Part shown: one piece after another, positions 1 through 64,000 of the stretch
How the letters are laid out: the number at the start of each line of letters is the position of its first letter
Position numbering within the stretch: the stretch's first letter is position 1
Source: a virus
Lineage: Duplodnaviria > Heunggongvirae > Uroviricota > Caudoviricetes
IMG/VR virus record: IMGVR_UViG_3300037400_003188
Span: 57,014 to 121,013 of that record
DNA: 64,000 nt
Strand: one strand, 5' to 3'
Made by a program: the position numbers and the translations under genes
The notes under the pieces: generated by a model
Seen by the model: only the letters and a program-made list of their open reading frames with translations
What the model was told of the DNA's origin: nothing
The model's database searches: none

Positions 1-456
1 GTTCAACAATTCCTGGTCTGTTAATTTCTCGCCAGCGATGTTTACTGTCCTAAACCAATCCAATCTCTCTTTATCGTTACCCTCGCAGATATATACCATC
101 AATTCATAATCCAAGATGGCATCTTTCTCTGTTTGTGTCAAATTGGAGAAATTTCTCTCGTTAATAGAGAAGCCACCCTTAACAAGATATTGACAAATAG
201 ATATTGTTCGCTGCTGCCCGTCTAATAGTTCAAACGTATCATCCTCGTTTCTAACCCAATACATTGTATTAAGTGGAAAACCTTTCATTATTGTATCTAT
301 TACGGCGTTACGCTTCTTATCATCATACACAAACATTCGCTGATATGGTGGGCGTACATTCAACAATCCATGATATGCAAATACACCATCTTCATCATTA
401 TCAGTGTATCCATCAAACAAATCTCTAATTTTAATTCTTTGCAGTTCTATTTTCAT
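1..456 (-). CDS. DUF262 (ParB/Srx-like nuclease) domain protein, N-terminal part; the gene runs off the left edge of the window
   Basis: Hand translation of the minus strand from the ATG at 456 is open to position 1 and reads MKIELQRIKIRDLFDGYTDNDEDGVFAYHGLLNVRPPYQRMFVYDD...FELLDGQQRTISICQY. It contains the DUF262 signatures RPxYQR and DGQQR. Its start overlaps the stop of the upstream gene as ATGA. It is absent from the ORF track because the window truncates it. Confidence 0.6.
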   Translation of the reverse strand, partial: MKIELQRIKIRDLFDGYTDNDEDGVFAYHGLLNVRPPYQRMFVYDDKKRNAVIDTIMKGFPLNTMYWVRNEDDTFELLDGQQRTISICQYLVKGGFSINERNFSNLTQTEKDAILDYELMVYICEGNDKERLDWFRTVNIAGEKLTDQELLN

Positions 457-1589
457 AATTTTCTTTTTATTAAAATCCTACAATAACCTTTTTTACTATT
501 AATTGTCCAGTCGTTAATCATACCATTTTTCAGATTAGTCGCCAACGGATAAAAATAATCAATCGGCTCTTTTATTTTATTTTTCTTATTGTTATTCTCG
601 CGTAGGTAATCTTCCCATTGATTTTGCCTTCTGCGTTTTTTATCATCCCTGGAATTGACGTCGAACAAGGATACGAAAGTACGGTTGAACTCTCTCTCTC
701 TCTCTCTTGTGAATACTAAATCTTTACCATCTTCGCCTTTTCTAAAAGCAACAATCTCAAATTGCTGTGGGCAATACTTGTCTAAGAAAGTAATTGGAAC
801 ACCCATTACTCCGTCATAATCCATTGGTATATCAGATGTTTTATCAACATTTATTGCGTCATAATTATCATATTTAGGGTATTCATTTTCATGCCCTGTA
901 TAAGTTTTATATAAATCTAATGGAGTGTTACGTTTTTTGTTGTCTATATTAGTAAACCACGAACATGGCACTTCGCTCATCAAAACACCATCGATAAACT
1001 TTTTACTTTTAGCCCCGTGTTGTTCTGGAGATGGGAACCACAAAGAGCCACCCATAGGTTTCATCCCAACCCACATTTTACCATCCTTAATTAAGGGAAA
1101 TATCTCTTTAAACGTTATACAATTTTTATCACCAATTATCAAAAATTTCTTATCATAGTCCATCAATTGTTTTACGTATTCTCTAAATAGGCTAAATGGT
1201 GGATTAGTTACAATAACATCCGCTTCTTTCAGAAACTCAATACACTCATCGCTACGGAAATCTCCATCGCCTTGTAATTCGGTGACTTTAATTTCCTCAT
1301 CATCTACAATTCTATTACCGTTCTTATCTCCATCATAGATAAGAACAACGCCATGTCCATTTTCTTTGTATCCTGTTGCAATTAGTTTTTTCAGTCCTAG
1401 TTCCTCAAACCTATTAGAAAAATATTTGAAGAAATTGCTTTCCCTGGCATCATCACAATTGCAATATACAGTTTTTCCTTCGAAGAAATCAACATAGTGT
1501 ACTAATTCCTTCTCAATATCTGTTAATTGTGTATAGAACTCATCGTTCTTGTTTTTCTTTGCTTGATGTAAATTACTATTTTTAGCCAT
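453..1589 (-). CDS. putative adenine-specific DNA methyltransferase
   Basis: 378 aa with motif IV NPPF (VIVTNPPFSLF), typical of N6-adenine methyltransferases. Motif I is not clearly recognisable. Confidence 0.45.
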   Translation of the reverse strand: MAKNSNLHQAKKNKNDEFYTQLTDIEKELVHYVDFFEGKTVYCNCDDARESNFFKYFSNRFEELGLKKLIATGYKENGHGVVLIYDGDKNGNRIVDDEEIKVTELQGDGDFRSDECIEFLKEADVIVTNPPFSLFREYVKQLMDYDKKFLIIGDKNCITFKEIFPLIKDGKMWVGMKPMGGSLWFPSPEQHGAKSKKFIDGVLMSEVPCSWFTNIDNKKRNTPLDLYKTYTGHENEYPKYDNYDAINVDKTSDIPMDYDGVMGVPITFLDKYCPQQFEIVAFRKGEDGKDLVFTREREREFNRTFVSLFDVNSRDDKKRRRQNQWEDYLRENNNKKNKIKEPIDYFYPLATNLKNGMINDWTINSKKGYCRILIKRKL

Positions 1590-1591
1590 AA

Positions 1592-2467
1592 TTACCTTTC
1601 GTCATAGTCGTACATCAACACGTCTTCTATATTTTTCAATGCGTGATTAGAGACTGTTTCTATTTTAGTTAGTAGTTTATTAAGTTGCTCAAAATATATT
1701 TCGTTTCCTTTTGAAATCATAGAGTTAAACTCTTGTAAGAACAATTTTTGTTCATTAGTACTCATATTTCTAATATGTTCAACAGTACTAATGTTTTGGA
1801 CAAATATTTCATATTCTTCGCAGTTCTTTAGAATATTTTTAAGATCGACGTTTGTAATATTCTTATTTCTATTTAACCATAATACTTTTTTAAAATAAGA
1901 ATCTGTTTGTGCAACAAACGCTTGTACCTCATGGTAATATGATGTATATAATGCATAAGCAAAGTAATACGAAAGGCTTTCTGGCTCTGCAGCCGATTTT
2001 ATTCTAACAACATCTTCGTAGTAGTCTGGGTAATCATTAAGTGCATTTACGATTTGATCATGGCTAAAATCTTTAACCTTATTATATTTTTTAGTAAAGA
2101 TATTTCCATGCATTAATTCATGCGCAATTGTTTTTCTAATATCATATTTTAATTTATCTGGATTAATTACATCCCAAAACTGAGAAACATGTATTTCTAT
2201 CTCCAGTGGATTAAAATTATTTGTTCGTCCATATGAATTAGTTAATTTACCATCGGTATATACTGTAATATACACCTCATTCGTATATGCGCCAAATTCT
2301 GATATATCTACACTTATCTTCTCTCCATTTCTGTTATTATATAGCAACGAGTTATATACAGCATCTGTTATTTTATTTGTAATGCTGTCCTGATCGTTTA
2401 GTTTGTGAGAAACTTCATCGATATATTCCAATAATAATCTTTTGTTTTTATCCATAAATTGTTTCAA
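1592..2467 (-). CDS. putative zinc metallopeptidase (HExxH)
   Basis: 291 aa containing IAHELMHGN, an HExxH motif. Otherwise unrecognised. Confidence 0.3.
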   Translation of the reverse strand: MKQFMDKNKRLLLEYIDEVSHKLNDQDSITNKITDAVYNSLLYNNRNGEKISVDISEFGAYTNEVYITVYTDGKLTNSYGRTNNFNPLEIEIHVSQFWDVINPDKLKYDIRKTIAHELMHGNIFTKKYNKVKDFSHDQIVNALNDYPDYYEDVVRIKSAAEPESLSYYFAYALYTSYYHEVQAFVAQTDSYFKKVLWLNRNKNITNVDLKNILKNCEEYEIFVQNISTVEHIRNMSTNEQKLFLQEFNSMISKGNEIYFEQLNKLLTKIETVSNHALKNIEDVLMYDYDER

Positions 2468-2593
2468 TAAAATACTTTGGTTCTACCTTCTTTGCAAGAT
2501 ACACCCCATTAGAGTGCTCATGCCTCCGTTACCAATGAACGTGCCATTAGTTGCCGTTCTTATTGCTTCAATTATTTTTTCATTGTCCATATA

Positions 2594-3307
2594 TCAATCT
2601 TTTTTCTCTTCCACAATTGTTGTGTCAGGCGTGTCACACCATGTGTCACCCATTTTTACAGCCATCGGCTTATATTTAATATTCTTCTCGTTATAGCAAC
2701 GCAAACAATACGGCAGTACATATCCATCTGTTATAATCTTCGCTGGTTCTCCACATTCAATACAAGTTTCATATGATAGGTTTTCGTACTTATCAATTAT
2801 CTTATATACCTCATCACTGGCACCATTACAGTATAGTCTCAATGTTCCATATTTCTCCTTAAGGTCCGTAATTCGGAATTTGTAGAGATAATGGTCCTTT
2901 TTCAACTGTTTCTTAAGTTCTTTAAGATATTGCTTTCCGAACGCTTTTTTCCACCCTGGCATGCTATCCATTACGTCCCACTCAGTGTAAGTTGGGATAC
3001 AGTGTAACCATTGCATTGGATAATAGTAAATAAAATTTCCTACATAATATAATAATGCATACCACCAGTTTTTAACCCCTCTTGTTGATTTATAGGTTTC
3101 TTGATCAATATTCAATATAAACCCTTTTTGAAGCCAACCATCTTTCTCTACCATTGGCCTTTTAAAAAGATTACGCTTTCCATTAATCTTTTCCTCAAAG
3201 GCCCAATTATTATAGTGAAGGCCGTTCCATCTATTCCTTGGATAAAGGAACGGATATCTCATGCAAAGCCATATAGACTTTAATGTATGTATAAATTGAT
3301 TCTCCAT
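2594..3307 (-). CDS. hypothetical protein with C-terminal zinc ribbon
   Basis: ORF 2594..3415 trimmed to an internal Met (MENQF...) so that it does not overlap the upstream gene. It has a CxxC...CxxC motif (CIECGEP...CLRCY). Confidence 0.4.
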   Translation of the reverse strand: MENQFIHTLKSIWLCMRYPFLYPRNRWNGLHYNNWAFEEKINGKRNLFKRPMVEKDGWLQKGFILNIDQETYKSTRGVKNWWYALLYYVGNFIYYYPMQWLHCIPTYTEWDVMDSMPGWKKAFGKQYLKELKKQLKKDHYLYKFRITDLKEKYGTLRLYCNGASDEVYKIIDKYENLSYETCIECGEPAKIITDGYVLPYCLRCYNEKNIKYKPMAVKMGDTWCDTPDTTIVEEKKD

Positions 3308-3308
3308 G

Positions 3309-3998
3309 TTAATCCCACCATCCTTGTATACCAGAACCATCAAAGTTCTCTTCATTAAATTTATCCCAGCGCTTGTAGTATTGTTCAAGGTTCTCATCCT
3401 CGCGCTGTTTACCAAATTGCTCTTCGAGTTTTTGACCTCTAATCAAATAGAAGATTCTATCATAGTACGCATCACGAGCCTTTTTAAGTTCCTCATTATA
3501 GCGGTTCATGGAAGCCTCTTGTATCTTCTTACTTTCTTCGTCTTTTGTTTCAAAACCAATACTACCATCTTCATACTCCGTTACGTGTGTAATAACATTC
3601 TCTTCTCCAAGGCCAAGATACTTATCACTAACTTCATCCTCGTAACCTTTTTTTAAAAGATCAACAAGTTCTCGGATGGCAGCAACCTTCTTTTTCCGAG
3701 ACCAATCTACTTCATTGCCATGTTCCATCCAATTAGCAAGATGTTCAAGTCCAAAGGTGAACAAATCAACTTGGCTCTGATAATCCCATGGGTAATAATT
3801 CTTGGCAATTTTACCGAAAAGAATCATGTTCTTAAAATAACGTTTCTTAGTGTGATACCACATCTCAACAAAGTACCACTTAGTTGAAAACCACAAGGAA
3901 ACTCTTTTCCAAAAACTACGCTCTCTTTGTGAAAATACTGTGGTCATTGGGTTTGCGCCAACCACATCATACTCTTTAATTACTTTACTGCCTTTCAT
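3309..3998 (-). CDS. hypothetical protein
   Basis: ORF 3309..4190, probably starting at an internal Met (MKGSKVIKEY) to avoid a 150-nt overlap with 4042..4902. The start is uncertain. Confidence 0.35.
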   Translation of the reverse strand: MKGSKVIKEYDVVGANPMTTVFSQRERSFWKRVSLWFSTKWYFVEMWYHTKKRYFKNMILFGKIAKNYYPWDYQSQVDLFTFGLEHLANWMEHGNEVDWSRKKKVAAIRELVDLLKKGYEDEVSDKYLGLGEENVITHVTEYEDGSIGFETKDEESKKIQEASMNRYNEELKKARDAYYDRIFYLIRGQKLEEQFGKQREDENLEQYYKRWDKFNEENFDGSGIQGWWD

Positions 3999-4041
3999 GC
4001 TATTTTTTTTGAAATTACGTGACAAATATACTAAAAATGTT

Positions 4042-4902
4042 TTAAATATGGAAGTCAATAAGATGGAATTCCGAATCCTCTGGAAGTTTATCCACAATAG
4101 TGAAGAACTCCTCATTCCAATCATGTTGCTCCTTATTGTTTGTGCTGATACCCCACCAGCCCATTTGTCCTTTCTCGACCCACTCGCCATCTACCACGAG
4201 GCAGAAAGGAACAGAACTTCTGGTATAGTGCCATTTTACACCATCCTTTAACGGGCGATATTCTTCTCCCCAAAAATCTTTTTCTGTTTTTTCCTCATAG
4301 TCCTCTGGCTTAAAGTCAGACCAATCAATATCTCCAAGAACGCCATCGTTAACGAATTCGCCATCTTTTGTCTTAATAGCACCGTCCCAACGGCCGCCCT
4401 CGGAGTACCAATCCCACTTTGAGTTCGGATTATATCTTGTATAACGCTCCCATTTTCCAGAAATGTGGTTAATACGCCAAGAATTGCCATTCCAGTCAGA
4501 ACCATTTTTCTCGTAGAGGCTCTCAAATTCTCCGAATAATCCAGGGAATAGTTGATTAAATAACTCTACATAGGCTCTTTCTACCGCTTCTTGACCCATT
4601 ACATCTATTAAGTAGAGGTATATGGTGCGATGCTTTTCTGCATCGTATTCGCCGATTTTACCCTCTTCGAGTAGGCGATTATAAATTGTGTTCCAAGGGT
4701 CATCAATGGGACTATTATCAGAGATAGTACCATCTTCTGATTTGTAATACTTGACGAATTCCGCCTTTTCAAAATCACTAACTTCACCCTCAGAGTACTC
4801 AGGAACTTCTAAATTCTCATCATACTTGCTAAGAGCATCCTCTAACTCATGTTTCTTTAAATAATCTGGTGTTAATACAACCAATCCTGTAAAATGTGAC
4901 AT
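4042..4902 (-). CDS. hypothetical protein
   Basis: 286-aa ORF, acidic and Trp-rich, with no recognised motif. Confidence 0.45.
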   Translation of the reverse strand: MSHFTGLVVLTPDYLKKHELEDALSKYDENLEVPEYSEGEVSDFEKAEFVKYYKSEDGTISDNSPIDDPWNTIYNRLLEEGKIGEYDAEKHRTIYLYLIDVMGQEAVERAYVELFNQLFPGLFGEFESLYEKNGSDWNGNSWRINHISGKWERYTRYNPNSKWDWYSEGGRWDGAIKTKDGEFVNDGVLGDIDWSDFKPEDYEEKTEKDFWGEEYRPLKDGVKWHYTRSSVPFCLVVDGEWVEKGQMGWWGISTNNKEQHDWNEEFFTIVDKLPEDSEFHLIDFHI

Positions 4903-4965
4903 AATTAATTTAATTTTTAAAGTTATTTATTGTTTTTTATATTAACAAAATTTAAATTACGTTTT

Positions 4966-5616
4966 TTATTGTGTTTTAATTATGTTTTTGATTGTTGGAG
5001 TTTTATCTCTAAACTCATTTAAGAAAAAGATGGTGCCGATTCTTTCATGTAAAAAGCCATGTAACCGCGACTGATAACTGTTGCATCCTACAAATTCGAA
5101 TATTTCTTTATCATTGGTTAAATGATTTTGTTCGTTGAATATATCCAATACGCCAAATGTAAATTCACAATATCTTCTGAATATCTCTCTCTCAATATAG
5201 AACATATTTGCTGTATATAGAATGTTAATGTTCTCGTATGGAAGGCTATAATCTGGGAAATAGTTGTCAATAATTTGCTCACATTGTAACAAATCTTTTA
5301 TTCTATGACATTTCTGATATTGCCAGTTTAACCCAAAATTAGACGGTGTTGGCAATGTATTCTTACCAAGTTCAAGATTATTAAAATACCTTCTGTAATG
5401 ATTAATTCCTATCCAATCATCGTCACATTTCTCATATATGTCCCTAATCATGTGAACTTCGCAATACGATTTTTTCATATCGTTTAAGTCATTGTCCGCG
5501 TATATCACTGGGACATTGTAGTTTCCTTCTAAAGGATTACATGAAATTATTTTATAGTCATCCTTTAAATCAAATTTTGGTAATTCAAAATCTTTATGTG
5601 TACAAATGTAAATCAC
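4966..5616 (-). CDS. DUF4422-like putative glycosyltransferase
   Basis: 216 aa with GINHYRRYF and YCEFTFGVLDIFNEQ motifs. It is paralogous to 56901..57776 (GFNHYRRMY / YCEFIFGVLGEF). Confidence 0.4.
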   Translation of the reverse strand: MIYICTHKDFELPKFDLKDDYKIISCNPLEGNYNVPVIYADNDLNDMKKSYCEVHMIRDIYEKCDDDWIGINHYRRYFNNLELGKNTLPTPSNFGLNWQYQKCHRIKDLLQCEQIIDNYFPDYSLPYENINILYTANMFYIEREIFRRYCEFTFGVLDIFNEQNHLTNDKEIFEFVGCNSYQSRLHGFLHERIGTIFFLNEFRDKTPTIKNIIKTQ

Positions 5617-5772
5617 GCCTTATAGTTTCTCTTTTCTTTATCCCATTTATCCCAATTTTCTCTTATTATAGTTTTCATAAAATGTTCTGGATCAAAACAT
5701 AAATCATCCTTTATTAATCCGTGATGGTCAAACATCCAGAATGCTTGTAGTAGTGTCTCAACACTTGGTCTA

Positions 5773-6153
5773 TTATCCAACATTGTCTTTTACCAATTTA
5801 AAAATTTCAATTATTTTCTCAATCTCGTCTTTCTTTATTTCCATTGTCTCATATATGTTTTTGTAGGCAAACACGCCAGATACGCCTACTTCCGCTACAT
5901 TAACAAGTGCATGAACCTCACCCCGTCTTTTTATATAAGAGAATAGCAATGAACTGTTTGCATATAAGGCAACATCCCATCCTTCTAAATCTCTGTCATC
6001 ACACAGAGATAACATTTTACGGCCATTCTTTAACGTAATCCTACTGGGTTTAACTAATCCGACTCCTGGATAATCAACACCATCTTTTGAAAATTCCTTA
6101 AATTTATCAAGGAAATACTTCTTATTTTCTTCTCTTTTTCTTACCATATCCAA
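5773..6153 (-). CDS. hypothetical protein
   Basis: 126-aa ORF. Confidence 0.4.
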   Translation of the reverse strand: MDMVRKREENKKYFLDKFKEFSKDGVDYPGVGLVKPSRITLKNGRKMLSLCDDRDLEGWDVALYANSSLLFSYIKRRGEVHALVNVAEVGVSGVFAYKNIYETMEIKKDEIEKIIEIFKLVKDNVG

Positions 6154-6524
6154 ATAAATGGGTTTTCAACATATACCAGACCAATTTCGTGATTATCAAC
6201 TTTGTAACTCCTAATCAATAATTCATCGTTGAAATCCTCATCTGATTCGTCCTTTTTATTTTCTTCTCCGTATCGAGAAGCATACTCATATAGTGCGTCA
6301 AATATCATTACGTCAGCCACGCTGCGTCTATTGCCGTACTTAGCAATAACTCTATCAATTATTGCCTCTCGATTGTCTAATTTACGGAATTTCTCACTCC
6401 ATCTGTCGTAATACGCTTCCCAATCTTCTTTAGCCATATTCATAATTTGATCAATACCTTTTATATAATTTCCACTATAAATATACAAAAAAAATCCCAG
6501 ATTTCTCTGAGATTTAAAATACAC
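6141..6524 (-). CDS. hypothetical protein
   Basis: 127-aa ORF. A class-A promoter motif lies just upstream (6480-6500). Confidence 0.4.
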   Translation of the reverse strand: MYFKSQRNLGFFLYIYSGNYIKGIDQIMNMAKEDWEAYYDRWSEKFRKLDNREAIIDRVIAKYGNRRSVADVMIFDALYEYASRYGEENKKDESDEDFNDELLIRSYKVDNHEIGLVYVENPFIWIW

Positions 6525-6753
6525 GTAATAGCCAGGATTCTGTACCTACTTCCATCATTAAACTATTCGTCCTACCCTGGAGGCGGTAATTTGGGTAACC
6601 CCCTATACTTGGACTTTCACTTCCAAATAAGTGTCCTGAACTTCCTCACCCAAAAACGGCTGTTTTTAGAGCGCGATGGACTGCGTGTATATATAAATAT
6701 ATGTCTTGATACAAACGGATCAACCAACGATATTTATAGTTAAATATTTTTTG

Positions 6754-6836
6754 TACCCCAGGTGGAAGTCGAATCCACAGAATCACCAAATTTTGAGTTT
6801 GGCTGCTTTACCTATTTGCATACCGAGGCGTATTTT
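6754..6836 (-). tRNA. tRNA-like gene; anticodon CAA if the fold is right, with atypical arms
   Basis: T-arm GTGGA-AGTCGAA-TCCAC on the plus strand (sense T-loop TTCGACT). Anticodon hairpin CCAAA-CTCAAAA-TTTGG. The acceptor pairs only with several G-U pairs. Confidence 0.3.
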
Positions 6837-6843
6837 CTTCCAG

Positions 6844-6915
6844 TGCCCCCACTTGGAATCGAACCAAGATCCATATATTAAGAGTATATTAGTCTAACCG
6901 TTAACCTATAAGGGC
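6844..6915 (-). tRNA. tRNA-Lys(CTT)
   Basis: T-arm CTTGG-AATCGAA-CCAAG. Anticodon stem ATATA/TATAT with sense loop CTCTTAA. The acceptor arms pair with two G-U pairs. Confidence 0.5.
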
Positions 6916-6919
6916 TTTG

Positions 6920-6992
6920 TACCTCCGCCGAGATTCGAACTCGGAGTCTCGCATATTAAAAGTATGGGGTTTTACCATTAAACTACGAAGGT
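6920..6992 (-). tRNA. tRNA with a UUU anticodon (Lys-like), unusual C33
   Basis: T-arm CCGAG-ATTCGAA-CTCGG. Anticodon stem CATAT/ATATG with sense loop ACTTTTA. Confidence 0.4.
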
Positions 6993-6999
6993 GTTTAGT

Positions 7000-7073
7000 G
7001 TACCCGACGAGACTCGAACTCGCAACCCACAGATTAAAAGTCTGTTGCGCTGAAACCATTGCGCCACGGGTAC
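7000..7073 (-). tRNA. tRNA-Lys(TTT)
   Basis: The acceptor arms GTACCCG / CGGGTAC are perfectly complementary. T-loop ACTCGAA. Anticodon stem ACAGA/TCTGT with sense loop CTTTTAA. Confidence 0.55.
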
Positions 7074-7161
7074 TTACTATCTGAACCAGTGACGCGATGG
7101 TCACCGATTAGCGTTTCTTTATATGTTTCTTTTTCATTGTCATCTTCTTAATCTATGTTTG

Positions 7162-7233
7162 TTCTCCCACCGTGACTCGAACACGGGTCTATGCCTTAGG
7201 AGGGCATCGTTCTGTCCACTGAACTATACGAGA
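7162..7233 (-). tRNA. tRNA-Arg(CCT)
   Basis: T-arm CCGTG-ACTCGAA-CACGG. Anticodon stem ATGCC/GGCAT with sense loop CTCCTAA. Confidence 0.5.
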
Positions 7234-7243
7234 ATATATTTTG

Positions 7244-7321
7244 AGCGGTATACGGGTATCCCACCCGTGCATGCCTTCGCCTTGGAGGGGCGATGTGCGC
7301 CTGTAACTACACCAATACCGC
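7244..7321 (-). tRNA. tRNA-Gly(TCC)-like with a non-canonical T-loop
   Basis: The acceptor arms GCGGTAT / ATACCGC are perfectly complementary. Anticodon stem TCGCC/GGCGA with sense loop CCTCCAA. The T-loop TGGGATA is unusual. Confidence 0.4.
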
Positions 7322-7328
7322 GAATATT

Positions 7329-8309
7329 TTATATACCAAATCTTATTTTTTGTATCTCATTTTTAATTCCAAATTTTTCACATTTCTTAATAAGACAAGT
7401 TACACTAATATCAAGAATCTTTGCAACTTTAGCATAACTAACATTTTCTATGCTATTAAATGTTTTTAAAATTTCATCTTTAGTTATATTTTTCAAATAT
7501 TTTACTCGTTCACATTTTTTAGAACAAAATGTTGTTTGTCCTTCTGCTAGTTTTCTTCCACAAACAATACATCTGGTAACATTTTCTATATCTTTCTCCA
7601 AATCAGATTCTATATCTTGTCGATAATACTTTGTTCTTCTATCTACTCGTTTTGATTCATGATTTTTGATTGTCCCAAAAGTTTCTGTCAGTGAGTGGCA
7701 ATTTGGACACAATAATTGTAAATTTTCTTCTTTATTATTTGTACAATCACCGTCAATGTGGTGTATTTGTAATGGTACTTTATCAGTATATTTATTCTTT
7801 TCTGACCATCCACATATCTGACATGAATCATGGTATTGTTCAAATAAATAGCGTCTTATGTGTGATGAAATTCCACCAACTCCAGACTCTCCGTTTTCTT
7901 CACCGTTTTTCCATTTTAAAATATATTGTTTGTATTCGTAATTATTTTTACAAGTATTATCACAATATTTATGGCCATAAGGAATCTCTTTATTGCAACT
8001 CAAACAATAACTATTTTTATTTATTTTGTTTATTCCATATTTTAACCTATTATGATATAAACCATTGCATCTTTGATTGCAAAATTTTTGCCTACTATCT
8101 TTTCCAACAATCTCTTTACCACAATAAAGACAATATTTTTTTGGTTTTTCTTTTTTGTTTTTTAACCACTCTTGCCAATCAACACCGTTTTCACTAAGTA
8201 TTTTTTTGCACTTCTCTCTGTTCGTGTAGTTTTCTTTTCCAAATATTGCACGCGCAATATCACTCATCGAATTACTTTTTTCTAAAATCTCATTTAAATT
8301 TGTATTCAT
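7329..8309 (-). CDS. HNH homing endonuclease
   Basis: 326 aa, Cys-rich. The C-terminal HNH motif is LQIHHIDGDCTNN...NLQLLCPNCH. It is flanked by tRNA genes on both sides. Confidence 0.8.
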   Translation of the reverse strand: MNTNLNEILEKSNSMSDIARAIFGKENYTNREKCKKILSENGVDWQEWLKNKKEKPKKYCLYCGKEIVGKDSRQKFCNQRCNGLYHNRLKYGINKINKNSYCLSCNKEIPYGHKYCDNTCKNNYEYKQYILKWKNGEENGESGVGGISSHIRRYLFEQYHDSCQICGWSEKNKYTDKVPLQIHHIDGDCTNNKEENLQLLCPNCHSLTETFGTIKNHESKRVDRRTKYYRQDIESDLEKDIENVTRCIVCGRKLAEGQTTFCSKKCERVKYLKNITKDEILKTFNSIENVSYAKVAKILDISVTCLIKKCEKFGIKNEIQKIRFGI

Positions 8310-8385
8310 ATATAAATTATCCTTTCTTTATATATAAATACTTTTAAAGAGCAGAAAAAGTGAATCAAAACACAACTTTTTTTTT

Positions 8386-8459
8386 GAGAAGGTAACCAGA
8401 ATCGAACTGGCATCACCTGTCTGGCAGGCAGGTGCACTAAACCGTTGTGCTATACCTTC
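8386..8459 (-). tRNA. tRNA-Gly(GCC)
   Basis: The acceptor arms GAAGGTA / TACCTTC are perfectly complementary. T-loop AATCGAA. Anticodon stem CCTGT/GCAGG with sense loop CTGCCAG. Confidence 0.55.
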
Positions 8460-8777
8460 ATTTGTAAAAACGTGAAGTAATCCACTCGCATCCCACCAAC
8501 TTGTTCCCTACTCACCAATTCAGTACAAATGATTATTAGATGTGCTATTACGCCAAAGAATCTAATGAATTATCCCCACCGTTAACCTATTGGCTTACTA
8601 TCTCCAATAGATATTACCGTGAAGGAGGCATTTATATCCTCCAGAGATTTCACTCAACCCTCAGGAAAAGATTCACTCCTTAGAAGATGGCTGCTTTCAA
8701 GCCAACTTTTCTAATAATCTCCTGATTGCGATTTTCGGGTCATTTGCCTAAGCCTTGTCCGATATTCACATTTTAGT

Positions 8778-8850
8778 GACTCCGCCGTGATTCGAATACG
8801 GTGCCCTCCGCTTAAACTATCCTTTCGGAACCAACTGAACTACGAAGCCT
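8778..8850 (-). tRNA. tRNA-like gene, atypical (no standard D- or anticodon arm recognised; carries a TCCGAAAGGA hairpin)
   Basis: The T-arm CCGTG-ATTCGAA-TACGG is canonical and the acceptor pairs with two G-U pairs. The internal region does not fold canonically by eye. Confidence 0.3.
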
Positions 8851-9355
8851 TCAATTATATTGCTTTTAGTGGGGACAGGCTCATCGAAGAGACCGCTTCG
8901 GGTTTTTCAGACCCGCATGACTTACCAACTACATCACATCCCCATGTTAAAAACCATTCATACAATCATAGCGCTCTAATTGCAGATTTATCAGTAGCCG
9001 ACCTTACCAATCTTGAACAAACTACATTGGTTACCTACACCTGGTTCGTCGTCATTGAAGCGCCCACTCCAAGCAGGGTTTGAACCTACAGTTACTACCG
9101 AATGATTTTATTTTTAATCTCATAAGACTATCAGAGATTTTTGTTGGTATTGAGCCAGCCTCCAACGGATATAGCAACCGCCACCACGCAACTTGGGAGT
9201 CTAACCAACTTTATACAATTCACTATGGCTAAGAATTGTCTTTTAAATTTGTGCCTTCGGTGGAGTCCAACCACCATACCTCTTGGATTTCTGAGGCCCA
9301 CGCGTACCAACGCAGTGACAGTCAGCGATATACTGTATAAACTGGTATATTTTTG

Positions 9356-9447
9356 TGAGAGGAGAGGGACTCGAACCCCCCTACTGCAAGTCCAATACGA
9401 CAATTTGTGAACAGGGCAGATTTACAGTCTGCTGCCGTTATCCTCTC
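9356..9447 (-). tRNA. tRNA-Tyr(GTA)-like, type II with a very long variable region
   Basis: The acceptor arms GAGAGGA / TCCTCTC are perfectly complementary. Anticodon stem GCAGA/TCTGC with loop CTGTAAA. About 35 nt lie between the anticodon arm and the T-arm. Confidence 0.4.
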
Positions 9448-9477
9448 ATTATTTAAATTTCAATGTTCACATTTTTG

Positions 9478-9562
9478 AGACAGCAGTCGGATTCGAACCA
9501 ACGCGGGTATTGCTACCTCCAGATTTGCAGTCTGGCACCTTCAGCCGCTCAGTCATGCTGTC
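9478..9562 (-). tRNA. tRNA with GCA anticodon (Cys) and an extended variable region
   Basis: The acceptor arms GACAGCA / TGCTGTC are perfectly complementary. Anticodon stem CCAGA/TCTGG with sense loop CTGCAAA. T-loop ATTCGAA. Confidence 0.4.
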
Positions 9563-9570
9563 ATTATTTC

Positions 9571-9640
9571 GAAAACTTTTGCAAAGATACAACTTTTTTT
9601 TGATCTATAAAAATTTTGGAGCAAAAATTTTCATTTTCTT
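9571..9640 (-). promoter_or_regulatory. class-B conserved upstream element, copy 1, between tRNA genes
   Basis: gcaaagatacaac...tctataaaaattttggagcaaaaattttcatttt, one of 7 near-identical copies. The minus strand reads TATCTTTG, which matches TAnnTTTG. Confidence 0.5.
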
Positions 9641-9714
9641 GCAGGTGCGGTAGGATTCGAACCCACGAAGACTTTCGTCCACAGTTTTGGAGACTGCTCG
9701 CGTTGGCCACTTGC
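9640..9714 (-). tRNA. tRNA-like gene (anticodon arm unresolved)
   Basis: The acceptor arms GCAGGTG / CACTTGC pair with one G-U. T-arm GGATTCGAACCCAC. The internal folding was not resolved by eye. Confidence 0.3.
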
Positions 9715-10158
9715 ATACACACCAGTATTAAAAAGATACCCTGAGAAGATTTTGTTTCTATGTTTCTATCTACCCAGGGTATTTGTTTGTTATATTTACC
9801 AATCTACTTTTAGTTAACAGAACACATAGAACAAGTTGAACGTCTAAACCAATAGCCGCCTTTCAATCCGTTATATTTGAAACACTTATTCATCATGTTA
9901 TTCTTTTTGTTTTAAAATTAATTACTACCCATTTTTTTAATTTTATTAATCTGTTCCCATATTATTTATGGTATTTTGTTTTCTTTTTCAATTATAAATA
10001 TACAAATAATTTAAAAAATATCAATATAAACTGATTTTTTTATTATTTTTTTTTGATCAACTTTTATTTTTACTCCTTTGACTAACTTGTTTTGTTACAA
10101 GATATACAAATTCGACAAACACTACAAATGTAATTCTCTAATATAATACCTTTCATAA

Positions 10159-10458
10159 TTATCGATGCGAACCACCTTCGCTTGGTCTTTTATTCCAGTT
10201 TAAGTGATATGTTTTAATTGTATCATTGCCATACGTGTGATATACCTCTACGTAATGCGCCTTTCCGTCCAATACATCGCCCTCTGTTGGCGTTTCGCCA
10301 ACCATTATCCCGCCAATTGTGATAAAGATCATGAATGGGATCCATGCCCATAACCAATAAGCATTCCACGAGGCAAATGTCATAGTGGTGCAAAATATTA
10401 ATCCCGTTACCGACATAGCAAGGAAAATAATTCCAAGTACAAATTCTACTGTTATCAT
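10159..10458 (-). CDS. small membrane protein
   Basis: 99 aa with two to three hydrophobic segments. Confidence 0.4.
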   Translation of the reverse strand: MITVEFVLGIIFLAMSVTGLIFCTTMTFASWNAYWLWAWIPFMIFITIGGIMVGETPTEGDVLDGKAHYVEVYHTYGNDTIKTYHLNWNKRPSEGGSHR

Positions 10459-10475
10459 ATTCTGTCTTATTTTTT

Positions 10476-10721
10476 TTAAAATCCGTAATAATCTCTTGTA
10501 ATGTAGTTGTCGTCTCCAAGAACCAACTTCTTCACATCATTAGCAAATCTAGTTTGTTTAGAAAGAATATCAATTGCATCGTTGATAGTCGTATTCCCAA
10601 CTTTGCCCAGTGCTTTATATAGGCTTTCTAGTATGCTATTAATCTCATACTCGCGTTCTAACTGTTCGCTTTCCTCTCTTGTTATAGAGAAAGATTTGTT
10701 TTTATTAAAATCGTATTCCAT
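10476..10721 (-). CDS. hypothetical protein
   Basis: 81-aa ORF. Confidence 0.35.
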   Translation of the reverse strand: MEYDFNKNKSFSITREESEQLEREYEINSILESLYKALGKVGNTTINDAIDILSKQTRFANDVKKLVLGDDNYITRDYYGF

Positions 10722-10726
10722 GTTGT

Positions 10727-11320
10727 TTATGGTACAAAGTACTGCACCGCATTATTTATTATTGTTAATATATCTAATAATTCGTCTTTTGTTACAAATT
10801 TTTGAATTACTCCAGATTCAAAACTGTTAACCTCTTTAACATTCGCGCATTCGCCAATTTTCCAGAATAGTATTTTGCCTTCTATTGGCACGATTTGTAT
10901 TTTAGCATCAGTTGTTTTTGATAAATGGTCAGATAATCGTATTTTAAAACTGTGTACGGAAAAATATACACTTTGCTCTGATTTACTCTTATTAACGCTA
11001 AACTTTGTTAACGCGCGTTGCATTACGTTTGCTAGAGTAAAATCGTCGATATCATTTTTTAGTTTAAATACGGTTTGTTTTCCTTCTTTTTGTGGTATGA
11101 ATGAAACAATATCGCGGTCTGGATCTTTTGGAAACCCAGTAGTACCATCTTCATTCAAGAAACCACATCCGCAAAAATGATATTCATAGTTAACACCATC
11201 TTGTGTTATTTGGCAACGAGTGAAACCATCACTTGAAAACTTTATCCCATTTCTAAGGACAAATGCACCTTTGAGTTCTCCACTAATAACCTGTTCTGCA
11301 ATTTTTTTAAAATTATCCAT
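10727..11320 (-). CDS. hypothetical protein
   Basis: ORF 10727..11356 trimmed to MDNFKK. The annotated N-terminus MYLCTRFQNL is translated from the class-B upstream repeat via a non-ATG start. Confidence 0.45.
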   Translation of the reverse strand: MDNFKKIAEQVISGELKGAFVLRNGIKFSSDGFTRCQITQDGVNYEYHFCGCGFLNEDGTTGFPKDPDRDIVSFIPQKEGKQTVFKLKNDIDDFTLANVMQRALTKFSVNKSKSEQSVYFSVHSFKIRLSDHLSKTTDAKIQIVPIEGKILFWKIGECANVKEVNSFESGVIQKFVTKDELLDILTIINNAVQYFVP

Positions 11321-11328
11321 ACACACTA

Positions 11329-11396
11329 AATTTTGAAATCTGGTGCAAAGGTACAATATTTTTTTAATATATAAAAATTTTGGGGAGAAAAAAAAT
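11329..11396 (-). promoter_or_regulatory. class-B conserved upstream element, copy 2
   Basis: aaatctggtgcaaaggtacaat...atataaaaattttggggag, immediately upstream of 10727..11320. Confidence 0.5.
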
Positions 11397-11743
11397 CAAA
11401 ATAATGGTTTTCTCGCTCTTTTTAACTGCTCTTCGAACCACTTCTTATGTTTTTCAAATGATTCTTTGATGATTTCATTGCGATGTTCATTAATGTAGTT
11501 ACGTGCGTCAACTTCTGTTTTATGAACTAATTTCTCTGGAACATCAAGAAAACACCCAGGACCCTTTGTCCAACTTCCATCATACAAACCGTTCTCATGT
11601 TTGGTTATTATTACTTCATATACTTCTGGTTCGTTAAGCGGCGCATTTTGGTCACCGTGTACATCATGCTCTATTAAATAAGCAATGTCGTTAACTTTAA
11701 TTTCTTTATCTACAATATCCATAATCTCCATCATTTTGTTCAA
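11396..11743 (-). CDS. hypothetical protein
   Basis: 115-aa ORF. Confidence 0.4.
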   Translation of the reverse strand: MNKMMEIMDIVDKEIKVNDIAYLIEHDVHGDQNAPLNEPEVYEVIITKHENGLYDGSWTKGPGCFLDVPEKLVHKTEVDARNYINEHRNEIIKESFEKHKKWFEEQLKRARKPLF

Positions 11744-13010
11744 TTATATTCATAAATCTCTCAATTGCATTGTTCTTCGTTAACATACTATCTGTTATTT
11801 CTGTGTCTATTGATACGCCTTCTGCTTTCCTACATCTACTCAATGCTGTGTATAACTGGCCTGTTTGAAATATCTCTTTGATATGTAATACTACGTTGTC
11901 AAATGTTAATCCCTGTGACTTGTGTATCGTTACCGCATAAGCAAGTGTTAGTGGAAATTGTGTACATGTGCCAGTTACAAATTTATTTATGACAGTTTTT
12001 ACTTCACCATTTTCAACTTCACTTGTTACGTCGTACTTATAACATTCAGTTTTTTTTGCTTCAAGGAAAACTATATTTTTTTCGTCTGTCTCTATCTTAA
12101 TGTATTCTGGCTTAATGTCTCTTACATATCCAAGTGTACCATTATGATATTGTCCAGCATCCGTATCATTCATAGTAATCATTACCCTGGCACCTTCTTT
12201 TAACCTTAATTCAAGGTCGCAAATTGCGTTCTTTGGATTAAAGTCTCCTGTTAGCACGGCTCTAATGATATGTGTTGGGTCTCCAAGTCTTGCTACATTA
12301 TATGATTCAGCCACATTTCGTAAAGCACATAAGTGAATAGCCTTGTCTGGCTGTTTGTTTTTCATCATCTGCTTTACCATCTGTTTAGATTTGTCAGACA
12401 GTTTGCCGTCTCTAACATCTCCTAATAAGTCAATAAAATCTTTGTCTGTTTGTCTAAATATCTCCGTAAGTTCAACAGTGTGAAATTTTGTATTCTCAAA
12501 TACCCTTGCGTTAAAGAAATAGAAGTCATCATAAAACTCAGACAACACATTGCCCTCATCATTTGTTACAACTGGCGGCAATTGCATCATATCGCCAAAC
12601 ATAATAACCTGTATGCCACCGAATGCCAGACTCGATTTTTTTACACTACGAAGTCTTCTATCTATAGCATCCATAAGGTCGCACCTAACCATAGATATCT
12701 CATCAATAATTAGTATCTTAATCTTTCTGAGAATTGCTTTCTTCGCTGCTGGTAATTTCCAGGAAAATGGTTCTTCTGGATTTTGAACACCTATATCTAA
12801 TGAAAAGAGATTGTGTATGGTTACGCCTTCTGCGTTAATAGCAGCAACACCCGTAGGTGCTACTACTACACATTCTCCTTTGTGTTCACTGGTAATTTGT
12901 TTTAGTAATGTTGTCTTACCAGTACCAGCCTTACCTGTTATAAAGAGATTTTGTCCACCATCAATTAAAGAATATATGTCATCCTTTCTTTCTTCCATTA
13001 CTCCTAACAA
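11706..13010 (-). CDS. Dda/RecD/PIF1-family 5'-3' DNA helicase
   Basis: Walker A (ITGKAGTGKTT), Walker B (LIIDEISMV), and the C-terminal motif VTIHKSQGLTFDNVVL typical of RecD/PIF1/Dda helicases. Confidence 0.85.
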   Translation of the reverse strand: MLGVMEERKDDIYSLIDGGQNLFITGKAGTGKTTLLKQITSEHKGECVVVAPTGVAAINAEGVTIHNLFSLDIGVQNPEEPFSWKLPAAKKAILRKIKILIIDEISMVRCDLMDAIDRRLRSVKKSSLAFGGIQVIMFGDMMQLPPVVTNDEGNVLSEFYDDFYFFNARVFENTKFHTVELTEIFRQTDKDFIDLLGDVRDGKLSDKSKQMVKQMMKNKQPDKAIHLCALRNVAESYNVARLGDPTHIIRAVLTGDFNPKNAICDLELRLKEGARVMITMNDTDAGQYHNGTLGYVRDIKPEYIKIETDEKNIVFLEAKKTECYKYDVTSEVENGEVKTVINKFVTGTCTQFPLTLAYAVTIHKSQGLTFDNVVLHIKEIFQTGQLYTALSRCRKAEGVSIDTEITDSMLTKNNAIERFMNIIEQNDGDYGYCR

Positions 13011-13290
13011 CTACTTCTTTCTTAGCAATCTTTGGTTTTTCGATTAATTCTTGCTCTTTTTTATACAAAATTTCTTGTCTCAATTCTTTTAAGATATCAA
13101 CTTTTTTTGACGACAAAGCATCTACTTCTTTTTGTAATTCTTTGGTTTTTTGGTAATTTTCAGAGCAGATAATACTCATTTCATTTCCATCGGCTTCTAT
13201 CAATATTTGAATAGCCTCCAACTGATTTAATAGATCAAATAATTTATTGTTCATATCTCTTTTCGAATATATAATTTTCAAATTCATCAC
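12979..13290 (-). CDS. hypothetical coiled-coil protein
   Basis: 103 aa, rich in K, E and L. Confidence 0.35.
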   Translation of the reverse strand: MMNLKIIYSKRDMNNKLFDLLNQLEAIQILIEADGNEMSIICSENYQKTKELQKEVDALSSKKVDILKELRQEILYKKEQELIEKPKIAKKEVVVRSNGRKKG

Positions 13291-13549
13291 AAATATCGTC
13301 TAACGTACCATCATTAGACTCAATATCATAATATGGGCCGTCATCATCCTCATCGAAGTTTAAACCGAACACATCATGAAGAAATACGGTACAATTATTT
13401 GTAAAAAATTCCGAAATATCTTCATTGTATTCACTAATACTATCATATTCATCTGGTGATGCACTAAAGTCGTTTTTTACAGCCTCATATAAAACATCAA
13501 AATCAATAGAGACTTCTGTTTTTTCAACTTTTACTAATTCGAATGTCAT
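13244..13549 (-). CDS. hypothetical acidic protein
   Basis: 101 aa, rich in D and E. Confidence 0.35.
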   Translation of the reverse strand: MTFELVKVEKTEVSIDFDVLYEAVKNDFSASPDEYDSISEYNEDISEFFTNNCTVFLHDVFGLNFDEDDDGPYYDIESNDGTLDDICDEFENYIFEKRYEQ

Positions 13550-13552
13550 AAT

Positions 13553-14107
13553 TTACCAATTTTCTATATTTGTTAATTCTTTTTCTTCTCCACAGTAATT
13601 GCATTTAATTTTCACGTAATGTCCAAGTCCACCAGGAGTTATCGTATACGTAAATTGTTGACCTAGTGTCGAAAATGCTATTTTACCGTGTGCTTTCAGT
13701 TCTTCTTTATGCTTATGTGCCTCTCTAAATTCTTTTGCTGCTTTTGTTTCATCCTCATCCAATTCAAATACTCTTGTTTTCCTACCATCTGGGTTACAGC
13801 GCTTTTCGTACATGCCAACACATAACTCATCCCATACATGGCCACAGTAACAGCATTTAATGCCTTTGTAAATGTCTTTTTCTGAATCGGAAGATACTAT
13901 GCGCTTTTGCTTTATCTTACCGTTATCAATAAACTCGCCATTATCACCAATTGAAAACGAGCCAACTTCTTCTTCTATTTCTTTCGGTTCAAAAAGTTCT
14001 TTGTGCAATTCCGACTGAGCAACGACTAACTCATGCCCACAATATGGACATTTAAGCAAGTAGTGTTGTTGCCTATATTGTTTCTCGGCCTCTTCTCTTG
14101 TATTCAT
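13553..14107 (-). CDS. zinc-ribbon protein
   Basis: 184 aa with three CxYCGH/E...C motifs (CPYCGHE, CCYCGH, CNYCGEE). Confidence 0.4.
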   Translation of the reverse strand: MNTREEAEKQYRQQHYLLKCPYCGHELVVAQSELHKELFEPKEIEEEVGSFSIGDNGEFIDNGKIKQKRIVSSDSEKDIYKGIKCCYCGHVWDELCVGMYEKRCNPDGRKTRVFELDEDETKAAKEFREAHKHKEELKAHGKIAFSTLGQQFTYTITPGGLGHYVKIKCNYCGEEKELTNIENW

Positions 14108-14230
14108 AGATTAATCTCTATCGTTATCGTTTGTGTAGTTATTATACTCGTGGGCATTCTCATACTCACTTCTCGTCATTGGATGTCTTTTTGTTTTAGA
14201 TTTCGTATAAATAGTATACATAATGCTATA

Positions 14231-14443
14231 TTATTTATTAGGATTAGAAATTCCATTAATAAAATCATCAATTGCTTCAAGTTTAACCTCGTGTTCACAT
14301 ACTGTATCTAACATAAGAAACAGTAATTTGCTTAAAAACAACTTATCATCATGGTTAAATCGAGATAATGCATGACCTATTTGTTTGGCGGCTTCTAATT
14401 TGCCTTCTTCGGTTGTTAAATCAAAATCAAATTTCTCTTCCAT
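14231..14443 (-). CDS. hypothetical protein
   Basis: 70-aa ORF. Confidence 0.3.
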   Translation of the reverse strand: MEEKFDFDLTTEEGKLEAAKQIGHALSRFNHDDKLFLSKLLFLMLDTVCEHEVKLEAIDDFINGISNPNK

Positions 14444-14444
14444 A

Positions 14445-15290
14445 TTACAAGTTAATTATTTCCTCATTGTCTTCATTTAAATCATCGAGGTTATTAATGT
14501 TAAATGTGTAGTAACCGTAGTCTTCATTAGGTATATCTATCTCCTCATATGTTTCCTCCTCTACATCCCACAACAAGAATCCGTGACAAGATAAATTTTC
14601 ACCGAAATCCTGTTGAATGAGACTTCCACAATAAACCAAAGGAATTCCGTCGGCTTTTATACATTGCCTCTTATGTATATGGCCAAATAAACCAAAATCC
14701 ACACAATCGAAATAATTGGCTTCTAATCCACTTTCTGACACATAGCCTACATCCGTCTTGGCTGACTTTAGATCTCCGTGGAATAACGCAATATAACGCA
14801 CGTGTTCGTCACTTATACCCGCTCTGCAATGATAATCTCTAACATCAAGGATACATGGCTGTCTAAAATCATCAAATGCGGAATAAAGACACCATACAAC
14901 ATTATCGTCCTCAACAGTACCAGATTGGAAACCAAGGTCTTTGTCTAAATAATAAACTTGTTTAAACTTAGACATCGAGAAGATAACAGATAGTGGGTCC
15001 AAACGTGATAAGTTTGGAGATACATCATGATTACCAGCAAGTACAATTGTCTTACATATTTCATCTAACTGTCTAAGAAACCAAGATGCTAATGCATAAC
15101 ATTCTGGTGATAATTCTGTTTTACTATGAACCAAATCTCCAGCAATTACTATACGTGTATTCTCTGCACCATTTTCGTTAACTATTTCTTTGCATTTATC
15201 GATGAATTTTTGTAATTGGATCTTATATTCATCTAATCTTCGATAATTATGTATGTGTATATCACCTGTGTGTATAATTTTTTTGATCAT
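14445..15290 (-). CDS. Mre11/SbcD-like metallophosphoesterase nuclease
   Basis: Phosphoesterase motifs in the expected order: GDIHIH (I), AGDLVHS (II), LAGNHD (III), FHGD (IV), GHIHKRQ (V). Confidence 0.7.
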   Translation of the reverse strand: MIKKIIHTGDIHIHNYRRLDEYKIQLQKFIDKCKEIVNENGAENTRIVIAGDLVHSKTELSPECYALASWFLRQLDEICKTIVLAGNHDVSPNLSRLDPLSVIFSMSKFKQVYYLDKDLGFQSGTVEDDNVVWCLYSAFDDFRQPCILDVRDYHCRAGISDEHVRYIALFHGDLKSAKTDVGYVSESGLEANYFDCVDFGLFGHIHKRQCIKADGIPLVYCGSLIQQDFGENLSCHGFLLWDVEEETYEEIDIPNEDYGYYTFNINNLDDLNEDNEEIINL

Positions 15291-15293
15291 TTT

Positions 15294-15677
15294 TTAATCC
15301 TCACTAATTGATAGTCCAAATTTATCGCAAAATACTTTCATGTCTGACTTAAATACTGGAAGGTGTACTCTACACATTCTCATGTCTGCATCATGGCATT
15401 CAATAGGCATATTCTCCCAGTTCTTATCCATCGACGGATAGCCCTCAAATAATGTTGCCCTAAGATCGTTTATTGAGTTAACATAATATAAAAACTCTTC
15501 CAACTGTTCTGGGGTTTTTATGTTTTCTATAATATAATACCCAACTCCATCTGGAATAAGGCGAGGTTTTATCTCCGTATAATATTTACGTGCGCCATTA
15601 TCGTATTTCTCGGTAGCAGCCACATAAACGTCAATGTCAAACATTAGTTTGTCTTTATACCAAATATAATATGTCAT
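15294..15677 (-). CDS. hypothetical protein
   Basis: 127-aa ORF. Confidence 0.4.
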   Translation of the reverse strand: MTYYIWYKDKLMFDIDVYVAATEKYDNGARKYYTEIKPRLIPDGVGYYIIENIKTPEQLEEFLYYVNSINDLRATLFEGYPSMDKNWENMPIECHDADMRMCRVHLPVFKSDMKVFCDKFGLSISED

Positions 15678-16108
15678 AGTCTATTCTTTATTTCGTTAAT
15701 TATTTCTTCATTTGTTGCTAAATGAGATAATCCACATATATCACACATGAACTCTTTAAATTTATATGAAGATAATTCTTGTATGTATTTTGATACATTA
15801 TCTAATTTTACTGGATAAACGGCATCTTTGTCAAATATTTCGTATCCGTGACTTGTTAACTCGCTTATCATTTCGTAATCATCAAAATTTGCAAGAGTTA
15901 TATCATCCTCCTCAACCAGGCCATAAGACTCTGGATCAATTTCGATATCAAAATCGTCACTTCGCCACCGTTCTTCTCTTTCTGCCTGTTTTATGTCGGC
16001 AACTTGTAGCTCTTTTCTCTCTTTAAGTTCTTCCTCCAGTATTGAAGTCGGTATCTTATCAATAATATCACTGGAACTTATGCCAATATCAACTGTTTTC
16101 CAACTCAT
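15674..16108 (-). CDS. hypothetical acidic protein
   Basis: 144-aa ORF. Confidence 0.4.
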   Translation of the reverse strand: MSWKTVDIGISSSDIIDKIPTSILEEELKERKELQVADIKQAEREERWRSDDFDIEIDPESYGLVEEDDITLANFDDYEMISELTSHGYEIFDKDAVYPVKLDNVSKYIQELSSYKFKEFMCDICGLSHLATNEEIINEIKNRL

Positions 16109-16141
16109 AAAATATTTTTTTTGTTTAAATATACATTTTTT

Positions 16142-17188
16142 TTAAAATACTAAATCAAATTCGTCGTATTCTTTTTGTTTTTTTAGCAACTCAATAACAC
16201 CTTTCTTTCCTTCGTGTTCGTATAACTCGCTCATATCCTTATAGTTACAGTCCTCGGCCATGTTTATATACCTAATCTTACCCTTTAGTCTACCAAAGTT
16301 CAATAGCATATAAATACGCTTCGTTTCATCCTCATGCGTATCTCCATCAAGTACAATGGTAATAGTCGAATTGGCTTTTGAATACAATGCTCTATATAGT
16401 GCGGTGTCTTTTGTTAGTACCTTACCTAACATCGAAATACCATTAAGTGGAAACCTCATTGCGTCGAACGCACCCTCGCAAAGATATATCGGAGCATCCC
16501 AGTCAATCAATGATTCTTGGAATACTAATTCCTTTTTGTCTGCATCACAGTTTCTATATTTAATTTTACCTTTACCTGTGAAATCTCGGCCGATAAAATA
16601 GTTCAACTCTCCGAATTGATCATACGAAGGAATAATAATTCTATTCCTAAAAGCAAAATCCTCTCCATCCCACTCTGTGTAACCAAGATTGAACCTATCA
16701 ATCATGCCTTGATCTATTTTTCTTCTCTCCAAATAATTCAATAGAGATGAATTTCTACATGTTGATATGTCTATCTTTTTGAATGTCTTTGGTAGTTTGA
16801 CTGCTTCTTTCTCGATAATTGTCTCCGTTGCACCAGTGAATGCATCTATATCGTACATCCTCGTTTCGAGAATAGTCTTCACGCACTCCTTAAATTCTTT
16901 ATATATGTCAGCAGTTCCGTATTCGCGGATTAACTTAAATACGTTACCCTTCATACCTCTATCACGGCTAGAACATTTCCAACAGTTAAATACGCCTCCA
17001 TGATTTAGGTCTTTCTCAAAAGACACCTCTAGGTTGTATTTACCATCGGGAACACCACCATTCTCTTCTGCACAACATGGACAGTTGAAGATGCGCTGGC
17101 CCTCAATATCACTACCATACCTTGATTTCGGTTCTCCAAGGAACTCAATCAAGAGATCTTCCATTCTTTTTATCTCTGGTATTTTCAT
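16142..17188 (-). CDS. DnaG-like DNA primase (zinc finger plus TOPRIM)
   Basis: N-terminal zinc finger CPCCAEEN...FNCWKCS. TOPRIM motifs LCEGAFDA and IVLDGD. Confidence 0.75.
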   Translation of the reverse strand: MKIPEIKRMEDLLIEFLGEPKSRYGSDIEGQRIFNCPCCAEENGGVPDGKYNLEVSFEKDLNHGGVFNCWKCSSRDRGMKGNVFKLIREYGTADIYKEFKECVKTILETRMYDIDAFTGATETIIEKEAVKLPKTFKKIDISTCRNSSLLNYLERRKIDQGMIDRFNLGYTEWDGEDFAFRNRIIIPSYDQFGELNYFIGRDFTGKGKIKYRNCDADKKELVFQESLIDWDAPIYLCEGAFDAMRFPLNGISMLGKVLTKDTALYRALYSKANSTITIVLDGDTHEDETKRIYMLLNFGRLKGKIRYINMAEDCNYKDMSELYEHEGKKGVIELLKKQKEYDEFDLVF

Positions 17189-17192
17189 ATTC

Positions 17193-17212
17193 GCAACAAA
17201 TATACAAAAAAA
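17193..17212 (-). promoter_or_regulatory. class-A promoter-like motif (TTTGTATATTTG on the minus strand)
   Basis: The plus strand reads caaatatacaaaaaaaa immediately upstream of the primase start. The minus strand reads TATATTTG, matching Bacteroidetes -7 TAnnTTTG. Confidence 0.45.
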
Positions 17213-17230
17213 ATAAGGAACTTTCGCTCC

Positions 17231-18661
17231 TTATTTCTTGTTTTCGCCAACTAATTCTTTTCTAATCGGTGCGTCCGTTTTAAAATACTTCTGCATTACA
17301 CCTCTTGGATTAGTTTTAGAATACTGGACACTATCGTCACCATTTCTTTTTGCTATTGCGTAATTCTTTTTGTATTTATCTTTCCCTGCACCGTGCGTTG
17401 CTGTTACTACGGTATAATCTTTAATATTATCAACTGTTCTGTCTTCGGCATCAACTCCGCCCTTCATATCGTGGCAAACGGCACATTGCACTCCGCATGG
17501 AGATTTTACTTTATTTAATATAGACGTTAATGCTTTCTTGTCGACATCGGACAAATTCTTTTTATAGTTATTTATTATTTTGTCGTCATCTGGTAATGTT
17601 TCGTTGTTTCCTAATATACCTCTACTTTGTAAGAACTTCTCAGTTGCAATTAATTTATTGTATCTCCAGAAACTACATGGGCAAACATAATAATAACCAG
17701 AACCTCCGTCCCAACTTCCCTTATGTAATAATGGGATGGATGGCAAGCCAGTTTCTTTATCAACTAATGGTGTCTCAACTTTTAATCTTTCCGCTTCACT
17801 AGTTGTTACTTCGCATACATCACAATAAGCGTTTTCTAAATTAGTGTTTGGATCTGCGCTAAATCCGTTCCTATTCATTGGTATACCATGAAAATTTTGA
17901 ACAACAGAGCCGTCGCTGTGAGGTATATCATTTCTGGAACGATTTATTTTTATTATTTGGTCGATTGGCTTACCATTAACAACCTCAGTTGGATCTACAT
18001 CTTTGGCTGTATATGCCATTGAGATTATTCCGTATTTTTGTTTCATCTCATCAGAGAACTGAGCAGCCATAACCAATATTTTCTGATTTGGGAAATCACC
18101 AATTTCGTTATATCGTATAAATCGAACTGGATGTTTTGTCTTGGCAAATTCTTCTACATATAATCTCGCTAAATTAAAATATGCACTCATTTTACCTTGT
18201 TTTAACGCCTGGGCAACAAATTGTTGAACTATTAGGTTTTTTCTCCTTGACATTGGAAGTCTATCTTCCCCAGCAGCGCCAAAACAAGCGGCTTGTGATA
18301 TTGGGCATCTGTTAATTGAAGGGCATCCTAACGCAGAGGTAAAATTAAGTATTAGCGTATCATCTGAAAGTTTTGCATTGCCTAATGAGAATATTCCTGA
18401 AGGAACATCCAAATCCTTATTAACAGTTTCTTTTCTTCCTACATTTTTAAAATAACGATTTGTCAACGCTGTATTCTCTTGTCCATACTCATCACCAAAC
18501 ATATCCTTCGCAGCATCTGTTGTTGCATTCAATATACGATCATTCGACACCTTATTTAGGCGTTTTATATCCTCTGAGATACAGTATCTAAATTGTGCTT
18601 CTGTTAAATATATCTTCCTCATTACTTCAACTTTCCCTTTTTTGATTCTTCTTCTGTCCAT
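17231..18661 (-). CDS. large Cys-rich hypothetical protein
   Basis: 476 aa with several Cys clusters (CPISQAACFG, CDVCEV, CPCSFW, CGVQCAVCHD). No family recognised. Confidence 0.45.
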   Translation of the reverse strand: MDRRRIKKGKVEVMRKIYLTEAQFRYCISEDIKRLNKVSNDRILNATTDAAKDMFGDEYGQENTALTNRYFKNVGRKETVNKDLDVPSGIFSLGNAKLSDDTLILNFTSALGCPSINRCPISQAACFGAAGEDRLPMSRRKNLIVQQFVAQALKQGKMSAYFNLARLYVEEFAKTKHPVRFIRYNEIGDFPNQKILVMAAQFSDEMKQKYGIISMAYTAKDVDPTEVVNGKPIDQIIKINRSRNDIPHSDGSVVQNFHGIPMNRNGFSADPNTNLENAYCDVCEVTTSEAERLKVETPLVDKETGLPSIPLLHKGSWDGGSGYYYVCPCSFWRYNKLIATEKFLQSRGILGNNETLPDDDKIINNYKKNLSDVDKKALTSILNKVKSPCGVQCAVCHDMKGGVDAEDRTVDNIKDYTVVTATHGAGKDKYKKNYAIAKRNGDDSVQYSKTNPRGVMQKYFKTDAPIRKELVGENKK

Positions 18662-19035
18662 GAACGAAAAGCCAAATTACCTTTTAGGTACGCCTCCGCT
18701 TCAAGTTTAATTAATGCTTTATCTTCGGTTATTCTATCACCAGAATAACCAGACTTTGCAATAATACCTTTTGCGTCTTGGATGTAATGATAACATTCAT
18801 GAAAAAATGATCTACCAATATCTTTTTTATGCCTTCCATCCATAAATAATACTATTTGTTTTGACACTGGATCGAAATACCCAGTTCTTATAAACATATC
18901 ATCATTTTGTTTCATATAGTTAAGGATAACAGTTGGGTATTTAATCTTTGGCATTTTAAAATATCCTTTAATAAAGTCAAACATCTGTTTAAATGTTTCT
19001 TTATAATATTTTATTTCTTTGTTGCTTGGTTTCAT
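18622..19035 (-). CDS. hypothetical protein
   Basis: 137 aa with a FFHECYHY motif. Confidence 0.35.
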   Translation of the reverse strand: MKPSNKEIKYYKETFKQMFDFIKGYFKMPKIKYPTVILNYMKQNDDMFIRTGYFDPVSKQIVLFMDGRHKKDIGRSFFHECYHYIQDAKGIIAKSGYSGDRITEDKALIKLEAEAYLKGNLAFRSWTEEESKKGKLK

Positions 19036-28842: not shown

Positions 28843-29136
28843 TTAATATTGTTCTTTACTAAATTCTGGTTTATATGTTAATGTAATTCCAGTATGCTCA
28901 ATAGGGTCATCGGATGGAACGAACATTACTTTATTAGTATGAATCATTTTCCGACATAATTCATCATCGGCCCCACAATCAATAAATAATTCTCGATTCC
29001 AATATAAATCTCCATTGCGTTCGAATACTTCTTTGTAAATTATTTCATTGATAGTATCAATAAATTCAATTTGGCTTTCTGGACGATTTTCAAGAAATTT
29101 ATTCAATTTGTTACAAGTTTTTTTAAATGTTTTCAT
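28843..29136 (-). CDS. hypothetical protein
   Basis: 97-aa ORF. Confidence 0.35.
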   Translation of the reverse strand: MKTFKKTCNKLNKFLENRPESQIEFIDTINEIIYKEVFERNGDLYWNRELFIDCGADDELCRKMIHTNKVMFVPSDDPIEHTGITLTYKPEFSKEQY

Positions 29137-29138
29137 AA

Positions 29139-29780
29139 TTACAAACTAAATATTTTTCTTAATGCTAATTTATCTGCTTGCTTGATTGCCGATACTTCTA
29201 CTCGCTTTTCATTCACCTTAATACACCCTCCAAAATTCCATAACTCACAATAACGAAGTATAGACTCTAACTGTGCATCTGTAATATCTGGTGTGTATCG
29301 TTCATTACTACCAAATCCTGCTTGGAAATGTGCCAGATAACGTATATTGAAACCATGCACCTTAACGAACCCCGCGCGTTCCAAACCATAATCAATAGAC
29401 ATACCCGAACCATGTAAAAGTATATTATCCAGTTCTTCACCGTATAACTTAAGCATTAAAGGTGCAAGTTCAATATGTGCAAGACCGCATTCAGATGACT
29501 CCATGAGATAGAACTTACCGTCTGGTGCAATATAACCAACAGGGTTGATGAACTTTTCTGGTTCATCACTACCGCATTCAGATACCATTACATCAGCAGG
29601 ACCAGTGAAATGTAATTGTCCGTAATCAAGAAGTCGTTCAATCTCACGCTCTACCTTGCACTCATCATCCAAATCTTCGGGCACTTCAAGATAGATAGTT
29701 GCTTTTGCATAACGCTTCTTGTGAGAGTTTGGTAAATATTCATCACTCATAAAATCTTTTCTAGCCATAATCTTATCCAT
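29139..29780 (-). CDS. hypothetical protein
   Basis: 213-aa ORF. A class-B element lies upstream. Confidence 0.4.
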   Translation of the reverse strand: MDKIMARKDFMSDEYLPNSHKKRYAKATIYLEVPEDLDDECKVEREIERLLDYGQLHFTGPADVMVSECGSDEPEKFINPVGYIAPDGKFYLMESSECGLAHIELAPLMLKLYGEELDNILLHGSGMSIDYGLERAGFVKVHGFNIRYLAHFQAGFGSNERYTPDITDAQLESILRYCELWNFGGCIKVNEKRVEVSAIKQADKLALRKIFSL

Positions 29781-29797
29781 TTCTTTTTTAAATTCTG

Positions 29798-29850
29798 CTG
29801 CAAAGATACAACAATTTTTTGAATTATAAAAATTTTGGGGGGTAAAAAAT
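29798..29850 (-). promoter_or_regulatory. class-B conserved upstream element, copy 3
   Basis: ctgctgcaaagatacaac...attataaaaattttgggggg, upstream of 29139..29780. Confidence 0.5.
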
Positions 29851-29858
29851 GTAATTTA

Positions 29859-30125
29859 TCAATTTTCACCATCCACACATCCGTTGCATTCTCCGCAATC
29901 ATAGCACTCACAATCATCACATAAACATATAGGTTCCTCCTTGCCATCCCATTCAAGCGCGGCCTTTATGCTTGGTTTTGGCATATCGTCTGCGCTAATC
30001 AATAACGCTCCACTAACAACATTTAAATCAATGTTAACTTTATATCCATTGTTAAATAACACCACTGGTGTATTGTCCTTTATTACTTCAATTGCTTGTT
30101 TTAAATCTCCAACTGTTTTTTTCAT
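29859..30125 (-). CDS. small Cys-rich protein
   Basis: 88 aa. C-terminus CLCDDCECYDCGECNGCVDGEN. Confidence 0.35.
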   Translation of the reverse strand: MKKTVGDLKQAIEVIKDNTPVVLFNNGYKVNIDLNVVSGALLISADDMPKPSIKAALEWDGKEEPICLCDDCECYDCGECNGCVDGEN

Positions 30126-30152
30126 TTTGCTTCTTCTATTTTATCTATCTGA

Positions 30153-30689
30153 TTATTTTCGTCCAAAATTTGCTTTTGACCACAATCTCATACACCCTAA
30201 ACGCATAAGTGCATTTTCTTCCTCAAGAAATAGTTTGTATTCTTTATTGTTACTACTTGTATATCTTGCTAATTCAGGGGCGCTTGTTTTAGTACCAACA
30301 AATTCATTTGGGTCTTCATCATAGAATAACAACCCACATGGATACTTGTCATATGGCCACCCATGTTCCTTTGTGTATGGTTCTGACCATTCGTAATTCG
30401 CTAAAAACTCGTCACACTTGTCAACTATTGATTTGGGTACTACGTAGTAGAATTTAAATACTTTCCCTTCAAAGTGCGTTGTGCCTTTTTTAAAGTCAGC
30501 CAAAAAATCACTCCAACTTCTTTTTATCTCGTATTCATATAGGTAGTGATTTTGTATAGAAACGAGATCGGCTTCATGTGTTTTAAAATACCCCCATGAT
30601 ACATTCGGTATAAATACATTCTTCCTTATGTTGAACGTATTAGCAATTGCTGCCTGTATCTCCCTCACTGTCAGATTTGTTTCCAGCAT
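30153..30689 (-). CDS. hypothetical protein
   Basis: 178-aa ORF. Confidence 0.4.
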   Translation of the reverse strand: MLETNLTVREIQAAIANTFNIRKNVFIPNVSWGYFKTHEADLVSIQNHYLYEYEIKRSWSDFLADFKKGTTHFEGKVFKFYYVVPKSIVDKCDEFLANYEWSEPYTKEHGWPYDKYPCGLLFYDEDPNEFVGTKTSAPELARYTSSNNKEYKLFLEEENALMRLGCMRLWSKANFGRK

Positions 30690-30808
30690 TATTCTTTAAT
30701 TTTTTAAATACTACATTTACAAATAATACGGCAACGGTACCAATGCCAGCCTCAATAAACATATTACTTCCAACGAGACACCCATTTTGATCAACAATAT
30801 AACAATCG

Positions 30809-31261
30809 TCATTTCTGATTATATCTTTTAACAATCTCAATCAATGGTTTGTTCATGTTTCCTTCGCTATCCATAATTCCTGTGAAACAGTTCATAACCA
30901 TCAATGAGACATCGCCTGTGACGTATGGAGGAAGCCATCCTATTACTGGTATGCCCTTCCCACAAGCATAACCAATTTCCCATGGAGTTCCAGAATTACA
31001 TGTATGTCCTAAATACATTGCAACTACTAATGTCGCACTATCCAGAGCCTCTTTGTCGGCCATATATACGCGACGTGCCCATTCTTCGTTAGGCAAATAC
31101 CATGTACCATCCTCCTTTAAAAAGTCTCCTGGAACTTTAAACTCCATCGGAATGTAAAGTTCGACCGTTGGATAGCGTTTCTTAACTACTTCAATCATGT
31201 GAAGAAGAGCCAATCGGTCACAATCTCGATTGAATGACCCTGCAATGTAAATTTTATCCAT
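30809..31261 (-). CDS. nucleoside 2-deoxyribosyltransferase-like protein
   Basis: 150 aa. MDKIYIAGSFN...EIGYACGKGIPVIGW resembles the Rcl / nucleoside deoxyribosyltransferase fold motifs. Confidence 0.5.
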   Translation of the reverse strand: MDKIYIAGSFNRDCDRLALLHMIEVVKKRYPTVELYIPMEFKVPGDFLKEDGTWYLPNEEWARRVYMADKEALDSATLVVAMYLGHTCNSGTPWEIGYACGKGIPVIGWLPPYVTGDVSLMVMNCFTGIMDSEGNMNKPLIEIVKRYNQK

Positions 31262-31274
31262 ATATCATTAAGTT

Positions 31275-31338
31275 TTAAAATCTGATGCAAAGATACAAAA
31301 AATATCTGACATATAAAAATTTTAAGGAAAAAAAAATA
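31275..31338 (-). promoter_or_regulatory. class-B conserved upstream element, copy 4
   Basis: aaaatctgatgcaaagatacaa...catataaaaattttaagg. Confidence 0.5.
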
Positions 31339-31384
31339 AGCGGACAAAATATTATTGCCCGCCCATTTTAAGTATAATAGTATT

Positions 31385-32584
31385 TTACTTACTCATCTCG
31401 TTAACGAGGTCCTTCATTTGCTTTAGCGCAATTACATCCATTGGGTTTGCCCCGTGTCCAGAACCGCCATTGACTACAATACTTGGCCACTTTGTTCCAG
31501 CAAGTGCCTGCGCAACACCAGTTTTTGTCTTGAACTCCCACTCGGCGCGTTCCTGTGGAGTAAGACCAGCAGCCACCTTAAGACGGTTTGCCTCTGCCTG
31601 TGCTTGTCCCTCTGCAATAATCTTTTTCTTTTCCTCTCCAGCCTTCAGTGCTGCTAGACGGGCAACCTCATACTCCTGTTCTGCCTTTGTTACTTCAACT
31701 GCCTTAATCTTCTCTTGCTCCCACTTAGCCTTTGCTGCTTGTGCCTTACCTTCTTCCTCGGCACGAATTGCCTCTTGTTGAGCGGCGAGGGACTTGGCCT
31801 TAGATGTTTGTACCAACATATTAGCCTCTTGCTGTTGTTCGATTTGTTTCTTAACACGATCCTCATAATCAATTTTAGATACGGAAACCTGCCCAATTTC
31901 TATACCATAATATTCAAATGGAGACTTTTCTGAGCGTCTAAATCCACCTGCGGACAAAGAATCTGGAATAAGAACTGCAAATTTCTGTTGTTTTGTTTCA
32001 CCCGTGATTGGGTCTAACACCTCTGAAATCTTAACAGCAGTTGTGTAAACACCATTATTCAACTGGTCTGTAATATACTCAATGAGGTTGTTTTTCTTCT
32101 CGGATACGCTCTCATATGCTGACATAAGCGGTCCTGATGCGTATACAACCTTTACAACTGTAGGACGAACCAAATCATTCATAAGACGTTCTTTTCCGTT
32201 GTAGTCGGTTTGAATGCGAAGCATATGTTCGCGGTCTGTAGGTAGTTTAACTCGAAGAGAGCCAAAGATTTCACCATTAGATGCATCATTAAAAATAACA
32301 GGAATAGGTTCACCATTGCCCTGTGCACCAAACCAAAGTTGCTCAGTCTTGTGGTATTCTGTAGTACGCCCAAATTTCTGTGCATACATACCTGGTGCAG
32401 ACCAAACATCCATTGTACCAGTAATAGGTACCTGGTTTACAACAATGTCTTCATTATCCACATCCTCAACGAGTGAGCCGATGCAACAAAGGAAAACAAT
32501 TACTAAAATTCCAATAACGGAAGAAAGCACAATTTTTTTCATCGGGAGTGTGCGAGTCTCCTCTTCATTGCGATAATAATTCAT
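31385..32584 (-). CDS. SPFH / band-7 (HflK/stomatin/flotillin-like) membrane protein
   Basis: 399 aa. N-terminal transmembrane helix, central SPFH-like region, and a C-terminal Ala/Glu/Lys-rich coiled coil (AAQQEAIRAEEEGKAQAAKAKWEQEK) typical of HflK/flotillin. Confidence 0.6.
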   Translation of the reverse strand: MNYYRNEEETRTLPMKKIVLSSVIGILVIVFLCCIGSLVEDVDNEDIVVNQVPITGTMDVWSAPGMYAQKFGRTTEYHKTEQLWFGAQGNGEPIPVIFNDASNGEIFGSLRVKLPTDREHMLRIQTDYNGKERLMNDLVRPTVVKVVYASGPLMSAYESVSEKKNNLIEYITDQLNNGVYTTAVKISEVLDPITGETKQQKFAVLIPDSLSAGGFRRSEKSPFEYYGIEIGQVSVSKIDYEDRVKKQIEQQQEANMLVQTSKAKSLAAQQEAIRAEEEGKAQAAKAKWEQEKIKAVEVTKAEQEYEVARLAALKAGEEKKKIIAEGQAQAEANRLKVAAGLTPQERAEWEFKTKTGVAQALAGTKWPSIVVNGGSGHGANPMDVIALKQMKDLVNEMSK

Positions 32585-32618
32585 GTCTTTAAAAATGTTA
32601 AAAGTTAAAAAATGTTAA

Positions 32619-32801
32619 TTAATTCAATTTACTAAACCATTTTGTCCAGCCATAGAACGGGATGAGTGTCTTTCTAAAAGAAAGGTTACGGCCAAACATT
32701 CCTGTGAACAAGTGTGCAATCACTGTTACGTAGTAGATTGCTAGGATGATGAGCAATGCCCATACAATCATTAATACAAATCTCATAATTTTACCAATCA
32801 A
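32619..32801 (-). CDS. small membrane protein
   Basis: 60 aa, hydrophobic. Confidence 0.3.
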   Translation of the reverse strand: MIGKIMRFVLMIVWALLIILAIYYVTVIAHLFTGMFGRNLSFRKTLIPFYGWTKWFSKLN

Positions 32802-33111
32802 ATAAGTTATTATTGTTATTATTTTTGTGACATTTACAATCTGGGTCGTGCACTACACATGTAGACTGATATTCTCCGAAACGGATATATTGATGACCAT
32901 TGTATTCAAATTTTATTACGGGCACCTTATACTTTCCAGGGGACATACCATCTTTATAGTATATATATTCAACTGGTTTAGGAATCTCATCATCATTTGG
33001 CACGTGTTTTGATGACGGAACACAACCAACAAATAGCCCTAATATCATCATTGCAATCGCAAATATAAGCAATACAATAAAAAACTTTCTTGTAATGTGT
33101 ATATTTTTCAT
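32791..33111 (-). CDS. small membrane protein
   Basis: 106 aa with an N-terminal transmembrane helix. Confidence 0.35.
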   Translation of the reverse strand: MKNIHITRKFFIVLLIFAIAMMILGLFVGCVPSSKHVPNDDEIPKPVEYIYYKDGMSPGKYKVPVIKFEYNGHQYIRFGEYQSTCVVHDPDCKCHKNNNNNNLFDW

Positions 33112-33329
33112 TTCCTGTAATAATTATAGTTTTTAATGTTAACAATCATTGTGTCTTTTTTAGTTGCAATCTCCGAAAGATGATCACAACGTTCTTCTTG
33201 GAGTTCTACTTTCTTCTCCAATTCAACGCACTTGTCGTAAGCAATTGTGTTAAAGTCTTTTGTGATATATATGTATATGAAAAGTACGAAGATTAGTGCT
33301 GTATTTATTCCATTCCAAATGTATTTCAT
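33108..33329 (-). CDS. small membrane protein
   Basis: 73 aa with an N-terminal transmembrane helix. Confidence 0.3.
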   Translation of the reverse strand: MKYIWNGINTALIFVLFIYIYITKDFNTIAYDKCVELEKKVELQEERCDHLSEIATKKDTMIVNIKNYNYYRK

Positions 33330-33334
33330 GACAT

Positions 33335-33538
33335 TTAATTTTTACCGTAATAAATCATATTATGTTTAAACTCATATATATTTGTTTCAACAACTGGCAC
33401 TTCAATTGTATCGATATTGGATTTGTCGTATATTTCTGCATCGTGAAAAAAATCACTTATACAAAATGTGGCGACAGTCACTAAGCCTATAATAAATGCG
33501 ACAATAAGCATTTTCATTAATGTTGTTTCGTTTTCCAT
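33335..33538 (-). CDS. small membrane protein
   Basis: ORF 33335..33574 trimmed to MENETTLMK. The MYLCTRFQNL N-terminus derives from the class-B repeat. Confidence 0.35.
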   Translation of the reverse strand: MENETTLMKMLIVAFIIGLVTVATFCISDFFHDAEIYDKSNIDTIEVPVVETNIYEFKHNMIYYGKN

Positions 33539-33544
33539 ATTCGT

Positions 33545-33612
33545 TAAATTTTGAAATCTGGTGCAAAGGTACAATAATTATTTGACATATAAAAATTTTA
33601 GGGAAGAAAAAT
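33545..33612 (-). promoter_or_regulatory. class-B conserved upstream element, copy 5
   Basis: aaatctggtgcaaaggtacaat...catataaaaattttagggaag. Confidence 0.5.
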
Positions 33613-33632
33613 GCAGTTTTCACCGAATTTTC

Positions 33633-34208
33633 TTAAAAAGGTTTCTCATTTTTAATTTTTTCTATCTCCTCATCGAACTCTTTCTGCGCTTGTTGAAGCC
33701 GTTTATTAGCCTCTCGTACCCTATCAAGCCTTTCCTCTGGCCAATTATCTGGAGCACCCATACAATAACTGGAATAGTTCATATAGTTACAACCAGTAAG
33801 TTCGTATACCTCAAGATTCTTCCAGTACCATTTTTCAAAGTAACTCTCTGGTATATTATTGTCGACGTCGTAACGTATATCGTCCATACCGACAAATAGG
33901 TCGCCAATGTTTGCTACTGTTCCAGGATCGTCTCCTACCCACACGTACTTATCGTAAGTATAACCATGCTTCCAGCAGAACACCTCTAAATACTCATTAC
34001 ATACGTCTTTCCACAATGCTTTTCTTGCCTGGTTCGAGGTAAAAGTTTCAATATCAGTTTCAGCATATGTGTCAATATGCCTTTTTACGGTCTTTGCCGC
34101 ATCTTCAAGGCCTTTACTAATGGTAACAGTATCTTTCTTTGGTTCGATTACTTTACCAAACATCCACCCTTGGCGTTTTTTGTTTGTTTCTGTTTTTCTT
34201 CTATTCAT
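33633..34208 (-). CDS. hypothetical protein
   Basis: 191-aa ORF. Confidence 0.4.
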   Translation of the reverse strand: MNRRKTETNKKRQGWMFGKVIEPKKDTVTISKGLEDAAKTVKRHIDTYAETDIETFTSNQARKALWKDVCNEYLEVFCWKHGYTYDKYVWVGDDPGTVANIGDLFVGMDDIRYDVDNNIPESYFEKWYWKNLEVYELTGCNYMNYSSYCMGAPDNWPEERLDRVREANKRLQQAQKEFDEEIEKIKNEKPF

Positions 34209-34335
34209 AATACATTATTGTTTTCCCATCATTATGTTTCGGATTATCTGTTTTAGATATTCAATTTCGTTAGACGCCCTATTTATGGAATCATCTGAAA
34301 CCTTTGGCGGATTTATATATTCAAAATTTCCCATG

Positions 34336-34533
34336 TTAAGATAAAATCTTTTCTATACCTCTAATAAAAATTCTGGCATGTTCATCATCCCAATTCTCTT
34401 GTAAATCCTTATATCCTGATTCAATAATAGCGTCCCGCATGAAAATCGTACAAAACTCGTGCTGTTCTGCGCTATCCTTATATTCCTGCCACTCCTGGTA
34501 TACTTCTTCTACTTGTTGCTTTAAATCTTCCAT
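34336..34533 (-). CDS. hypothetical protein
   Basis: 65-aa ORF. Confidence 0.25.
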   Translation of the reverse strand: MEDLKQQVEEVYQEWQEYKDSAEQHEFCTIFMRDAIIESGYKDLQENWDDEHARIFIRGIEKILS

Positions 34534-34540
34534 AATTTTT

Positions 34541-34924
34541 TTATTTTTTAATCTTTAACCCACATTCAAGGGCAAATGTTTCAATGATCAACTCTAATTC
34601 ACCACCAAAATTACTGAAGAACTTCTTTGCTTCATCTTCTCGTAGCCATTGGTTATAATGTTGTTCATGCAAAAATCCTCTTAACCAAGACATTTTATTA
34701 CATGCCTCTTCAAATTTTCTCAAAGTTTCTTCATTATCTATTCTGTCGTATACATATGCAGCGATTCCTTCTCCGAAGCAAATACAATTTAGTTCAGTTC
34801 TCCATGCATCATAAACATCTCCAGTGTTCTTATCCCAGTATTCTTCATGCAACTCCAAGAATGCATTTATGTCGTATAAGACATGCGTTTTGTCGTCTTT
34901 AATATATTCAATAGTATAAACCAT
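34541..34924 (-). CDS. hypothetical protein
   Basis: 127-aa ORF. Confidence 0.4.
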   Translation of the reverse strand: MVYTIEYIKDDKTHVLYDINAFLELHEEYWDKNTGDVYDAWRTELNCICFGEGIAAYVYDRIDNEETLRKFEEACNKMSWLRGFLHEQHYNQWLREDEAKKFFSNFGGELELIIETFALECGLKIKK

Positions 34925-34925
34925 A

Positions 34926-35123
34926 TTATTCCTCCGTTATTTCACAATAATTTATTACAAACTGTGCAACTGCATATACTAATATAGGTATAAGGAATAG
35001 GCAATACTCCTTTTTAAAGTTAAATTGTCCAACTACTGCCATGCCGATTATGAAGGCAAATAACATTACCATTGTAATGCCACTGCCTACCGCCAGCCAA
35101 AATTTACCGTGTTTATTTTTCAT
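34926..35123 (-). CDS. small membrane protein
   Basis: 65 aa with two transmembrane helices. Confidence 0.3.
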   Translation of the reverse strand: MKNKHGKFWLAVGSGITMVMLFAFIIGMAVVGQFNFKKEYCLFLIPILVYAVAQFVINYCEITEE

Positions 35124-35577
35124 TTTCTAATTTAATTAATTGTTCAATAACATCTTTACAGTCATATTCAATTTCATCTGGTTCCCATTTGTGAGGAGGC
35201 ATTCCAAAGCCATCTTCCATTTCGTCCCTATAATCACCAAATAAAGGTATATAATCTCCAATATGTGCATAATCCCAACCAATACACCATTGGTTTCTTA
35301 CGAGACAATGCTTGTTAGCAAAAGTTAATCCGCCATGCACATCAATTGGTATACTGTCGTAATCTTCCACTTTGTAGTATTTGTTTTTCTTCGGAAGAAT
35401 TACATAGGCGCAGTACCACATTTGGGCTACAAGCACTATAAAATACTTGTAGCCTTCGTATGTACCCTTTTTAACTATTTTACTATCCATATTAGTCTTC
35501 ATTTGGGAATCCAATTCCTTGCAACTGAGAATGCTTAAATTTGTCTTCCTGTGGTGCATCAACAAATATGTCATCAA
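35113..35577 (-). CDS. hypothetical protein
   Basis: 154-aa ORF. Confidence 0.4.
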   Translation of the reverse strand: MMTYLLMHHRKTNLSILSCKELDSQMKTNMDSKIVKKGTYEGYKYFIVLVAQMWYCAYVILPKKNKYYKVEDYDSIPIDVHGGLTFANKHCLVRNQWCIGWDYAHIGDYIPLFGDYRDEMEDGFGMPPHKWEPDEIEYDCKDVIEQLIKLENEK

Positions 35578-35908
35578 TCACGTCACGAACAAATCTCATA
35601 ATTGTTTTATCGTTCAAATCTCCATCAGCCAAGTCATTGCCTCTATTCCATGTTTCAAAAGGTTGAACTAACCTATTAGTTGACCATCCACCAAAATAAA
35701 CATGACCATCATAGCGCTTGTTAATACGAATGTTGTACTGCATATTAAATCTGGTTTCTAGAGTAAGCCAATAGTAATCAACACCTTTTACCTGCTCTAG
35801 TTCTACCAATATCTTGTCTGGGAAATAGTCGAATAATAACTTACTATCTGGAAATAAATTTATAAAGTCGAGTTTTGAAACGCTCGTTGTTTTTCTGTTT
35901 CCTCTCAT
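35492..35908 (-). CDS. hypothetical protein
   Basis: 138-aa ORF. It overlaps 35113..35577 in another frame, so the start of one of the two is uncertain. Confidence 0.35.
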   Translation of the reverse strand: MRGNRKTTSVSKLDFINLFPDSKLLFDYFPDKILVELEQVKGVDYYWLTLETRFNMQYNIRINKRYDGHVYFGGWSTNRLVQPFETWNRGNDLADGDLNDKTIMRFVRDVIDDIFVDAPQEDKFKHSQLQGIGFPNED

Positions 35909-35910
35909 AA

Positions 35911-37230
35911 TTAGTCCTCCTTAATTGGAATGTAATGTAAATCTTTCAATCCAGTGTTCTTATCCCAGATAAAGATTTGGTGTTTCTTTGTTGCTCCAAC
36001 AAAACGATTACCATAATGCCAAGCATCAGTTGCACATGGACTACCGATACGGCGTGTAATCATACCACCCTCATCATCTACAGTTACCTCTTTGTGCAAG
36101 TGACCTAAGTGCAATTCACGATATGGGTGTGTACCCCAAACTTCTGCAAACTCTGCTGGGATAGATTTGATGGTTTGTTTTAAATTTGCATCTCCGTGAT
36201 TATAGAAGATAGCACATTTACCAAATGTGTATACTTGTGTCAGACGATAATTCTCGATAAAGTTAATAATGCTATCATCAACAAAGCGCTGTTCAAGTGC
36301 CATATACAAGAACGTTTCCATTGCACGTGCATGATTTCCTGCGCACAACATAACATCGACCTTATTAAATAATCCACGTAGAGTTAACAATGCTTTTGTA
36401 TACATTTTAATACCCTCTCGGAATAGTTTGATGTAACGACTGTCGTTTTCCTGTGGAATCTTATCCTTGCTTGTGCAGTTGTCACTTTCAGAGTTGAAAA
36501 AGTCACTTCCAATTATCACAACACATCGGCCACACTTCTCAATCTCTTGCTTATGATAGATGTCCTCAAAAATATCATAGAAGCGCTTTTGTGCAATCTT
36601 GAGATCATAATTCTCGCCAGTCTCAACTTTGTTAGACATCTTACCGATATGCAACTCAACTGGTGCAATCTCCATCAACTTACTATCATCAAGGCCTTCA
36701 ATATATTTTGGTTGAGTAAATAAAAATGGGGTTATCTCCTCTTTGAATGCATCTTTGATAGCATTAAGCATATCAACTGGAGAAATATCCGTCTTCGGTT
36801 TAACTTTGTATTGTACGGCTTTCAATTCCTTTCCGCCTGCACCTCCATCCCACTTGGATACACGATAGGTAATCAACTCCCAATTGGCGGTATCATATCC
36901 TAGTGCTCGAAGCAATTTGTTTGGATCGTGGATAACGTCCTCTTCACAATCCACAAAACGGCTTTCTTCAACAGTACCATCGGCATTATATTGCACATAG
37001 GTATTTGGCCCCGCTGTCGTTGTGATAGTTGCTTTCCCAGAAAGTTGGTTTTGCTTTTTTGTTTTTGAGCGTGCATAGTCTTGTGCTCTGTGTCTCATGG
37101 CACTTCTGGAAATATATTCTCCAAAAAGTTTAACATATGATGCCGCAATACTAGACCAGGCCTCTCCATTCTCACTTCTTTTTACTGCTTCGTCTAAAAA
37201 GCGGTAATACTTTTCGTCTTTTATAACCAT
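35911..37230 (-). CDS. putative metallophosphoesterase-domain protein
   Basis: 439 aa. The C-terminal half has IIGSDFF, LCAGNHA and HLGHLHKE, which resemble calcineurin-like phosphoesterase motifs. Confidence 0.4.
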   Translation of the reverse strand: MVIKDEKYYRFLDEAVKRSENGEAWSSIAASYVKLFGEYISRSAMRHRAQDYARSKTKKQNQLSGKATITTTAGPNTYVQYNADGTVEESRFVDCEEDVIHDPNKLLRALGYDTANWELITYRVSKWDGGAGGKELKAVQYKVKPKTDISPVDMLNAIKDAFKEEITPFLFTQPKYIEGLDDSKLMEIAPVELHIGKMSNKVETGENYDLKIAQKRFYDIFEDIYHKQEIEKCGRCVVIIGSDFFNSESDNCTSKDKIPQENDSRYIKLFREGIKMYTKALLTLRGLFNKVDVMLCAGNHARAMETFLYMALEQRFVDDSIINFIENYRLTQVYTFGKCAIFYNHGDANLKQTIKSIPAEFAEVWGTHPYRELHLGHLHKEVTVDDEGGMITRRIGSPCATDAWHYGNRFVGATKKHQIFIWDKNTGLKDLHYIPIKED

Positions 37231-37241
37231 TTCTTTTAAAT

Positions 37242-37565
37242 TTATTTATTGTTATTTTCTTCTATTTTTTCTCTAAGTTTAGACTCTGGAAGGCCGCCTA
37301 ATGTTCTATCTACCTGGAACTGGCCTTTGTAAAATATTAGTACTGGTATCGATGATATGGAATATTGCTCTAATAATTCTTCTTCGCAGTCATCAATATC
37401 AATTTCATAAAAAGTCACATTTTCATATGTCGGTTCAATATTATTTATTATATCGTGTAGCATCCTGCATGGGCCACACCAAGTACCATAAAATTTTATA
37501 ACATGTAAATTGTCGTCTTTATTTAAAGCCTCATTCAATTCACTAATTGTTTTGATTTGTTTCAT
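37242..37565 (-). CDS. thioredoxin
   Basis: 107 aa with the WCGPC active site and thioredoxin-like length. Confidence 0.85.
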   Translation of the reverse strand: MKQIKTISELNEALNKDDNLHVIKFYGTWCGPCRMLHDIINNIEPTYENVTFYEIDIDDCEEELLEQYSISSIPVLIFYKGQFQVDRTLGGLPESKLREKIEENNNK

Positions 37566-38541
37566 ACTCTGTTTGTATTTCTTTTATTTTTGTTATTAAT
37601 TCATTTTTTGTTTTTAACATCGGAACCCCGCAACAGTATTCATATTTAGTATTTGTATAATATATGAAATGTGGTTTTAGATGTTCAATACATAAATTAT
37701 ATTTTACGATATCTCTATCTTCCCTTAATTTTAATCTATTATTATTTTCGTTTTTAAATCTAAGTTTCTCAAAATGTTGTTCGCCTTGGCACTCGATTAT
37801 GGTATTTAAAGACGGTATATAAAAATCTAATTTCATTTTATCTTTATATACTAGCCAATCAAATGTTTTTTGCTCAATAAACTCAATTCCGCACTCTGTT
37901 AGTATTTCATTTACTTCTTTTTCCAACTTGCTTTTACCTCTACAACATTTTGGAGTAAAACGATAATGATTATTTGGTTCTTGCCAAAACTCTCCATGTT
38001 CTGGACATATTATGCATACCTTTGTGTGGGCATTTATATAATTTACTTTTGAATAATCATATTTATTGTTGTAAATTTCATTACTCTTCTCAATAAAATC
38101 ATTTTTTTCTTTTTTTTGATTACTTGCACAAAACTGGCACCCTCTTCCTCTTAATAAATCGCTTGCATTCATATAAAATATTCCATGCTCTTGGCATGTT
38201 ACTGGAATTTTAAGCGACATATTTTTATAGCCAGTAATGTCATATTTATATTTACGTCCTAATCTTTCATCTACTATATTAATCTTGTTTAAAAATTGTT
38301 CTTTGTTAATGCTATTTTTTGAACATAAATCACAACCGTAGCCAAGCATATGACTAGTTGGTATTTGCCAAAATTCTCCGTGCTCTGGACAAATTATACA
38401 CACTTTTGTGCTAGTGTTTACATATTCGATCTTACTATAGTCATATTTATCACCATGGACTTTTCTTGCACGTTCTATAAATTCTTCCTTTGTTATTTTT
38501 TTTCCCATCGTATTTATATATTTTTCTATATATAAATACAT
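37543..38541 (-). CDS. homing-endonuclease-like protein with zinc-ribbon repeats, paralog of 19001..20170
   Basis: Repeats GDKYDYSKIEYVNTSTKVCIICPEHGEFWQ... occur three times. C-terminus DFYIPSLNTIIECQGEQHFEKL. Confidence 0.55.
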   Translation of the reverse strand: MYLYIEKYINTMGKKITKEEFIERARKVHGDKYDYSKIEYVNTSTKVCIICPEHGEFWQIPTSHMLGYGCDLCSKNSINKEQFLNKINIVDERLGRKYKYDITGYKNMSLKIPVTCQEHGIFYMNASDLLRGRGCQFCASNQKKEKNDFIEKSNEIYNNKYDYSKVNYINAHTKVCIICPEHGEFWQEPNNHYRFTPKCCRGKSKLEKEVNEILTECGIEFIEQKTFDWLVYKDKMKLDFYIPSLNTIIECQGEQHFEKLRFKNENNNRLKLREDRDIVKYNLCIEHLKPHFIYYTNTKYEYCCGVPMLKTKNELITKIKEIQTEYETNQNN

Positions 38542-38594
38542 TTAGAAACAAATTTTTACCATGCTGCGGTGAATTTTATTACATTTATTTTAAA

Positions 38595-38615
38595 TACTCA
38601 CATTAAATATACAAA
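38595..38615 (-). promoter_or_regulatory. class-A promoter-like motif
   Basis: The plus strand reads ttaaatatacaaaaaatg, upstream of 37543..38541. Confidence 0.4.
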
Positions 38616-38621
38616 AAATGA

Positions 38622-39398
38622 TCAAATATTACTAATTCTTTTATTTATTAAATTGTAATAATCATTATTTATTTCAATACCAACGTATTTTCTGTTTAGT
38701 TTCTTTGCAGCCAAAGCTGTTGTTCCACTACCAATAAATGGGTCTAAAACGATATCGCCATCATTACTCCATGATTTAATATGGTCCTCTATGAGGTTTT
38801 GTGGGAACACCGCTGGGTGTTCCGTTTTGTTTTGGGCAATAGCAAAATCCCATACATTTTCTTTAATTTTCTCTTTGTTAATATTGAATTCCTTATAAGT
38901 CCTTCCGTTCTCGCCTCCAATGTTCTTCGTAGTTGAATGGTATTTCTGATCAGCGCATTTACATGGGACCATTATCGGGTTAAAAGTCTTTGGCCTTCCC
39001 TTTGATAATATGAACATATATTCAAATACATCAGTGTAACGTGGTTGTTTGACAACTGGCATGGGATTTGTTTTCCTCCAACACATTACATCATTTACGT
39101 TAAACCCAATTTCTTGAAAATATAAGGCCTGACGAAATGACACCAATGTTTTGCCACCATTTTCTGTTTTATCATTAACAATCCATACAACTACACCCCC
39201 GTCTTTTGTTACTCTATATAACTCGTCCGCTATTTTTCTGAATTTATTATCATTCCAGGTTTCATTTGATAGCGTATTACCATAATGGCGAAGATCTGAG
39301 TATGGCGGGGATGTTATAGTTAAATCAATACATTTATCCTGAAAGTTATTTAGGATACTTTCTGCATCTCCTAAAAATATTTTATTTTCAATATCCAT
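38622..39398 (-). CDS. DNA methyltransferase (N4-cytosine / N6-adenine, beta class)
   Basis: Motif IV SPPY (DLTITSPPYSDL) lies before motif I (LDPFIGSGTTALAA), the order typical of the N-4/N-6 DNA methylase family. Confidence 0.85.
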   Translation of the reverse strand: MDIENKIFLGDAESILNNFQDKCIDLTITSPPYSDLRHYGNTLSNETWNDNKFRKIADELYRVTKDGGVVVWIVNDKTENGGKTLVSFRQALYFQEIGFNVNDVMCWRKTNPMPVVKQPRYTDVFEYMFILSKGRPKTFNPIMVPCKCADQKYHSTTKNIGGENGRTYKEFNINKEKIKENVWDFAIAQNKTEHPAVFPQNLIEDHIKSWSNDGDIVLDPFIGSGTTALAAKKLNRKYVGIEINNDYYNLINKRISNI

Positions 39399-40093
39399 TA
39401 ATCAAAACCAAGTATTAATCTATATTTGTGTAACTCTTGTGATAAACTATCAATTCTTGTCGTTGTCTTTATTCTTGAAAAATTCTTTTGTAATGCAGCC
39501 TCGTATGTTTCTGAACTGGCATATCTTTTGCCGTGCTTATTAACATATTTATCTAACATATCATATTCAGTCTTTCCATTTACAAGGTAGTCTCTCTTCA
39601 ATAGTTTTATGTATGGCTCGACACAATCATTTGGATGTACATATTTACCATTACTATTTATTGCATTATAATCATGACCGTCAAATGCAAATACATTAAA
39701 TACTGAGTTTGTTTTGCGCGCCAACCCAGTTGTGCCAAAATGTGACTCCTGTTCTGCCTGCGACAAAACAAAACAAATATCTATGTCGTTTTTGATACAA
39801 CTGTTAATAACTGCAAGACCACTCAATGATGAAGATGGGGCAGCTTTTTGAATATAGTTGTCGACCTCATTGAGTAATGCTAATTTGATACTATCATAAA
39901 TGAGTTTGTTGGTCTCATTGTATATTTCATATGTAGTATATTTATGATAAGCCCTCTTTACGTTAAATGCTGGATATATAATATAACCGATTACAAACAT
40001 AAAGGCCATAATGACAAACAAAAGTTTGTAATCGCCGCTGTTACCATCCCAGTACGCTTTAATTTTTTCAAAAAAGTTTTTCATATTATTCAC
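39398..40093 (-). CDS. putative peptidoglycan hydrolase (glucosaminidase-like) with an N-terminal transmembrane anchor
   Basis: 231 aa. N-terminal hydrophobic helix. AQAEQESHFGTTGLARKTNSVFNV resembles a FlgJ-type glucosaminidase motif. Confidence 0.45.
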   Translation of the reverse strand: MNNMKNFFEKIKAYWDGNSGDYKLLFVIMAFMFVIGYIIYPAFNVKRAYHKYTTYEIYNETNKLIYDSIKLALLNEVDNYIQKAAPSSSLSGLAVINSCIKNDIDICFVLSQAEQESHFGTTGLARKTNSVFNVFAFDGHDYNAINSNGKYVHPNDCVEPYIKLLKRDYLVNGKTEYDMLDKYVNKHGKRYASSETYEAALQKNFSRIKTTTRIDSLSQELHKYRLILGFD

Positions 40094-40370
40094 TTAGTAT
40101 AAAATTGCCTCGCATATAATCCAGGAAATTATATTTTTCTCCCTTCTTCGTATGTATAAATTTCACATTTTCTCCGTCCTCGTAATATTCGACCTTTGTT
40201 ACTGTATCTGTGTCCAAAATATTATAAGACTCATCATAAAATGATTCTTGCGGATAGAAAATTTCATCCCCGATATTAATTGAATTGAACTCTTCTTTCT
40301 TGTAGTGTCTGTAAATTAAAAACAAGACGAGCACAAGTACTAAAAATATTAATAAAATACCAAATCTCAT
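40086..40370 (-). CDS. small membrane protein
   Basis: 94 aa with an N-terminal transmembrane helix. Confidence 0.3.
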   Translation of the reverse strand: MRFGILLIFLVLVLVLFLIYRHYKKEEFNSINIGDEIFYPQESFYDESYNILDTDTVTKVEYYEDGENVKFIHTKKGEKYNFLDYMRGNFILSE

Positions 40371-40371
40371 A

Positions 40372-40854
40372 TTATTCTTCTACATTTACTCTTGCATATC
40401 TAATTATTTTTCCATCTTTTACCCTGTATCCTGGGGTTACGATCTCGGATATATATCCACTTTCAACTCTTTTATATTGTGTTCGATATACTGCCTCATG
40501 TAAATTGTAATCAAATTTATCGCCGACATGGCCATATTGCTCTATATTATATTTACCAAGCAACTTCGTTAATTCATTATTAATGATTTCAATTCCCTTA
40601 TCTTCTGGGCGGCCAAATTCTTCGGAATACAATTTCGAATTTAAAAAGCCTAATTCAACATCATCAACAATTGGTAGTAAATCTTTTACGAACTCATGTG
40701 TAGCCTCACTCTTAATACGCTCTATTTCTACATTCTTTCGACGTTTGTAGTTTTCGAAATCGGCAAGTACCCTTAAATATTTATCCTTATAATCAACGAC
40801 TTCCTCTTGAATATTTTCTTGTTCAGCCATAATATTAATTTTGTCGATTTTCAT
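40372..40854 (-). CDS. grpE: GrpE-like nucleotide exchange factor
   Basis: 160 aa. LRVLADFENYKRRKNVEIE matches the GrpE signature (RxxAEFENxRKRxxRE), and the length fits GrpE. Confidence 0.6.
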   Translation of the reverse strand: MKIDKINIMAEQENIQEEVVDYKDKYLRVLADFENYKRRKNVEIERIKSEATHEFVKDLLPIVDDVELGFLNSKLYSEEFGRPEDKGIEIINNELTKLLGKYNIEQYGHVGDKFDYNLHEAVYRTQYKRVESGYISEIVTPGYRVKDGKIIRYARVNVEE

Positions 40855-41548
40855 TAACTTTCTTTATTTCTTGTTCATATGCAAGCCTGAGTTTCTTTGC
40901 CTCATTTAAATACCATTTTTCTTTTTCCAGATCTTGCATTATTGGGTTTTCTGGCTTTGTACCCATCCGCATGCGATACTTGAACGCCGTCATTTCACAC
41001 CAAAGTGCTGTCTTTTCTGCCCCCCATATTCCCTTCATCATTGCAATTACTTCTACTGAGTAATTATTATAATGAGATGGGTGATTTACCATTTCATATT
41101 TGTCTTTGCACTCTGGATTTGAGCATATGACCTGTCCGTCCTCATCTATAATATCAAAGTATGGGGTGTGCTTTTCTCCATCTCTCACGACATCAGTGTT
41201 TTCTAAAAGTTTATCAAAATCTTCTGGTAGAGTAAAATGAAACTCTTTAACCAGCGTTTTATATGGATGTTTAACGTCAACATAAACTCTAAAATTATTA
41301 GTGTTAATTACAGTTGGCGGATTATTTGTTTCGTCACACGTAAGTAAAAATACGCATCCATCAATTAGATTATTTTCAATAACAGTTTTTGCATAAGTGT
41401 TTAATAAATACTTAGTGCCATCGAAACCATTTAAAATACTACTAATTGGTTCTATCGGGTATTTGTCTAAGATTCTTTTAAAACCGCGCAATAAACCTAA
41501 ATAGGTTTCATGATAATTATGTCCTTCTTTAAAAAAATTGTCTTCCAT
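40835..41548 (-). CDS. hypothetical protein
   Basis: 237-aa ORF. Confidence 0.4.
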   Translation of the reverse strand: MEDNFFKEGHNYHETYLGLLRGFKRILDKYPIEPISSILNGFDGTKYLLNTYAKTVIENNLIDGCVFLLTCDETNNPPTVINTNNFRVYVDVKHPYKTLVKEFHFTLPEDFDKLLENTDVVRDGEKHTPYFDIIDEDGQVICSNPECKDKYEMVNHPSHYNNYSVEVIAMMKGIWGAEKTALWCEMTAFKYRMRMGTKPENPIMQDLEKEKWYLNEAKKLRLAYEQEIKKVNENRQN

Positions 41549-41564
41549 ATATTCAAATATACAT

Positions 41565-42167
41565 TTATTTTAATATTTTATTTATTTCTTCAATTACGTG
41601 AGCAAAATCACTTTCGTTATTTTCAAATTTGCATGTATCACCGTCAATAGTAACAACATTACCCTGATACTTAGAAATCCAGTCATTGTACTTATTATTC
41701 AAGTTAGATAAATAGTCAATAGACATAGTTGATTCACATCCTCTATTTCTCTTCTCAATCTGGTTGACCAAATTTCCAATGCTTGATTGAATGTAGATAA
41801 CAAGGTCTGGTTGTGGAACCAATTTGATCATTATATCAAATAACTCAGTATAGAGGATAAAATCTCTCTCACTCAAATTACCCTGCTCATAAAGTGTCGG
41901 CGCAAATATATACCTATCTTCAAATGCGCAACGGTCTTGAATTACTGTTTCTCCAGACTTCGAGATGTCCATAATATCATGAATTCGCTTGTTCATGAAA
42001 TAAACCTGAAGGTCAAAAGACCAACGTTTCATATCCTTATAAAAATCATCAAGATAAGGATTGTCTTCTACGGATTCAAATCTAGGTTCCCATCCGTAAT
42101 GTTTCGCAAGCATATTTGTCAATGTCGTTTTGCCTGCACCAATATTTCCAACAACTGCTATATACAT
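41565..42167 (-). CDS. deoxynucleoside kinase
   Basis: 200 aa. N-terminal P-loop YIAVVGNIGAGKTT and dNK-family architecture. Confidence 0.7.
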   Translation of the reverse strand: MYIAVVGNIGAGKTTLTNMLAKHYGWEPRFESVEDNPYLDDFYKDMKRWSFDLQVYFMNKRIHDIMDISKSGETVIQDRCAFEDRYIFAPTLYEQGNLSERDFILYTELFDIMIKLVPQPDLVIYIQSSIGNLVNQIEKRNRGCESTMSIDYLSNLNNKYNDWISKYQGNVVTIDGDTCKFENNESDFAHVIEEINKILK

Positions 42168-42168
42168 C

Positions 42169-42528
42169 TTACTTCGGTAATAAAATATGTTTCTTTATTT
42201 CATGTGCTATCTTCTCTAATGTTTCTTCTCGATTATCAATAGTTCCGCCATATTCATCATCTTCATCTTCTTGATAAAATACGTTATCCCATTGTATTTC
42301 TCCATTAATAACTGGATGCGCTCTTAATTGACCGTAGCGTTTTCTAACATAAGCGACATATTGATCATGAAAAAAGACATCATATTGTTCTGGGCACATA
42401 GAACATGTACAAACGAAATCTACACCATTAATAGTGATTTTATCATTATCTTCATTAAATAGACTACTATCAAGTAATCTGTCAATTACGTCTGATAATT
42501 TCTCTGGATTTTTGTGCTCGTCTATCAT
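42169..42528 (-). CDS. hypothetical protein
   Basis: 119-aa ORF. Confidence 0.4.
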   Translation of the reverse strand: MIDEHKNPEKLSDVIDRLLDSSLFNEDNDKITINGVDFVCTCSMCPEQYDVFFHDQYVAYVRKRYGQLRAHPVINGEIQWDNVFYQEDEDDEYGGTIDNREETLEKIAHEIKKHILLPK

Positions 42529-43004
42529 AATAAAACTTTTGCTATTATACCTTCTCCGTTTATTTCTTTAATCTCAAAAATATCTCCTGGTTTGCAACTC
42601 TCATATATGGTTACTACAATGTCCGTACTATTTTCATCCTGTAGTTTCCCCAAATATTGTCCTGGACCATATAACGATGATACAACGCCTCGTTTCCCTA
42701 TTAATTCATCCGTTGTATATTGAGCGCTGTCATCATATAACCTTGTCTCCCTATTCAATACGGCCGCCAAAGAAAACGAAACAATAATTCCAATCACTAA
42801 TGATAGGAGAATCGTCCACCATGTAACTAACCCATTAAATAGAACAAAACTAAGCGAAATGCCAGATAAGAAATAAACAAATAGATTAACTAATAATTCT
42901 ACATTCTTATTCTTTGGTTTGTAATCATACTGCTTACCCATAACAATAGCCGAAACGACTATTATCATTACCAAAAAGAATATATAATACCAAGATACTG
43001 TCAT
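42525..43004 (-). CDS. NfeD-like membrane protein
   Basis: 159 aa. Three to four N-terminal transmembrane helices and a C-terminal beta-rich segment (GKRGVVSS...GDIFEIKEINGEGIIAKVL) resembling the NfeD short form. Confidence 0.4.
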   Translation of the reverse strand: MTVSWYYIFFLVMIIVVSAIVMGKQYDYKPKNKNVELLVNLFVYFLSGISLSFVLFNGLVTWWTILLSLVIGIIVSFSLAAVLNRETRLYDDSAQYTTDELIGKRGVVSSLYGPGQYLGKLQDENSTDIVVTIYESCKPGDIFEIKEINGEGIIAKVLL

Positions 43005-43019
43005 ATTTCACATTATATT

Positions 43020-43040
43020 TCAATACAAATATACAAAAAA
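43020..43040 (-). promoter_or_regulatory. class-A promoter-like motif
   Basis: The plus strand reads caatacaaatatacaaaaaata. Confidence 0.4.
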
Positions 43041-43087
43041 TAATTCAAATGATCAAAAAATGCCACGCAAATTCGCGTAGCATCTAG

Positions 43088-43161
43088 TACTGCAACTGAG
43101 ATTCGAACTCAGAATCTTCACCTTGAGAGGGTGACGGCTTAACCATTTCGCCTATAGCAGC
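43088..43161 (-). tRNA. tRNA-Glu(CTC)
   Basis: T-arm CTGAG-ATTCGAA-CTCAG. Anticodon stem TCACC/GGTGA with sense loop CTCTCAA. Confidence 0.5.
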
Positions 43162-43355
43162 ATATATAACCCACAACAACAGTGATCCTTCAACCTATAA
43201 TTTGAACACGGACAATGTTTGTCCTCACTATCATTCATACATGGGCAATTACCTTCGCACTTATTAATCCTATTAATTATAGCATTTACAACCTTTTCGT
43301 TTGGATTTAATATCCAACCATCCTTACAATTTAATCTCGCCTCATTTATTGTCAT
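43152..43355 (-). CDS. small Cys-rich protein between two tRNA genes
   Basis: ORF 43152..43397 trimmed to MTINEARL, because the annotated start lies inside tRNA-Arg. The protein contains CEGNCPCMNDSEDKHCPCSNYRLKDHCCCG. Confidence 0.35.
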   Translation of the reverse strand: MTINEARLNCKDGWILNPNEKVVNAIINRINKCEGNCPCMNDSEDKHCPCSNYRLKDHCCCGLYMLL

Positions 43356-43370
43356 TTTAAACAGTTTTTG

Positions 43371-43445
43371 TACCCCAGGAGAGGGTCGAACTCCCATTCT
43401 TGTCCTTCGTAGGGACCTGCGTTAAATCCATTGCGCCACTGGGGC
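43371..43445 (-). tRNA. tRNA-Arg(ACG)
   Basis: T-loop GGTCGAA (sense TTCGACC). Anticodon hairpin GTCC-TTCGTAG-GGAC, sense loop CTACGAA. Confidence 0.5.
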
Positions 43446-43468
43446 AAATTTAACGTATTGGCTAAAGA

Positions 43469-44236
43469 TTATTTATCATCTTGTAACGTTATCCTATTTC
43501 TGTGAAACCTATATGATTTCTTATTTAAAGAGCCAAAATTATCAGTTAATGTATGACAATTTGGGCATAATAATTCTAAATTATTGATTGTGTTATTAGT
43601 ACAATTTCCGTCTTTATGATGAATTTCTAATTGTATAGTATGAGTGTATTGATTCATTTCACCCCATCCACATTTTTGACATTTACAATCATATTTATTC
43701 ATTAGATATTTACGTATAAATAGTGGTATCTGTGTGGCTCCTCGTAGAAAATTTTCCCCATTCAGCCATCTTTTTATTTTATTCTTTTCATCAAATTCGT
43801 TTTTGCATTTGTTACAACAAAAATCTTTATTTCCGATAAATAACTTTCCGCATTGTTTACACGTTTTTAGTTCCTTTTTATTTTTTTGGGACAGCGTATT
43901 TGATGTTTTTAACCTCGATTCAATTGAACGCGTTCTATTAAAATTATTATAAGAGGCAGAACATGATTTTGAACAAAATTTATTATCACGCTGTTGATAT
44001 GATAATTTTTTCCCACAATACTTACAATATAATGGTTTATTATTATAATCTTCTTCAGTTATTTTCTTATCTATATAATCATATATATTAATATCAAAAT
44101 GTTTGATAACTTTTTCTATGAATCTATAGCCACTTCCATTATTTTTATATCCAAATTTTCGCAAAAAATCCATTTTTGTTTTACATTCTCGTAAAACATT
44201 AATAACTTCATCTTTTTTTATTTCGTTTATATCCAT
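43469..44236 (-). CDS. HNH homing endonuclease
   Basis: 255 aa, Cys-rich. HNH motif LEIHHKDGNCTNN...NLELLCPNCH. Confidence 0.8.
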   Translation of the reverse strand: MDINEIKKDEVINVLRECKTKMDFLRKFGYKNNGSGYRFIEKVIKHFDINIYDYIDKKITEEDYNNKPLYCKYCGKKLSYQQRDNKFCSKSCSASYNNFNRTRSIESRLKTSNTLSQKNKKELKTCKQCGKLFIGNKDFCCNKCKNEFDEKNKIKRWLNGENFLRGATQIPLFIRKYLMNKYDCKCQKCGWGEMNQYTHTIQLEIHHKDGNCTNNTINNLELLCPNCHTLTDNFGSLNKKSYRFHRNRITLQDDK

Positions 44237-44371
44237 GATTTATATCGTATTTATATATAAATATTTTTTTTGGGTGTAAAAAACTGACTGAAACCTTTAT
44301 TTTTACATTCTTTTTTCAATAAAATATATGTTCGAATAATAATAATAAACACCGTTGTGTTAATTTAAAAG

Positions 44372-44443
44372 GGGTCTGTGGTGGAGTCGAACCACCGTAT
44401 TGACGGCCACAACGTCACATTCTACCGTTAAACTAACAAACCC
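44372..44443 (-). tRNA. tRNA-His(GTG)
   Basis: T-arm GGTGG-AGTCGAA-CCACC. Anticodon stem TGACG/CGTCA with sense loop TTGTGGC. An extra 5' G (-1) is encoded, as in His tRNAs. Confidence 0.6.
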
Positions 44444-44564
44444 ATAAAAATACTCTCAGGGACGAACCAAATTTCAAAGAGTGACGTCAAATTCTTCTAA
44501 TTTCTGCATGTGGTGTTTTCTGGCACCCACAAGGTTTGAGAATATTAAATTTATATAGTAAAAG

Positions 44565-44652
44565 TAGGGGAAAAGGGGGTCGAACCCTTACACTACTATT
44601 ACTTCGCATATGCTTCTAAGGCATACATGTCTACCTATTCCATCATTCCCCC
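44565..44652 (-). tRNA. tRNA-Leu(TAG), type II
   Basis: T-arm AAGGG-GGTCGAA-CCCTT. Anticodon stem TATGC/GCATA with sense loop CTTAGAA. The variable arm is long. Confidence 0.6.
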
Positions 44653-44660
44653 ATATTTTG

Positions 44661-44731
44661 AGCGAACACCGAGGTTCGAACTCGGCTAACTGACTTGGGA
44701 AGCCAGAGCACTACCGCTATGCTATATTCGC
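44661..44731 (-). tRNA. tRNA-Gly(CCC)
   Basis: T-arm CCGAG-GTTCGAA-CTCGG. D-arm AGCA/TGCT. Anticodon stem CTGGC/GTCAG with loop TTCCCAA. Confidence 0.6.
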
Positions 44732-44998
44732 AATTAAAGAACACTGATTAACTGGTTCAGTGTTCGAAACCTCTGTAAATCTCTTACACTTGGTAAAAGA
44801 CAATAAGATTTACCACAGACGCGCTGGGACTCGAACCCATTCGCTTACCTAGGAACTACCAGGACATGCCTTCTACTCGCACTGTTTCTCCCGAACTAGT
44901 AAACGCACCTAACTGGCAAATCTGTTTTTAAAAGCAGGGCTAGAAATTCTTCATGGAATTCTCAACCCCGAAATGAATGTATTTGTACATCCAAGAAG

Positions 44999-45086
44999 CG
45001 GAGAGACAGAGGCTCGAACTCTGGCACGGTATCACCCGCCTAACACGTTAGCAATGTGTCCCCTTCACCAACTTGGGTACCTCTCC
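44999..45086 (-). tRNA. tRNA-Ser(GCT), type II
   Basis: T-arm CAGAG-GCTCGAA-CTCTG. Sense anticodon loop TTGCTAA. The variable arm is long (AGGCGGGTGATACCGTGC). Confidence 0.5.
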
Positions 45087-45194
45087 AATATTTCAACAAT
45101 ATGTTTCTGTTGGCCTTTCTCTTTACTCCCTACTCGTTCTCCTCGGCCTGTTTCTGTTTATGTTGAAAATATAACTAACTTATTATTAATATTA

Positions 45195-45290
45195 TGCGGA
45201 TACTCCCCGACTCGAACGGAGACCACGCTATCAACGTGTACTGGTGGTTTTCCTTACTACTCTATGTTTCCATAGCCAACCCATGTTATC
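45195..45290 (-). tRNA. tRNA-like gene with an inserted about-20-nt hairpin (CTATGGAAACATAG)
   Basis: Canonical T-arm CTCCG-TTCGAGT-CGGGG and plausible acceptor pairing, but about 64 nt lie between the acceptor and the T-arm. Confidence 0.25.
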
Positions 45291-45339
45291 CGTTACAGGG
45301 TTCCCGCTTGTTATCGCAAAGAACATCTTTGTTCATTGT

Positions 45340-45700
45340 TTTTCGGGAGTTGTTGTAGTCTGGACTCTATCTTAACCATATTAGAATCTTGCAAGATGTA
45401 TATTGTGTTACAGGATGGGGTTGCTGCACCATCTCTTACCGTATTGCTTCTATCGCATAATATACAATTCTAACTTAGGTTTCTCCTGTATAGTCTCTAC
45501 ACACTGTCTCTTATTGTTCTGGTCTGATTTGATGTTCTATTACGTACATCATATTGCAATGCACCACCAGCGTAGTTATCCAACAATAACATTGGCTCGG
45601 TATTAACATATTCATTTCTGAACTTAGTCTTCGCCGAATTAGGGAGGTTCTACTCTATAAGTTTCCTTATAGGCACTCAAATTGTTTAAGACCACTGCCT
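45340..45700 (-). repeat. about-360-bp noncoding element, copy 1 (paralog of 52790-53150)
   Basis: Shared blocks with copy 2: gttgtagtctggactct...catattagaatcttgcaagat, ttctaacttaggtttctcctgta...ctctacacactgtct, acattggctcggtatta, ccgaattagggaggttctact, cactcaaatt. Confidence 0.5.
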
Positions 45701-45861
45701 TACCAATTAGGCTTAAGTATCCAAAAAATTAAATAACACTTATTATGTATTACCGTTTAGATGTAGGCGTATTGGAGTCAAACCATTGTTCAGTGTGAGC
45801 ATCAGTCGTTCAATGCTTCTCGCCCCAACCTAAGTAATACTTTTAATATTTTTAGGTTTTT

Positions 45862-45886
45862 CAAGTTGTTTCCTTCAACTATAAAT
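45862..45886. repeat. hairpin motif AAGTTGTTTCCTTCAACTATAAA, copy 1
   Basis: Stem AGTTG/CAACT with loop TTTCCTT, followed by TATAAA. It is preceded by a T-run. Five copies lie in the tRNA region. Confidence 0.5.
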
Positions 45887-46106
45887 TTTGTTATCCTCGT
45901 GTCATACGGCATCGTTTCACCAAAGTTAAACCAGACAGTACTAAGGTAACTAAACGTCTTTGGGTTCGCTACATAAAGAATTACCAATATGTCAATCGTA
46001 CTATAGGAATGTCGCTTCCTACGCCTTAAGGTATATGATGCATTGTTTCACCCTACATCCCACATATAACCTTAGATAACAAATTTGGGTTTTAAAGTCG
46101 TTATAG

Positions 46107-46180
46107 TACCTCCTGCTGGATTCGAACCTGCACTACATAGATTCTTAGTCTATTACCTCTTCCAATTGGATTAAGGAGGT
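46107..46180 (-). tRNA. tRNA with AAG anticodon, type-I architecture
   Basis: The acceptor arms ACCTCCT / AGGAGGT are perfectly complementary. T-loop ATTCGAA. Anticodon stem ATAGA/TCTAT with sense loop CTAAGAA. Confidence 0.45.
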
Positions 46181-47065
46181 ATAAAAACACCGCTTTCTGA
46201 TACGTAATCTCCAGGTGTGTATTAAAAATAATACTGAGCAGGGTTTACTCATTTAAGTGTTCCTCACACATACATGAGCACTGACTTTTACATTCCGTGC
46301 AGAAGGTGGTAACTAGTATTGTCCTCACTTCAAAACCTGACAAAGGTTCCTTACATACCTCGCGATATATAATCAGTATTATAAAAGTTAAGTTAGATTC
46401 GTGATGCGCTCTATTATTCGCAACACCTCTTTACGGACAATTTGATAATTCCAATGATACGGATGATTCAACATATTCTCGCTAACCTTTCATAGCGCTT
46501 CATGCATCATTAAAAATTAACAAATAGAAAAGAATATTCCGTTACAACTAATTCGTTTGTCACTCCTCTTATTAGATATGAGATTGTCCTCTAGGCAGTT
46601 TTTTACAATCCCGAATTAGTAACCTGCAAAGAATGCCTCCCTATACAGGTAAGAATAATAGACTTCTTCCTCTAACTTTAGAGACTGTGACAGGACTTGA
46701 ACCTGTATTCTTTACTAACTTACTTTACCTCGCCAAAGGTGATGCAGCCGTTTACCACCTGTTCCAGATGGTGTCAATCATCATAAGTGTTCATTCTTAT
46801 CCAATGTCGGGGTGTTATTATATTTGGCGTATATAATATCCTTCCTACACAGCCTTATGGTTGCAAACTACGACTTCCACGTAACTAATCCCCCATGATT
46901 ATGGGACCGTGCTTGATCCTCCCAACCTTGTTCTTACTAGGGCTATGCACTGTACATTACACAACCACTTCATACTAAAGGACACCATCCAGACTAATTA
47001 GCACCTGCAGTATTGCTAACCGTACATCTGAAATTTTACGGGCACATATTACACCAATTCGCGAG

Positions 47066-47141
47066 TGGATCGGGTGGGGTTCGAACCCACAGACCTTCTG
47101 AATGCAAATCAGACGTTCTAGCCAATTGGAACTACCAACCC
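47066..47141 (-). tRNA. tRNA-Cys(GCA)
   Basis: T-arm GTGGG-GTTCGAA-CCCAC. D-arm GTTC/GAAC. Anticodon stem TCTGA/TCAGA with sense loop TTTGCAT. Confidence 0.55.
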
Positions 47142-47366
47142 AAGGTGCAAGTTTTCGAATTTAGGGTTACACGAAACTCGCTAATATTAACCTTTTCAAG
47201 AATAAGAATGACTAGTTCCTATTTTGTCTTGTCAACCAATTTATTTAGGCCCTTTCCCATGTACCACTTCAACTCTTCTTTAAGTTATCATATAGTTAGT
47301 CAAACTATTACTTTCACTTAACGTGGAGCAACCTGCTTAATTGGTAATACGTGTTGCTTCAGATTG

Positions 47367-47454
47367 CTTCTGGAACGGGACTCGAACCCGCAACGGCCTC
47401 TCGGCTCTCTCTAGCGTGACAGGCTAGCATGTTGACCATTTACACCATCCAGAA
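47367..47454 (-). tRNA. type-II-like tRNA with GTC (Asp) anticodon
   Basis: The acceptor arms TTCTGGA / TCCAGAA are perfectly complementary. T-loop ACTCGAA. Anticodon stem CTAGC/GCTAG with loop CTGTCAC. The variable arm is about 19 nt. Confidence 0.4.
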
Positions 47455-47598
47455 ATTTTAGTTATAATTATTTAGAGTTGCCACAACTAACAACTTTCTT
47501 ACCCCAAGCGTCTACCATTTCGTCATCTAGAACTATGTCCTAGAGGAGAACTCAAACCTAACATACATACATGCTTCCTCGAAGTCTGATAGTCTTTG

Positions 47599-47671
47599 TG
47601 GCCCCAATTTGATTCGAACAAATGTGACGACTTTGTAAGAGTCGCATACTCAACCACTATATGATGGGACC
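47599..47671 (-). tRNA. tRNA-Val(TAC)
   Basis: T-arm ATTTG-ATTCGAA-CAAAT. Anticodon stem CGACT/AGTCG with sense loop CTTACAA. Confidence 0.6.
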
Positions 47672-47838
47672 AAAATTAGAAAATTTTAGAGGCTAACACC
47701 ATTCTATCCAATGAGATGTTATTTAAGATTTGTTAACGGGAGTTTCCTCCAAGACCATTGTACACTAGTCACGTTCGGGCTGCGTCTTTAGTTTACCGTA
47801 CACCTCTCCAGTTTGTACATACTGGAATATTTTCATTG

Positions 47839-47910
47839 TACCGAGAGATGGATTTGAACCACCGACTATTCGCGTATGAGACGAATGTTCTGCCACTGAA
47901 CTATCTCGGC
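47839..47910 (-). tRNA. tRNA with CAT anticodon (Met or Ile2)
   Basis: T-loop ATTTGAA. Sense anticodon loop CTCATAC. The acceptor arms ACCGAGA / TCTCGGC are near-complementary. Confidence 0.5.
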
Positions 47911-48058
47911 ATTTGTAGGCAAAATAGGAGTCGAACCTACGTGTAACCAACTACTCTTTCTACTCGGTATCAGCGAGAGGAGATATTTGCCTATACACAC
48001 TGCCTAAAGGGAACTTGACAACTGACAGTGTTCGCGCATAAGTTATCTAACCTCATTG

Positions 48059-48129
48059 TTGCCCCACGAGGAGTCGGACCTCGCTTTTCAGAACCAAAAT
48101 CTGACGTAATACCGATATACCATAAGGCA
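48059..48129 (-). tRNA. tRNA-Gln(TTG)
   Basis: T-arm CGAGG-AGTCGGA-CCTCG. Anticodon stem TCAGA/TCTGA with sense loop TTTTGGT. Confidence 0.55.
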
Positions 48130-48164
48130 AGATTTAGTTCATATTGTTTTGTAAGGGAGACGAA

Positions 48165-48240
48165 CCTTTCGGACTCGAACCGAATTCACTAAAGAGCATC
48201 ACTTAAACCTCTGCCAATGCTTAAGTCCGACCCAAAAAAC
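48165..48240 (-). ncRNA. tRNA-like element E1 (paralog of 51285-51365)
   Basis: T-arm-like hairpin TTCGG-ACTCGAA-CCGAA. TCGGACT/AGTCCGA are perfectly complementary over 7 nt. Shared blocks with E2: ttcactaa.agcatcac and tgccaatgcttaa. No canonical cloverleaf found. Confidence 0.3.
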
Positions 48241-48592
48241 AATACACGATTTTATAGGTGATCGACCTATCACTCTGAACGGTAAATCTTAAACCAAGTG
48301 TCCATATCTCTATAGCCAGATACCAGCATCAGGTCTTATTGACCATCAGTCAACCTGTGATTAGTAGGATTTATGTCCGTCTTTCCAGAGTGTCATATGT
48401 GAGCCATAACCTCCCCCTCGGATTTCTCTTTCATTGGGGGTACCCTTCAGCAATAATTGGGCCGCTGGTTTTTACAAGTTGTCCTTCTTATTTAGTCATA
48501 GTATTTGCATATTTAAGGGTTGCGACCCCTCGTGTACGGTCTGCCTCCGCCCTATGTTAGAAACTATAACTAATTGGTTATCAATAAGTTAG

Positions 48593-48668
48593 AGCCTTCT
48601 CTCAGATTCGAACTGAGGGTAATTCCATATTACAAGTATGGCGGAGTCGACCACTGTCCCAAGAAGGC
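48593..48668 (-). tRNA. tRNA-Thr(TGT)
   Basis: The acceptor arms GCCTTCT / AGAAGGC are perfectly complementary. T-arm CTCAG-ATTCGAA-CTGAG. Anticodon stem CCATA/TATGG with sense loop CTTGTAA. Confidence 0.65.
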
Positions 48669-49273
48669 AATTTGCTCAAAATCGTAAAACTTAACAAGTA
48701 TTATGTGTTGTCTCTCAGGTAACGCTCTCATAATAAATTTGTTAAGAAAGGGGACTCGGTTAATGAGCAGTTATACACGCTTTCTCCCTTTTTTAGAGTT
48801 TGTTCTGAACACCAGATTTAAAGTGTTTACTCACTAAATTAGGTAAGCCTTACTGTCCACAAACGTCCTATGGACCCTCCGACCTTAACTGGTGACGTTA
48901 TACCAACCTCAGGCTATACCTAAAAAAGAGATACGGCTCTAAACCACGCACACGTAGAGGACTCAACGTCGTATCGGAACATTATGGAGTTACCCATTTT
49001 GTACCATAGTCCTGCGCTGATAGCAACCTTATAAATCAGCAGTCACAAATTTAGTACCTTTTACGGTTTTGTGTCTTTTCCCATCAAGGAAATGATGGTG
49101 GGGGTGGTAGTAATTTTATGGTTGATTAGACCCATGCGGTAAAAACTACAAACCTTGCGGCTTTTCATATTGAAATGCTTAGTCAGGCGGGAATCGTATC
49201 GCTAATCGCCACTAGCGTCCATCTTATTGAGGGAGAGTCAACCGACGTTAAATCGTAGTCGGAATTTGTGATG

Positions 49274-49366
49274 CTGGCAGGGTGGGATTCGAACCCACGG
49301 TGGATTGTTAATCATCGGCTTAACAGGCCGAACCGTTCGGCCACTACGGCAACCTACCAATCATAC
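49274..49366 (-). tRNA. Ser-like tRNA with an apparent 8-nt anticodon loop
   Basis: T-arm GTGGG-ATTCGAA-CCCAC. The D-region TGGCCGAACGGTTCGGCC resembles Ser tRNAs. The anticodon hairpin is TGTTAA-GCCGATGA-TTAACA. The acceptor was not resolved. Confidence 0.3.
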
Positions 49367-49382
49367 TATTTATATTAATTTG

Positions 49383-49454
49383 TTGCGGAGGTGGGGATCG
49401 AACCCACGGCCTTCAGGTTATGAGCCTGACGAGATACCTCTTCTCTACTCCACG
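49383..49454 (-). tRNA. initiator-like tRNA-fMet(CAT)
   Basis: T-arm GTGGG-GATCGAA-CCCAC. D-arm GAGA/TCTC. Sense anticodon loop CTCATAA. The acceptor has a C1·A72 mismatch, the hallmark of bacterial initiator tRNA. Confidence 0.5.
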
Positions 49455-49460
49455 ATATTG

Positions 49461-49535
49461 TAGACCGAGAGGGGCTTGAACCCACGACCTTCTGATTATG
49501 AGTCAGACGCTACTTACCAACTGAGCTATCGGTCT
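49461..49535 (-). tRNA. tRNA-Met(CAT), elongator or Ile2-type
   Basis: The acceptor arms AGACCGA / TCGGTCT are perfectly complementary. T-loop GCTTGAA. D-arm TAGCTCAGTTGGTAAGTAGCG. Anticodon stem TCTGA/TCAGA with loop CTCATAA. Confidence 0.65.
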
Positions 49536-49671
49536 AAAAGAGTTTTTTCTATTCTCATAGGAACTTTATAACCTACCTGACATTATACGATTCAGCATCA
49601 CACAGTGCATATGGTATGCAGGGATGAAAGTTACGATTCAGAAATTACCGCGAATTATTTCTGACAATTAT

Positions 49672-50568
49672 TTATTTTATATCTTTTTTCCGATAAGGTA
49701 AACCGTAATATTTACACCACTTACTAATCGTTCGATCAGAAACACCGAATTCTTTACCTAAAGCCCTAAATGAATATTTTTTAACCAACTCTAATAACTT
49801 TTCTTTTGCTGGTCGTTCAACTTTACGCTGCTTTAAACTCGCTTCATTCTGAGCACTTGTTCTTCCATTGTCTAATCGTTCTTTTTTAATATAACCTTTC
49901 GGTTTCTTAAATATCCCAAATCTTTTACCACTTTCTATTTTTCTAAAATTATCCAAATTTAAAGTCTTGTCTATTAAATTCCAATCATTCTTAACAGTAT
50001 CCTCTGTATAACGAATAATCTTCCAGCCTAAACTTTGAATTAATTCATCTTTTTTATTATCTCTCTCTTGTCTTTCATTTTCAATTTCATGTTGTGAGCC
50101 ATCTATCTCTACAACCAATTTAATCTCATTAAAAGCAAAATCAGCATAATATGGAAAAAAAGATTTTTCTCTTTCTATTTCGTATTTTTTATTAATACCT
50201 CTATCTTTTAGATATTTAATAAAACATTTTTCTGGGTACGATGTATTATTTTTTGATAATCTCCACGCTGTTTGTTCTGGATGTTCTTTCATAAATTTTA
50301 AACGGGCCTCCCTAACTTTTGATTTTGCCTCTTCGGAGAGCCTAAATCTTTCTGGATATTTTTTATGTGCTAACTTATTAGCCTCTGAAAAATTACGAGT
50401 TATACCATGTAATAATTTTAACCGAATCCATTGATTCGCTTTAATATTATACTTATCCGCAATCTCTCGTATCGATAAGCCTTCTAGGTACTCTTTTCGC
50501 ATTTTTTCTTTCTCTTTTTCAGAGAATAAATAGTCATACTTTGTATTGTTTTTATGTGCCATATTCAT
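49672..50568 (-). CDS. HTH plus Vsr/DUF559-like endonuclease (putative homing endonuclease) inside the tRNA array
   Basis: 298 aa. N- and C-terminal helix-turn-helix-like segments (LSIREIADKYNI; GKEFGVSDRTISKWC). Central VVEIDGSQH...GWKIIRYTE resembles the Vsr/DUF559 PD-(D/E)xK motif. Confidence 0.5.
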   Translation of the reverse strand: MNMAHKNNTKYDYLFSEKEKEKMRKEYLEGLSIREIADKYNIKANQWIRLKLLHGITRNFSEANKLAHKKYPERFRLSEEAKSKVREARLKFMKEHPEQTAWRLSKNNTSYPEKCFIKYLKDRGINKKYEIEREKSFFPYYADFAFNEIKLVVEIDGSQHEIENERQERDNKKDELIQSLGWKIIRYTEDTVKNDWNLIDKTLNLDNFRKIESGKRFGIFKKPKGYIKKERLDNGRTSAQNEASLKQRKVERPAKEKLLELVKKYSFRALGKEFGVSDRTISKWCKYYGLPYRKKDIK

Positions 50569-50653
50569 TTATATTTCTATATATAAATACATTTTAATAC
50601 CAAAAAACGAACACTTTTTTTCCAAAAAATAGAAAATAAACTGATGTGTTTAG

Positions 50654-50740
50654 TAGCGCCAACGAGATTCGAACTCGTGAGGAGATTACTCTCCAAGCAG
50701 CGTGAAAGGCTGCCGACCTAAACCACTAGTCGATAGCGCC
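50654..50740 (-). tRNA. type-II-like tRNA with TTC (Glu) anticodon
   Basis: T-arm ACGAG-ATTCGAA-CTCGT. The acceptor arms GGCGCTA / TGGCGCT pair with two G-U. Anticodon stem GCAGC/GCTGC with loop CTTTCAC. The variable arm is about 18 nt with a GGAGA/TCTCC stem. Confidence 0.4.
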
Positions 50741-51284
50741 ATTTTAGTCCATACAGAACCCCATTGGAAAGATATGGACATTGACAACGAGTTAACATTA
50801 TGTCGTTGTTCTTTTTTAAGTGAGTATTCAAAGGGTTAACCGAGTTTCACGGTCTTTTTACATCGAGCGTCCCGCAATCGTTACTTGCGCCTTGGGGTAC
50901 CTCTCACCACATACATTTAAATGTGCGCACCCAGGTATCATTCGTATTCCTCGACTTCTTTCCTGGGTCGGTCGTTTATTTCCGCTTCCCTTTACTAGAC
51001 CTTTCTTTGTCTCCCCCGTCTTGAACGGCGTCCACTTGCGTGGATTAAATTCTGATTCGGGAAATACCCATATAAGTGTAAACCACATAGTGCTGTTTTT
51101 GGCCTATCCCATCATTCTATGTCCATCTTCATCTAATGATGTCGCTCTCCTCACGTGAAAGAGCCTTTATTTCAATAGTGACCCGCACGGCTTCGTCCTC
51201 GGCTAAAATGGAAACGGCTGTAACTTCTAGTCTTTATTAATGGTTTTTTATAAGTAAATATTAGTTCATATCACTATATAAGGA

Positions 51285-51365
51285 CTGATGCTTTTGGACT
51301 TTAACCAAATTCACTAATAGCATCACACATCTTGCCAATGCTTAACACCAGCCAAAGAGTAATAC
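51285..51365 (-). ncRNA. tRNA-like element E2 (paralog of 48165-48240)
   Basis: Hairpin TTTGG-ACTTTAA-CCAAA. Shares the ttcactaatagcatcac and tgccaatgcttaa blocks with E1. Confidence 0.3.
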
Positions 51366-51397
51366 AATTCGAGATTTTCTCCCCGACCAGGTTTATT

Positions 51398-51424
51398 TAA
51401 GTTGTTTTCCTTCAACTATAAAAT
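51398..51424. repeat. hairpin motif, copy 2
   Basis: aagttgttttccttcaactataaaa. Confidence 0.5.
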
Positions 51425-51583
51425 ATTAACACTATCCGCATCATAAGCCTTCCATGGATACTTATGAATTATTCGAATGATAAAACATTTGTTTTGTGAA
51501 CCACCACTATTTTTCAAGATATACGGTTGTGGATATGTTAATATAGTAAAATAACTTCAGTTATAATACTTTTATTAGTTTTT

Positions 51584-51607
51584 AAAGTTGTTTCATTCAA
51601 CTATAAG
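51584..51607. repeat. hairpin motif, copy 3
   Basis: tttttaaagttgtttcattcaactataag. Confidence 0.45.
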
Positions 51608-51716
51608 TTTGAGAGGAATAGGCTCTCACCTCTCTATGTGGTCTTCTGCCATCCACTTTGTTACTCTTTGGCTCGTACTGCCGCCTATAAGCGCTTTTGG
51701 ACTTTTATTGGTTTTT

Positions 51717-51740
51717 GTAAGTTGTTTTCCTCAACTAATG
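51717..51740. repeat. hairpin motif, copy 4 (diverged)
   Basis: gtaagttgttttcctcaactaatgg. Confidence 0.4.
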
Positions 51741-52480
51741 GGTCTACTGACCTTGAAGATTCTCACTTCACGTTTAAAACGTCTTCTAAAGTTTACAATC
51801 ATCATCTAGAATCGTGATTAGAAATCAGTAGATGGGTTAAGTGCCCGAAGCATCCCAGTTCTAACTTTTATCTTCGCATCACCAGCGCAGCACTTATAAA
51901 AACAGAACAGTAAATTTGCGAACTACGGACTTGACTAAGCGCTTATTAGAAATATAAAGACTATCCATTGTCAATCGGGGCTTACCTGAGATTATTTACT
52001 CAAGCGATTTCTCTACCACCTCGCCTGGAGAACGATTCCAGATTATCAAACTATTTCCTTACACGTTCATCGTTTTAACATACGATTTCCTTATACCTGT
52101 CATGTTGCGTTGTACATTACGGCTCCTCGCGGAATAGGTTCGTCATACCTACGAAGGGGAAACCCCAAAAATTCGCCGAAACCATCAAAAGCGACAAACT
52201 GCGTATCTCGACATCTCATAGAATATTACATTGACGCGTTATAATATTCAATCTCGCCCTATTTAGGTTGCTAGTACTGTTACTGAAACTAAATTGAATT
52301 AGTTTTGATTGTCGGGTAGGCGAGATTCGAACTCACGGCCTCCTGAACCCAAATCAGGCATCTTAGACCAACTGGACCACTACCCGTTTTTGTCTAGATA
52401 GAGAGACTCGAACTCCCGATACCTTGCTTCCAATGCAAGAATGTTACCAACTCCACCATATCTAGATTTTTTTAGTTTTT

Positions 52481-52509
52481 TAAAGTTGTATGTCCTTCAA
52501 CTATAAATC
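52481..52509. repeat. hairpin motif, copy 5
   Basis: ttttttaaagttgtatgtccttcaactataaatc. Confidence 0.45.
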
Positions 52510-52789
52510 AGGCGACGATTGAATTAAAATCAATAAGTTATACTTTAATCTAGAATTGTATAACCATATGCTTATTGGGCATATAAGTGCTACCTTTTCA
52601 TCACCAATATTATTAAAACCATGTGTTTTAAACCATGTACCGCCTCTGGGACTTGAACCCAGACGAACATCACTGCCCAAAAGATTTTCTTTACTACTTT
52701 ATATTACTATAACAAAATAACAGCATCGTCTAACGACTTCTCGTTCAGCGGGTCTTTAGCCTACTAAGGGAGTCAAACCCATTTTGTTA

Positions 52790-53150
52790 TTTCTTGTAGT
52801 CTGGGATTTATCTTAGCCATATTAGAATCTTGCAAGATATAAATTACACGTTCACTGCCTTAATGGTTTATCAGAGAGCTCATTGTTCTGTAATTTATAA
52901 TTCTAACTTAGGTTCCTCCTGTAAATTCTCTACACACTGTCTATCTTCGTGGCACTACAATCTCATTACTATTATTTCAAGTAAGAGCAAGCCCATTCCA
53001 CTATTTTAACATTGGCTCGGTATTATCCAAACGCGTTATTGGTTAGCGCTACGCCATTTCGTATTAGGTTGGATTTCCACCGAATTAGGGAGATTCTACT
53101 ATGGAATTTCTTGCCATAGCACTCAAATTTCTTAAGTCTTTCTTGTCTAC
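52790..53150 (-). repeat. about-360-bp noncoding element, copy 2 (paralog of 45340-45700)
   Basis: tcttgtagtctgggatttatcttagccatattagaatcttgcaagat, ttctaacttaggttcctcctgta...ctctacacactgtct, acattggctcggtatta, ccgaattagggagattctact, cactcaaatt. Confidence 0.5.
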
Positions 53151-53443
53151 CTATTCCAACAAGGCGGCAAAAGAAGATAGTTAAAATGCGTTTCACAACG
53201 TGGAACTAACATATCTTTTGATCAAAACGAGTAATCATGGTTACGCTAGGATAAAATCCGTTGGATGCAACATGTTTCAGAATTGACAGGTTCCATATAT
53301 AAATCTTATTCACTTACCCAACCTTAGTCTGCAGAATTTGCTATGTCGGCCAGAGTGTAATAAGAAAAATAATCAATTTAATTTTCTTTAGCCAATACGT
53401 CAAAGATCATATTCGAAAAATGCTCGTAAAAACTTGCTTGTCT

Positions 53444-53516
53444 CGAAATCTGCTGCAAAAGTACAACAAATTTTTGACATATAAAAATTTTGGAGCAAAA
53501 ATTTTCATTTTTTTTT
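53444..53516 (-). promoter_or_regulatory. class-B conserved upstream element, copy 6 (tRNA-associated variant)
   Basis: aaatctgctgcaaaagtacaac...catataaaaattttggagcaaaaattttcatttttttt. Confidence 0.5.
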
Positions 53517-53517
53517 A

Positions 53518-53589
53518 GTGGCGGACCTCGATTCGAACGAGAACTTGAGATTATGAGACTCGTATGTTACCAGTTACACCAATCCGCAA
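53518..53589 (-). tRNA. tRNA-like gene with a CTCATAA anticodon-type loop but a weak anticodon stem
   Basis: The acceptor arms TGGCGGA / TCCGCAA are near-complementary. T-loop ATTCGAA. The anticodon stem has only 3 bp. Confidence 0.3.
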
Positions 53590-53924
53590 TATTCGTGATT
53601 CGGGTGAGACTCGAACTCACAACCTACAGATTAGTCTGCTACTCTCGCTTTTATACGAGCCAACTCCATGAGTTGTTGTAGTCTGGACTCTTTCATTACC
53701 ATGAGACTTAAATCTTTTAGGCACTTCCTATAGAGTCTCTACGCCATTTATCAGATTACTCTGAACTTAGTAAGCCATCGCCAACTCCTACGTCTCCGTA
53801 AGATAGGTTTCTGTTTCTTAGGGAAGTTCTACATTCGGAGTTTCCTCCGATGCACTCCTATTTTCAAAGTCTGTTGCGCTATCCATTGCGCCACCGAACC
53901 ATTATGTTTCAAAGATCACTTTTG

Positions 53925-54004
53925 GAAAAGTATCGGGATTCGAACCCGATTGTTCCTCACTTACGTAATCAAGGCGAGTACGTTATCTGTACCTAACTAC
54001 TTCT
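53925..54004 (-). tRNA. tRNA-like gene (anticodon arm unresolved)
   Basis: T-arm ATCGGG-ATTCGAA-CCCGAT. The acceptor arms AAAAGTA / TACTTCT are near-complementary. Confidence 0.3.
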
Positions 54005-54008
54005 CTGA

Positions 54009-54083
54009 TTTTCAAATCTGGTGCAAAGGTACAACTTTTTTTTGGAATATAAAAATTTTGGAGCAAAAATTTTCATTTTTTTA
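54009..54083 (-). promoter_or_regulatory. class-B conserved upstream element, copy 7 (tRNA-associated variant)
   Basis: aaatctggtgcaaaggtacaac...aatataaaaattttggagcaaaaattttcattttttt, upstream of the 43-54 kb tRNA array. Confidence 0.5.
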
Positions 54084-54362
54084 TCATTTTCCGTTTGATC
54101 AACTCTCTTAGATGAAAAAAATATCCTATCATTTTGTGTCTGATAGGATATTCATCATAGTATTTTTTTATATTCACTAAAGGTATACTATCAAACGTTG
54201 GCAGTTAGAGTTCTAGGGCGCGTGAAGCAGGGCATAATGTTTGTTGATCATTATGTCTTGACATCACGGTAATATTTGAACTTAATTGTTTCACGTTTTA
54301 AAAACCTTTTTCTAATAATTCAATTAATAAATATAATCAATTTTCAAAAAGTACAGAGAAAA

Positions 54363-54839
54363 TTAATTTTTTTTCGATTTTTTTTCTTTTTTCAATAATT
54401 TTTCTTGTTCTTTGCGCTCTTTTTCACGCTCTTTAATCTGTTCAAGCGTTAGTTGAGCAAGTACTGCCATGTCCACTGCGAGACCTTGATACTTATTATA
54501 CATACCAGCCGTTACAGAAATTTCTGGCTTCTCGATTTTAATCTTTTCTTTGTCTGCATCATAGTAGACCTGAGATAGCAAACCTTCAATCCACATATTT
54601 TGTGTTTTATCGTCTACCTGATTAAATGCTTCCTCGCACAATGCGATTGCTACTACGTTTTTACCAGCCTTGAGATTAGTAAGGTCACTACCTTTAACAA
54701 TCTCGCCTACATCTTTACCAATTTTGTTTAATGCCAGAGGCCATACCTCGATATCTGAATCTGTTAAGCCCTGAGCAACTGCAATTGATTTTACCTTACT
54801 AACAAGGTTCTCATTTAAATCTCTTGAATACTTTGCCAT
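54363..54839 (-). CDS. hypothetical protein; first gene of the leftward block
   Basis: 158 aa with a C-terminal KE-rich tail. Confidence 0.45.
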   Translation of the reverse strand: MAKYSRDLNENLVSKVKSIAVAQGLTDSDIEVWPLALNKIGKDVGEIVKGSDLTNLKAGKNVVAIALCEEAFNQVDDKTQNMWIEGLLSQVYYDADKEKIKIEKPEISVTAGMYNKYQGLAVDMAVLAQLTLEQIKEREKERKEQEKLLKKEKKSKKN

Positions 54840-54880
54840 ATTATTTAAAATTTATATTGTTAATTATTATAGTCATTTTT

Positions 54881-54930
54881 GTCAAGCGATTCCGCTTGAC
54901 TTTTAAAAAGTAAAGCGGTTCTGCTTGACT
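54881..54930. promoter_or_regulatory. operator-like inverted and direct repeats in the divergent control region
   Basis: GTCAAGCG-attc-CGCTTGAC (8-bp inverted-repeat arms) followed 22 bp later by a direct copy CTGCTTGAC. Confidence 0.45.
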
Positions 54931-55041
54931 TGCACACCTTATATAATATATACGCGTGCGTTAACATCGTACTACAAATATACATAAAAACTTTGATAAA
55001 AAGATCAAACGCACATCTTTTTACTAGATCTTGGTTTATAA

Positions 55042-55063
55042 ATCTTATAAGAGAATATAAGAT
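55042..55063. promoter_or_regulatory. second inverted repeat in the divergent region
   Basis: ATCTTATA-agagaa-TATAAGAT, an 8-bp-arm palindrome. Confidence 0.4.
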
Positions 55064-55149
55064 CGATCGATAAAATAAAAGAAAAAGAAAGATTTATAAT
55101 TCCTGGTTTTATAAGAGGTTTGTTCCTATGTTTATCAATTAAAAATATT

Positions 55150-55165
55150 TTTGTATATTTGGTTT
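55150..55165 (+). promoter_or_regulatory. class-A promoter-like motif driving the rightward block
   Basis: ttttgtatatttgg on the plus strand (TATATTTG = TAnnTTTG), about 30 bp upstream of a 41-codon ORF at 55194 and of 55324..55902. Confidence 0.45.
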
Positions 55166-55323
55166 TGAGATAACTTTAAAATTTAGAAATAATGAGTAAA
55201 AGAAAATTAATTCAGAAATCTCTATTTGGGGATGATGTAATTGCTGCCGTACTTGATACAGATACTGGCACGGTACAAGTAAATAAAAAATTTAACGAAA
55301 AACCAAACAAAGAGGAATAATTT

Positions 55324-55902
55324 ATGACAGAAGACATTAAAATTAACAATTACGTTACTTACAAACGATTCTTAGACAATCTTATAACCAAGGAAAACGC
55401 AGATAATGTTATAGAGTTGCTTGGCGGGGATGAAAAGGTAATAAATGCCAGTTTTGGTATGAGTTTAGATTCTGGAAGTGCATATCCAGGCGCATTTGTA
55501 TATAATTCAATTACGATTGCAGAGTATGCAAAGAAACTTAATGAAATATTACCAGAGTCTATACGCGTTGATAACAAATCCATTTATAGGGTAGCATTAC
55601 TTCAACATATAGGTAAAGTTGTAATGTATGCTGAAAATGACAATGAGTGGGAAGTTAAGAATAGAGGATTTGCATATAAATTTATTGATCAAAACACAGC
55701 ATTGCGTTGTGGAGAGCGTGCATTGTTCATCCTTATGGAGGCTGGAGTAGTATTAACAGAGGATGAGTTTGAGGCAATTCGTATTGTTGATAAATCAAAA
55801 GAAGACGATAATTTTGCTAAATTCTATTCAAATACGTTGGCTTTTATAATTAGGCAGGCAAACGAGTTCGTTTCGACAATTAATAAACGAGAAGCAAAAT
55901 AA
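55324..55902 (+). CDS. hypothetical protein
   Basis: 192-aa ORF. Confidence 0.45.
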   Translation: MTEDIKINNYVTYKRFLDNLITKENADNVIELLGGDEKVINASFGMSLDSGSAYPGAFVYNSITIAEYAKKLNEILPESIRVDNKSIYRVALLQHIGKVVMYAENDNEWEVKNRGFAYKFIDQNTALRCGERALFILMEAGVVLTEDEFEAIRIVDKSKEDDNFAKFYSNTLAFIIRQANEFVSTINKREAK

Positions 55903-55910
55903 TAAGTATT

Positions 55911-56096
55911 ATGAATAAGATAGGTAAAAAGGTATTAGTTAAAAGAGGCCTATTTGTTGGATATGAAGGGGTTATTTCTGGTATATTTCAATATAAGGGT
56001 AACGATGTATATGTAATAGACGTGTGTCGAGGTAAAAATATAACTGAGAAGTTTACTACAACAGTGAGCGAAAGTGAATTTGAATATATTCAATAA
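55911..56096 (+). CDS. hypothetical protein
   Basis: 61-aa ORF tightly packed between neighbours. Confidence 0.3.
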   Translation: MNKIGKKVLVKRGLFVGYEGVISGIFQYKGNDVYVIDVCRGKNITEKFTTTVSESEFEYIQ

Positions 56097-56098
56097 TT

Positions 56099-64000: not shown

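Follow-up and report, generated by a model that had tools for sequence, protein, structure and literature searches.

A repeated intergenic element in phage DNA with the layout of a Bacteroidota primary-sigma promoter

Eight copies of the element in the window

An element of about 64 nt recurs in the window, by which we mean the whole 64,000-nt stretch of phage DNA analysed here, and each copy is probably (at a probability of roughly 0.8) a complete, near-consensus promoter for the primary-sigma RNA polymerase of the host, of the Bacteroidota sigma-A (sigma-ABfr) type. The observation is not chance: the core TGCAAAGRTACAA had seven matches in the window against 0.21 expected, and none of 100 shuffles gave seven. 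On the plus strand, these matches start at 9580, 11344, 29799, 31286, 33562, 53454 (one mismatch), and 54022. Direct comparison of the DNA established the anatomy, orientation, and positions of the copies, their orthologous conservation, and that the core is the same as in promoters of hosts and of other phages.

A sequence-only reading of this DNA had described an element of about 60 bp in seven copies, designated class B. All seven were located, and a profile made from them recovered each at E = 3e-15 to 4e-21. While the element is real, an eighth copy on the plus strand had been missed (model match 57769-57842, E = 1.8e-10), and conservation extends over about 64 nt (-52 to +12), or about 72 nt in three copies that lie in tRNA clusters. 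The eight copies align without gaps and with fixed spacing, which makes the variable spacer of 5-12 nt in the earlier consensus unnecessary. Every copy is intergenic, is co-oriented with the next gene or tRNA, and takes up the entire intergenic gap.

Four minus-strand copies precede protein-coding genes. The copy at 11330..11393 (-52 to +12) has its -7 box, TACCTTTG, at 11346-11353 and a predicted start at 11341, and the true ATG of its gene lies at 11320 after a 21-nt 5' UTR. In the copy at 29785..29848, the -7 box occupies 29801-29808 and the predicted start is 29796, followed by a 213-aa gene (ATG 29780). The copy at 31272..31335 (-7 box 31288-31295, predicted start 31283) is followed by a nucleoside 2-deoxyribosyltransferase gene with its ATG at 31261, and that at 33548..33611 (-7 box 33564-33571, predicted start 33559) by a 67-aa membrane-like ORF with its ATG at 33538. 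The eighth copy, at 57776..57839 on the plus strand, begins at the stop codon of the ORF upstream, has the -7 box TACCTTTG at 57816-57823 and a predicted start at 57828, and precedes a 228-aa gene (ATG 57841).

The remaining three copies, all on the minus strand, form the tRNA subclass, and the extension ggagcaaaaattttcatttt that had been ascribed to them (9618-9637 and equivalents) is present in all three. The first, at 9566..9637 (-60 to +12), lies upstream of tRNA-Cys (9477-9562), with the -7 box TATCTTTG at 9582-9589 and the predicted start A at 9577. The copy at 53440..53511 (-7 box TACTTTTG at 53456-53463, predicted start 53451) is followed by about 270 nt of unassigned sequence and then by tRNA-Leu(UAA), which contains an intron, and the other tRNAs of the array. 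Downstream of the copy at 54008..54079 (-7 box 54024-54031, predicted start 54019) are a tRNA-like gene, an intron-containing tRNA-Lys(UUU), and tRNA-Met. The tRNA array of about 10 kb is probably transcribed from the copies at 54.0 and 53.4 kb. A literature search on phage tRNAs with long variable arms gave nothing specific.

Anatomy of the element and its occurrence in bacteria

Read on the sense strand, the element comprises a T-run (-51 to -45), CyCy, AAAATTTTTATA (-40 to -29), tCAAAAAA, TnG, TAYCTTTGCA (-12 to -3), C at -1, A at +1, and GAwTT-AAAA. The consensus was built from 54 distinct copies, most of them from contigs other than the window, and the invariance of -40 to -29 and of -12 to -3 in this set was partly built in by the search patterns with which the copies were gathered. 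Published Bacteroidota promoters have TAnnTTTG at -12 to -5, TTTG near -33, and an AT-rich spacer (PMC9723704; PMC7366714). The proposed match of the -7 box to TAnnTTTG proved exact in all eight window copies, with TA(C/T)CTTTG in seven and TACTTTTG in one. The spacer between the boxes is AT-rich, ATAtnTCAAAAAAnnnTTG, and an A-rich spacer is also found in the bacterial promoters that share the core.

The -33 region had been overlooked in the sequence-only reading. In the window copies it reads TTTTT at -36 to -32, a 3/4 match to TTTG that lacks the G, and this T5 run occupies the place of TTTG in related phages, in the IAS virus, and in a microvirus. The base at -33 is T in 8/8 window copies, unlike the canonical G of Bacteroidota sigma-A promoters, and G occurs at this position in 6% of the 54 family copies. 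When a logo was made from every TAnnTTTG site in 0.88 Mb of bacterial loci, the noise was too great for any -33 signal to emerge.

Bacterial loci that match the core pattern number at least 120, and about 86% are from Bacteroidota. In 13 of these loci a tRNA follows within 150 nt, and other matches were found upstream of the genes for ACP, RF2 (prfB), HU, L31, EF-Tu, GroES, and LepA. The architecture from -40 to -3 (AAAATTTTTAT, 17 nt, TAYYTTTGCA) is found in many Bacteroidota genomes ahead of genes for tRNAs and housekeeping functions, so that the earlier description of the element as phage-specific is wrong for the core. As for the proposal of a phage-specific promoter class, the promoter part is supported by the exact -7 box, the co-orientation of all eight copies, and the fixed short distance to the starts, whereas the specificity does not hold for the core. 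The element resembles Bacteroidota sigma-A promoters in its exact -7 box, its AT-rich spacer, the T-rich block at the place of TTTG, and a UTR length near the 23-nt mode (PMC7366714, PMC9723704). In generic host promoters two short boxes are conserved, whereas the element is conserved over the whole of -52 to +12, including the spacer.

That sigma-A recognises the copies is a prediction drawn from this layout, as are the exact start site, the strength of the promoters, and their timing. The -7 box TAYCTTTG would sit at -12 to -5, extended to TnG-TAYCTTTG-CA, and the T5 run at -36 to -32 would stand in for the canonical -33 TTTG, with the A-tract spacer separating the two boxes. The T-run/CyCy/AAAA segment at -51 to -37 would be the place of an upstream, UP-like contact. 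Transcription would start at the conserved A five bases past the G of TTTG, and the RNAs would open with AGAUUU-AAAA, followed by a short, unstructured A/U-rich 5' UTR (13-22 nt), which would suit translation without a Shine-Dalgarno sequence, or by a tRNA leader of 11-16 nt. Because the core matches host housekeeping promoters, the copies should be active on naked phage DNA with no help from phage proteins, as an early or constitutive class.

The early promoters of T4 and UP elements offer a parallel, in that the extended consensus reaches to about -50 and strong phage early promoters outcompete those of the host. The succession of a T-run, 3-4 bases, and an A-run in the element resembles the layout of the UP-element consensus, although the polymerase lineage is different and any alpha-subunit contact or ADP-ribosylation effect at the element is putative. 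The element is real and useful for annotation, yet it is an ordinary kind of feature and reveals no new mechanism. It suggests that the -33 region of Bacteroidota promoters, which is poorly defined, can be rich in T when set in a fixed AAAATTTTTATA context, and it could serve as a strong promoter part in gut and rumen Bacteroidales and as a host-phylum marker for phage contigs. Moreover, the consensus of about 64 nt helps to place transcription units in uncultivated Bacteroidales phages.

Occurrence in other phages

In the syntenic phage contig L160 (about 83% DNA identity), orthologous copies keep the element together with copy-specific quirks, and this conservation appears to reflect selection. 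At the related phage loci L136-L139 (82-87% protein identity), spacer and -7 box are as in the window, but TTTG stands at -36 to -33. The -33 block thus splits close relatives by group, with AAAATTTTTATA in the window and locus L141 and ATTTGG in L136-L139. Promoter positions differ among the relatives. More distant relatives, found via the deoxyribosyltransferase and phosphoesterase genes (37-50% identity), are without the element. A tblastx comparison of IMG/VR and MAG loci with the window found no shared proteins, and a scan with a 197-aa protein gave no matches.

The nearest sequences in annotated phage records are the tRNA-array promoter of the IAS virus (crAss-like) and a promoter of a porcine gut microvirus, both from phages unrelated to that of the window. 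Like the element, both have AATTTGCATAT, an A-tract, and GTACCTTTGCA in this order, but only the IAS virus copy continues with CCAGATT, as the element does. The IAS virus copy also lies directly upstream of a tRNA array. Unlike the window copies, both have the canonical TTTG at -36 to -33 and lack the T-run/CyCy module. A literature search for phage promoters of this type gave nothing specific.

Possible cassette exchange and phage factors

In addition to acting as promoters, the repeats might persist mainly as portable regulatory cassettes of the PeSL (promoter-early stem-loop) kind, serving as homology patches through which gene cassettes are gained, lost, or swapped, both inside one genome and among phages with a common host, although we consider this possibility clearly less probable than its opposite. 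PeSLs are repeated early promoters of host consensus with an AT-rich upstream region, situated in hyperplastic regions (PMC2839356). The element shares with the T4-type PeSLs the many near-identical copies of a host-consensus promoter, the AT-rich upstream region, the location, in variable regions of a large myovirus genome, ahead of small genes without a known function, and, in the one syntenic pair compared, indels that abut copies (PMC2839356). Comparison of the window with L160 gave four indels, and three of them begin directly behind a class-B leader; one is flanked by a leader-like direct repeat. The varying promoter positions among relatives point the same way, as does contig L165, which has 13 copies in 14.5 kb ahead of ORFans and no protein similarity to the window.

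Nevertheless, the element has no consistent stem-loop, the defining feature of PeSLs, and belongs to a different host promoter type. An upstream hairpin was significant only at the copy at 31272-31335, where a G+C-rich, intrinsic-terminator-like hairpin with a T-run lies at 31333..31369 on the minus strand (z = -5.3) and shares the T-run with the copy. For the other seven copies, z = -1.4 to +0.7 rules out a PeSL-type upstream hairpin. No promoter copy marks the far end of the indels, the indel count comes from the single syntenic pair of window and L160, and selection for expression could keep insertions behind a promoter without any recombination mechanism. Any recombination or mini-circles at the copies would be hypothetical.

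Three modules are peculiar to these phage contigs, namely the T-run/CyCy module, T-15/G-13, and the first 11 or so transcribed bases. The T-run/CyCy module, T-15/G-13, and the CAGA start region are conserved at 0.78-0.96 in the phage set and not in the bacterial promoters that share the core, where C-44 reaches 0.31, C-42 0.24, and G-13 0.36. Since these modules are conserved in the phage set and not in bacteria, something beyond generic sigma-A recognition seems to constrain these positions. One reading is that of a class dependent on a phage factor, in which the host sigma reads the -7 box while CyCy-AAAATTTTTATA and the T-run bind a phage activator or suit a phage-modified polymerase, and the promoters are timed rather than constitutive. 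T4 provides parallels for both versions, with the activator site of its MotA-dependent middle promoters and with Alt, which ADP-ribosylates the alpha subunit. Beyond the near-invariance of the T-run/CyCy and T-15/G-13 modules, this would be consistent with the groupwise difference in the -33 block and with a protein encoded in the window that has an ART-PolyVal ADP-ribosyltransferase domain (20231-21439). The window also contains another class of promoter-like sites, in which the -33 region is not conserved. This agrees with a phage-dependent class and is compatible with the timing class suggested in the sequence-only reading, but does not demonstrate the latter. We nonetheless regard dependence on a phage factor as unlikely: AAAATTTTTAT at the same spacing is common ahead of bacterial housekeeping and tRNA genes, both -33 variants occur in one rumen Bacteroidales genome (L045), and sigma, MotA-like, and AsiA-like proteins were not found among about 38 ORFs scanned in this 64-kb stretch, the whole genome being at least 230 kb long.

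A combination of both ideas, which we put forward as speculation somewhat behind cassette persistence in likelihood, is that the T-run/CyCy module (-51 to -41), T-15/G-13, and the AGAUUU-AAAA start reflect more than a local preference of the host and make up a portable promoter-leader cassette, traded among unrelated phages that share one rumen Bacteroidales host. Such a cassette would be a landing pad for new genes and possibly the target of a polymerase preference shifted by the phage, for example via the encoded ADP-ribosyltransferase.

Leaders and gene starts

The proposed conserved leader was borne out, in that both the start site and a leader segment are conserved. Conservation runs to about +11 within the transcribed region and is common to the mRNA and tRNA copies, as would be the case if the conserved part were a functional RNA (a 5' leader element, a small RNA, or a processing signal) and not a DNA signal. 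This is very improbable, since the bulk of the conserved block precedes the predicted start site, folding of the transcribed parts is weak (the four mRNA leaders on the minus strand reach -0.6 to -3.5 kcal/mol, and the plus-strand copy, c57769, -6.0), and the copies are too alike for covariation. In the Rfam search, only tRNAs reached the gathering thresholds, and nothing overlapped the copies at E up to 1 within 52400-54400. Given the weak folding and the absence of Rfam hits other than tRNAs, we reject a structured RNA in the leader.

In the window, the predicted start lies 13-22 nt from the ATG, or 25-34 nt when counted from the TA of the -7 box, with leaders of 11-16 nt between the predicted start and the 5' end of the tRNAs. 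Over the 54 copies, the mode of the predicted 5' UTR is 21-22 nt, and the mode in B. thetaiotaomicron is 23 nt (PMC7366714).

The peptide MYLCTRFQNL, which ORFs 10727..11356 and 33335..33574 have in common in translation, is read from the TTG of TTGTACCTTTG within the element. That it is a genuine conserved N-terminal extension or signal, as its occurrence in two ORFs with a TTG start might suggest, can practically be dismissed, given that the DNA encoding it also precedes tRNA genes, and other genes in different frames, that the supposed peptide is the -7 box and start site in translation, and that in both ORFs an ATG lies 12 codons downstream, where a 21-nt 5' UTR predicts it. The earlier judgement that this N-terminus is an artefact was therefore correct. 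Gene callers extend ORFs into the promoter in this way, and the 64-nt consensus helps to locate the true start codons. The spurious extension of ORF 10727..11356, MYLCTRFQNLVC, occupies 11321..11356 on the minus strand and is read from a TTG just upstream of the -7 box, and that of ORF 33335..33574, MYLCTRFQNLTN, at 33539..33574 on the same strand, is likewise a translation of the element.

Copies of the class-B element in the window

The class-B element, a repeated promoter-like block of about 64 nt (about 72 nt in tRNA clusters), was located by its core TGCAAAGRTACAA, which matched the plus strand of the window seven times (9580, 11344, 29799, 31286, 33562, 53454, and 54022) against 0.21 matches expected by chance; seven matches were reached in 0 of 100 shuffles. 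These are the seven copies listed in the sequence-only reading, and a profile built from the copies retrieved every one of them with E values of 3e-15 to 4e-21. The same profile returned one more copy, the eighth, which is oriented the other way and was absent from that list (model match 57769-57842, E = 1.8e-10). An alignment of the eight copies, each in the orientation of its downstream gene, contained no gaps, and therefore the variable spacer of the earlier consensus was unnecessary. The extension described for the tRNA clusters was recovered as an extra 20 nt upstream, AAAATGAAAATTTTTGCTCC, common to the three tRNA-cluster copies. All eight copies were co-directional with the next gene or tRNA and took up nearly all of their intergenic gaps, the eighth beginning at the stop codon that ends the preceding ORF. 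The N-terminus MYLCTRFQNL, common to ORFs 10727..11356 and 33335..33574, had rightly been called spurious, being the translation of TTG-TACCTTTGCACCAGATTTCAAAAT, whose TTG sits ahead of the -7 box; in each of the two ORFs, an ATG follows 12 codons later.

Anatomy and predicted start sites

Positions were numbered by setting the T of TAnnTTTG to -12, after the location of this box at -12 to -5 in Flavobacterium psychrophilum (PMC9723704). The consensus of 54 distinct copies from the window and other contigs runs from a T-run (-51 to -45) through C-44 (0.96), y, C-42 (0.89), y (CyCy), AAAATTTTTATA (-40 to -29), tC-AAAAAA (-26 to -19), T-15, and G-13 to TAYCTTTGCA (-12 to -3), followed by C-1, A+1, G+2, A+3, wTT, and AAAA at +8 to +11. 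Invariance at -40 to -30 and -12 to -3, and in some contigs also at TTG and CAGA, was partly imposed by the search patterns, whereas the conservation of the T-run/CyCy module, the A-tract, and AAAA at +8 to +11 was not. Transcription is predicted to begin at the conserved A that lies five bases past the G of TTTG, which in the window places the starts at 9577, 11341, 29796, 31283, 33559, 53451, and 54019 (minus strand) and 57828 (plus strand). The predicted 5′ UTRs measured 13-22 nt in the window, and their mode across all copies, 21-22 nt, was close to the mode of 23 nt in Bacteroides thetaiotaomicron (PMC7366714). In the tRNA copies, the mature tRNA 5′ end lay 11-16 nt past the predicted start.

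A probable host-type promoter core

The primary sigma factor of Bacteroidota recognizes TAnnTTTG at -7 and TTTG near -33, with an AT-rich spacer between them (PMC7366714). The -7 match proposed in the sequence-only reading was exact in all eight window copies. The T5 run at -36 to -32 appears to be the counterpart of the -33 box, because TTTG occupies -36 to -33 in the related phage loci L136-L139, in 6% of the 54 family copies (reading AAAATTTGTATA), in the crAss-like IAS virus, and in a porcine gut microvirus. L136-L139 have the class-B spacer and -7 box (TCAAAAAAAAGTTGTATCTTTGCAT) but carry ATTTGG, with TTTG at exactly these positions, and the -33 block splits close relatives by group, with ATTTGG in L136-L139 versus AAAATTTTTATA in the window and the relative L141. 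The tRNA-array promoter of the IAS virus (AATTTGCATATATAAAATATTATTAGTACCTTTGCACCAGATTAC) and the microvirus promoter (AAAATTTGCATATATTAAAAAAAAGCAGTACCTTTGCA) likewise follow the class-B layout except for this TTTG.

A scan of bacterial genomes, one per species, with the pattern AAAATTTTTAT-N17-TAYYTTTGCA gave at least 120 loci, and about 86% of the matches listed belonged to Bacteroidota, chiefly gut and rumen Bacteroidales. Among the matches listed, at least 13 had a tRNA gene no more than 150 nt downstream, and others preceded genes for acyl carrier protein, release factor 2, HU, ribosomal protein L31, EF-Tu, GroES, and LepA. A near-identical 38-mer, AAAATTTTTATATGTGCAAAAAAAAGTGTACCTTTGCA, was repeated upstream of differing housekeeping genes across Bacteroidales genomes, and one rumen genome (L045) contained both the T-rich and the TTTGG variants of the -33 block. 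Because the same core precedes Bacteroidales housekeeping and tRNA genes, the class-B core is, judged from these matches, almost certainly the host's own strong-promoter form rather than something the phages invented. As a whole, class B is real and well defined, and it is almost certainly a repeated promoter belonging to the known Bacteroidota type rather than to a novel kind of system; its footprint of conservation is unusually long, and its -33 block is rich in T. The element is of use in annotating genomes and as a part for genetic constructs.

Phage-specific modules and their spread

The description of the promoter as phage-specific did not hold for the core, which also lies upstream of bacterial housekeeping and tRNA genes, but within this set of phage contigs it held for the T-run/CyCy module, T-15/G-13, and the CAGA start region. 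The C-44, C-42, G-13, T-run, and CAGA positions were 0.78-0.96 conserved in the phage set, whereas the bacterial promoters sharing the core had C-44, C-42, and G-13 at only 0.31, 0.24, and 0.36, an A-rich rather than T-rich upstream region, and no CAGA start region. These extra constraints may stem from what the polymerase of one host prefers, from a factor that the phages encode, or from the inheritance of a portable cassette from a common ancestor. A factor-dependent promoter class is less likely: the modules specific to the phages, the split of relatives by their -33 block, and an ART-PolyVal ADP-ribosyltransferase gene in the window are compatible with it, but the occurrence of the same upstream block in bacterial housekeeping promoters speaks against it.

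The full class-B form was also present in L141 (three copies), IMG/VR contigs 3300037400_003220 and _003376, 18 metagenome contigs, and the 41-kb contig DEIW01000003.1 (L043, L099), which is binned with Bacteroidales bacterium UBA2764 (five copies, nhmmer E <= 5e-4). In four of the five copies on DEIW01000003.1, the phage-type upstream module was complete (TTTTTTCTTCCCCAAAATTTTTATA or near variants). This contig may derive from a phage or a mobile element and might indicate the host. One of the 18 metagenome contigs, L165 (Ga0326512_10002179, 1-14503), held 13 copies in 14.5 kb on a single strand, before small ORFs/ORFans and a ParB-like gene, and no protein similarity between it and the window was detected.

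Comparison with a syntenic contig

Contig L160 (1-6331) was syntenic with window positions 28864-34262 at about 83% identity, with class-B copies at orthologous sites. Conservation of the element probably reflects selection rather than recent copying, because orthologous pairs shared copy-specific oddities, such as CCTT for CyCy and a TTTTTTG spacer in the 31.3-kb copy, while the functional positions were unchanged across all copies. Three of the four indels between window and L160 started directly after a class-B leader: the 213-aa gene at 29139-29780 in the window, missing from L160; an extra 80-aa gene in L160 with a leader-like direct repeat on its flanks; and an extra gene-promoter-gene block in L160.

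These indels, including the one with repeat flanks, suggest that class B may behave like the promoter-early stem-loop (PeSL) cassettes of T4-type phages, and a terminator-promoter composite of that kind fits in spirit (PMC2839356). Membership in the PeSL family was nevertheless rejected, since the stem-loop, a defining feature of PeSL (PMC2839356), is not consistently present in class B and was significant in only one of the eight copies (z = -5.3; others -1.4 to +0.7). A structured RNA is unlikely, as the element falls mostly ahead of the predicted start, the folding energies of the leaders are -0.6 to -3.5 kcal/mol (four minus-strand mRNA copies) or -6.0 kcal/mol (plus-strand copy), and an Rfam search of the window returned tRNAs only at the gathering thresholds.

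A second promoter-like class and timing

A second promoter-like class, tttTTGTATATTTGt (also TTGTATATTTG), stood at about nine gene starts in the window without a conserved -33 region, on the minus strand at 4030, 17204, 24675, 41561, 43033, and 54982 and on the plus strand at 55154, 58588, and 61657. It preceded primase-like, DnaK, and other genes, and the copies at 54982 and 55154 point away from each other where the coding strand switches. The existence of two classes would fit the earlier idea of a timing class; a flavobacterium is also known to have three variants of the sigma-A motif (PMC9723704). Because class B copies host housekeeping promoters, it could be the early class, served by the host polymerase only, a proposal to which we give roughly even odds.

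Genome context and unusual tRNA genes

The window has a G+C content of 34.8%, at least 29 tRNA genes, every one on the minus strand, and phage-type replication and nucleotide-metabolism functions, including a DnaK homologue, a DNA repair exonuclease, DNA methyltransferases, several HNH endonucleases, a deoxynucleoside kinase, and a nucleoside deoxyribosyltransferase. Homologues of the 213-aa protein downstream of one class-B copy (80-93% identity) were found on contigs that reach 227 kb and 327 kb in length. Since these contigs also encode a terminase, a family-B DNA polymerase, and proteins of the T4 gp13-like and tail-sheath types, the window is assigned to a large uncultivated myovirus. Sample names of many related contigs were ruminant or gut. 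The ART-PolyVal domain (E = 1e-14) lies in a 402-aa ORF at 20231-21439, minus strand. HNH/homing-endonuclease-like ORFs (7329-8309, 37543-38541, 43469-44236, and 49672-50568) were scattered among the tRNA arrays and replication genes.

In bacterial tRNAs, a stem-loop variable arm is normally confined to Leu, Ser, and Tyr. ARAGORN drew such an arm in tRNA-Cys, Trp, Asp, Asn, and Glu genes of 84-89 nt, located on the minus strand at 9477-9562, 9641-9724, 47366-47454, 49273-49359, and 50653-50740; two of these lie on either side of the 9.6-kb class-B copy. Directly after the 54.0-kb copy, a tRNA-like gene (53923-54003, minus strand), detected only with a lowered ARAGORN threshold, had an aberrant anticodon loop, although its acceptor stem and T arm were normal. 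The stretch of about 270 nt between the 53.4-kb copy and the intron-containing tRNA-Leu (53169-53440, minus strand) had no ORF, tRNA, or Rfam match but should be transcribed. This tRNA-Leu(UAA) gene (52637-53168, minus strand) is interrupted in its anticodon loop by a 445-nt intron that matched group I introns only weakly (17.8 bits). A tRNA-Lys(UUU) gene (53595-53900, minus strand) has a 232-nt intron, likewise in the anticodon loop, and the region of this intron matched DNA of Prevotella Lak megaphages and of the crAss-like phage cr115_1 at 69-76%.

Follow-up and report, generated by a model that had tools for sequence, protein, structure and literature searches.

Published genomes of Lak megaphages carry 24–56 tRNAs, some of them with 'enigmatic introns' (PMC6784885, PMC8346664), and the kind of array described here is therefore already known. 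Lak genomes typically also show suppressor tRNA/stop-codon recoding. The window, by which we mean the whole 64,000-nucleotide stretch analysed, differs in this respect, since neither was seen in it. Taken as a whole, the best explanation, which we hold to be highly probable, is that the window belongs to a gut phage of very large size that is a relative of the Lak megaphages, infects Prevotella or allied Bacteroidales and carries two tRNA clusters. Its Hsp70 showed 59% identity to Prevotella Lak phages, and PHROG and Pfam matches in the window comprised primase, exonuclease, PIF1 helicase, homing endonucleases and GrpE. The window also carries a host-like dNK gene, whose homologues graded from phage relatives at 97% to 73% to Prevotella/Bacteroidales proteins at about 62%. 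The first-pass annotation of this DNA mentioned neither group I introns, nor long variable arms, nor the known intron-bearing Lak arrays (PMC6784885, PMC8346664).

tRNA genes of the two blocks

The window was searched with ARAGORN in default mode, ARAGORN with introns allowed and the Rfam tRNA model RF00005. In default mode 29 tRNA genes were found, all on the minus strand, 20 at 43087–53589 and nine at 6753–9724. RF00005 at its gathering threshold gave 27 matches (29–68 bits, E-values 9e-13 to 0.05), which backed 26 of these 29 genes and added a weak match at 47916–47992. With Ser(GCU) 44998–45086 counted in (45.5 bits, E-value mode), Rfam backing extended to 27–28 genes, and ARAGORN was the sole basis only for Gly(UCC) 7243–7321 and Thr(UGU) 48592–48668. 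Intron mode added three intron-split genes (45196–45722, 52637–53168 and 53595–53900) and one dubious call at 46681–46854. The main block contained:

43087–43161 (−), tRNA-Glu(CUC); ARAGORN, Rfam 63.2 bits
43370–43445 (−), tRNA-Arg(ACG); ARAGORN, Rfam
44371–44442 (−), tRNA-His(GUG); ARAGORN, Rfam
44564–44652 (−), tRNA-Leu(UAG); ARAGORN, Rfam
44660–44731 (−), tRNA-Gly(CCC); ARAGORN, Rfam
44998–45086 (−), tRNA-Ser(GCU); ARAGORN, Rfam 45.5 bits
45196–45722 (−), tRNA-Ser(UGA) split by group I intron I1, exons 45722–45688 and 45252–45196; ARAGORN intron mode
46106–46180 (−), tRNA-Leu(AAG); ARAGORN, Rfam
47065–47141 (−), tRNA-Ala(UGC); ARAGORN, Rfam
47366–47454 (−), tRNA-Asp(GUC), 89 nt; ARAGORN, Rfam 54.8 bits
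47598–47671 (−), tRNA-Val(UAC); ARAGORN, Rfam
47838–47910 (−), tRNA(CAU), elongator Met or Ile2; ARAGORN, Rfam 66.9 bits
48058–48129 (−), tRNA-Gln(UUG); ARAGORN, Rfam
48592–48668 (−), tRNA-Thr(UGU); ARAGORN only, conserved in relative L007, likewise as a tRNA
49273–49359 (−), tRNA-Asn(GUU), 87 nt; ARAGORN, Rfam
49382–49454 (−), initiator-like tRNA(CAU); ARAGORN, Rfam 61.4 bits
49460–49535 (−), tRNA(CAU), elongator Met or Ile2; ARAGORN, Rfam 60.7 bits
50653–50740 (−), tRNA-Glu(UUC), 88 nt; ARAGORN, Rfam 51.2 bits
52311–52386 (−), tRNA-Pro(UGG); ARAGORN, Rfam
52392–52465 (−), tRNA-Pro(UGG), copy 2; ARAGORN, Rfam
52637–53168 (−), tRNA-Leu(UAA) split by group I intron I2, exons 53168–53134 and 52688–52637; ARAGORN intron mode
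53518–53589 (−), tRNA(CAU), weak; ARAGORN, Rfam 36.6 bits
53595–53900 (−), intron-split tRNA in the Arg(UCU) slot, exon 1 53900–53867, exon 2 53634–53595 if the mature loop is CUUCUAA

The second block contained:

6753–6829 (−), tRNA-Leu(CAA); ARAGORN, Rfam 47.8 bits
6843–6915 (−), tRNA-Lys(CUU); ARAGORN, Rfam 59.9 bits
6919–6992 (−), tRNA-Lys(UUU); ARAGORN, Rfam 59.2 bits
6998–7073 (−), tRNA-Lys(UUU), copy 2; ARAGORN, Rfam 68.4 bits
7161–7233 (−), tRNA-Arg(CCU); ARAGORN, Rfam 59.4 bits
7243–7321 (−), tRNA-Gly(UCC), 79 nt; ARAGORN only, no match to RF00005 at the gathering threshold
8386–8459 (−), tRNA-Gly(GCC); ARAGORN, Rfam 58.9 bits
9477–9562 (−), tRNA-Cys(GCA), 86 nt, discriminator U73; ARAGORN, Rfam 52.2 bits
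9641–9724 (−), tRNA-Trp(CCA), 84 nt, discriminator G73; ARAGORN, Rfam 34.8 bits

The window thus holds 32 tRNA genes, 29 of them continuous and three interrupted after U34 by group I introns, together with about 10 tRNA-like elements. The main block accounts for 23 genes and about six elements, the second for nine and about four. The first-pass annotation had read about 25 and about 10 in these same minus-strand stretches, 30–35 tRNA or tRNA-like genes in all, and had staked its reading on ARAGORN returning more than a handful of high-scoring tRNAs; all of this was borne out. Its T-arm spacing of 80–150 nt was far too tight, the mean in the main block being about 450 nt, with spacers of up to 1.57 kb. 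Its list of main-block anticodons needed correction on a few points: Cys and three Lys genes belong to the second block, a 'Lys-like' gene proved to occupy the Arg(UCU) slot and to be split by an intron, and the three Met genes became four CAU tRNAs in the window. The initiator-like tRNA that it had recognized by a C1·A72 mismatch is real; as read from the sequence, it also has A11-U24 and only two of the three anticodon-stem G-C pairs.

The arrays were syntenic yet cassette-mosaic among relatives: the tRNAs and their order were shared by L005/L012, L007 and L013 at 80–98% DNA identity, with cassettes replaced in places. Glu(UUC) 50653–50740 was 98.7% identical in L005, L012 and L013. The orthologue of Arg(ACG) 43370–43445 in L005, L006 and L007 had a long variable arm and measured 90 nt, and a relative's counterpart of the weak tRNA(CAU) 53518–53589 was an 89-nt Met tRNA, again with a long variable arm.

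Group I introns, endonuclease genes and long variable arms

In the genes for Ser(UGA) and Leu(UAA) and in that of the Arg(UCU) slot, U34 is followed by a group I intron of 232–445 nt:

45253–45687 (−), I1, 435 nt, after U34, last base G; Rfam RF00028
52689–53133 (−), I2, 445 nt, after U34, last base G; RF00028 17.8 bits, E 0.097, and alignment
53635–53866 (−), I3, 231–232 nt, short subfamily; alignment, motif scan, homologues L373, L378 and L379

I1 covered the full RF00028 model at 37 bits (E 1.5e-6), below the gathering score of 50 bits, and I2 shared with it core blocks of 52–69 nt at 83–90% identity. I3 was missed by Rfam's group I model. By alignment and motif scan, all three had a P1 with U.G at the splice site and a J8/7-P7 in common, as well as a P2 that is capped by GAAA and varies by compensatory changes in its stem, a P3 with one such change (CUCC/GGAG versus UUCC/GGAA) and the receptor motif CCUAAG...UAUGG. 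Products spliced in silico were called as canonical tRNAs, including tRNA-Ser upon removal of I1 and Leu(UAA) upon removal of I2, and L012 and L013 carry homologous, intron-free Leu(UAA) and Arg(UCU) genes in the same slots. Self-splicing would yield Ser(UGA) and Leu(UAA) and, probably, also Arg(UCU). To our knowledge, a terminal G is universal in group I introns. I3 appears to end in A instead: its last base is A53635, the nearest G lies at 53636, and no G stands at the position giving a normal 7-nt anticodon loop, so that the count of 32 may include one gene that does not function.

Free-standing endonuclease genes were interspersed among the tRNA genes:

7329–8309 (−), HNH endonuclease, 326 aa, inside the second block; Pfam HNH and DUF2116 treble clef
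43469–44236 (−), HNH endonuclease, 255 aa; Pfam
49672–50568 (−), endonuclease, 298 aa, DUF559/Vsr-like domain and HTH domains; Pfam

The gene at 43469–44236 was found in L008 at 95.6% DNA identity and was replaced in other relatives; that at 49672–50568 was missing at the same place in L005 and L012. tRNA cassettes may pass from one related phage to another through the activity of homing endonucleases and mobile introns.

Five class-I tRNAs had a long variable arm, GNRA-capped in four: Asp (GCC-GAGA-GGC, G73; 73–78 nt in relatives' versions), Asn (GATT-AAC-AATC, G73), Glu(UUC) (GGAGA-GTAA-TCTCC), Cys (GGTA-GCAA-TACC) and Trp (GAC-GAAA-GTC). The Asn hairpin was kept with a different stem in L007 (GTA-GCAA-TAC) and in phiKZ (GGC-GAAA-GCC). 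Such tRNAs are widespread in phages, phiKZ among them.

tRNA-like elements and spacers

The suspicion that the spacers might hide more was confirmed by the three intron-split genes and about 10 non-canonical elements, some being hairpins that lack a D-arm, with anticodons for Ile, Tyr and Phe. A T-arm scan gave further orphan T-arms at 53949, 48184, 47940, 46706, 9380 and 9089; in every case a complementary strand of acceptor type lies on the 5' side.

8777–8849 (−), tRNA-like, 7-bp acceptor GGCTTCG/CGGAGTC and T-arm, anticodon arm not recognisable; sequence, fold
8870–8943 (−), tRNA-Phe(GAA)-like, acceptor, 3-bp D stem, anticodon arm CGGGT-CTGAAAA-ACCCG; sequence, fold
9073–9089 (−), orphan T-arm GTAGG-TTCAAAC-CCTGC within a 900-nt non-coding stretch
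9355–9447 (−), tRNA-Tyr(GUA)-like without D-arm; T-arm scan, acceptor pairing, fold
44815–44925 (−), tRNA-like, T-arm ATGGG-TTCGAGT-CCCAG, about 86% identity in L005 and L007
45757–45833 (−), element Z, third diverged member of the X/Y tRNA-like family
46681–46854 (−), 174-nt conserved element, 7-bp acceptor-like stem and perfect T-arm, 94% to L005
47915–48005 (−), tRNA-Ile(GAU)-like without normal D-arm; Rfam 29.3 bits
48150–48233 (−), element Y, tRNA-like RNA, identical in L005 and L012; fold
51275–51354 (−), element X, paralogue of Y, compensatory changes in closing stem and T-stem
53925–54004 (−), tRNA-like, just downstream of the first promoter-like repeat, missing from L012 and L016; T-arm scan, fold
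43152–43397 (−), Cys-rich ORF of 81 aa with a tRNA on either side, found unchanged on a Logan contig, no match in a family search
48669–49272 (−), ORF-free 604-nt spacer, 91–94% conserved in relatives
50741–52103 (−), 1.36-kb ORF-poor segment with element X and two hairpin-motif copies, missing from L005, L012 and L013

Ile(GAU), Tyr and Phe were represented in the window by non-canonical elements only, which ARAGORN and Rfam do not accept as tRNAs here, the Ile-like one being a weak RF00005 match. The latter has an acceptor, an extended anticodon arm with loop CTGATAC, a T-arm and discriminator A, and its D-loop-like AGTTGG lies 3' of the anticodon arm; at 97.8% identity in L005, it is called there as a 91-nt tRNA-Ile by ARAGORN. 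The Tyr-like element combines a 7/7 acceptor, an extended anticodon arm with loop CTGTAAA, a small hairpin in the variable region, a T-arm and discriminator A. In the Phe-like one the T-arm is abnormal, with a bulge in its stem and a loop of 6 nt, and neither ARAGORN nor Rfam called it. Element Y consists of an acceptor-like stem CGGACTT/AGGTTCG with outer GGG/CCC, a D-like arm and a T-arm, without anticodon arm, and gave no Rfam match at E<=10. ARAGORN's reading of 46681–46854 as Tyr(ata) with an 80-nt intron was rejected as not credible.

The spacer 48669–49272 had no match in Rfam and is a candidate structured RNA. Over half of the main 11 kb is non-tRNA, much of it conserved and unexplained, and 'tRNA array' may therefore cover only part of the region's role.

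Decoding, expression and known systems

Once intron-split and D-arm-less genes are counted, each of the 20 amino acids is represented in the set. The ORFs of the window comprise 13,530 codons, of which the set reads 88.5% under strict wobble; the UNN anticodons agree with the phage's preference for A-ending codons. Judged from phage codon usage only, the array is likely a near-complete, AT-tuned decoding set. Such a UNN-rich set, matched to AT-rich phage codons, would sustain translation if host tRNAs were unsuited, depleted or cleaved. The proposal of the first-pass annotation, that the phage makes up for or evades depleted host tRNAs or host codon bias, can be called no more than compatible with the sequence.

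All tRNA genes and elements were co-oriented behind repeated promoter-like sequences of Bacteroidota type:

54014–54082 (−), promoter-like repeat, copy 1, head of the array
53446–53514 (−), copy 2
9572–9640 (−), copy 3 (TTTTTGCTCCAAAATTTTTATA ... GTTGTATCTTTGCA), Bacteroidota TTTG / TAnnTTTG type

A promoter-like 22-mer occurred in five copies, with 0.01 expected by chance. The clusters may be transcribed as long precursors and cut by host RNase P and RNase Z, with CCA added after processing because it is not encoded.

Upstream, 4.6 kb from the array and in conserved synteny, lies one further gene:

58621–59949 (+), Ro60/TROVE-fold protein; Pfam DUF2828 and DUF7788

Its AlphaFold2 model had a pLDDT of 81, and the top 13 Foldseek matches in the PDB were all Ro60/TROVE (E 2e-8 to 4e-5). 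The proximity of this gene to the array's anticodon-less tRNA-like RNAs goes beyond the published Lak account, as do the class-I tRNAs with long variable arms and the apparent A end of the Arg-slot intron. The same holds for the span of the intron family: a crAss-like phage, IAS virus, carries a group I intron of this family, 89% identical to the I1 core, that splits the primase gene, with excision at the predicted sites restoring one reading frame (...VTLRL/KIYQPFNKKGYKW); Lak-B1 tRNA-Leu holds two introns of the family, and on IMG/VR contigs the family is present in some 25 tRNA genes.

The tRNA array and its carrier phage

The tRNA array is real, as large as the first-pass annotation had claimed by eye (roughly 30-35 tRNA or tRNA-like genes) and ordinary for a phage of this kind; its interest lies in the details. 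ARAGORN with default settings found 29 tRNA genes, all on the minus strand, 20 of them in the main block (43087-53589) and nine in a second block (6753-9724). The Rfam tRNA model RF00005 gave 27 matches at its gathering score of 29 bits (best 68.4 bits, E down to 9e-13), and the two counts bear out the size, coordinates and totals proposed earlier. Twenty-six of the 29 ARAGORN genes scored 34.8-68.4 bits in Rfam, and Ser(GCU), searched in E-value mode, scored 45.5 bits. ARAGORN alone saw Gly(UCC) (7243-7321) and Thr(UGU) (48592-48668); a relative retains the latter as a tRNA. CCA is not encoded, the 3' flanks reading N73-C-A/T-A/T. The T-arms had been described as recurring every 80-150 nt, which is too dense: the main block holds about one gene per ~450 nt, with spacers of up to 1.57 kb. 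Anticodons had been placed correctly only in part, since Cys and three Lys genes (minus strand) sit in the second block and not in the main one, where the "Lys-like" gene is an intron-split gene. Four CAU tRNAs were found instead of the three Met genes announced. The initiator-like tRNA is present at 49382-49454, with C1 opposite A72, A11-U24 and, in the anticodon stem, two G-C pairs out of the three consecutive ones. The suspicion that the spacers hide more genes was justified: ARAGORN with introns allowed added three genes split by predicted group I introns, and there are further non-canonical elements. All 20 amino acids are covered when split and non-canonical genes are counted. Strict wobble reads 88.5% of 13,530 codons in the ORFs of the window, and the UNN anticodons match the preferred A-ending codons. 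As far as the phage codons go, this coverage fits the earlier idea of independence from the host tRNA pool.

Among the genes of the carrier are those for a primase, an SbcD-like exonuclease, a PIF1 helicase, GrpE, Hsp70 and a deoxynucleoside kinase (dNK), together with a polyvalent-protein ADP-ribosyltransferase (ART) domain and several homing endonucleases, HNH and others; all genes and tRNAs from 1 to ~54.8 kb lie on one strand. Relatives with these phage genes were seen on phage contigs of 100-150 kb. The best tblastn matches of Hsp70 were those of Lak-A and Lak-B megaphages (59%). The relatives of dNK (41565-42167) form a graded metagenomic series from 97% to 73% identity, followed by Prevotella, Paludibacteraceae and other Bacteroidales at ~62%. 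This series points to a Bacteroidales host and suggests that dNK was captured from the host lineage. No match was obtained by megablast of the 11-kb region against GenBank phages, by tblastn of a 476-aa ORF against phages or by an IMG/VR protein search with a 158-aa flanking ORF. Because of the lacking GenBank DNA match and a GC content of 31-42%, versus ~26% in Lak, we regard the phage as a related but separate lineage and not as strict Lak; the known huge-phage tRNA arrays then gain a further lineage.

Concerning chaperones, Hsp70 (DnaK) and GrpE are encoded at 22664-24619 and 40372-40854, and a relative (locus L010, 828-2003) encodes DnaJ, so that together they make up a complete chaperone set. 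The Hsp70 genes of Lak-B4, B7 and B8 (MK250023.1 401048-403446 and others) matched in two pieces over 2.4 kb, versus 1.8 kb in Lak-A, which suggests an intron or intein in Lak-B dnaK.

A 69-nt promoter-like repeat has TTTG and TAnnTTTG boxes, which we take to be of the Bacteroidota promoter type. Its 22-nt core is present five times where chance would give 0.01. Of these copies, three stand at the head of tRNA clusters and two before protein genes; in three relatives (L005, L007, L008) it is likewise found before protein genes.

Copies of the 22-nt promoter-like core
9606-9627, minus strand
11370-11391, minus strand
53480-53501, minus strand
54048-54069, minus strand
57778-57799, plus strand

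It appears highly improbable to us that the stretch belongs to a bacterial chromosome as a tRNA island, or to a prophage remnant, and not to a lytic megaphage. The close cellular homologues of dNK, Hsp70 and GrpE and the host-like promoters would fit a bacterial island, but phage-like genes (primase, PIF1, exonuclease, many homing endonucleases, the ART domain) occur throughout the 64 kb and the nearest Hsp70 is that of Lak megaphages. The relatives' contigs, with their 100-150 kb and the same phage genes, contain no bacterial core genes in the stretches read, and the GC range and the single-strand gene orientation up to ~54.8 kb also speak for a phage.

Three free-standing endonuclease genes lie inside the tRNA clusters of this phage.

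Free-standing endonuclease genes inside the tRNA clusters
7329-8309: HNH endonuclease
43469-44236: HNH endonuclease
49672-50568: DUF559/Vsr-like endonuclease

At the endonuclease sites the relatives differ by replacement or insertion of whole cassettes, a pattern to be expected if exchange is driven by endonucleases. Two large paralogous homing-endonuclease-like genes were also observed among the replication genes (19001-20170 and 37543-38541; PHROG 559/681, E 2e-97 and 8e-57), which raises a mobile-element load that is already high. Several contigs of relatives (e.g. L014 and L016) stop within 350-500 nt past the gene preceding the array (compare 54000-54360 in the window). Since relatives' contigs often end at the array start, such arrays are likely under-assembled in metagenomes.

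Predicted group I introns and the end of I3

Three tRNA genes of the main block are interrupted by introns, here called I1, I2 and I3, and a homologous case was found in the megaphage Lak-B1.

Intron-split tRNA genes in the window (ARAGORN with introns allowed) and in Lak-B1
45196-45722, minus strand: Ser(UGA), 435-nt intron I1
52637-53168, minus strand: Leu(UAA), 445-nt intron I2
53595-53900, minus strand: gene in the Arg(UCU) slot, ~232-nt intron I3
Lak-B1, locus L001 (MK250020.1 289633-292697), locus positions 1172-1915: tRNA-Leu(UAA) with two introns

Against the Rfam model RF00028, I1 scored 37 bits (E 1.5e-6) over model positions 1-253, that is the whole model, where the curated gathering score is 50 bits; I2 scored 17.8 bits (E 0.097) and I3 had no match. 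The homologous introns at the Lak-B1, IAS virus and Atu_ph07 loci gave no group I match with RF00028, and since the IAS and Lak introns go unmatched as well, the model seems insensitive to this family. The intron class was called from the sub-threshold match of I1 in combination with homology and splice-site logic. Long core blocks are common to I1, I2 and I3, which can be aligned with one another and with three outside elements. In P1 of all aligned introns the last exon U is opposite G. The exon end ...CUU pairs with GAG(U) of the guide in I1, I2, I3, Lak-B1 and IAS, and this register is kept in L016, a relative of the window phage, and in metagenome homologues. The P2 hairpin has a different stem in each copy and a GAAA cap in all but I2, and P3 changes from CUCC with GGAG to UUCC with GGAA in I3. 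The GUAGAGACU core and the J8/7-P7 sequence are present in six out of six aligned elements, and a CCUAAG...UAUGG tetraloop-receptor motif occurs in all three window introns, in the IAS intron and in the second of the two from Lak-B1.

The terminal intron G (omega-G) is present in I1 (...GUAGUAAG/G, the slash marking the junction) and in I2 (...GUAGUAAAG/A). The ligated junctions are predicted as ...GGUCUU/GAAAACCAC for Ser and ...AAAGACUU/AAAAUCUUU for Leu, and removal of I1 and I2 in silico left canonical tRNAs. In two relatives (L012, L013) the slots of I2 and I3 are taken by a homologous tRNA-Leu(UAA) and by a tRNA-Arg(UCU), both without an intron. An intron-less Ser(UGA) allele was sought in relatives for the boundaries of I1; the Ser(UGA) genes of L005 and L007 turned out to be different genes and not alleles.

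Outside the window, the Lak-B1 tRNA-Leu(UAA) has two introns of the family, one of 309 nt in the D-loop, the other of 348 nt in the anticodon loop, and its three-exon product is likewise a canonical tRNA-Leu. In IAS virus, a crAss-like phage, a homologous element separates two CDS fragments annotated as DNA primase, and joining the exons at the predicted sites gave a single frame (...VTLRL/KIYQPFNKKGYKW). Group I introns in crAss-like primase genes have already been published (PMC7886860). The IAS insertion site AGACUU/AAAAUU (L002, NC_049978.1, locus ~1181-1779) was seen to mimic the anticodon loop of tRNA-Leu(UAA), GACUU/AAAAUC, a likeness which suggests that the family may have passed from tRNA gene to protein gene, or the other way, by recognition of one short target. 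An IMG/VR scan with a 14-mer from J8/7-P7 gave at least 30 loci with the other core motifs as well. About 25 among the matches listed lie in intron-split tRNA genes; 16 of these are Leu(UAA), and the others include Ala, Glu, Ser and CUA/UUA suppressors. A motif scan of the window spacers for further introns of the family returned I1-I3 only, and an IMG/VR search with an exact 25-mer from the intron gave no match.

The model match, the shared core, the outside elements, the intron-less alleles, the spliced products and the spread in IMG/VR, all of them read from sequence, identify I1-I3 as predicted members of a mobile group I family common in phage tRNA genes. The family is thereby common to megaphage tRNA genes and crAss-like phage protein genes. 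In the published table for baboon Lak genomes, the sole tRNA intron listed is in Tyr. At least in the Lak-B1 tRNA-Leu, the "enigmatic" tRNA introns of Lak megaphages appear to be mobile group I ribozymes of the ordinary kind. In a literature search that was sparse in subscription journals we found no account of group I introns in phage tRNA genes. Because intron-split genes are missed (three of 32 in the window and the two-intron Leu of Lak-B1), standard tRNA finders undercount phage tRNAs.

The end of I3 is anomalous. The host gene of I3 sits in the slot of the relatives' Arg(UCU), and its exons form a canonical Arg(UCU) only if the intron ends at A53635 (...GUAGCAGA/CUAA). With G53636 as terminus instead, an 8-nt loop, CUUACUAA, would be formed. 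The predicted junctions are ...ACAGACUU/CUAAUCUGU for an intron ending in A and ...ACAGACUU/ACUAAUCUGU for use of omega-G with the 8-nt loop. ARAGORN had called 53595-53900 as Lys(ttt), which we rejected on synteny and homologues giving the Arg(UCU) slot. A metagenome scan brought up a short (~230 nt) I3 subfamily, in which two loci (L373, L379) carry the ...CAGA/CUAA junction of I3 in a different tRNA body and a third (L378) reads ...UAAA/CUAA, with no G at all. Longer relatives of I3 in tRNA-Arg(UCU) have the normal G (...UAUG/CUAA in L372 and L375, ...UAAG/CUAA in L377). The P7 pair that we assume, by analogy with Tetrahymena, to bind the terminal G is unchanged in I3. The subfamily ending in A may represent natural omega-A introns, may give rise to 8-nt-loop tRNAs or may consist of recently spread splicing-dead copies. 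The ...A/CUAA junction in Arg(UCU) introns would then be of interest as a natural exception to the omega-G rule or as a source of 8-nt-loop tRNAs. At L016 (10860-10970), the first tRNA slot holds a different tRNA, again cut after ...CCUU by an I3-type intron with the guide UAGGAGUGC; the contig ends within the intron.

Long variable arms, tRNA-like elements and a Ro60-fold protein

Five class-I tRNAs of the window reach 84-89 nt because of a hairpin in the variable arm.

Class-I tRNAs with long variable arms
9477-9562: tRNA-Cys, arm GGTA-GCAA-TACC, GNRA loop
9641-9724: tRNA-Trp, arm GAC-GAAA-GTC, GNRA loop
47366-47454: tRNA-Asp, arm GCC-GAGA-GGC, GNRA loop
50653-50740: tRNA-Glu(UUC), arm GGAGA-GTAA-TCTCC, GNRA loop
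49273-49359: tRNA-Asn, arm GATT-AAC-AATC, not GNRA

The variable regions of Asp, Asn, Glu(UUC), Cys and Trp measure 14-19 nt, beyond the class II length criterion of >10 nt, and form hairpins of 3-5 bp. Their anticodons (GUC, GUU, UUC, GCA and CCA) go with the discriminators G, G, A, U and G, and there is no Leu, Ser or Tyr anticodon or identity set. We take U73 to suit Cys and G73 to suit Asn, Asp and Trp; since the discriminators suit the amino acid of the anticodon, this argues for charging by the cognate synthetase rather than for Ser, Leu or Tyr identity. Acceptor and T stems have 7 and 5 bp in all five (ARAGORN drawing) and not the 8/4 or 9/3 arrangement of allo-tRNAs. In relatives the arm is kept for Glu and Asn. 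It was gained or lost elsewhere in the lineage: Asp is short in relatives, and Arg(ACG) and one Met, short in the window, are long there. The stems of the Asn arm are wholly different between the window, the relative L007 (GTA-GCAA-TAC) and phage phiKZ (GGC-GAAA-GCC), with the hairpin retained. Two IMG/VR scans returned at least 122 tRNA-Asn and at least 94 tRNA-Cys genes of 82 nt or more, with at least 107 and at least 63 distinct sequences, respectively; GNRA loops made up 51% (Asn) and 40% (Cys) among the matches listed. Long-arm Ile, Thr, Met, Lys, Asp, Glu and Trp tRNAs occur at the same IMG/VR loci (L019-L252). Many of the IMG/VR contigs with long-arm class-I tRNAs are of 100-500 kb. The long-arm class-I tRNA, as predicted from these genes, is a widespread phage tRNA form. 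Our literature search, in which subscription journals were sparsely represented, found no account of long-variable-arm class-I tRNAs in phages. Amid the current work on tRNA-targeting defence, the form offers a direct handle on possible differences between phage and host tRNAs.

Orphan T-arms with matching acceptor-like strands mark extra, non-canonical elements. Three of these have good anticodon hairpins, and their anticodons correspond exactly to the amino acids absent from the canonical set (Ile GAU, Tyr GUA and Phe GAA). Three others, named X, Y and Z, have no anticodon arm.

Non-canonical tRNA-like elements
47915-48005: Ile(GAU)-like, A73; 97.8% identical in L005, where ARAGORN calls a 91-nt tRNA-Ile; Rfam 29.3 bits (47916-47992)
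9355-9447: Tyr(GUA)-like, A73
8870-8943: Phe(GAA)-like, T-arm aberrant
48150-48233: element Y, acceptor-like stem, D-like arm and T-arm, no anticodon arm
51275-51354: element X, Y family, no anticodon arm
45757-45833: element Z, X/Y family, no anticodon arm
46681-46854: other tRNA-like element
~44815-44925: other tRNA-like element
53925-54004: other tRNA-like element
8777-8849: other tRNA-like element

The Ile and Tyr elements have no normal D-arm; their anticodon arm is extended, and 3' of it lies a D-loop-like UUGG motif. The non-canonical elements score below the RF00005 gathering score, with the exception of the Ile-like one. Element Y is 100% identical in a relative in which the neighbouring DNA is 86-91% identical and the dNK protein 85%. 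X and Y differ from each other by compensatory changes. Rfam (including YrlA RF02553, tRNA and tmRNA) gave no match for X and Y at E<=1, nor for Y at E<=10, and their assignment as YrlA, tRNA or tmRNA was rejected on these grounds; the sole YrlA match in the window (16.7 bits) overlaps ordinary tRNAs. A regular-expression search in 3.3 Mb of other phage loci revealed no further members of the family. ARAGORN reported 46681-46854 as Tyr(ata) with an 80-nt intron. We rejected it as a tRNA because its D and variable arms are poor, U33 is absent and a group I intron would have to be much longer; we retain it as a conserved tRNA-like RNA. RNAalifold on this 174-nt element with three orthologues was uninformative (one compensatory pair, T-arm broken).

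tRNA genes and ORFs together take up less than half of 43-54 kb. A 604-nt ORF-free spacer (48669-49272) is 91-94% conserved in relatives and a 1.36-kb ORF-poor segment (50741-52103) is missing from them; neither has a family match in Rfam. A hairpin motif, TATAGTTGAAGGAAAACAACTT, with an A-rich tail recurs 15-40 nt upstream of tRNA and tRNA-like genes (45849-45888, 51396-51421, 51571-51610 and 52468-52489, minus-strand sense) and may represent another class of promoter or a signal for processing.

A DUF2828/DUF7788 protein is encoded at 58621-59949 (plus strand), ~4.6 kb upstream of the array, and this synteny is conserved in all relatives. With its AlphaFold2 model (pLDDT 81), the top 13 Foldseek matches in the PDB were all Ro60/TROVE structures (E 2e-8 to 4e-5), including Ro60 of the Thermus phage phiLo. 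At the sequence level, PDB phmmer and NCBIfam gave no Ro60 match (one unrelated weak match, E 0.2). The structural model suggests a Ro60/TROVE fold. Hundreds of DUF2828/DUF7788 homologues with ~65% identity were seen on ~100-kb contigs, a size typical of crAss-like phages. The partners of bacterial and phage Ro60 are tRNA-like Y RNAs encoded close to the gene (PMC4201824). Because of this precedent X, Y and Z, at 6.4-12.8 kb from the Ro60-fold gene, are candidates for RNA partners of the protein, and nothing more. The vicinity of a Ro60-fold protein and anticodon-less tRNA mimics suggests a role for some of the highly expressed intergenic RNA of megaphages.

Alternative readings and known systems

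The gene set and its orientation, the promoter-like repeats, the anatomy and homology of the introns and a conservation combined with mosaicism were observed directly. For the working of the array we propose that the clusters would be transcribed from host-type promoters as polycistronic precursors, which RNase P and RNase Z would process, with CCA added afterwards. I1 and I2 would self-splice and the mature products would serve translation. The group I introns, the GNRA-capped long arms, the ...A/CUAA junction, the D-arm-less elements and the Ro60-fold protein may be regarded as leads.

A different emphasis is possible, if tentative: the region could be mainly a non-coding RNA factory with the tRNAs as punctuation, in which RNase P and RNase Z cuts release structured spacer RNAs, some tRNA-like RNAs act as Y-RNA-like Ro60 partners and decoding is only a part. 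The large share of sequence outside tRNAs and ORFs would be accounted for, as would spacers conserved as well as the tRNAs (48669-49272, and Y identical despite 85% for dNK), the acceptor, D-like and T-arms kept by X and Y without an anticodon arm and with compensatory changes between paralogues, and the syntenic Ro60/TROVE-fold gene 4.6 kb upstream, given that Ro60 partners elsewhere are tRNA-like RNAs encoded near the gene (PMC4201824). However, the 29 high-scoring tRNAs are fully accounted for by decoding, X and Y match no Rfam family including YrlA (up to E<=10 for Y), their family is absent from the 3.3 Mb of other phage loci searched, the YrlA motif GNCGAA(N)G was not found by eye, and the topology is unlike YrlA in that the RNA ends form an acceptor-like stem. 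A decoding array also has to be set against decay, in which much of the region, that is the non-canonical elements and perhaps the I3 host gene, would be functionless pseudogenes from repeated rearrangement driven by endonucleases and introns. The strong mosaicism with cassettes swapped or inserted between close relatives, the several endonuclease genes inside the array, the rejection of the non-canonical elements by ARAGORN and Rfam (47916-47992 alone reaching 29.3 bits), the lack of a G at the expected splice site of I3 and the absence of the 53925-54004 element from L012 and L016 are what decay would leave behind. We nevertheless find it unlikely, as the Ile(GAU)-like element and Y are 97.8% and 100% identical in a relative with flanks at 80-91%, the anticodons of the D-arm-poor elements are exactly those missing from the canonical set with A73 matching Ile and Tyr, and the ...A/CUAA junction of I3 recurs in independent tRNA bodies of other metagenomes.

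Within a decoding array, the unusual tRNAs (GNRA-capped long arms, D-arm-less) might be counter-defence variants that keep charging and ribosome function while evading host nucleases or effectors made for the class-I shape. Discriminator and anticodon point to the same amino acid (U73 in Cys, G73 in Asn, Asp and Trp), the arm hairpin survives complete stem replacement among the window, L007 and phiKZ, and the form is widespread in phages (at least 107 distinct long Asn and 63 distinct long Cys in IMG/VR, and other amino acids too). Documented defence systems cleave tRNAs in the anticodon loop or the variable loop (PMC13096335, PMC12673091). Counter-defence stays doubtful to us, as the arm turnover in the lineage (Asp, Arg(ACG)) is compatible with neutral insertion of a stable hairpin as well, and the class II-like D-loops would allow for a simple origin in Tyr, Ser or Leu genes whose anticodon changed, an alternative with no need of a defence role. 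Joining the leads, one may picture the array as a phage-specific structural repertoire and not as copies of host-type tRNAs. It would comprise GNRA-armed class-I tRNAs recurring across unrelated phages from phiKZ to gut megaphages, D-arm-less Ile, Tyr and Phe decoders, anticodon-less mimics working with the Ro60-fold protein, and an Arg(UCU) intron subfamily ending in A or yielding 8-nt loops, jointly a translation and RNA-quality-control toolkit shaped by phage-host tRNA conflict. We offer this joint reading as a long shot.

Among known systems, the Lak megaphages (PMC6784885; Crisci et al. 2021, PMC8346664; Al-Shayeb et al. 2020, PMC7162821) resemble the window phage in the predicted Prevotella/Bacteroidales host and in tens of tRNAs in few regions. 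They also share some tRNAs with introns, large non-coding stretches and the same intron family, found in the Lak-B1 tRNA-Leu. Most Lak genomes are reported to recode TAG to Gln with CUA and UUA suppressor tRNAs. Unlike these, the window has no CUA or UUA suppressor among its 32 tRNAs and no sign of TAG recoding over its 64 kb, TAG read-through raising ORF coverage only from 68.3% to 70.5%. The T4 tRNA cluster has eight tRNAs and SegB, a homing endonuclease of the GIY-YIG type, and is not known to contain tRNA introns. Free-standing homing endonucleases within a phage tRNA cluster and cassettes varying among relatives are common to both (see PMC13096335), but the endonucleases are HNH and DUF559/Vsr-like here, not GIY-YIG. 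With Ro60 and the YrlA/Y RNAs (Chen et al. 2014, PMC4201824) the likeness lies in a Ro60-fold gene near small RNAs mimicking the acceptor, D and T arms of tRNA. The RNAs of the window, however, do not match Rfam YrlA, are 6-13 kb from the gene and not adjoining, and have another strand topology, and the protein is of the divergent DUF2828 family, with a match to known Ro60 in fold only.

Bacterial group I introns in tRNA anticodon loops include those in tRNA-Leu(UAA) of cyanobacteria and plastids and in tRNA-Ile of Azoarcus (subgroup IC3). The introns of the window are like these in the 34/35 insertion after U34 and the U.G in P1. They share with bacterial tRNA introns, which a survey covers (PMC13011429), the small size (232-445 nt) with no ORF, the GAAA-capped P2, the CCUAAG...UAUGG receptor, the GUAGAGACUA core and the AAGAUAUAGUC-like J8/7 sequence. 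Unlike them, they are phage-borne and occur in three tRNAs (Ser, Leu and the Arg slot) of a single array, the family is also found inside a phage protein gene (IAS virus primase), and I3 and its nearest homologues end in A and not in G. The long-arm tRNAs resemble class II tRNAs (Leu, Ser, Tyr) and allo-tRNAs (Mukai et al. 2017, PMC5389517) in the long variable arm with a 3-5 bp hairpin and in class II-like D-loops such as GAGCGGCTGAAGG; they differ from both by their Asp, Asn, Glu, Cys or Trp anticodons, the 7/5 configuration and the usual GNRA cap. An annotated counterpart is the 87-nt tRNA-Asn(GUU) of phiKZ (NC_004629, 269557-269645), which has a GNRA-capped arm, G73 and 74.7% full-length identity to the tRNA-Asn of the window, whereas the host phylum differs, CCA is encoded in phiKZ and not in the window, and the sequence of the arm stem is wholly different.

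Follow-up and report, generated by a model that had tools for sequence, protein, structure and literature searches.

Why should a stretch of DNA without coding capacity recur in the middle of a phage tRNA array? The window analysed here (64,000 nucleotides of a Caudoviricetes virus, positions 57,014 to 121,013 of IMG/VR record IMGVR_UViG_3300037400_003188) contains such a repeat, for which a first-pass annotation had offered a choice between a structured ncRNA, an intron-like or self-processing element and a recombination site. We think it very probable that the copies, three in number, are group I introns, paralogous to each other and of the lineage found in bacterial tRNAs, which interrupt the anticodon loops of tRNA-Ser(UGA), tRNA-Leu(UAA) and tRNA-Arg(UCU) right after the wobble nucleotide U34. 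This kind of element is well known in bacteria; its host context here, phage tRNA genes, is little documented. The pairwise alignment, the Rfam group I model and the search of related phages that had been proposed along with the first description were all run and together gave this answer: the intron-like, self-processing option stands, whereas the recombination site is unsupported.

Three copies, three split tRNA genes

The similarity between the two longer copies, originally put at about 75% in collinear blocks, is far above chance: globally aligned, copies A and B are 75.2% identical over 391 aligned columns (z = 31.6 versus shuffles), and a repeat search independently recovered the blocks in question as families D4, D5, D6 and D8. 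The extents first proposed (45340-45700 and 52790-53150, 76.3% identity over 321 columns) locate the two copies correctly but fall short of their true boundaries (Table 1). Similarly, a supposed third fragment at 53665-53710 is truly related, but it is a section of a complete and compact copy, C, which has all core blocks without the peripheral insertions. A 26-nt pattern for one of these blocks, the R block discussed below, occurs exactly three times in the window, with zero occurrences expected. The copies were rightly said to lack an ORF: only ORFs of 54-67 aa overlap them, mostly antisense, and none of these has a significant Pfam or PHROG match, to an endonuclease family or any other (the best is a single PHROG match at E = 0.05).

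The element does lie within the tRNA array, as described, but not merely between tRNAs, since each copy splits a tRNA gene. Run in intron mode, ARAGORN places three intron-split genes exactly at the three copies, all of them missed by standard ARAGORN and Rfam runs. At copy C the tRNA is miscalled as Lys(UUU) instead of Arg(UCU); here the insertion point is fixed by intron-less tRNA-Arg(UCU) alleles with an identical 5' half, which read ...ACAGACUUCUAAUCUG... in L061, L062 and L063, and by alignment to relatives. All three copies read on the minus strand, as the tRNAs do, and this orientation, together with the placement in anticodon loops, had escaped the first-pass annotation. Every insertion falls between positions 34 and 35, and splicing in silico restores a 7-nt anticodon loop and a clean cloverleaf: a 92-nt type II tRNA-Ser(UGA) for copy A, an 87-nt tRNA-Leu(UAA) for copy B and a 74-nt tRNA-Arg(UCU) for copy C.

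With splice sites marked by a slash, the junctions read GGUCUU/AAAC...GUAGUAAG/GAAAACCAC for intron A, with U at -1 and G at omega, and AGACUU/AAGAAAUUUGAGU...GUAGUAAAG/AAAAUC for intron B. The combination of U at -1 and G at omega is found in 36 of the 47 ARAGORN junctions of the wider intron family, whose 3' end is conserved as GU(A/G)G-NNNG. Introns A and B share the terminal G; intron C, which ends ..GUAGCAGA/, does not, and is alone in ending with A among the distinct family introns with resolved junctions, the other 35 of which carry omega G.

Table 1. Features of the split tRNA genes, their introns and the neighbouring endonuclease ORFs (window coordinates)
Feature	Position	Strand	Remarks
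Split tRNA-Ser(UGA), copy A	45196-45722	-	5' exon 45688-45722, intron 45253-45687, 3' exon 45196-45252; ARAGORN intron mode
Group I intron A (very probable)	45253-45687	-	435 nt; ORF-less; between U34 and G35
Internal guide sequence, intron A	45675-45683	-	AAUUU-GAGU
R element, intron A	45475-45500	-	GUAGAGACUAUACAGGAGAAACCUAA; P7 5' strand, J7/3, P3 3' strand, J3/8
S region, intron A	45350-45364	-	UCCAGACUACAACAA; P7 3' strand, then ACUAC
Split tRNA-Leu(UAA), copy B	52637-53168	-	5' exon 53134-53168, intron 52689-53133, 3' exon 52637-52688; ARAGORN intron mode, cloverleaf
Group I intron B (very probable)	52689-53133	-	445 nt; ORF-less; between U34 and A35
R block, intron B	52908-52933	-	
S block, intron B	52791-52805	-	
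Split tRNA-Arg(UCU), copy C	53595-53900	-	5' exon 53867-53900, intron 53635-53866, 3' exon 53595-53634
Group I intron C (very probable)	53635-53866	-	232 nt; compact form; between U34 and C35
R block, intron C	53717-53742	-	
S block, intron C	53673-53687	-	
Last nucleotide of intron C	53635	-	A, not G (omega position)
Free-standing HNH endonuclease ORF	43469-44236	-	255 aa; between tRNA genes; PHROG HNH endonuclease, E = 1.5e-24
Second free-standing HNH endonuclease ORF	7329-8309	-	326 aa; in the window's other tRNA cluster

A group I core with matched guides

In their common blocks the copies have the group I intron core: elements P, Q, R and S. Copy A aligns end to end with the Rfam group I model RF00028 (45344-45698, model positions 1-253, 37 bits, E = 6.9e-8 in a 541-nt search), and this alignment maps P1 and P2 as well as P, Q, R and S, the last four in the correct order as AAUUCGGCGAAG, AAUACCGAGCC, GUGUAGAGACUAUAC and UAAGAUAGAGUCC. 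Copy B gives a weak match (52919-53143, 17.8 bits, E = 0.097) and copy C none at E up to 10, so that no copy reaches the gathering score of 50 bits. These low scores reflect the limit of a single broad model rather than structural failure. The R, S and J3/4 blocks are present in all three copies, and in intron A the ACUAC that follows the 3' strand of P7 pairs with GUAGU immediately before the 3' splice site. We take the core blocks to be a close match to the Azoarcus tRNA-Ile IC3 ribozyme and the window introns to resemble the IC3 introns of Azoarcus and Anabaena. A group II intron was considered and rejected: a permissive Rfam scan of 42500-55500 returned no group II family, and the copies are ORF-less.

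Covariation supports the same fold. Across 40 distinct family members, which were picked by the exact R-block pattern and are therefore close relatives only, 92.9% of cells are paired, compared to 24.7-45.9% when partners are slid, and 13 of 23 pairs show changes on both sides, compared to 3-6 in the slid controls; in 500 shuffles the observed values were never attained. The pairs cover P3, P7, P8 and the stem closing P9, and the P3/P7 pseudoknot is supported. Copy B has one A.C mismatch in P7, which recurs in other family members. By folding energy alone the picture is less clear: the MFE z-score is -2.5 for C, and weak at -1.45 for A and -0.36 for B.

The guide sequences fit their own exons. 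In intron A, P1 joins the guide GAG to exon CUU and places a U.G pair at the splice site, and P10 joins the adjacent UUU to GAA of the 3' exon; in B and C the P1 pairing is ACUU/GAGU, with G at intron nucleotide 10, and the guide of C, AAUAG-GAGU, also fits the 3' exon CUA. P10 comprises 3 bp in each of the three introns. Family-wide its mean length is 2.66 bp when the exon is the intron's own and 0.83 bp when it is foreign, and guide and exon change in step: UUU/AAA in Leu, UAA/UUA in Lys and UAG/CUA in Arg.

Relatives and endonucleases

On viral contigs, at least 44 split tRNAs contain relatives of the window introns; further relatives were found in one 595-kb phage and in the cultured jumbo phage Atu_ph07. 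In the Atu_ph07 record the equivalent tRNA-Leu site has no listed tRNA and is overlapped by a CDS annotated as a hypothetical protein. The family extends to the DNA primase gene of IAS virus, cr116_1 and viral contig L047, and in bacterial genomes the R-block pattern occurs at 27 loci, of which 22 are within split tRNAs. Some family introns carry HNH genes (L002/L058, L015, L052 and LR756511), and two free-standing HNH ORFs in the window resemble the one encoded in the L002 intron. The 255-aa ORF, at 52% identity over 61 aa (E = 9e-16), is possibly a homing endonuclease akin to those that family introns encode, and may have a connection to the window introns; the 326-aa ORF is 41% identical over 66 aa (E = 1e-14).

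Splicing and its alternatives

As predicted from their sequences, the copies probably self-splice. The array would be transcribed from the minus strand, and in the precursor the exon nucleotides C32-U33-U34 would pair with the guide GAG(U) to form P1, with the U.G wobble at the splice site. Once the core, P3-P9 with its P3/P7 pseudoknot, had folded, a free guanosine held in P7 would attack the 5' splice site. P10 would form between the first three nucleotides of the 3' exon and the intron triplet that directly precedes the guide, the terminal G would take the place of the free G, and ligation of the exons would restore the 7-nt anticodon loop. Past mobility of the copies appears likely to us, too. 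Since the window copies are ORF-less, any spread would need an endonuclease in trans or recombination; and since all three targets have CUU at positions 32-34, only the P10 part of the guide has to change for a move between U34 tRNAs.

Might the copies instead be decayed relics, of introns or other insertions, that no longer splice, so that the three tRNAs are pseudogenes and the conservation is owed to recent shared ancestry, not to function? The phage could use host tRNAs, and decay would sit well with the terminal A of copy C, with the P7 mismatch and poor Rfam score of copy B, and with the weak MFE z-scores of A and B. However, we consider it improbable. The exons still form perfect cloverleafs; A and B retain U at -1, G at omega and both guide pairings; the mismatch in B is shared with other family members; and the differences between A and B, at 75% identity, sit in peripheral loops, while core helices stay paired and show compensatory changes across the family. 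Copy C alone may have decayed: because it ends in A rather than the canonical G, splicing may be impaired, and its second step is probably either impaired or shifted.

If the repeats were a mobile or recombination element of another kind, be it an insertion resembling a MITE, an att or recombinase site or a target cassette for a homing endonuclease, and had chanced on tRNA genes, which are common integration targets and here have endonuclease ORFs in their array, we would not expect insertions placed such that excision at the RNA level restores a 7-nt anticodon loop. The repeat search yields intron blocks only, no target-site duplication is evident at the junctions and no integrase adjoins the copies. 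The core alignment, the covariation, pseudoknot included, and the guide pairing largely refute this model, which is hardly conceivable. We give next to no credence, too, to removal by proteins, whether of the archaeal/eukaryotic bulge-helix-bulge type or by an unknown phage endonuclease and ligase, even though weakly folding group I introns often require protein cofactors and the tRNA introns of Lak megaphages could, according to the report on them, be assigned to no class (bioRxiv 10.1101/356790). Judged on position rather than on the bulge-helix-bulge motif, the site is 34/35 where 37/38 would be canonical; the group I core is complete, P1 includes a U.G pair and A and B end in G; and at the exon-intron boundaries a group I guide pairs to give P1 and P10.

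Taking the copies as group I introns, a broader and rather unlikely scenario is that the tRNA arrays of large phages are a substantial, overlooked reservoir of bacterial-type tRNA introns, which would move between U34 tRNAs via three P10 guide nucleotides alone and exchange with crAss-like primase and bacterial tRNA genes. The introns might be more than selfish passengers: the phage might benefit, for instance, if homing-endonuclease target sites in tRNA DNA were destroyed, or if the supply of UCA, UUA and AGA decoders were tied to ribozyme folding and GTP. The terminal A of copy C might mean that its second step is naturally blocked or shifted, not that the copy has simply decayed.

Comparison with known systems

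Bacterial tRNA-Leu introns are the closest reference for copy B, which lies in the same tRNA at the same site, between U34 and A35; the known tRNA-Leu position is 34/35 (PMC13011429). With tRNA-Leu(UAA) introns the window copies share the homologous core blocks GTAG..TCCCTAATTCGG, CCGAGC, GTGTAGAGACTNTAYAGGAG..CCTAA, AGTCCAGAC and, up to the splice site, GTGGTAAG. They differ in that the host is a phage tRNA array rather than a cellular genome, that three paralogues occupy three different tRNAs of one genome, and that the periphery of A and B is larger by about 200 nt, in the P5/P6, P8 and P9 regions. Other bacterial tRNA group I introns, surveyed in bacterial genomes only, are found at 33/34 in fMet, 36/37 in Arg and 35/36 in patescibacterial Asn and Asp (PMC13011429); they are alike in their anticodon-loop site, in mostly lacking ORFs and in the occasional HNH homing endonuclease gene. 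Patescibacterial introns belong mostly to subgroup IA, whereas the window family resembles IC-type tRNA introns.

Among phages, those of the crAss-like group have group I introns (Yutin et al. 2021, PMC7886860) that belong to the same family by sequence, but their host gene is protein-coding, whereas here the hosts are tRNAs and the guides are retargeted to anticodon loops. One family spans phage tRNAs, bacterial tRNAs and a phage primase, with guides visibly retargeted, and thus provides a natural setting useful for studies of host change in group I introns. The Lak megaphages, very large gut phages of Bacteroidota, likewise have introns in tRNA genes, left unclassified as 'enigmatic' (Devoto et al., bioRxiv 10.1101/356790), and their Hsp70 is about 59% identical to that of the window. 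However, those introns interrupt Phe, Gly, Thr and Tyr tRNAs rather than Ser, Leu and Arg, and Lak records gave no blastn match to the family core at E up to 1.

The classical phage group I introns (T4 td, nrdB and nrdD; Twort; SPO1) are likewise of the self-splicing type and often linked to homing endonucleases, but all reside in protein-coding genes. A 2014 review noted that every phage intron then known was in a protein gene, despite the many tRNA genes of phages (PMC3984707), and the Lak report is the only later literature on phage tRNA introns that we found. The family described here is classifiable, and its carriers number at least 44 viral contigs, besides a 595-kb phage and the cultured Atu_ph07, which provides an experimental system for it. 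With three tRNAs missed here by standard tools and none listed at the Atu_ph07 site, there is bias in counts of phage tRNAs and in analyses of codon supply.

The interrupted genes of the tRNA array

The window carries a minus-strand tRNA array (29 genes by standard ARAGORN, 27 by Rfam) in which the first-pass annotation had picked out two long noncoding copies of one element, here A and B, and a third fragment at about 53665-53710. The two long copies are genuine: they are 75.2% identical over 391 columns of a global alignment (z = 31.6 against shuffles; 76.3% between 45340-45700 and 52790-53150), and a repeat search of the window independently recovers their shared blocks as families D4, D5, D6 and D8. 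Their lack of coding capacity also holds, as the small overlapping ORFs have no significant Pfam or PHROG match. The supposed fragment, however, belongs to a complete, compact third intron, copy C, which likewise sits in a split tRNA gene. A degenerate 26-nt pattern from the best-conserved block (the R-block pattern) has exactly three matches in the window, against an expectation of none. Extra sequence in the P5/P6, P8 and P9 regions makes A and B longer than C.

On the minus strand, the halves of a single tRNA gene bracket each copy, and ARAGORN, when introns are allowed, calls split tRNAs exactly at A, B and C. Once their exons are joined, these three yield clean cloverleafs of 92, 87 and 74 nt, respectively. 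Isotype and junction calls by ARAGORN needed correction for family members. Its Lys(UUU) call for copy C is ruled out by viral contigs L061-L063, in which an uninterrupted tRNA with a 5' half identical to that of copy C reads ACAGACUUCUAAUCUG; copy C thus interrupts tRNA-Arg(UCU) between U34 and C35. A reading of the copy A host as Leu(UAA) was rejected in favour of Ser(UGA) by junction and spliced product. Elsewhere in the family, the genes called 'Tyr' (L004) and 'Stop' (L059) seem to be Leu(UAA) genes whose junctions were misplaced.

Features of the window and two related loci. A slash in a junction marks a splice site; 'T-arm' denotes an orphan T-arm or oversized tRNA-like gene.
Feature	Position	Strand	Details
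Copy A, tRNA-Ser(UGA)	gene 45196-45722; intron 45253-45687	minus	435 nt; GGUCUU/AAAC...GUAGUAAG/GAAAACCAC
Copy B, tRNA-Leu(UAA)	gene 52637-53168; intron 52689-53133	minus	445 nt; AGACUU/AAGA...GUAGUAAAG/AAAAUC
Copy C, tRNA-Arg(UCU)	gene 53595-53900; intron 53635-53866	minus	232 nt; AGACUU/UGAAAAUAGGAGU...GUAGCAGA/CUAAUCUG
T-arm	about 9065-9100	minus	
T-arm	9363-9449	minus	
T-arm	44815-44911	minus	
T-arm	46681-46854	minus	
T-arm	47915-48005	minus	
T-arm	48159-48229	minus	
T-arm	53923-54003	minus	
69-nt direct repeat	53446-53514; 54014-54082		90% identical
Hairpin motif	45849-45888; 51396-51421; 51571-51610; 51705-51744		AAGTTGTTTCCTTCAACTATAA
Gap tRNA-Thr/tRNA-Gln	48130-48591	minus	460 nt
298-aa ORF	49672-50568	minus	between tRNA-Met and tRNA-Glu
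RAGATH-33 match	50934-51035	minus	29 bits (gathering score 120), E = 0.014
LR756511.1 (595-kb uncultured phage), tRNA-Leu(UAA)	L091 565-1351		700-nt family intron with HNH endonuclease ORF (...LHHIDGDRKNN...CPNCH...)
Atu_ph07 (cultured Agrobacterium jumbo phage), tRNA-Leu(UAA)	NC_042013, about 112.89-113.25 kb; L092 959-1320		278-nt group I intron at 34/35

Group I identity

At gathering threshold Rfam reports tRNAs only, and the group I intron model (RF00028) surfaced solely in permissive scans. There its full length (positions 1-253) aligns with copy A and scores 37 bits, short of the gathering score of 50 (E = 1.7e-6 for a 13-kb search and 6.9e-8 for 541 nt). This alignment locates P1 and P2 as well as the classical P (AAUUCGGCGAAG), Q (AAUACCGAGCC), R (GUGUAGAGACUAUAC) and S (UAAGAUAGAGUCC) elements. 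Copy B reaches only 17.8 bits and copy C was not reported in these scans. Since Rfam alone does not assign A, B or C to group I, relatives were gathered for a covariation test. Forty distinct family members were aligned without gaps over a 112-column core, with the J3/4, R and S blocks and the 3' end as anchors, and pairs were counted in P3, in P7 (which forms a pseudoknot with P3), in P8 and in a closing stem that joins ACUAC, just 3' of P7, to GUAGU, just before the 3' splice site. Across these members 92.9% of cells are paired, and sliding the partners by one to three columns lowers this to 24.7-45.9%. Of 23 pairs, 13 have changed on both sides, versus 3-6 in the slid controls, and none of 500 shuffles reached the observed covariation values. 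Compensatory changes are found in P7 (C-G, G.U, A-U), in P3 (C-G, U-A, G-C) and in the closing stem, where U-A in GACUAC...GUAG contrasts with C-G in GACCAC...GUGG. Folding energy is modestly better than that of shuffled sequence (z = -2.5 for C, -1.45 for A, -0.36 for B), and the minimum free energy fold of copy A still recovers P2, P4-P5, P6, P8 and the closing stem.

The elements are thus three group I introns of bacterial type, and the phage tRNA genes that they split are Ser(UGA), Leu(UAA) and Arg(UCU). They presumably resemble IC3-type introns such as the Azoarcus ribozyme. In P7 of intron B (52791-52805 with 52908-52933) an A.C mismatch replaces the A-U of most family members, at a position where three others of the 40 aligned members also lack a standard pair. 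Self-splicing of the three copies is a property predicted from sequence.

Splice sites, guide sequence and the end of copy C

Across the family, 36 of 47 ARAGORN junctions combine U at -1 with G at the last intron position (equivalent shifts allowed), and intron 3' ends share GU(A/G)G-NNNG immediately before the splice site. All three window copies have a guide G at intron nucleotide 10. In each, GAG(U) and exon (A)CUU form P1, which has a U.G pair at the splice site, and the three nucleotides upstream of the guide are complementary to the first three of the 3' exon, giving P10 (UUU in A and B, facing GAA or AAA; UAG in C, facing CUA). The P10 segment varies with the host tRNA across the family (UUU in Leu, UAA in Lys, UAG in Arg, UUC in one Ser) and, assessed family-wide at fixed position, pairs with its own exon over a mean of 2.66 bp versus 0.83 bp for foreign exons. 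P1 length alone does not separate own from foreign exons (4.06 vs 3.56 bp) because short helices are easily found. Since positions 32-34 read CUU in all three host tRNAs, we infer that retargeting among U34 tRNAs needs only a change in the P10 guide. Family members in tRNA-Arg(ACG) (L009, L020, L033, L056) are apparently inserted at 32/33, with the 3' splice site directly after GUGG and, in three of the four, C instead of U at -1; the family thus uses several anticodon-loop positions (32/33, 33/34, 34/35, 36/37).

Copy C is notable for its non-canonical terminal nucleotide: the intron ends in A (window 53635), whereas G closes the intron in all 35 other distinct members of the family whose junctions are resolved. 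The copy C junction follows from the intron-less alleles, from P1 and P10 and from an alignment with the nearest relatives (L021, L011, L030), and its P7 guanosine-binding region is unchanged. The terminal G of group I introns is required for exon ligation, so that copy C is probably impaired in the second splicing step. Alternatively, copy C may use the G one nucleotide upstream, at the price of an 8-nt anticodon loop. A search for further assemblies of this phage found none via the neighbouring 158-aa ORF, and no viral contig contained an exact 31-nt copy C probe.

Relatives, neighbouring features and known systems

The R-block pattern matches 59 viral loci, about 44 of which have the element inside an ARAGORN-callable split tRNA, and 27 bacterial loci, mostly Armatimonadota, 22 of them in split tRNAs; the window copies and the introns of the bacterial tRNA genes align block for block. 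Other hosts of the family are crAss-like primase genes, in IAS virus, cr116_1 and viral contig L047. Over a 68-nt stretch A shares 94% identity with locus L050, and over a 134-nt stretch B shares 92.5% with L029. As A and B are about as near to introns of other phages as to each other, recent duplication within the window genome is not required. Megablast with 20 kb of window sequence returned no match among GenBank phages. Several viral family members have HNH genes inside the intron, and the two free-standing HNH ORFs of the window, at 43469-44236 and 7329-8309, share the catalytic core of the intron-borne HNH (E = 9e-16 and 1e-14, respectively). Intron-split tRNAs have practical consequences for phage tRNA annotation. 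The Atu_ph07 record lists no tRNA at its split tRNA-Leu(UAA), and a CDS (FDI40_gp154, 'hypothetical protein') overlaps the tRNA's 3' part.

The window genome is that of a large phage with Hsp70, a Pif1/Dda-like helicase and endonuclease ORFs among its tRNAs. The 298-aa ORF, which combines a DUF559/Vsr-like nuclease domain with a C-terminal helix-turn-helix, may be another free-standing homing endonuclease. The Hsp70 is ~59% identical to that of Prevotella Lak megaphages; in Lak-B records MK250023, MK250026 and MK250027 (about 400-403 kb) the match falls in two pieces over ~2.4 kb, compared to one piece of 1.8 kb in Lak-A, which suggests an insertion, intron or intein, in the Lak-B gene.

The window further contains orphan T-arms and low-scoring, oversized tRNA-like genes, missed by standard ARAGORN and Rfam. 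Among them are candidates for Phe(GAA) of 97 nt and Ile(GAU) of 91 nt, and one Tyr(GUA)-like gene whose D-arm is tiny and whose variable region measures ~34 nt. Six orphan T-arms were considered as further intron hosts; a heuristic search for their 5' halves was too noisy, and a lowered ARAGORN threshold suggests odd, oversized tRNAs rather than additional hosts. The orphan T-arms and oversized genes together might be equivalent to the tRNAs described as 'larger than expected' in Lak megaphages. The 69-nt repeats contain, on the minus strand, TACCTTTG / TACTTTTG, a sequence similar to the -7 promoter box of Bacteroidota (TAnnTTTG), and each is followed by a tRNA or tRNA-like gene, features that make them probable internal promoters of the array. 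Hairpin motifs lie in the large gaps 45723-46105 and 50741-52310. The stretch separating tRNA-Thr from tRNA-Gln appears structured (GGGCGGAGGCAGACCG...), with a tRNA-like T-arm at its end; it contains no ORF, and Rfam gave no hit there at E up to 10. The weak RAGATH-33 match is probably due to chance.

Group I introns in the anticodon loops of bacterial tRNAs have long been known, and phage group I introns are classical. A 2026 survey reports 333 of the former from 18 phyla, including position 34/35 in tRNA-Leu (PMC13011429). A 2014 review has all phage group I introns in protein-coding genes (PMC3984707), and crAss-like phages have many in protein genes, primase included (PMC7886860). Lak megaphages are reported to have 'enigmatic', unclassified tRNA introns (bioRxiv 10.1101/356790); Lak genomes gave no match to the core of the window's intron family, so we do not equate the two. 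We found no paper that classes phage tRNA introns as group I in the incomplete literature covered, and earlier reports may exist. The window introns are a known intron type in a little-documented host context, phage tRNA genes.

Follow-up and report, generated by a model that had tools for sequence, protein, structure and literature searches.

Class-II-like tRNAs with Asp, Glu, Asn, Cys and Trp anticodons in the tRNA region of a Lak-like megaphage

Results

Five phage tRNAs carry an unexpected variable arm

The window, by which we mean the whole 64-kb stretch of viral DNA that was analyzed, is the tRNA region of a Lak-like megaphage (a giant gut phage), and its tRNAs for Asp (GUC), Glu (UUC), Asn (GUU), Cys (GCA) and Trp (CCA) are genuine tRNAs with a stem-loop in the variable region. 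In cells, a long variable arm is confined to Leu, Ser, bacterial Tyr and Sec tRNAs. The loci flagged in the initial annotation are tRNA genes, all on the minus strand, as ARAGORN and Rfam concur, and their identity marks suggest that they are most likely cognate elongators. We found no prior description of such long-armed phage tRNAs in the literature. The five genes are as follows.

47366/7..47454, minus strand: tRNA-Asp(GUC), 89 nt, 7/5 cloverleaf (ARAGORN; RF00005 54.8 bits, E 4.8e-9)
50653/4..50740, minus strand: tRNA-Glu(UUC), 88 nt (ARAGORN; RF00005 51.2 bits)
49273..49359, minus strand: tRNA-Asn(GUU), 87 nt, class-II-like (ARAGORN; RF00005/Infernal 45.4 bits)
9477..9562, minus strand: tRNA-Cys(GCA), 86 nt, class-II-like, arm GGUA-GCAA-UACC, U73 (ARAGORN; RF00005 52.2 bits)
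9641..9724, minus strand: tRNA-Trp(CCA), 84 nt, class-II-like, arm GGAC-GAAA-GUCU, G73 (ARAGORN; RF00005 34.8 bits)

All five share a 7-bp acceptor stem, a 5-bp T stem and a 7-nt anticodon loop, and four of them score 45-55 bits against RF00005. Infernal alignment places insertions of 12-16 nt exactly at the canonical site of a long variable arm, after position 45. A long D loop of the class II type is present in the Asn, Cys and Trp tRNAs.

The long variable arms of the Asp (GTC) and Glu (TTC) tRNAs, which the initial annotation had reported with the caveat that they might be hand-folding errors, are real by ARAGORN, RF00005 and Infernal: the variable regions span 17-19 nt, each with a hairpin, and the anticodon loops have the normal 7 nt. 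In tRNA-Glu(UUC) (loop CUUUCAC, A73), a 16-nt insertion in the Infernal alignment accompanies the variable-arm hairpin GGAGA-GUAA-UCUCC (50681-50694), which has a 5-bp stem, and RNAfold gives a five-arm cloverleaf as the fold of lowest energy (z = -2.87). This tRNA, arm included, is 100% identical among the window and two related phage loci (L018 and L044), whereas the 200-nt flanks are just 48-62% identical; A73 is found as well in the normal-length Glu tRNAs of relatives. For E. coli GluRS, a short variable region that is missing nucleotide 47 is an identity element. If that rule applies here, the long arm could hinder cognate charging of tRNA-Glu.

The arm of tRNA-Asp(GUC) is a weak case. 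Its variable region (47392-47410) totals 19 nt, 15 of them inserted in the Infernal alignment, and its hairpin, GCC-GAGA-GGC, has a stem of only 3 bp. The minimum-energy fold is not a cloverleaf (z -1.0), and the search for orthologues turned up none with this arm, which leaves it without comparative support. The anticodon loop is CUGUCAC, and the identity marks are G73, C38 and G10-U25. The length of the Asp gene differs by phage: against the 89 nt of the window, L018 has a gene of 78 nt, and a third relative, L020, has genes of 75 and 73 nt. Likewise, the 76-nt tRNA-Arg(ACG) of the window corresponds to a 90-nt tRNA in L018 and L020.

The Cys and Trp genes lie outside the interval 47367-50740 of the initial annotation. 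U73 is present in 8 of 9 long Cys tRNAs. The Trp tRNA has U-U at 1-72 and a non-cloverleaf minimum-energy fold; a near-identical arm occurs at another viral locus (L063), and the Trp tRNAs of Lak-A1 and Lak-A2 are 92 nt long. Overall, long arms affect many isoacceptors, each at low frequency. Different families have unrelated arm sequences, and the loops are mostly generic GAAA, like those of ordinary Leu arms.

The long tRNA-Asn belongs to a conserved viral family

A Ser-like tRNA with an 8-nt anticodon loop, a frameshift-suppressor-like feature, had been proposed at 49274-49366. This proved to be a misfold of tRNA-Asn(GUU), whose anticodon (49322-49324) sits in an arm, UCGGC-CUGUUAA-GCCGA, that is standard according to both ARAGORN and Infernal; the locus has neither an 8-nt anticodon loop nor a frameshift-suppressor-like tRNA. 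The TGTTAA/TTAACA pairing behind the proposal does exist as the minimum-energy fold of the single sequence at 49274-49366. We rejected it as an anticodon stem, as the TTAACA complement is not kept in relatives. The Asn anticodon arm is preserved among them, with compensatory changes at 31-39 (A-U, C-G, G-C). The tRNA has a long D loop, U1-A72, G73 and a 16-nt variable region (49299-49314) that reads U-GAUU-AAC-AAUC-CACC.

The class-II-like tRNA-Asn is a large conserved family, found almost exclusively in viral contigs, with 63 distinct sequences. The family pattern matches 69 IMG/VR loci, every one of them called as a tRNA-Asn of at least 84 nt, and its sole match among the 185,579 cellular genomes of GTDB is a 3' tRNA fragment. 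Pairing in the cloverleaf reaches 95.5%, 8 of the pairs being compensatory, and the covariation score is 0.287, compared with 0.118 for shuffled alignments (0 of 500 reach 0.287) and no more than 0.08 for slid controls. The 53 distinct variable-arm hairpins use 24 different stems with pairing maintained; at least 3 contiguous pairs are present in 77% of these hairpins, versus 5.6% after shuffling. This covariation shows only that the insert must remain a hairpin; it does not show adaptive value. A 56%-identity relative (L048), found via a protein and not via the pattern, also has a long Asn tRNA, in which the anticodon stem, T stem and variable-arm stem all differ.

The arm geometry of the family is one unpaired nucleotide, 3-4 bp, and then a 4-nt unpaired CAMC tail. 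Together with the class-II-type D arm, it is kept in gut, freshwater and marine contigs and in Pseudomonas phage phiKZ. In phiKZ, which is a cultured phage, the long Asn tRNA, PHIKZ_t02, adjoins a normal tRNA-Asn and has an HNH gene beside it. Cellulophaga phi4:1 also has a family member, annotated as tRNA-Pseudo. The long form is the sole Asn tRNA seen in 23 of the 36 arrays with enough flank, and a normal Asn copy often lies 7-57 nt from it.

We compared the long Asn tRNAs with the phage tRNAs that ordinarily carry such an arm. G73 is present in 47 of 60 and A73 in none, and pair 1-72 is U-A or G-C, as in normal tRNA-Asn. Phage Ser tRNAs have G2-C71 (45/46) and A3-U70 (41/46), whereas the long Asn tRNAs vary at both pairs. 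These acceptor-end marks, read from sequence, agree with ordinary tRNA-Asn and not with Ser, Leu or Tyr. The arm, too, is distinct: counted as unpaired nucleotides, base pairs and unpaired nucleotides, Ser arms are 1, 4-6, 1 and Leu arms 0, 3-5, 2, and the long Asn geometry differs from both and from Tyr. When the variable region is removed and the anticodon masked, however, the best match of the core is the phage Ser profile in 41 of 60.

Group I introns, short-armed Leu tRNAs and neighboring ORFs

Two further tRNA genes are interrupted by group I introns.

45196..45722, minus strand: tRNA-Ser(UGA), interrupted after U34 by a group I intron of 435 nt (ARAGORN with introns); 5' exon 45688-45722, intron 45253-45687, 3' exon 45196-45252
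52637..53168, minus strand: tRNA-Leu(UAA), interrupted after U34 by a group I intron of 445 nt (ARAGORN with introns)

What had been taken at 45195-45290 for a tRNA-like gene with a hairpin insertion combines the final 38 nt of the Ser(UGA) intron with the 57-nt 3' exon, the hairpin being the GAAA-capped one at the 3' end of that intron. The Ser(UGA) intron matches RF00028 at 45344-45698 with 37 bits (E 1.5e-6), below the gathering threshold of 50 bits. The Leu(UAA) intron is homologous to it, with blocks 72-100% identical, and its RF00028 match is weak (17.8 bits against the same threshold). Intronless Ser(UGA) genes occupy the equivalent place in L018 and L020, and an intronless Leu(UAA) gene is present in L044. 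The tRNA-Leu(UAA) of cyanobacteria and plastids has a group I intron at the same position in the anticodon loop. The phage introns resemble it in following U34 and ending in G; unlike it, they lie in a phage tRNA array, one of the carriers is a Ser(UGA) tRNA, and the RF00028 scores are sub-threshold.

Conversely, two Leu tRNAs have no long arm.

46106/7..46180, minus strand: tRNA-Leu(AAG), 75 nt, type I, short variable loop, A73 (ARAGORN; RF00005 44.4 bits)
6753..6829, minus strand: tRNA-Leu(CAA), 77 nt, no long variable arm, A73 (ARAGORN; RF00005 47.8 bits)

ARAGORN and RF00005 thus bear out the earlier reading of an AAG anticodon on type-I architecture at 46107-46180. L018 and L020 retain the gene, with a compensatory change in its T stem.

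Three ORFs lie within or beside the array.

49672..50568, minus strand: DUF559 endonuclease-like ORF with HTH domains, inside the tRNA array (Pfam, PHROGs), probably a homing endonuclease
43469..44236, minus strand: HNH endonuclease ORF, inside the tRNA array (PHROGs)
58585-59949: Ro60/TROVE-like vWA ORF adjoining the array, a neighbor position conserved in relatives

Among the ORFs of the window we found no recognizable tRNA nuclease, synthetase or tRNA-modifying enzyme, nor did we find an encoded splicing enzyme.

Discussion

The explanation that we favor, tentatively, is that these are cognate elongator tRNAs whose arm makes their shape unlike that of host tRNAs, perhaps letting them escape tRNA-targeting defenses. 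The mature tRNA would keep the arm and would be charged with the amino acid specified by the anticodon, since the anticodon and discriminator, the main identity determinants, are retained; normal codons would then be decoded. For Asn, this identity set is transplantable between tRNA bodies (PMC9976931). The arm would alter the shape of the tRNA core while the translation apparatus still accepted the phage tRNA, and nucleases or toxins that target tRNAs would no longer recognize the armed tRNAs as they do host type-I tRNAs. Homing endonucleases in the arrays would aid the spread of tRNA cassettes between phages. The suggestion in the initial annotation of decoy or suppressor tRNAs is not borne out, as identity marks follow the anticodon (Asp G73/C38/G10-U25; Cys U73; Asn G73, U1-A72). 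Its idea that the tRNAs counter host tRNA nucleases is plausible by analogy: a phage tRNA-Tyr with a variable loop longer by 5 nt escapes Retron-Eco7 PtuAB, the loop being required (PMC12673091), and Septu cleaves the variable arm of tRNA-Tyr (PMC13096335).

A rather unlikely but serious alternative is tolerated structural drift, in which a hairpin was inserted, or a class-II body changed its identity, where synthetases ignore the region. Selection would merely keep the insert paired, avoiding misfolding, and the arm itself would do nothing; the genes would spread because homing endonucleases move tRNA cassettes. The endonuclease ORFs in the arrays fit this account, as do the low frequency of arms across many isoacceptors, their unrelated sequences with generic GAAA loops, and the variable presence of the arm among close relatives, seen in the Asp and Arg(ACG) lengths of the window, L018 and L020. 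Drift does not readily explain why the Asn family holds one precise geometry and a class-II-type D arm across habitats and in phiKZ, why it is essentially absent from cellular genomes and often sits 7-57 nt from a normal copy, or why the Glu arm is invariant despite diverged flanks. The conserved Asn geometry would also suit an arm that serves as a handle for a phage partner (a modification or processing enzyme, a synthetase or a Ro60-like protein) that marks, matures or protects the tRNAs, and the Ro60/TROVE-like ORF conserved beside the array in relatives is a candidate. We regard this as improbable, given that the shape and not the sequence of the arm is conserved, and that the family occurs in phages as different as phiKZ and Cellulophaga phi4:1 with no partner identified.

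The class-II scaffold might instead be read by SerRS (or LeuRS or TyrRS), so that Asn, Asp and Glu codons are partly mis-decoded or the tRNAs act as decoys, which would parallel allo-tRNAs and nematode nev-tRNAs. Ser identity centers on a long variable arm with G73 or U73 (PMC5389517), the long Asn core is nearest the phage Ser profile, which may reflect either Ser-like origin or Ser charging, and tRNA-Glu combines A73 with a 5-bp arm. We nevertheless consider mis-acylation quite improbable. The long Asn tRNAs do not have the G2-C71/A3-U70 signature of Ser and never have A73, their arm geometry is unlike that of Ser, Leu or Tyr, discriminators track the anticodon (U73 for Cys), and A73 is likewise found in relatives' normal-length Glu tRNAs. 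Moreover, the long form is often the sole Asn tRNA of an AT-rich phage, so that missense decoding would harm proteins of the phage itself. It is still less probable that the hairpin is a small intervening sequence, removed to give a normal type-I tRNA. Real group I introns occur in the same array, and Devoto et al. describe "enigmatic introns" in oversized Lak tRNAs (bioRxiv 10.1101/356790); yet the inserts are just 12-16 nt at the exact variable-arm site after position 45, have no bulge-helix-bulge or ribozyme features, coincide in Asn, Cys and Trp with a class-II-type D arm that suits a retained arm, and are accompanied by no splicing enzyme found in the window. Folding artefacts or pseudogenes are the least probable explanation: the tRNA-Pseudo annotation in phi4:1, the non-cloverleaf Asp and Trp folds, and the low score and U-U pair of Trp are outweighed by the agreement of two independent detectors, the RF00005 scores of the other four tRNAs, the covariation and the strict conservation.

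Comparison with known systems

Like canonical class II tRNAs, the window tRNAs combine a 7/5 cloverleaf with a stem-loop after position 45 and, in Asn, Cys and Trp, a long D loop. They differ in having Asp, Glu, Asn, Cys and Trp anticodons, in discriminators and acceptor pairs that follow the anticodon and are neither the A73 of Leu and Tyr nor the G2-C71/A3-U70 of Ser, and in an Asn-family arm geometry that fits none of Leu, Ser and Tyr. The nev-tRNAs of nematodes, reportedly described by Hamashima et al. in 2012, are charged with Leu and cause decoding ambiguity. Such V-arm-containing nev- and nov-tRNAs occur in nematodes and other eukaryotes (Hamashima et al. 2016, listed in PMC5389517 and summarized in PMC7954030). 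They share with the window tRNAs a class-II-like scaffold bearing the anticodon of a class-I amino acid; they are, however, eukaryotic nuclear genes, whereas the window genes are viral and their identity marks follow the anticodon. Allo-tRNAs have GUC among their commonest anticodons and carry G73 or U73 (Mukai et al. 2017, PMC5389517), features also seen among the window tRNAs. Unlike the latter, allo-tRNAs have 8/4 or 9/3 acceptor/T stems, a Sec-like D arm and predicted Ser identity (PMC5389517); the window tRNAs are 7/5 and have no Ser acceptor signature.

Retron-Eco7 PtuAB and Septu are evaded by phage tRNA-Tyr whose variable loop is altered or lengthened (PMC12673091, PMC13096335, PMC11555353). 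There, as here, a phage-encoded tRNA has a variable region unlike that of the host, and in that system the tRNA needs the difference in order to counter a defense that cleaves tRNAs. But tRNA-Tyr is already class II and only its arm length changes, whereas here the arm is found in isoacceptors that never have one, and a defense role would be by analogy. A further comparison is with the Lak phages themselves, in which Devoto et al. (bioRxiv 10.1101/356790), in the text available to us, called oversized tRNAs (Phe, Gly, Thr, Tyr) intron-containing under eukaryotic tRNAscan settings and noted highly expressed intergenic regions alongside the tRNAs with enigmatic introns. The lineage is the same, and oversized tRNA genes again lie in a gene-poor array; within that text, long variable arms are not described and the large introns are not classed as group I.

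Class II-like variable arms on five window tRNAs

A long variable arm is held to occur only in Leu, Ser, bacterial Tyr and Sec tRNAs, a rule that lies behind tRNA classification, gene finders and much work on synthetase recognition. We found five tRNA genes in the window whose variable region is a stem-loop of more than 10 nt, as in class II tRNAs, and whose anticodons (GUC, UUC, GUU, GCA and CCA) are not those of Leu, Ser, Tyr or Sec. Two Leu genes without a long arm are listed with them.

47366-47454, minus strand: long tRNA-Asp(GUC), anticodon loop CUGUCAC, called by ARAGORN, RF00005 54.8 bits
50653-50740, minus strand: long tRNA-Glu(UUC), anticodon loop CUUUCAC, called by ARAGORN, RF00005 51.2 bits
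49273-49359, minus strand: long tRNA-Asn(GUU), anticodon arm UCGGC-CUGUUAA-GCCGA, 16-nt variable region, RF00005 45.4 bits
9477-9562, minus strand: long tRNA-Cys(GCA), RF00005 52.2 bits
9641-9724, minus strand: long tRNA-Trp(CCA), RF00005 34.8 bits
46106-46180, minus strand: type I tRNA-Leu(AAG), 75 nt, A73, RF00005 44.4 bits
6753-6829, minus strand: tRNA-Leu(CAA) without a long arm

The scores listed are all above the RF00005 gathering threshold of 29 bits, over model positions 1-71. The initial annotation, made within 45195-50740 from the sequence alone, had proposed long variable arms for the Asp and Glu genes and a type I Leu(AAG), and these are genuine; the Cys, Trp and Leu(CAA) genes lie outside that interval. 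ARAGORN and RF00005 both call the Asp and Glu tRNAs, and Infernal places insertions of 15 and 16 nt, respectively, exactly within the variable region, with both loops a normal 7 nt. Glu alone folds as a five-arm cloverleaf (z -2.87). The variable regions of Asp, Glu, Asn, Cys and Trp are 19, 17, 16, 16 and 14 nt long with stems of 3-5 bp, and four of the five arms end in GNRA loops. GNRA as a special docking signal was rejected, because the ordinary Leu arms in phage arrays have GAAA or another GNRA loop just as often, as was the arm as a mobile mini-element, since the Cys, Glu and Asp hairpins are not repeated above chance elsewhere in the window.

The Asp and Glu tRNAs are seemingly ordinary type I bodies with an added hairpin. 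In its anticodon and T arms the Asp tRNA does not differ from standard 5-nt-loop Asp tRNAs of other phages, its 14 extra nucleotides lying between AG and GTT of the standard variable loop, and the Glu D arm matches normal Glu tRNAs of the phage Lak-A2 and the related contig L048. The Asn, Cys and Trp tRNAs have, besides the extra arm, a class II-type D arm with a long loop (GTAGTGGCCGAA, GAGCGGCTGA and AAGTGGCCAA).

At 49274-49366, a Ser-like tRNA with an 8-nt, frameshift-suppressor-type anticodon loop had been proposed from a TGTTAA/TTAACA hairpin. That hairpin exists and is the minimum-energy fold of the single sequence; the loop assignment does not hold. Both detectors instead place here the 7-nt loop CUGUUAA with anticodon GUU, closed by a covarying 5-bp stem. 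Relatives keep the UCGGC-CUGUUAA-GCCGA arm through compensatory changes, and the TTAACA complement is not kept.

Other window genes depart from the usual form. A tRNA-like gene at 47916-47992 (minus strand) has a GAU anticodon loop and almost no D arm, and is barely at the RF00005 threshold (29.3 bits). It is conserved in the related contigs L018 (4055-4145) and L020 (1525-1615), with a variable region of 18-22 nt across the set; ARAGORN calls the counterparts Ile(GAU) or of undetermined type. Gly(UCC) at 7243-7321 (79 nt) and Thr(UGU) at 48592-48668 (77 nt), both called by ARAGORN on the minus strand, gave no RF00005 match at the gathering threshold and are isoacceptors that Devoto et al. listed as intron-containing. 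The Thr(UGU) of L048 is 84 nt with a UUCG-capped arm.

The tRNA array and its genes split by probable introns

The window is AT-rich (GC ~35%). Its DnaK-like ORF (22664-24619) is 59% identical to Prevotella Lak megaphage counterparts, and the deoxynucleoside kinase adjoining the tRNA region is 73-97% identical to phage relatives and ~62% to Prevotella/Bacteroidales homologues. A megablast search of GenBank phages with the array gave no close DNA match. ARAGORN found 29 tRNA genes in two clusters, all on the minus strand, and an RF00005 search found 27 tRNA loci, 26 of them common to both sets. The 43-54 kb cluster is nearly devoid of protein genes, with two endonuclease ORFs and a short unassigned ORF (43152-43397), in agreement with published work on Lak phages, which describes large intergenic regions that are expressed, together with oversized tRNAs bearing "enigmatic introns" (bioRxiv 10.1101/356790). 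The endonuclease ORFs inside the array are as follows.

43469-44236: endonuclease ORF
49672-50568: endonuclease ORF
7329-8309: endonuclease ORF

A Pfam and PHROGs scan of ~40 window ORFs revealed DNA methylases, helicases, DnaK/GrpE, deoxynucleoside kinase, primase and endonucleases, and no synthetase, tRNA-modifying enzyme or tRNA nuclease. An alternative genetic code with TAG read through alters few window ORFs.

The locus described at 45195-45290 as a tRNA-like gene with a hairpin insertion is read here as the 3' part of a probable intron together with the 3' exon of a tRNA-Ser(UGA). With introns allowed, ARAGORN places this gene at 45196-45722, interrupted after U34 by a 435-nt insert. The 5' exon ends in CUU and the insert in AAG, joining restores a 7-nt loop (CUUGAAA), and a CTATG-GAAA-CATAG hairpin precedes the 3' splice site by 9 nt. 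With RF00028, the group I intron model, the insert scores 37 bits (E 1.5e-6), below the threshold of 50 bits, and an intronless Ser(UGA) occupies the same place in related phages. The insert is probably a group I intron, with splicing predicted. Leu(UAA) at 52637-53168 (minus strand) has a probable 445-nt group I intron after U34 and is intronless in the related contig L044. A third intron-bearing tRNA (53595-53900, minus strand) has a ~232-nt related intron with an ambiguous splice junction, the options being CU-ACUAA, a 7-nt loop with anticodon ACU, and CUU-ACUAA, an 8-nt loop; ARAGORN forces Lys(UUU).

Several further elements adjoin the tRNA blocks. A Ro60/TROVE-like vWA protein (58585-59949, plus strand; DUF2828/DUF7788; PHROG "RNA-binding protein") is encoded beside the array here and in L044, L045, L047 and L048; misfolded and tRNA-like RNAs are ligands of Ro proteins. 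Upstream of the tRNA blocks, a 69-nt direct repeat (53446-53514 and 54014-54082; 90% identical, AT-rich, with TTTG motifs) may be a Bacteroidetes-type promoter. The region 50741-52310 holds ~1.3 kb of non-coding DNA between Pro(UGG) and Glu(UUC), a gap of only ~230 nt in L018 and L044. The hairpin motif TTATAGTTGAAGGAAAACAACTT has five array copies, at ~51400, 51585, 51720 and 52480, in or just upstream of that region, and at ~45860, and a tRNA-like fragment at 51261-51356 pairs up with 48134-48235. IS605 OrfB/TnpB-like (Cas12f1-like) genes occur in or near the tRNA region of relatives (L039 5158-6483; L049 15571-16485).

Conservation in related phages

Related phage contigs were reached via two flanking proteins, and those of closer relatives usually end inside the tRNA array. 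The 88-nt Glu tRNA is 100% identical in L018 and L044, where its 200-nt flanks are only 48-62% identical, and the 87-nt Asn tRNA is identical in L018. In L020 the Asn tRNA differs in its arm (GUA-GCAA-UAC) and, through a compensatory change, in an anticodon-stem pair that is G-C instead of C-G. The more distant contigs L048-L051 have an 89-nt Asn tRNA with different anticodon, T and arm stems, and Asp and Glu tRNAs of normal length. Since the long Asp of the window has no orthologue in the data (the Asp genes of L018 and L020 differ, at 78, 75 and 73 nt), the support for its arm is the covariance-model alignment. L018 and L020 also keep the type I Leu(AAG), its T stem showing a compensatory change. 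In Lak-A1 and Lak-A2 the Trp tRNA is 92 nt long, and the Asp, Asn and Glu tRNAs are normal. No relatives were found by searching IMG/VR with the deoxynucleoside kinase protein or a Glu pattern, or among GenBank phages when the Glu and Asp tRNAs were used as BLAST queries, and an Asp pattern matched only normal 5-nt-loop tRNAs in IMG/VR.

The 200 nt downstream of tRNA-Asn (49073-49272, minus strand) are ~92% identical in L018 and L020, where other flanks are ~50-60% identical, which suggests another conserved non-coding RNA. L018 (8462-8551) and L020 (7393-7482) also carry a 90-nt Arg(ACG); the 76-nt Arg(ACG) of the window is a different gene. In L044 (11916-12004), an 89-nt Met(CAU) has an A-A mismatch at 1-72, a long form absent from the window.

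A tRNA-Asn family almost confined to viruses

A pattern consisting of the Asn anticodon and T arms with a 6-30-nt gap between them matched 13 metagenome loci, all of them tRNA arrays with an 87-90-nt tRNA-Asn. Several lie on large contigs, two of which are also IMG/VR viral contigs. A looser family pattern matched 69 loci in IMG/VR, the longest contig being 476 kb, and at all 69 ARAGORN called a tRNA-Asn(GUU) 84 nt or longer. Among 185,579 species-representative genomes, the looser pattern had a single match, a 3' tRNA fragment without an ARAGORN call, and the narrower pattern had none.

Across nine distinct sequences, the Asn cloverleaf including the arm is 95.5% paired with eight compensatory pairs. 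The covariation score is 0.287, compared with 0.118 for shuffled alignments, none of 500 attaining it, and no more than 0.08 with slid partners; the helices that the pattern itself specified, namely the T arm and most of the anticodon stem, are uninformative for this covariation. The 63 distinct family members have 53 different arm hairpins with 24 different stems, and at least three contiguous arm pairs form in 77% of the hairpins versus 5.6% of shuffled ones. BLAST showed that cultured phages carry the family as well.

phiKZ (NC_004629) 269557-269645: long tRNA-Asn PHIKZ_t02, 87 nt by ARAGORN and 89 nt in RefSeq, CCA encoded, arm GGC-GAAA-GCC, adjoined by an HNH endonuclease
phiKZ (NC_004629) 271740-271817: normal tRNA-Asn PHIKZ_t03, ~2.1 kb from PHIKZ_t02
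Cellulophaga phage phi4:1 (NC_021788) 90400-90481: long tRNA-Asn annotated as tRNA-OTHER/tRNA-Pseudo

Where an array had enough flank, the long form was the sole Asn tRNA seen in 23 of 36 cases and stood beside a normal copy, often 7-57 nt away, in the other 13. This is consistent with a functional tRNA that some phages keep as an additional, dissimilar version.

Other isoacceptors at the 69 viral loci also include long copies, and Leu tRNAs of 78 nt or less are frequent there.

Copies of at least 82 nt among isoacceptors at the 69 viral loci
Asp: 5 of 34
Glu(UUC): 3 of 34
Cys: 10 of 29
His: 5 of 26
Ile(GAU): 12 of 59
Met: 8 of 48
Thr(UGU): 8 of 37
Trp: 3 of 15

Judging from their sequences, some of these are likewise families. 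The Glu of viral locus L088 has the layout of the window Glu (GUGAA-GAAA-UUCAC then UC versus GGAGA-GUAA-UCUCC then UC), and the Trp arm of viral locus L063 is almost the same as that of the window.

Amino acid identity marks

Asn identity depends on the anticodon and G73, which can be transplanted into another tRNA body, with U1-A72 for the amidotransferase route; E. coli Leu identity depends on A73, the long arm being dispensable, and Tyr identity on A73 and U35 (PMC9976931). We counted such marks in distinct sequences from viral arrays.

Identity marks in distinct tRNA sequences from viral arrays
Ser (n=46): G2-C71 in 45; A3-U70 in 41
Tyr (n=27): A73 in 27
Leu (n=54): A73 in 51
Long Asn (n=60): G73 in 47, U73 in 13, A73 in 0; 2-71 and 3-70 variable; 1-72 U-A in 31, G-C in 28
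Normal Asn (n=30): 1-72 U-A in 16, G-C in 12
Long Cys (n=9): U73 in 8

The tRNA-Ser set (G2-C71, A3-U70, G73 and long arm) is found neither in the window long tRNAs nor in the long Asn family; at 2-71 the window Asp has U-A and the window Cys A-U, and at 3-70 the window Asn has G-C. Nor do they share the Leu/Tyr discriminator A73: the discriminator is G73 in Asp, Asn and Trp and U73 in Cys, and Glu, the only one with A73, agrees with the normal Glu tRNAs of relatives. The window Asn carries the tRNA-Asn set of GUU, G73 and U1-A72, from which its charging is predicted, and the window Asp has G73, C38 and G10-U25. The U-A/G-C split at 1-72 in long Asn is that of the normal Asn tRNAs of the arrays. 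Identity marks thus track the anticodon in Asp, Cys and long Asn, which argues for cognate charging and against missense roles or the decoys that the initial annotation had envisaged.

When just the core of the long Asn is scored, with no variable region and a masked anticodon, its best match is the phage Ser profile in 41 of 60 sequences, followed by Tyr, making Ser-like ancestry or residual SerRS recognition possible. Its arm consists of one unpaired nucleotide, 3-4 bp and four unpaired nucleotides (Ser 1, 4-6, 1; Leu 0, 3-5, 2), and this geometry and the D arm resemble E. coli tRNA-Tyr. Descent from tRNA-Tyr is nevertheless not favored, as the core profile ranks Ser above Tyr and the acceptor ends fit neither.

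Possible role of the arm and comparison with known systems

The long tRNAs are real genes whose fifth arm is conserved and covaries, whose distribution is viral and whose identity marks are cognate. We infer that the arm is retained in the mature tRNA and that the long tRNAs are charged and decode normally. The arm would make the phage tRNAs structurally distinct from those of the host, so that tRNA-targeting defenses would fail to recognize them, and such evasion is in our analysis its most likely role. There is a precedent: one phage tRNA-Tyr requires its longer variable loop to counter Retron-Eco7 (PMC12673091), and Septu cleaves the arm of tRNA-Tyr (PMC13096335). The main rival explanation is tolerated structural drift in genes spread by homing endonucleases, which is favored by the endonuclease ORFs inside the window array (43469-44236, 49672-50568 and 7329-8309) and by the HNH gene beside the long Asn of phiKZ. 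More broadly, and only tentatively, we suggest that large phages keep a virus-specific class II-like tRNA set, with Asn the commonest and Cys, Trp, His, Ile, Met, Thr, Asp and Glu also represented, which would be normally charged and orthogonal to the host, a back-up decoding set that survives when immunity targets tRNAs or when the phage itself attacks those of the host.

Phages break the long-arm rule systematically and in both directions, and outside viruses their conserved tRNA-Asn family is almost absent. Protection against tRNA-cleaving defenses, if the arm provides it, would be a new, shape-based counter-defense beside the known anticodon-loop and variable-loop changes. If it is neutral, the AsnRS, CysRS, TrpRS, AspRS and GluRS systems tolerate a fifth arm, which would be useful for engineering tagged or orthogonal tRNAs.

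In the open-access literature we came upon no account of phage Asn, Asp or Glu tRNAs with a long arm. Existing annotations present such genes as tRNA-Asn, pseudogene (phi4:1) or intron-containing (Lak phages), and the latter two labels mean that phage tRNA repertoires have been misread. Long arms with unexpected anticodons are known from allo-tRNAs, which have an 8/4 or 9/3 acceptor/T configuration and Ser identity (PMC5389517), and from eukaryotic nev-/nov-tRNAs (PMC7954030). Unlike the allo-tRNAs, the window long tRNAs are 7/5 throughout, with an acceptor stem of 7 bp and a T stem of 5 bp, and they are viral and apparently cognate.
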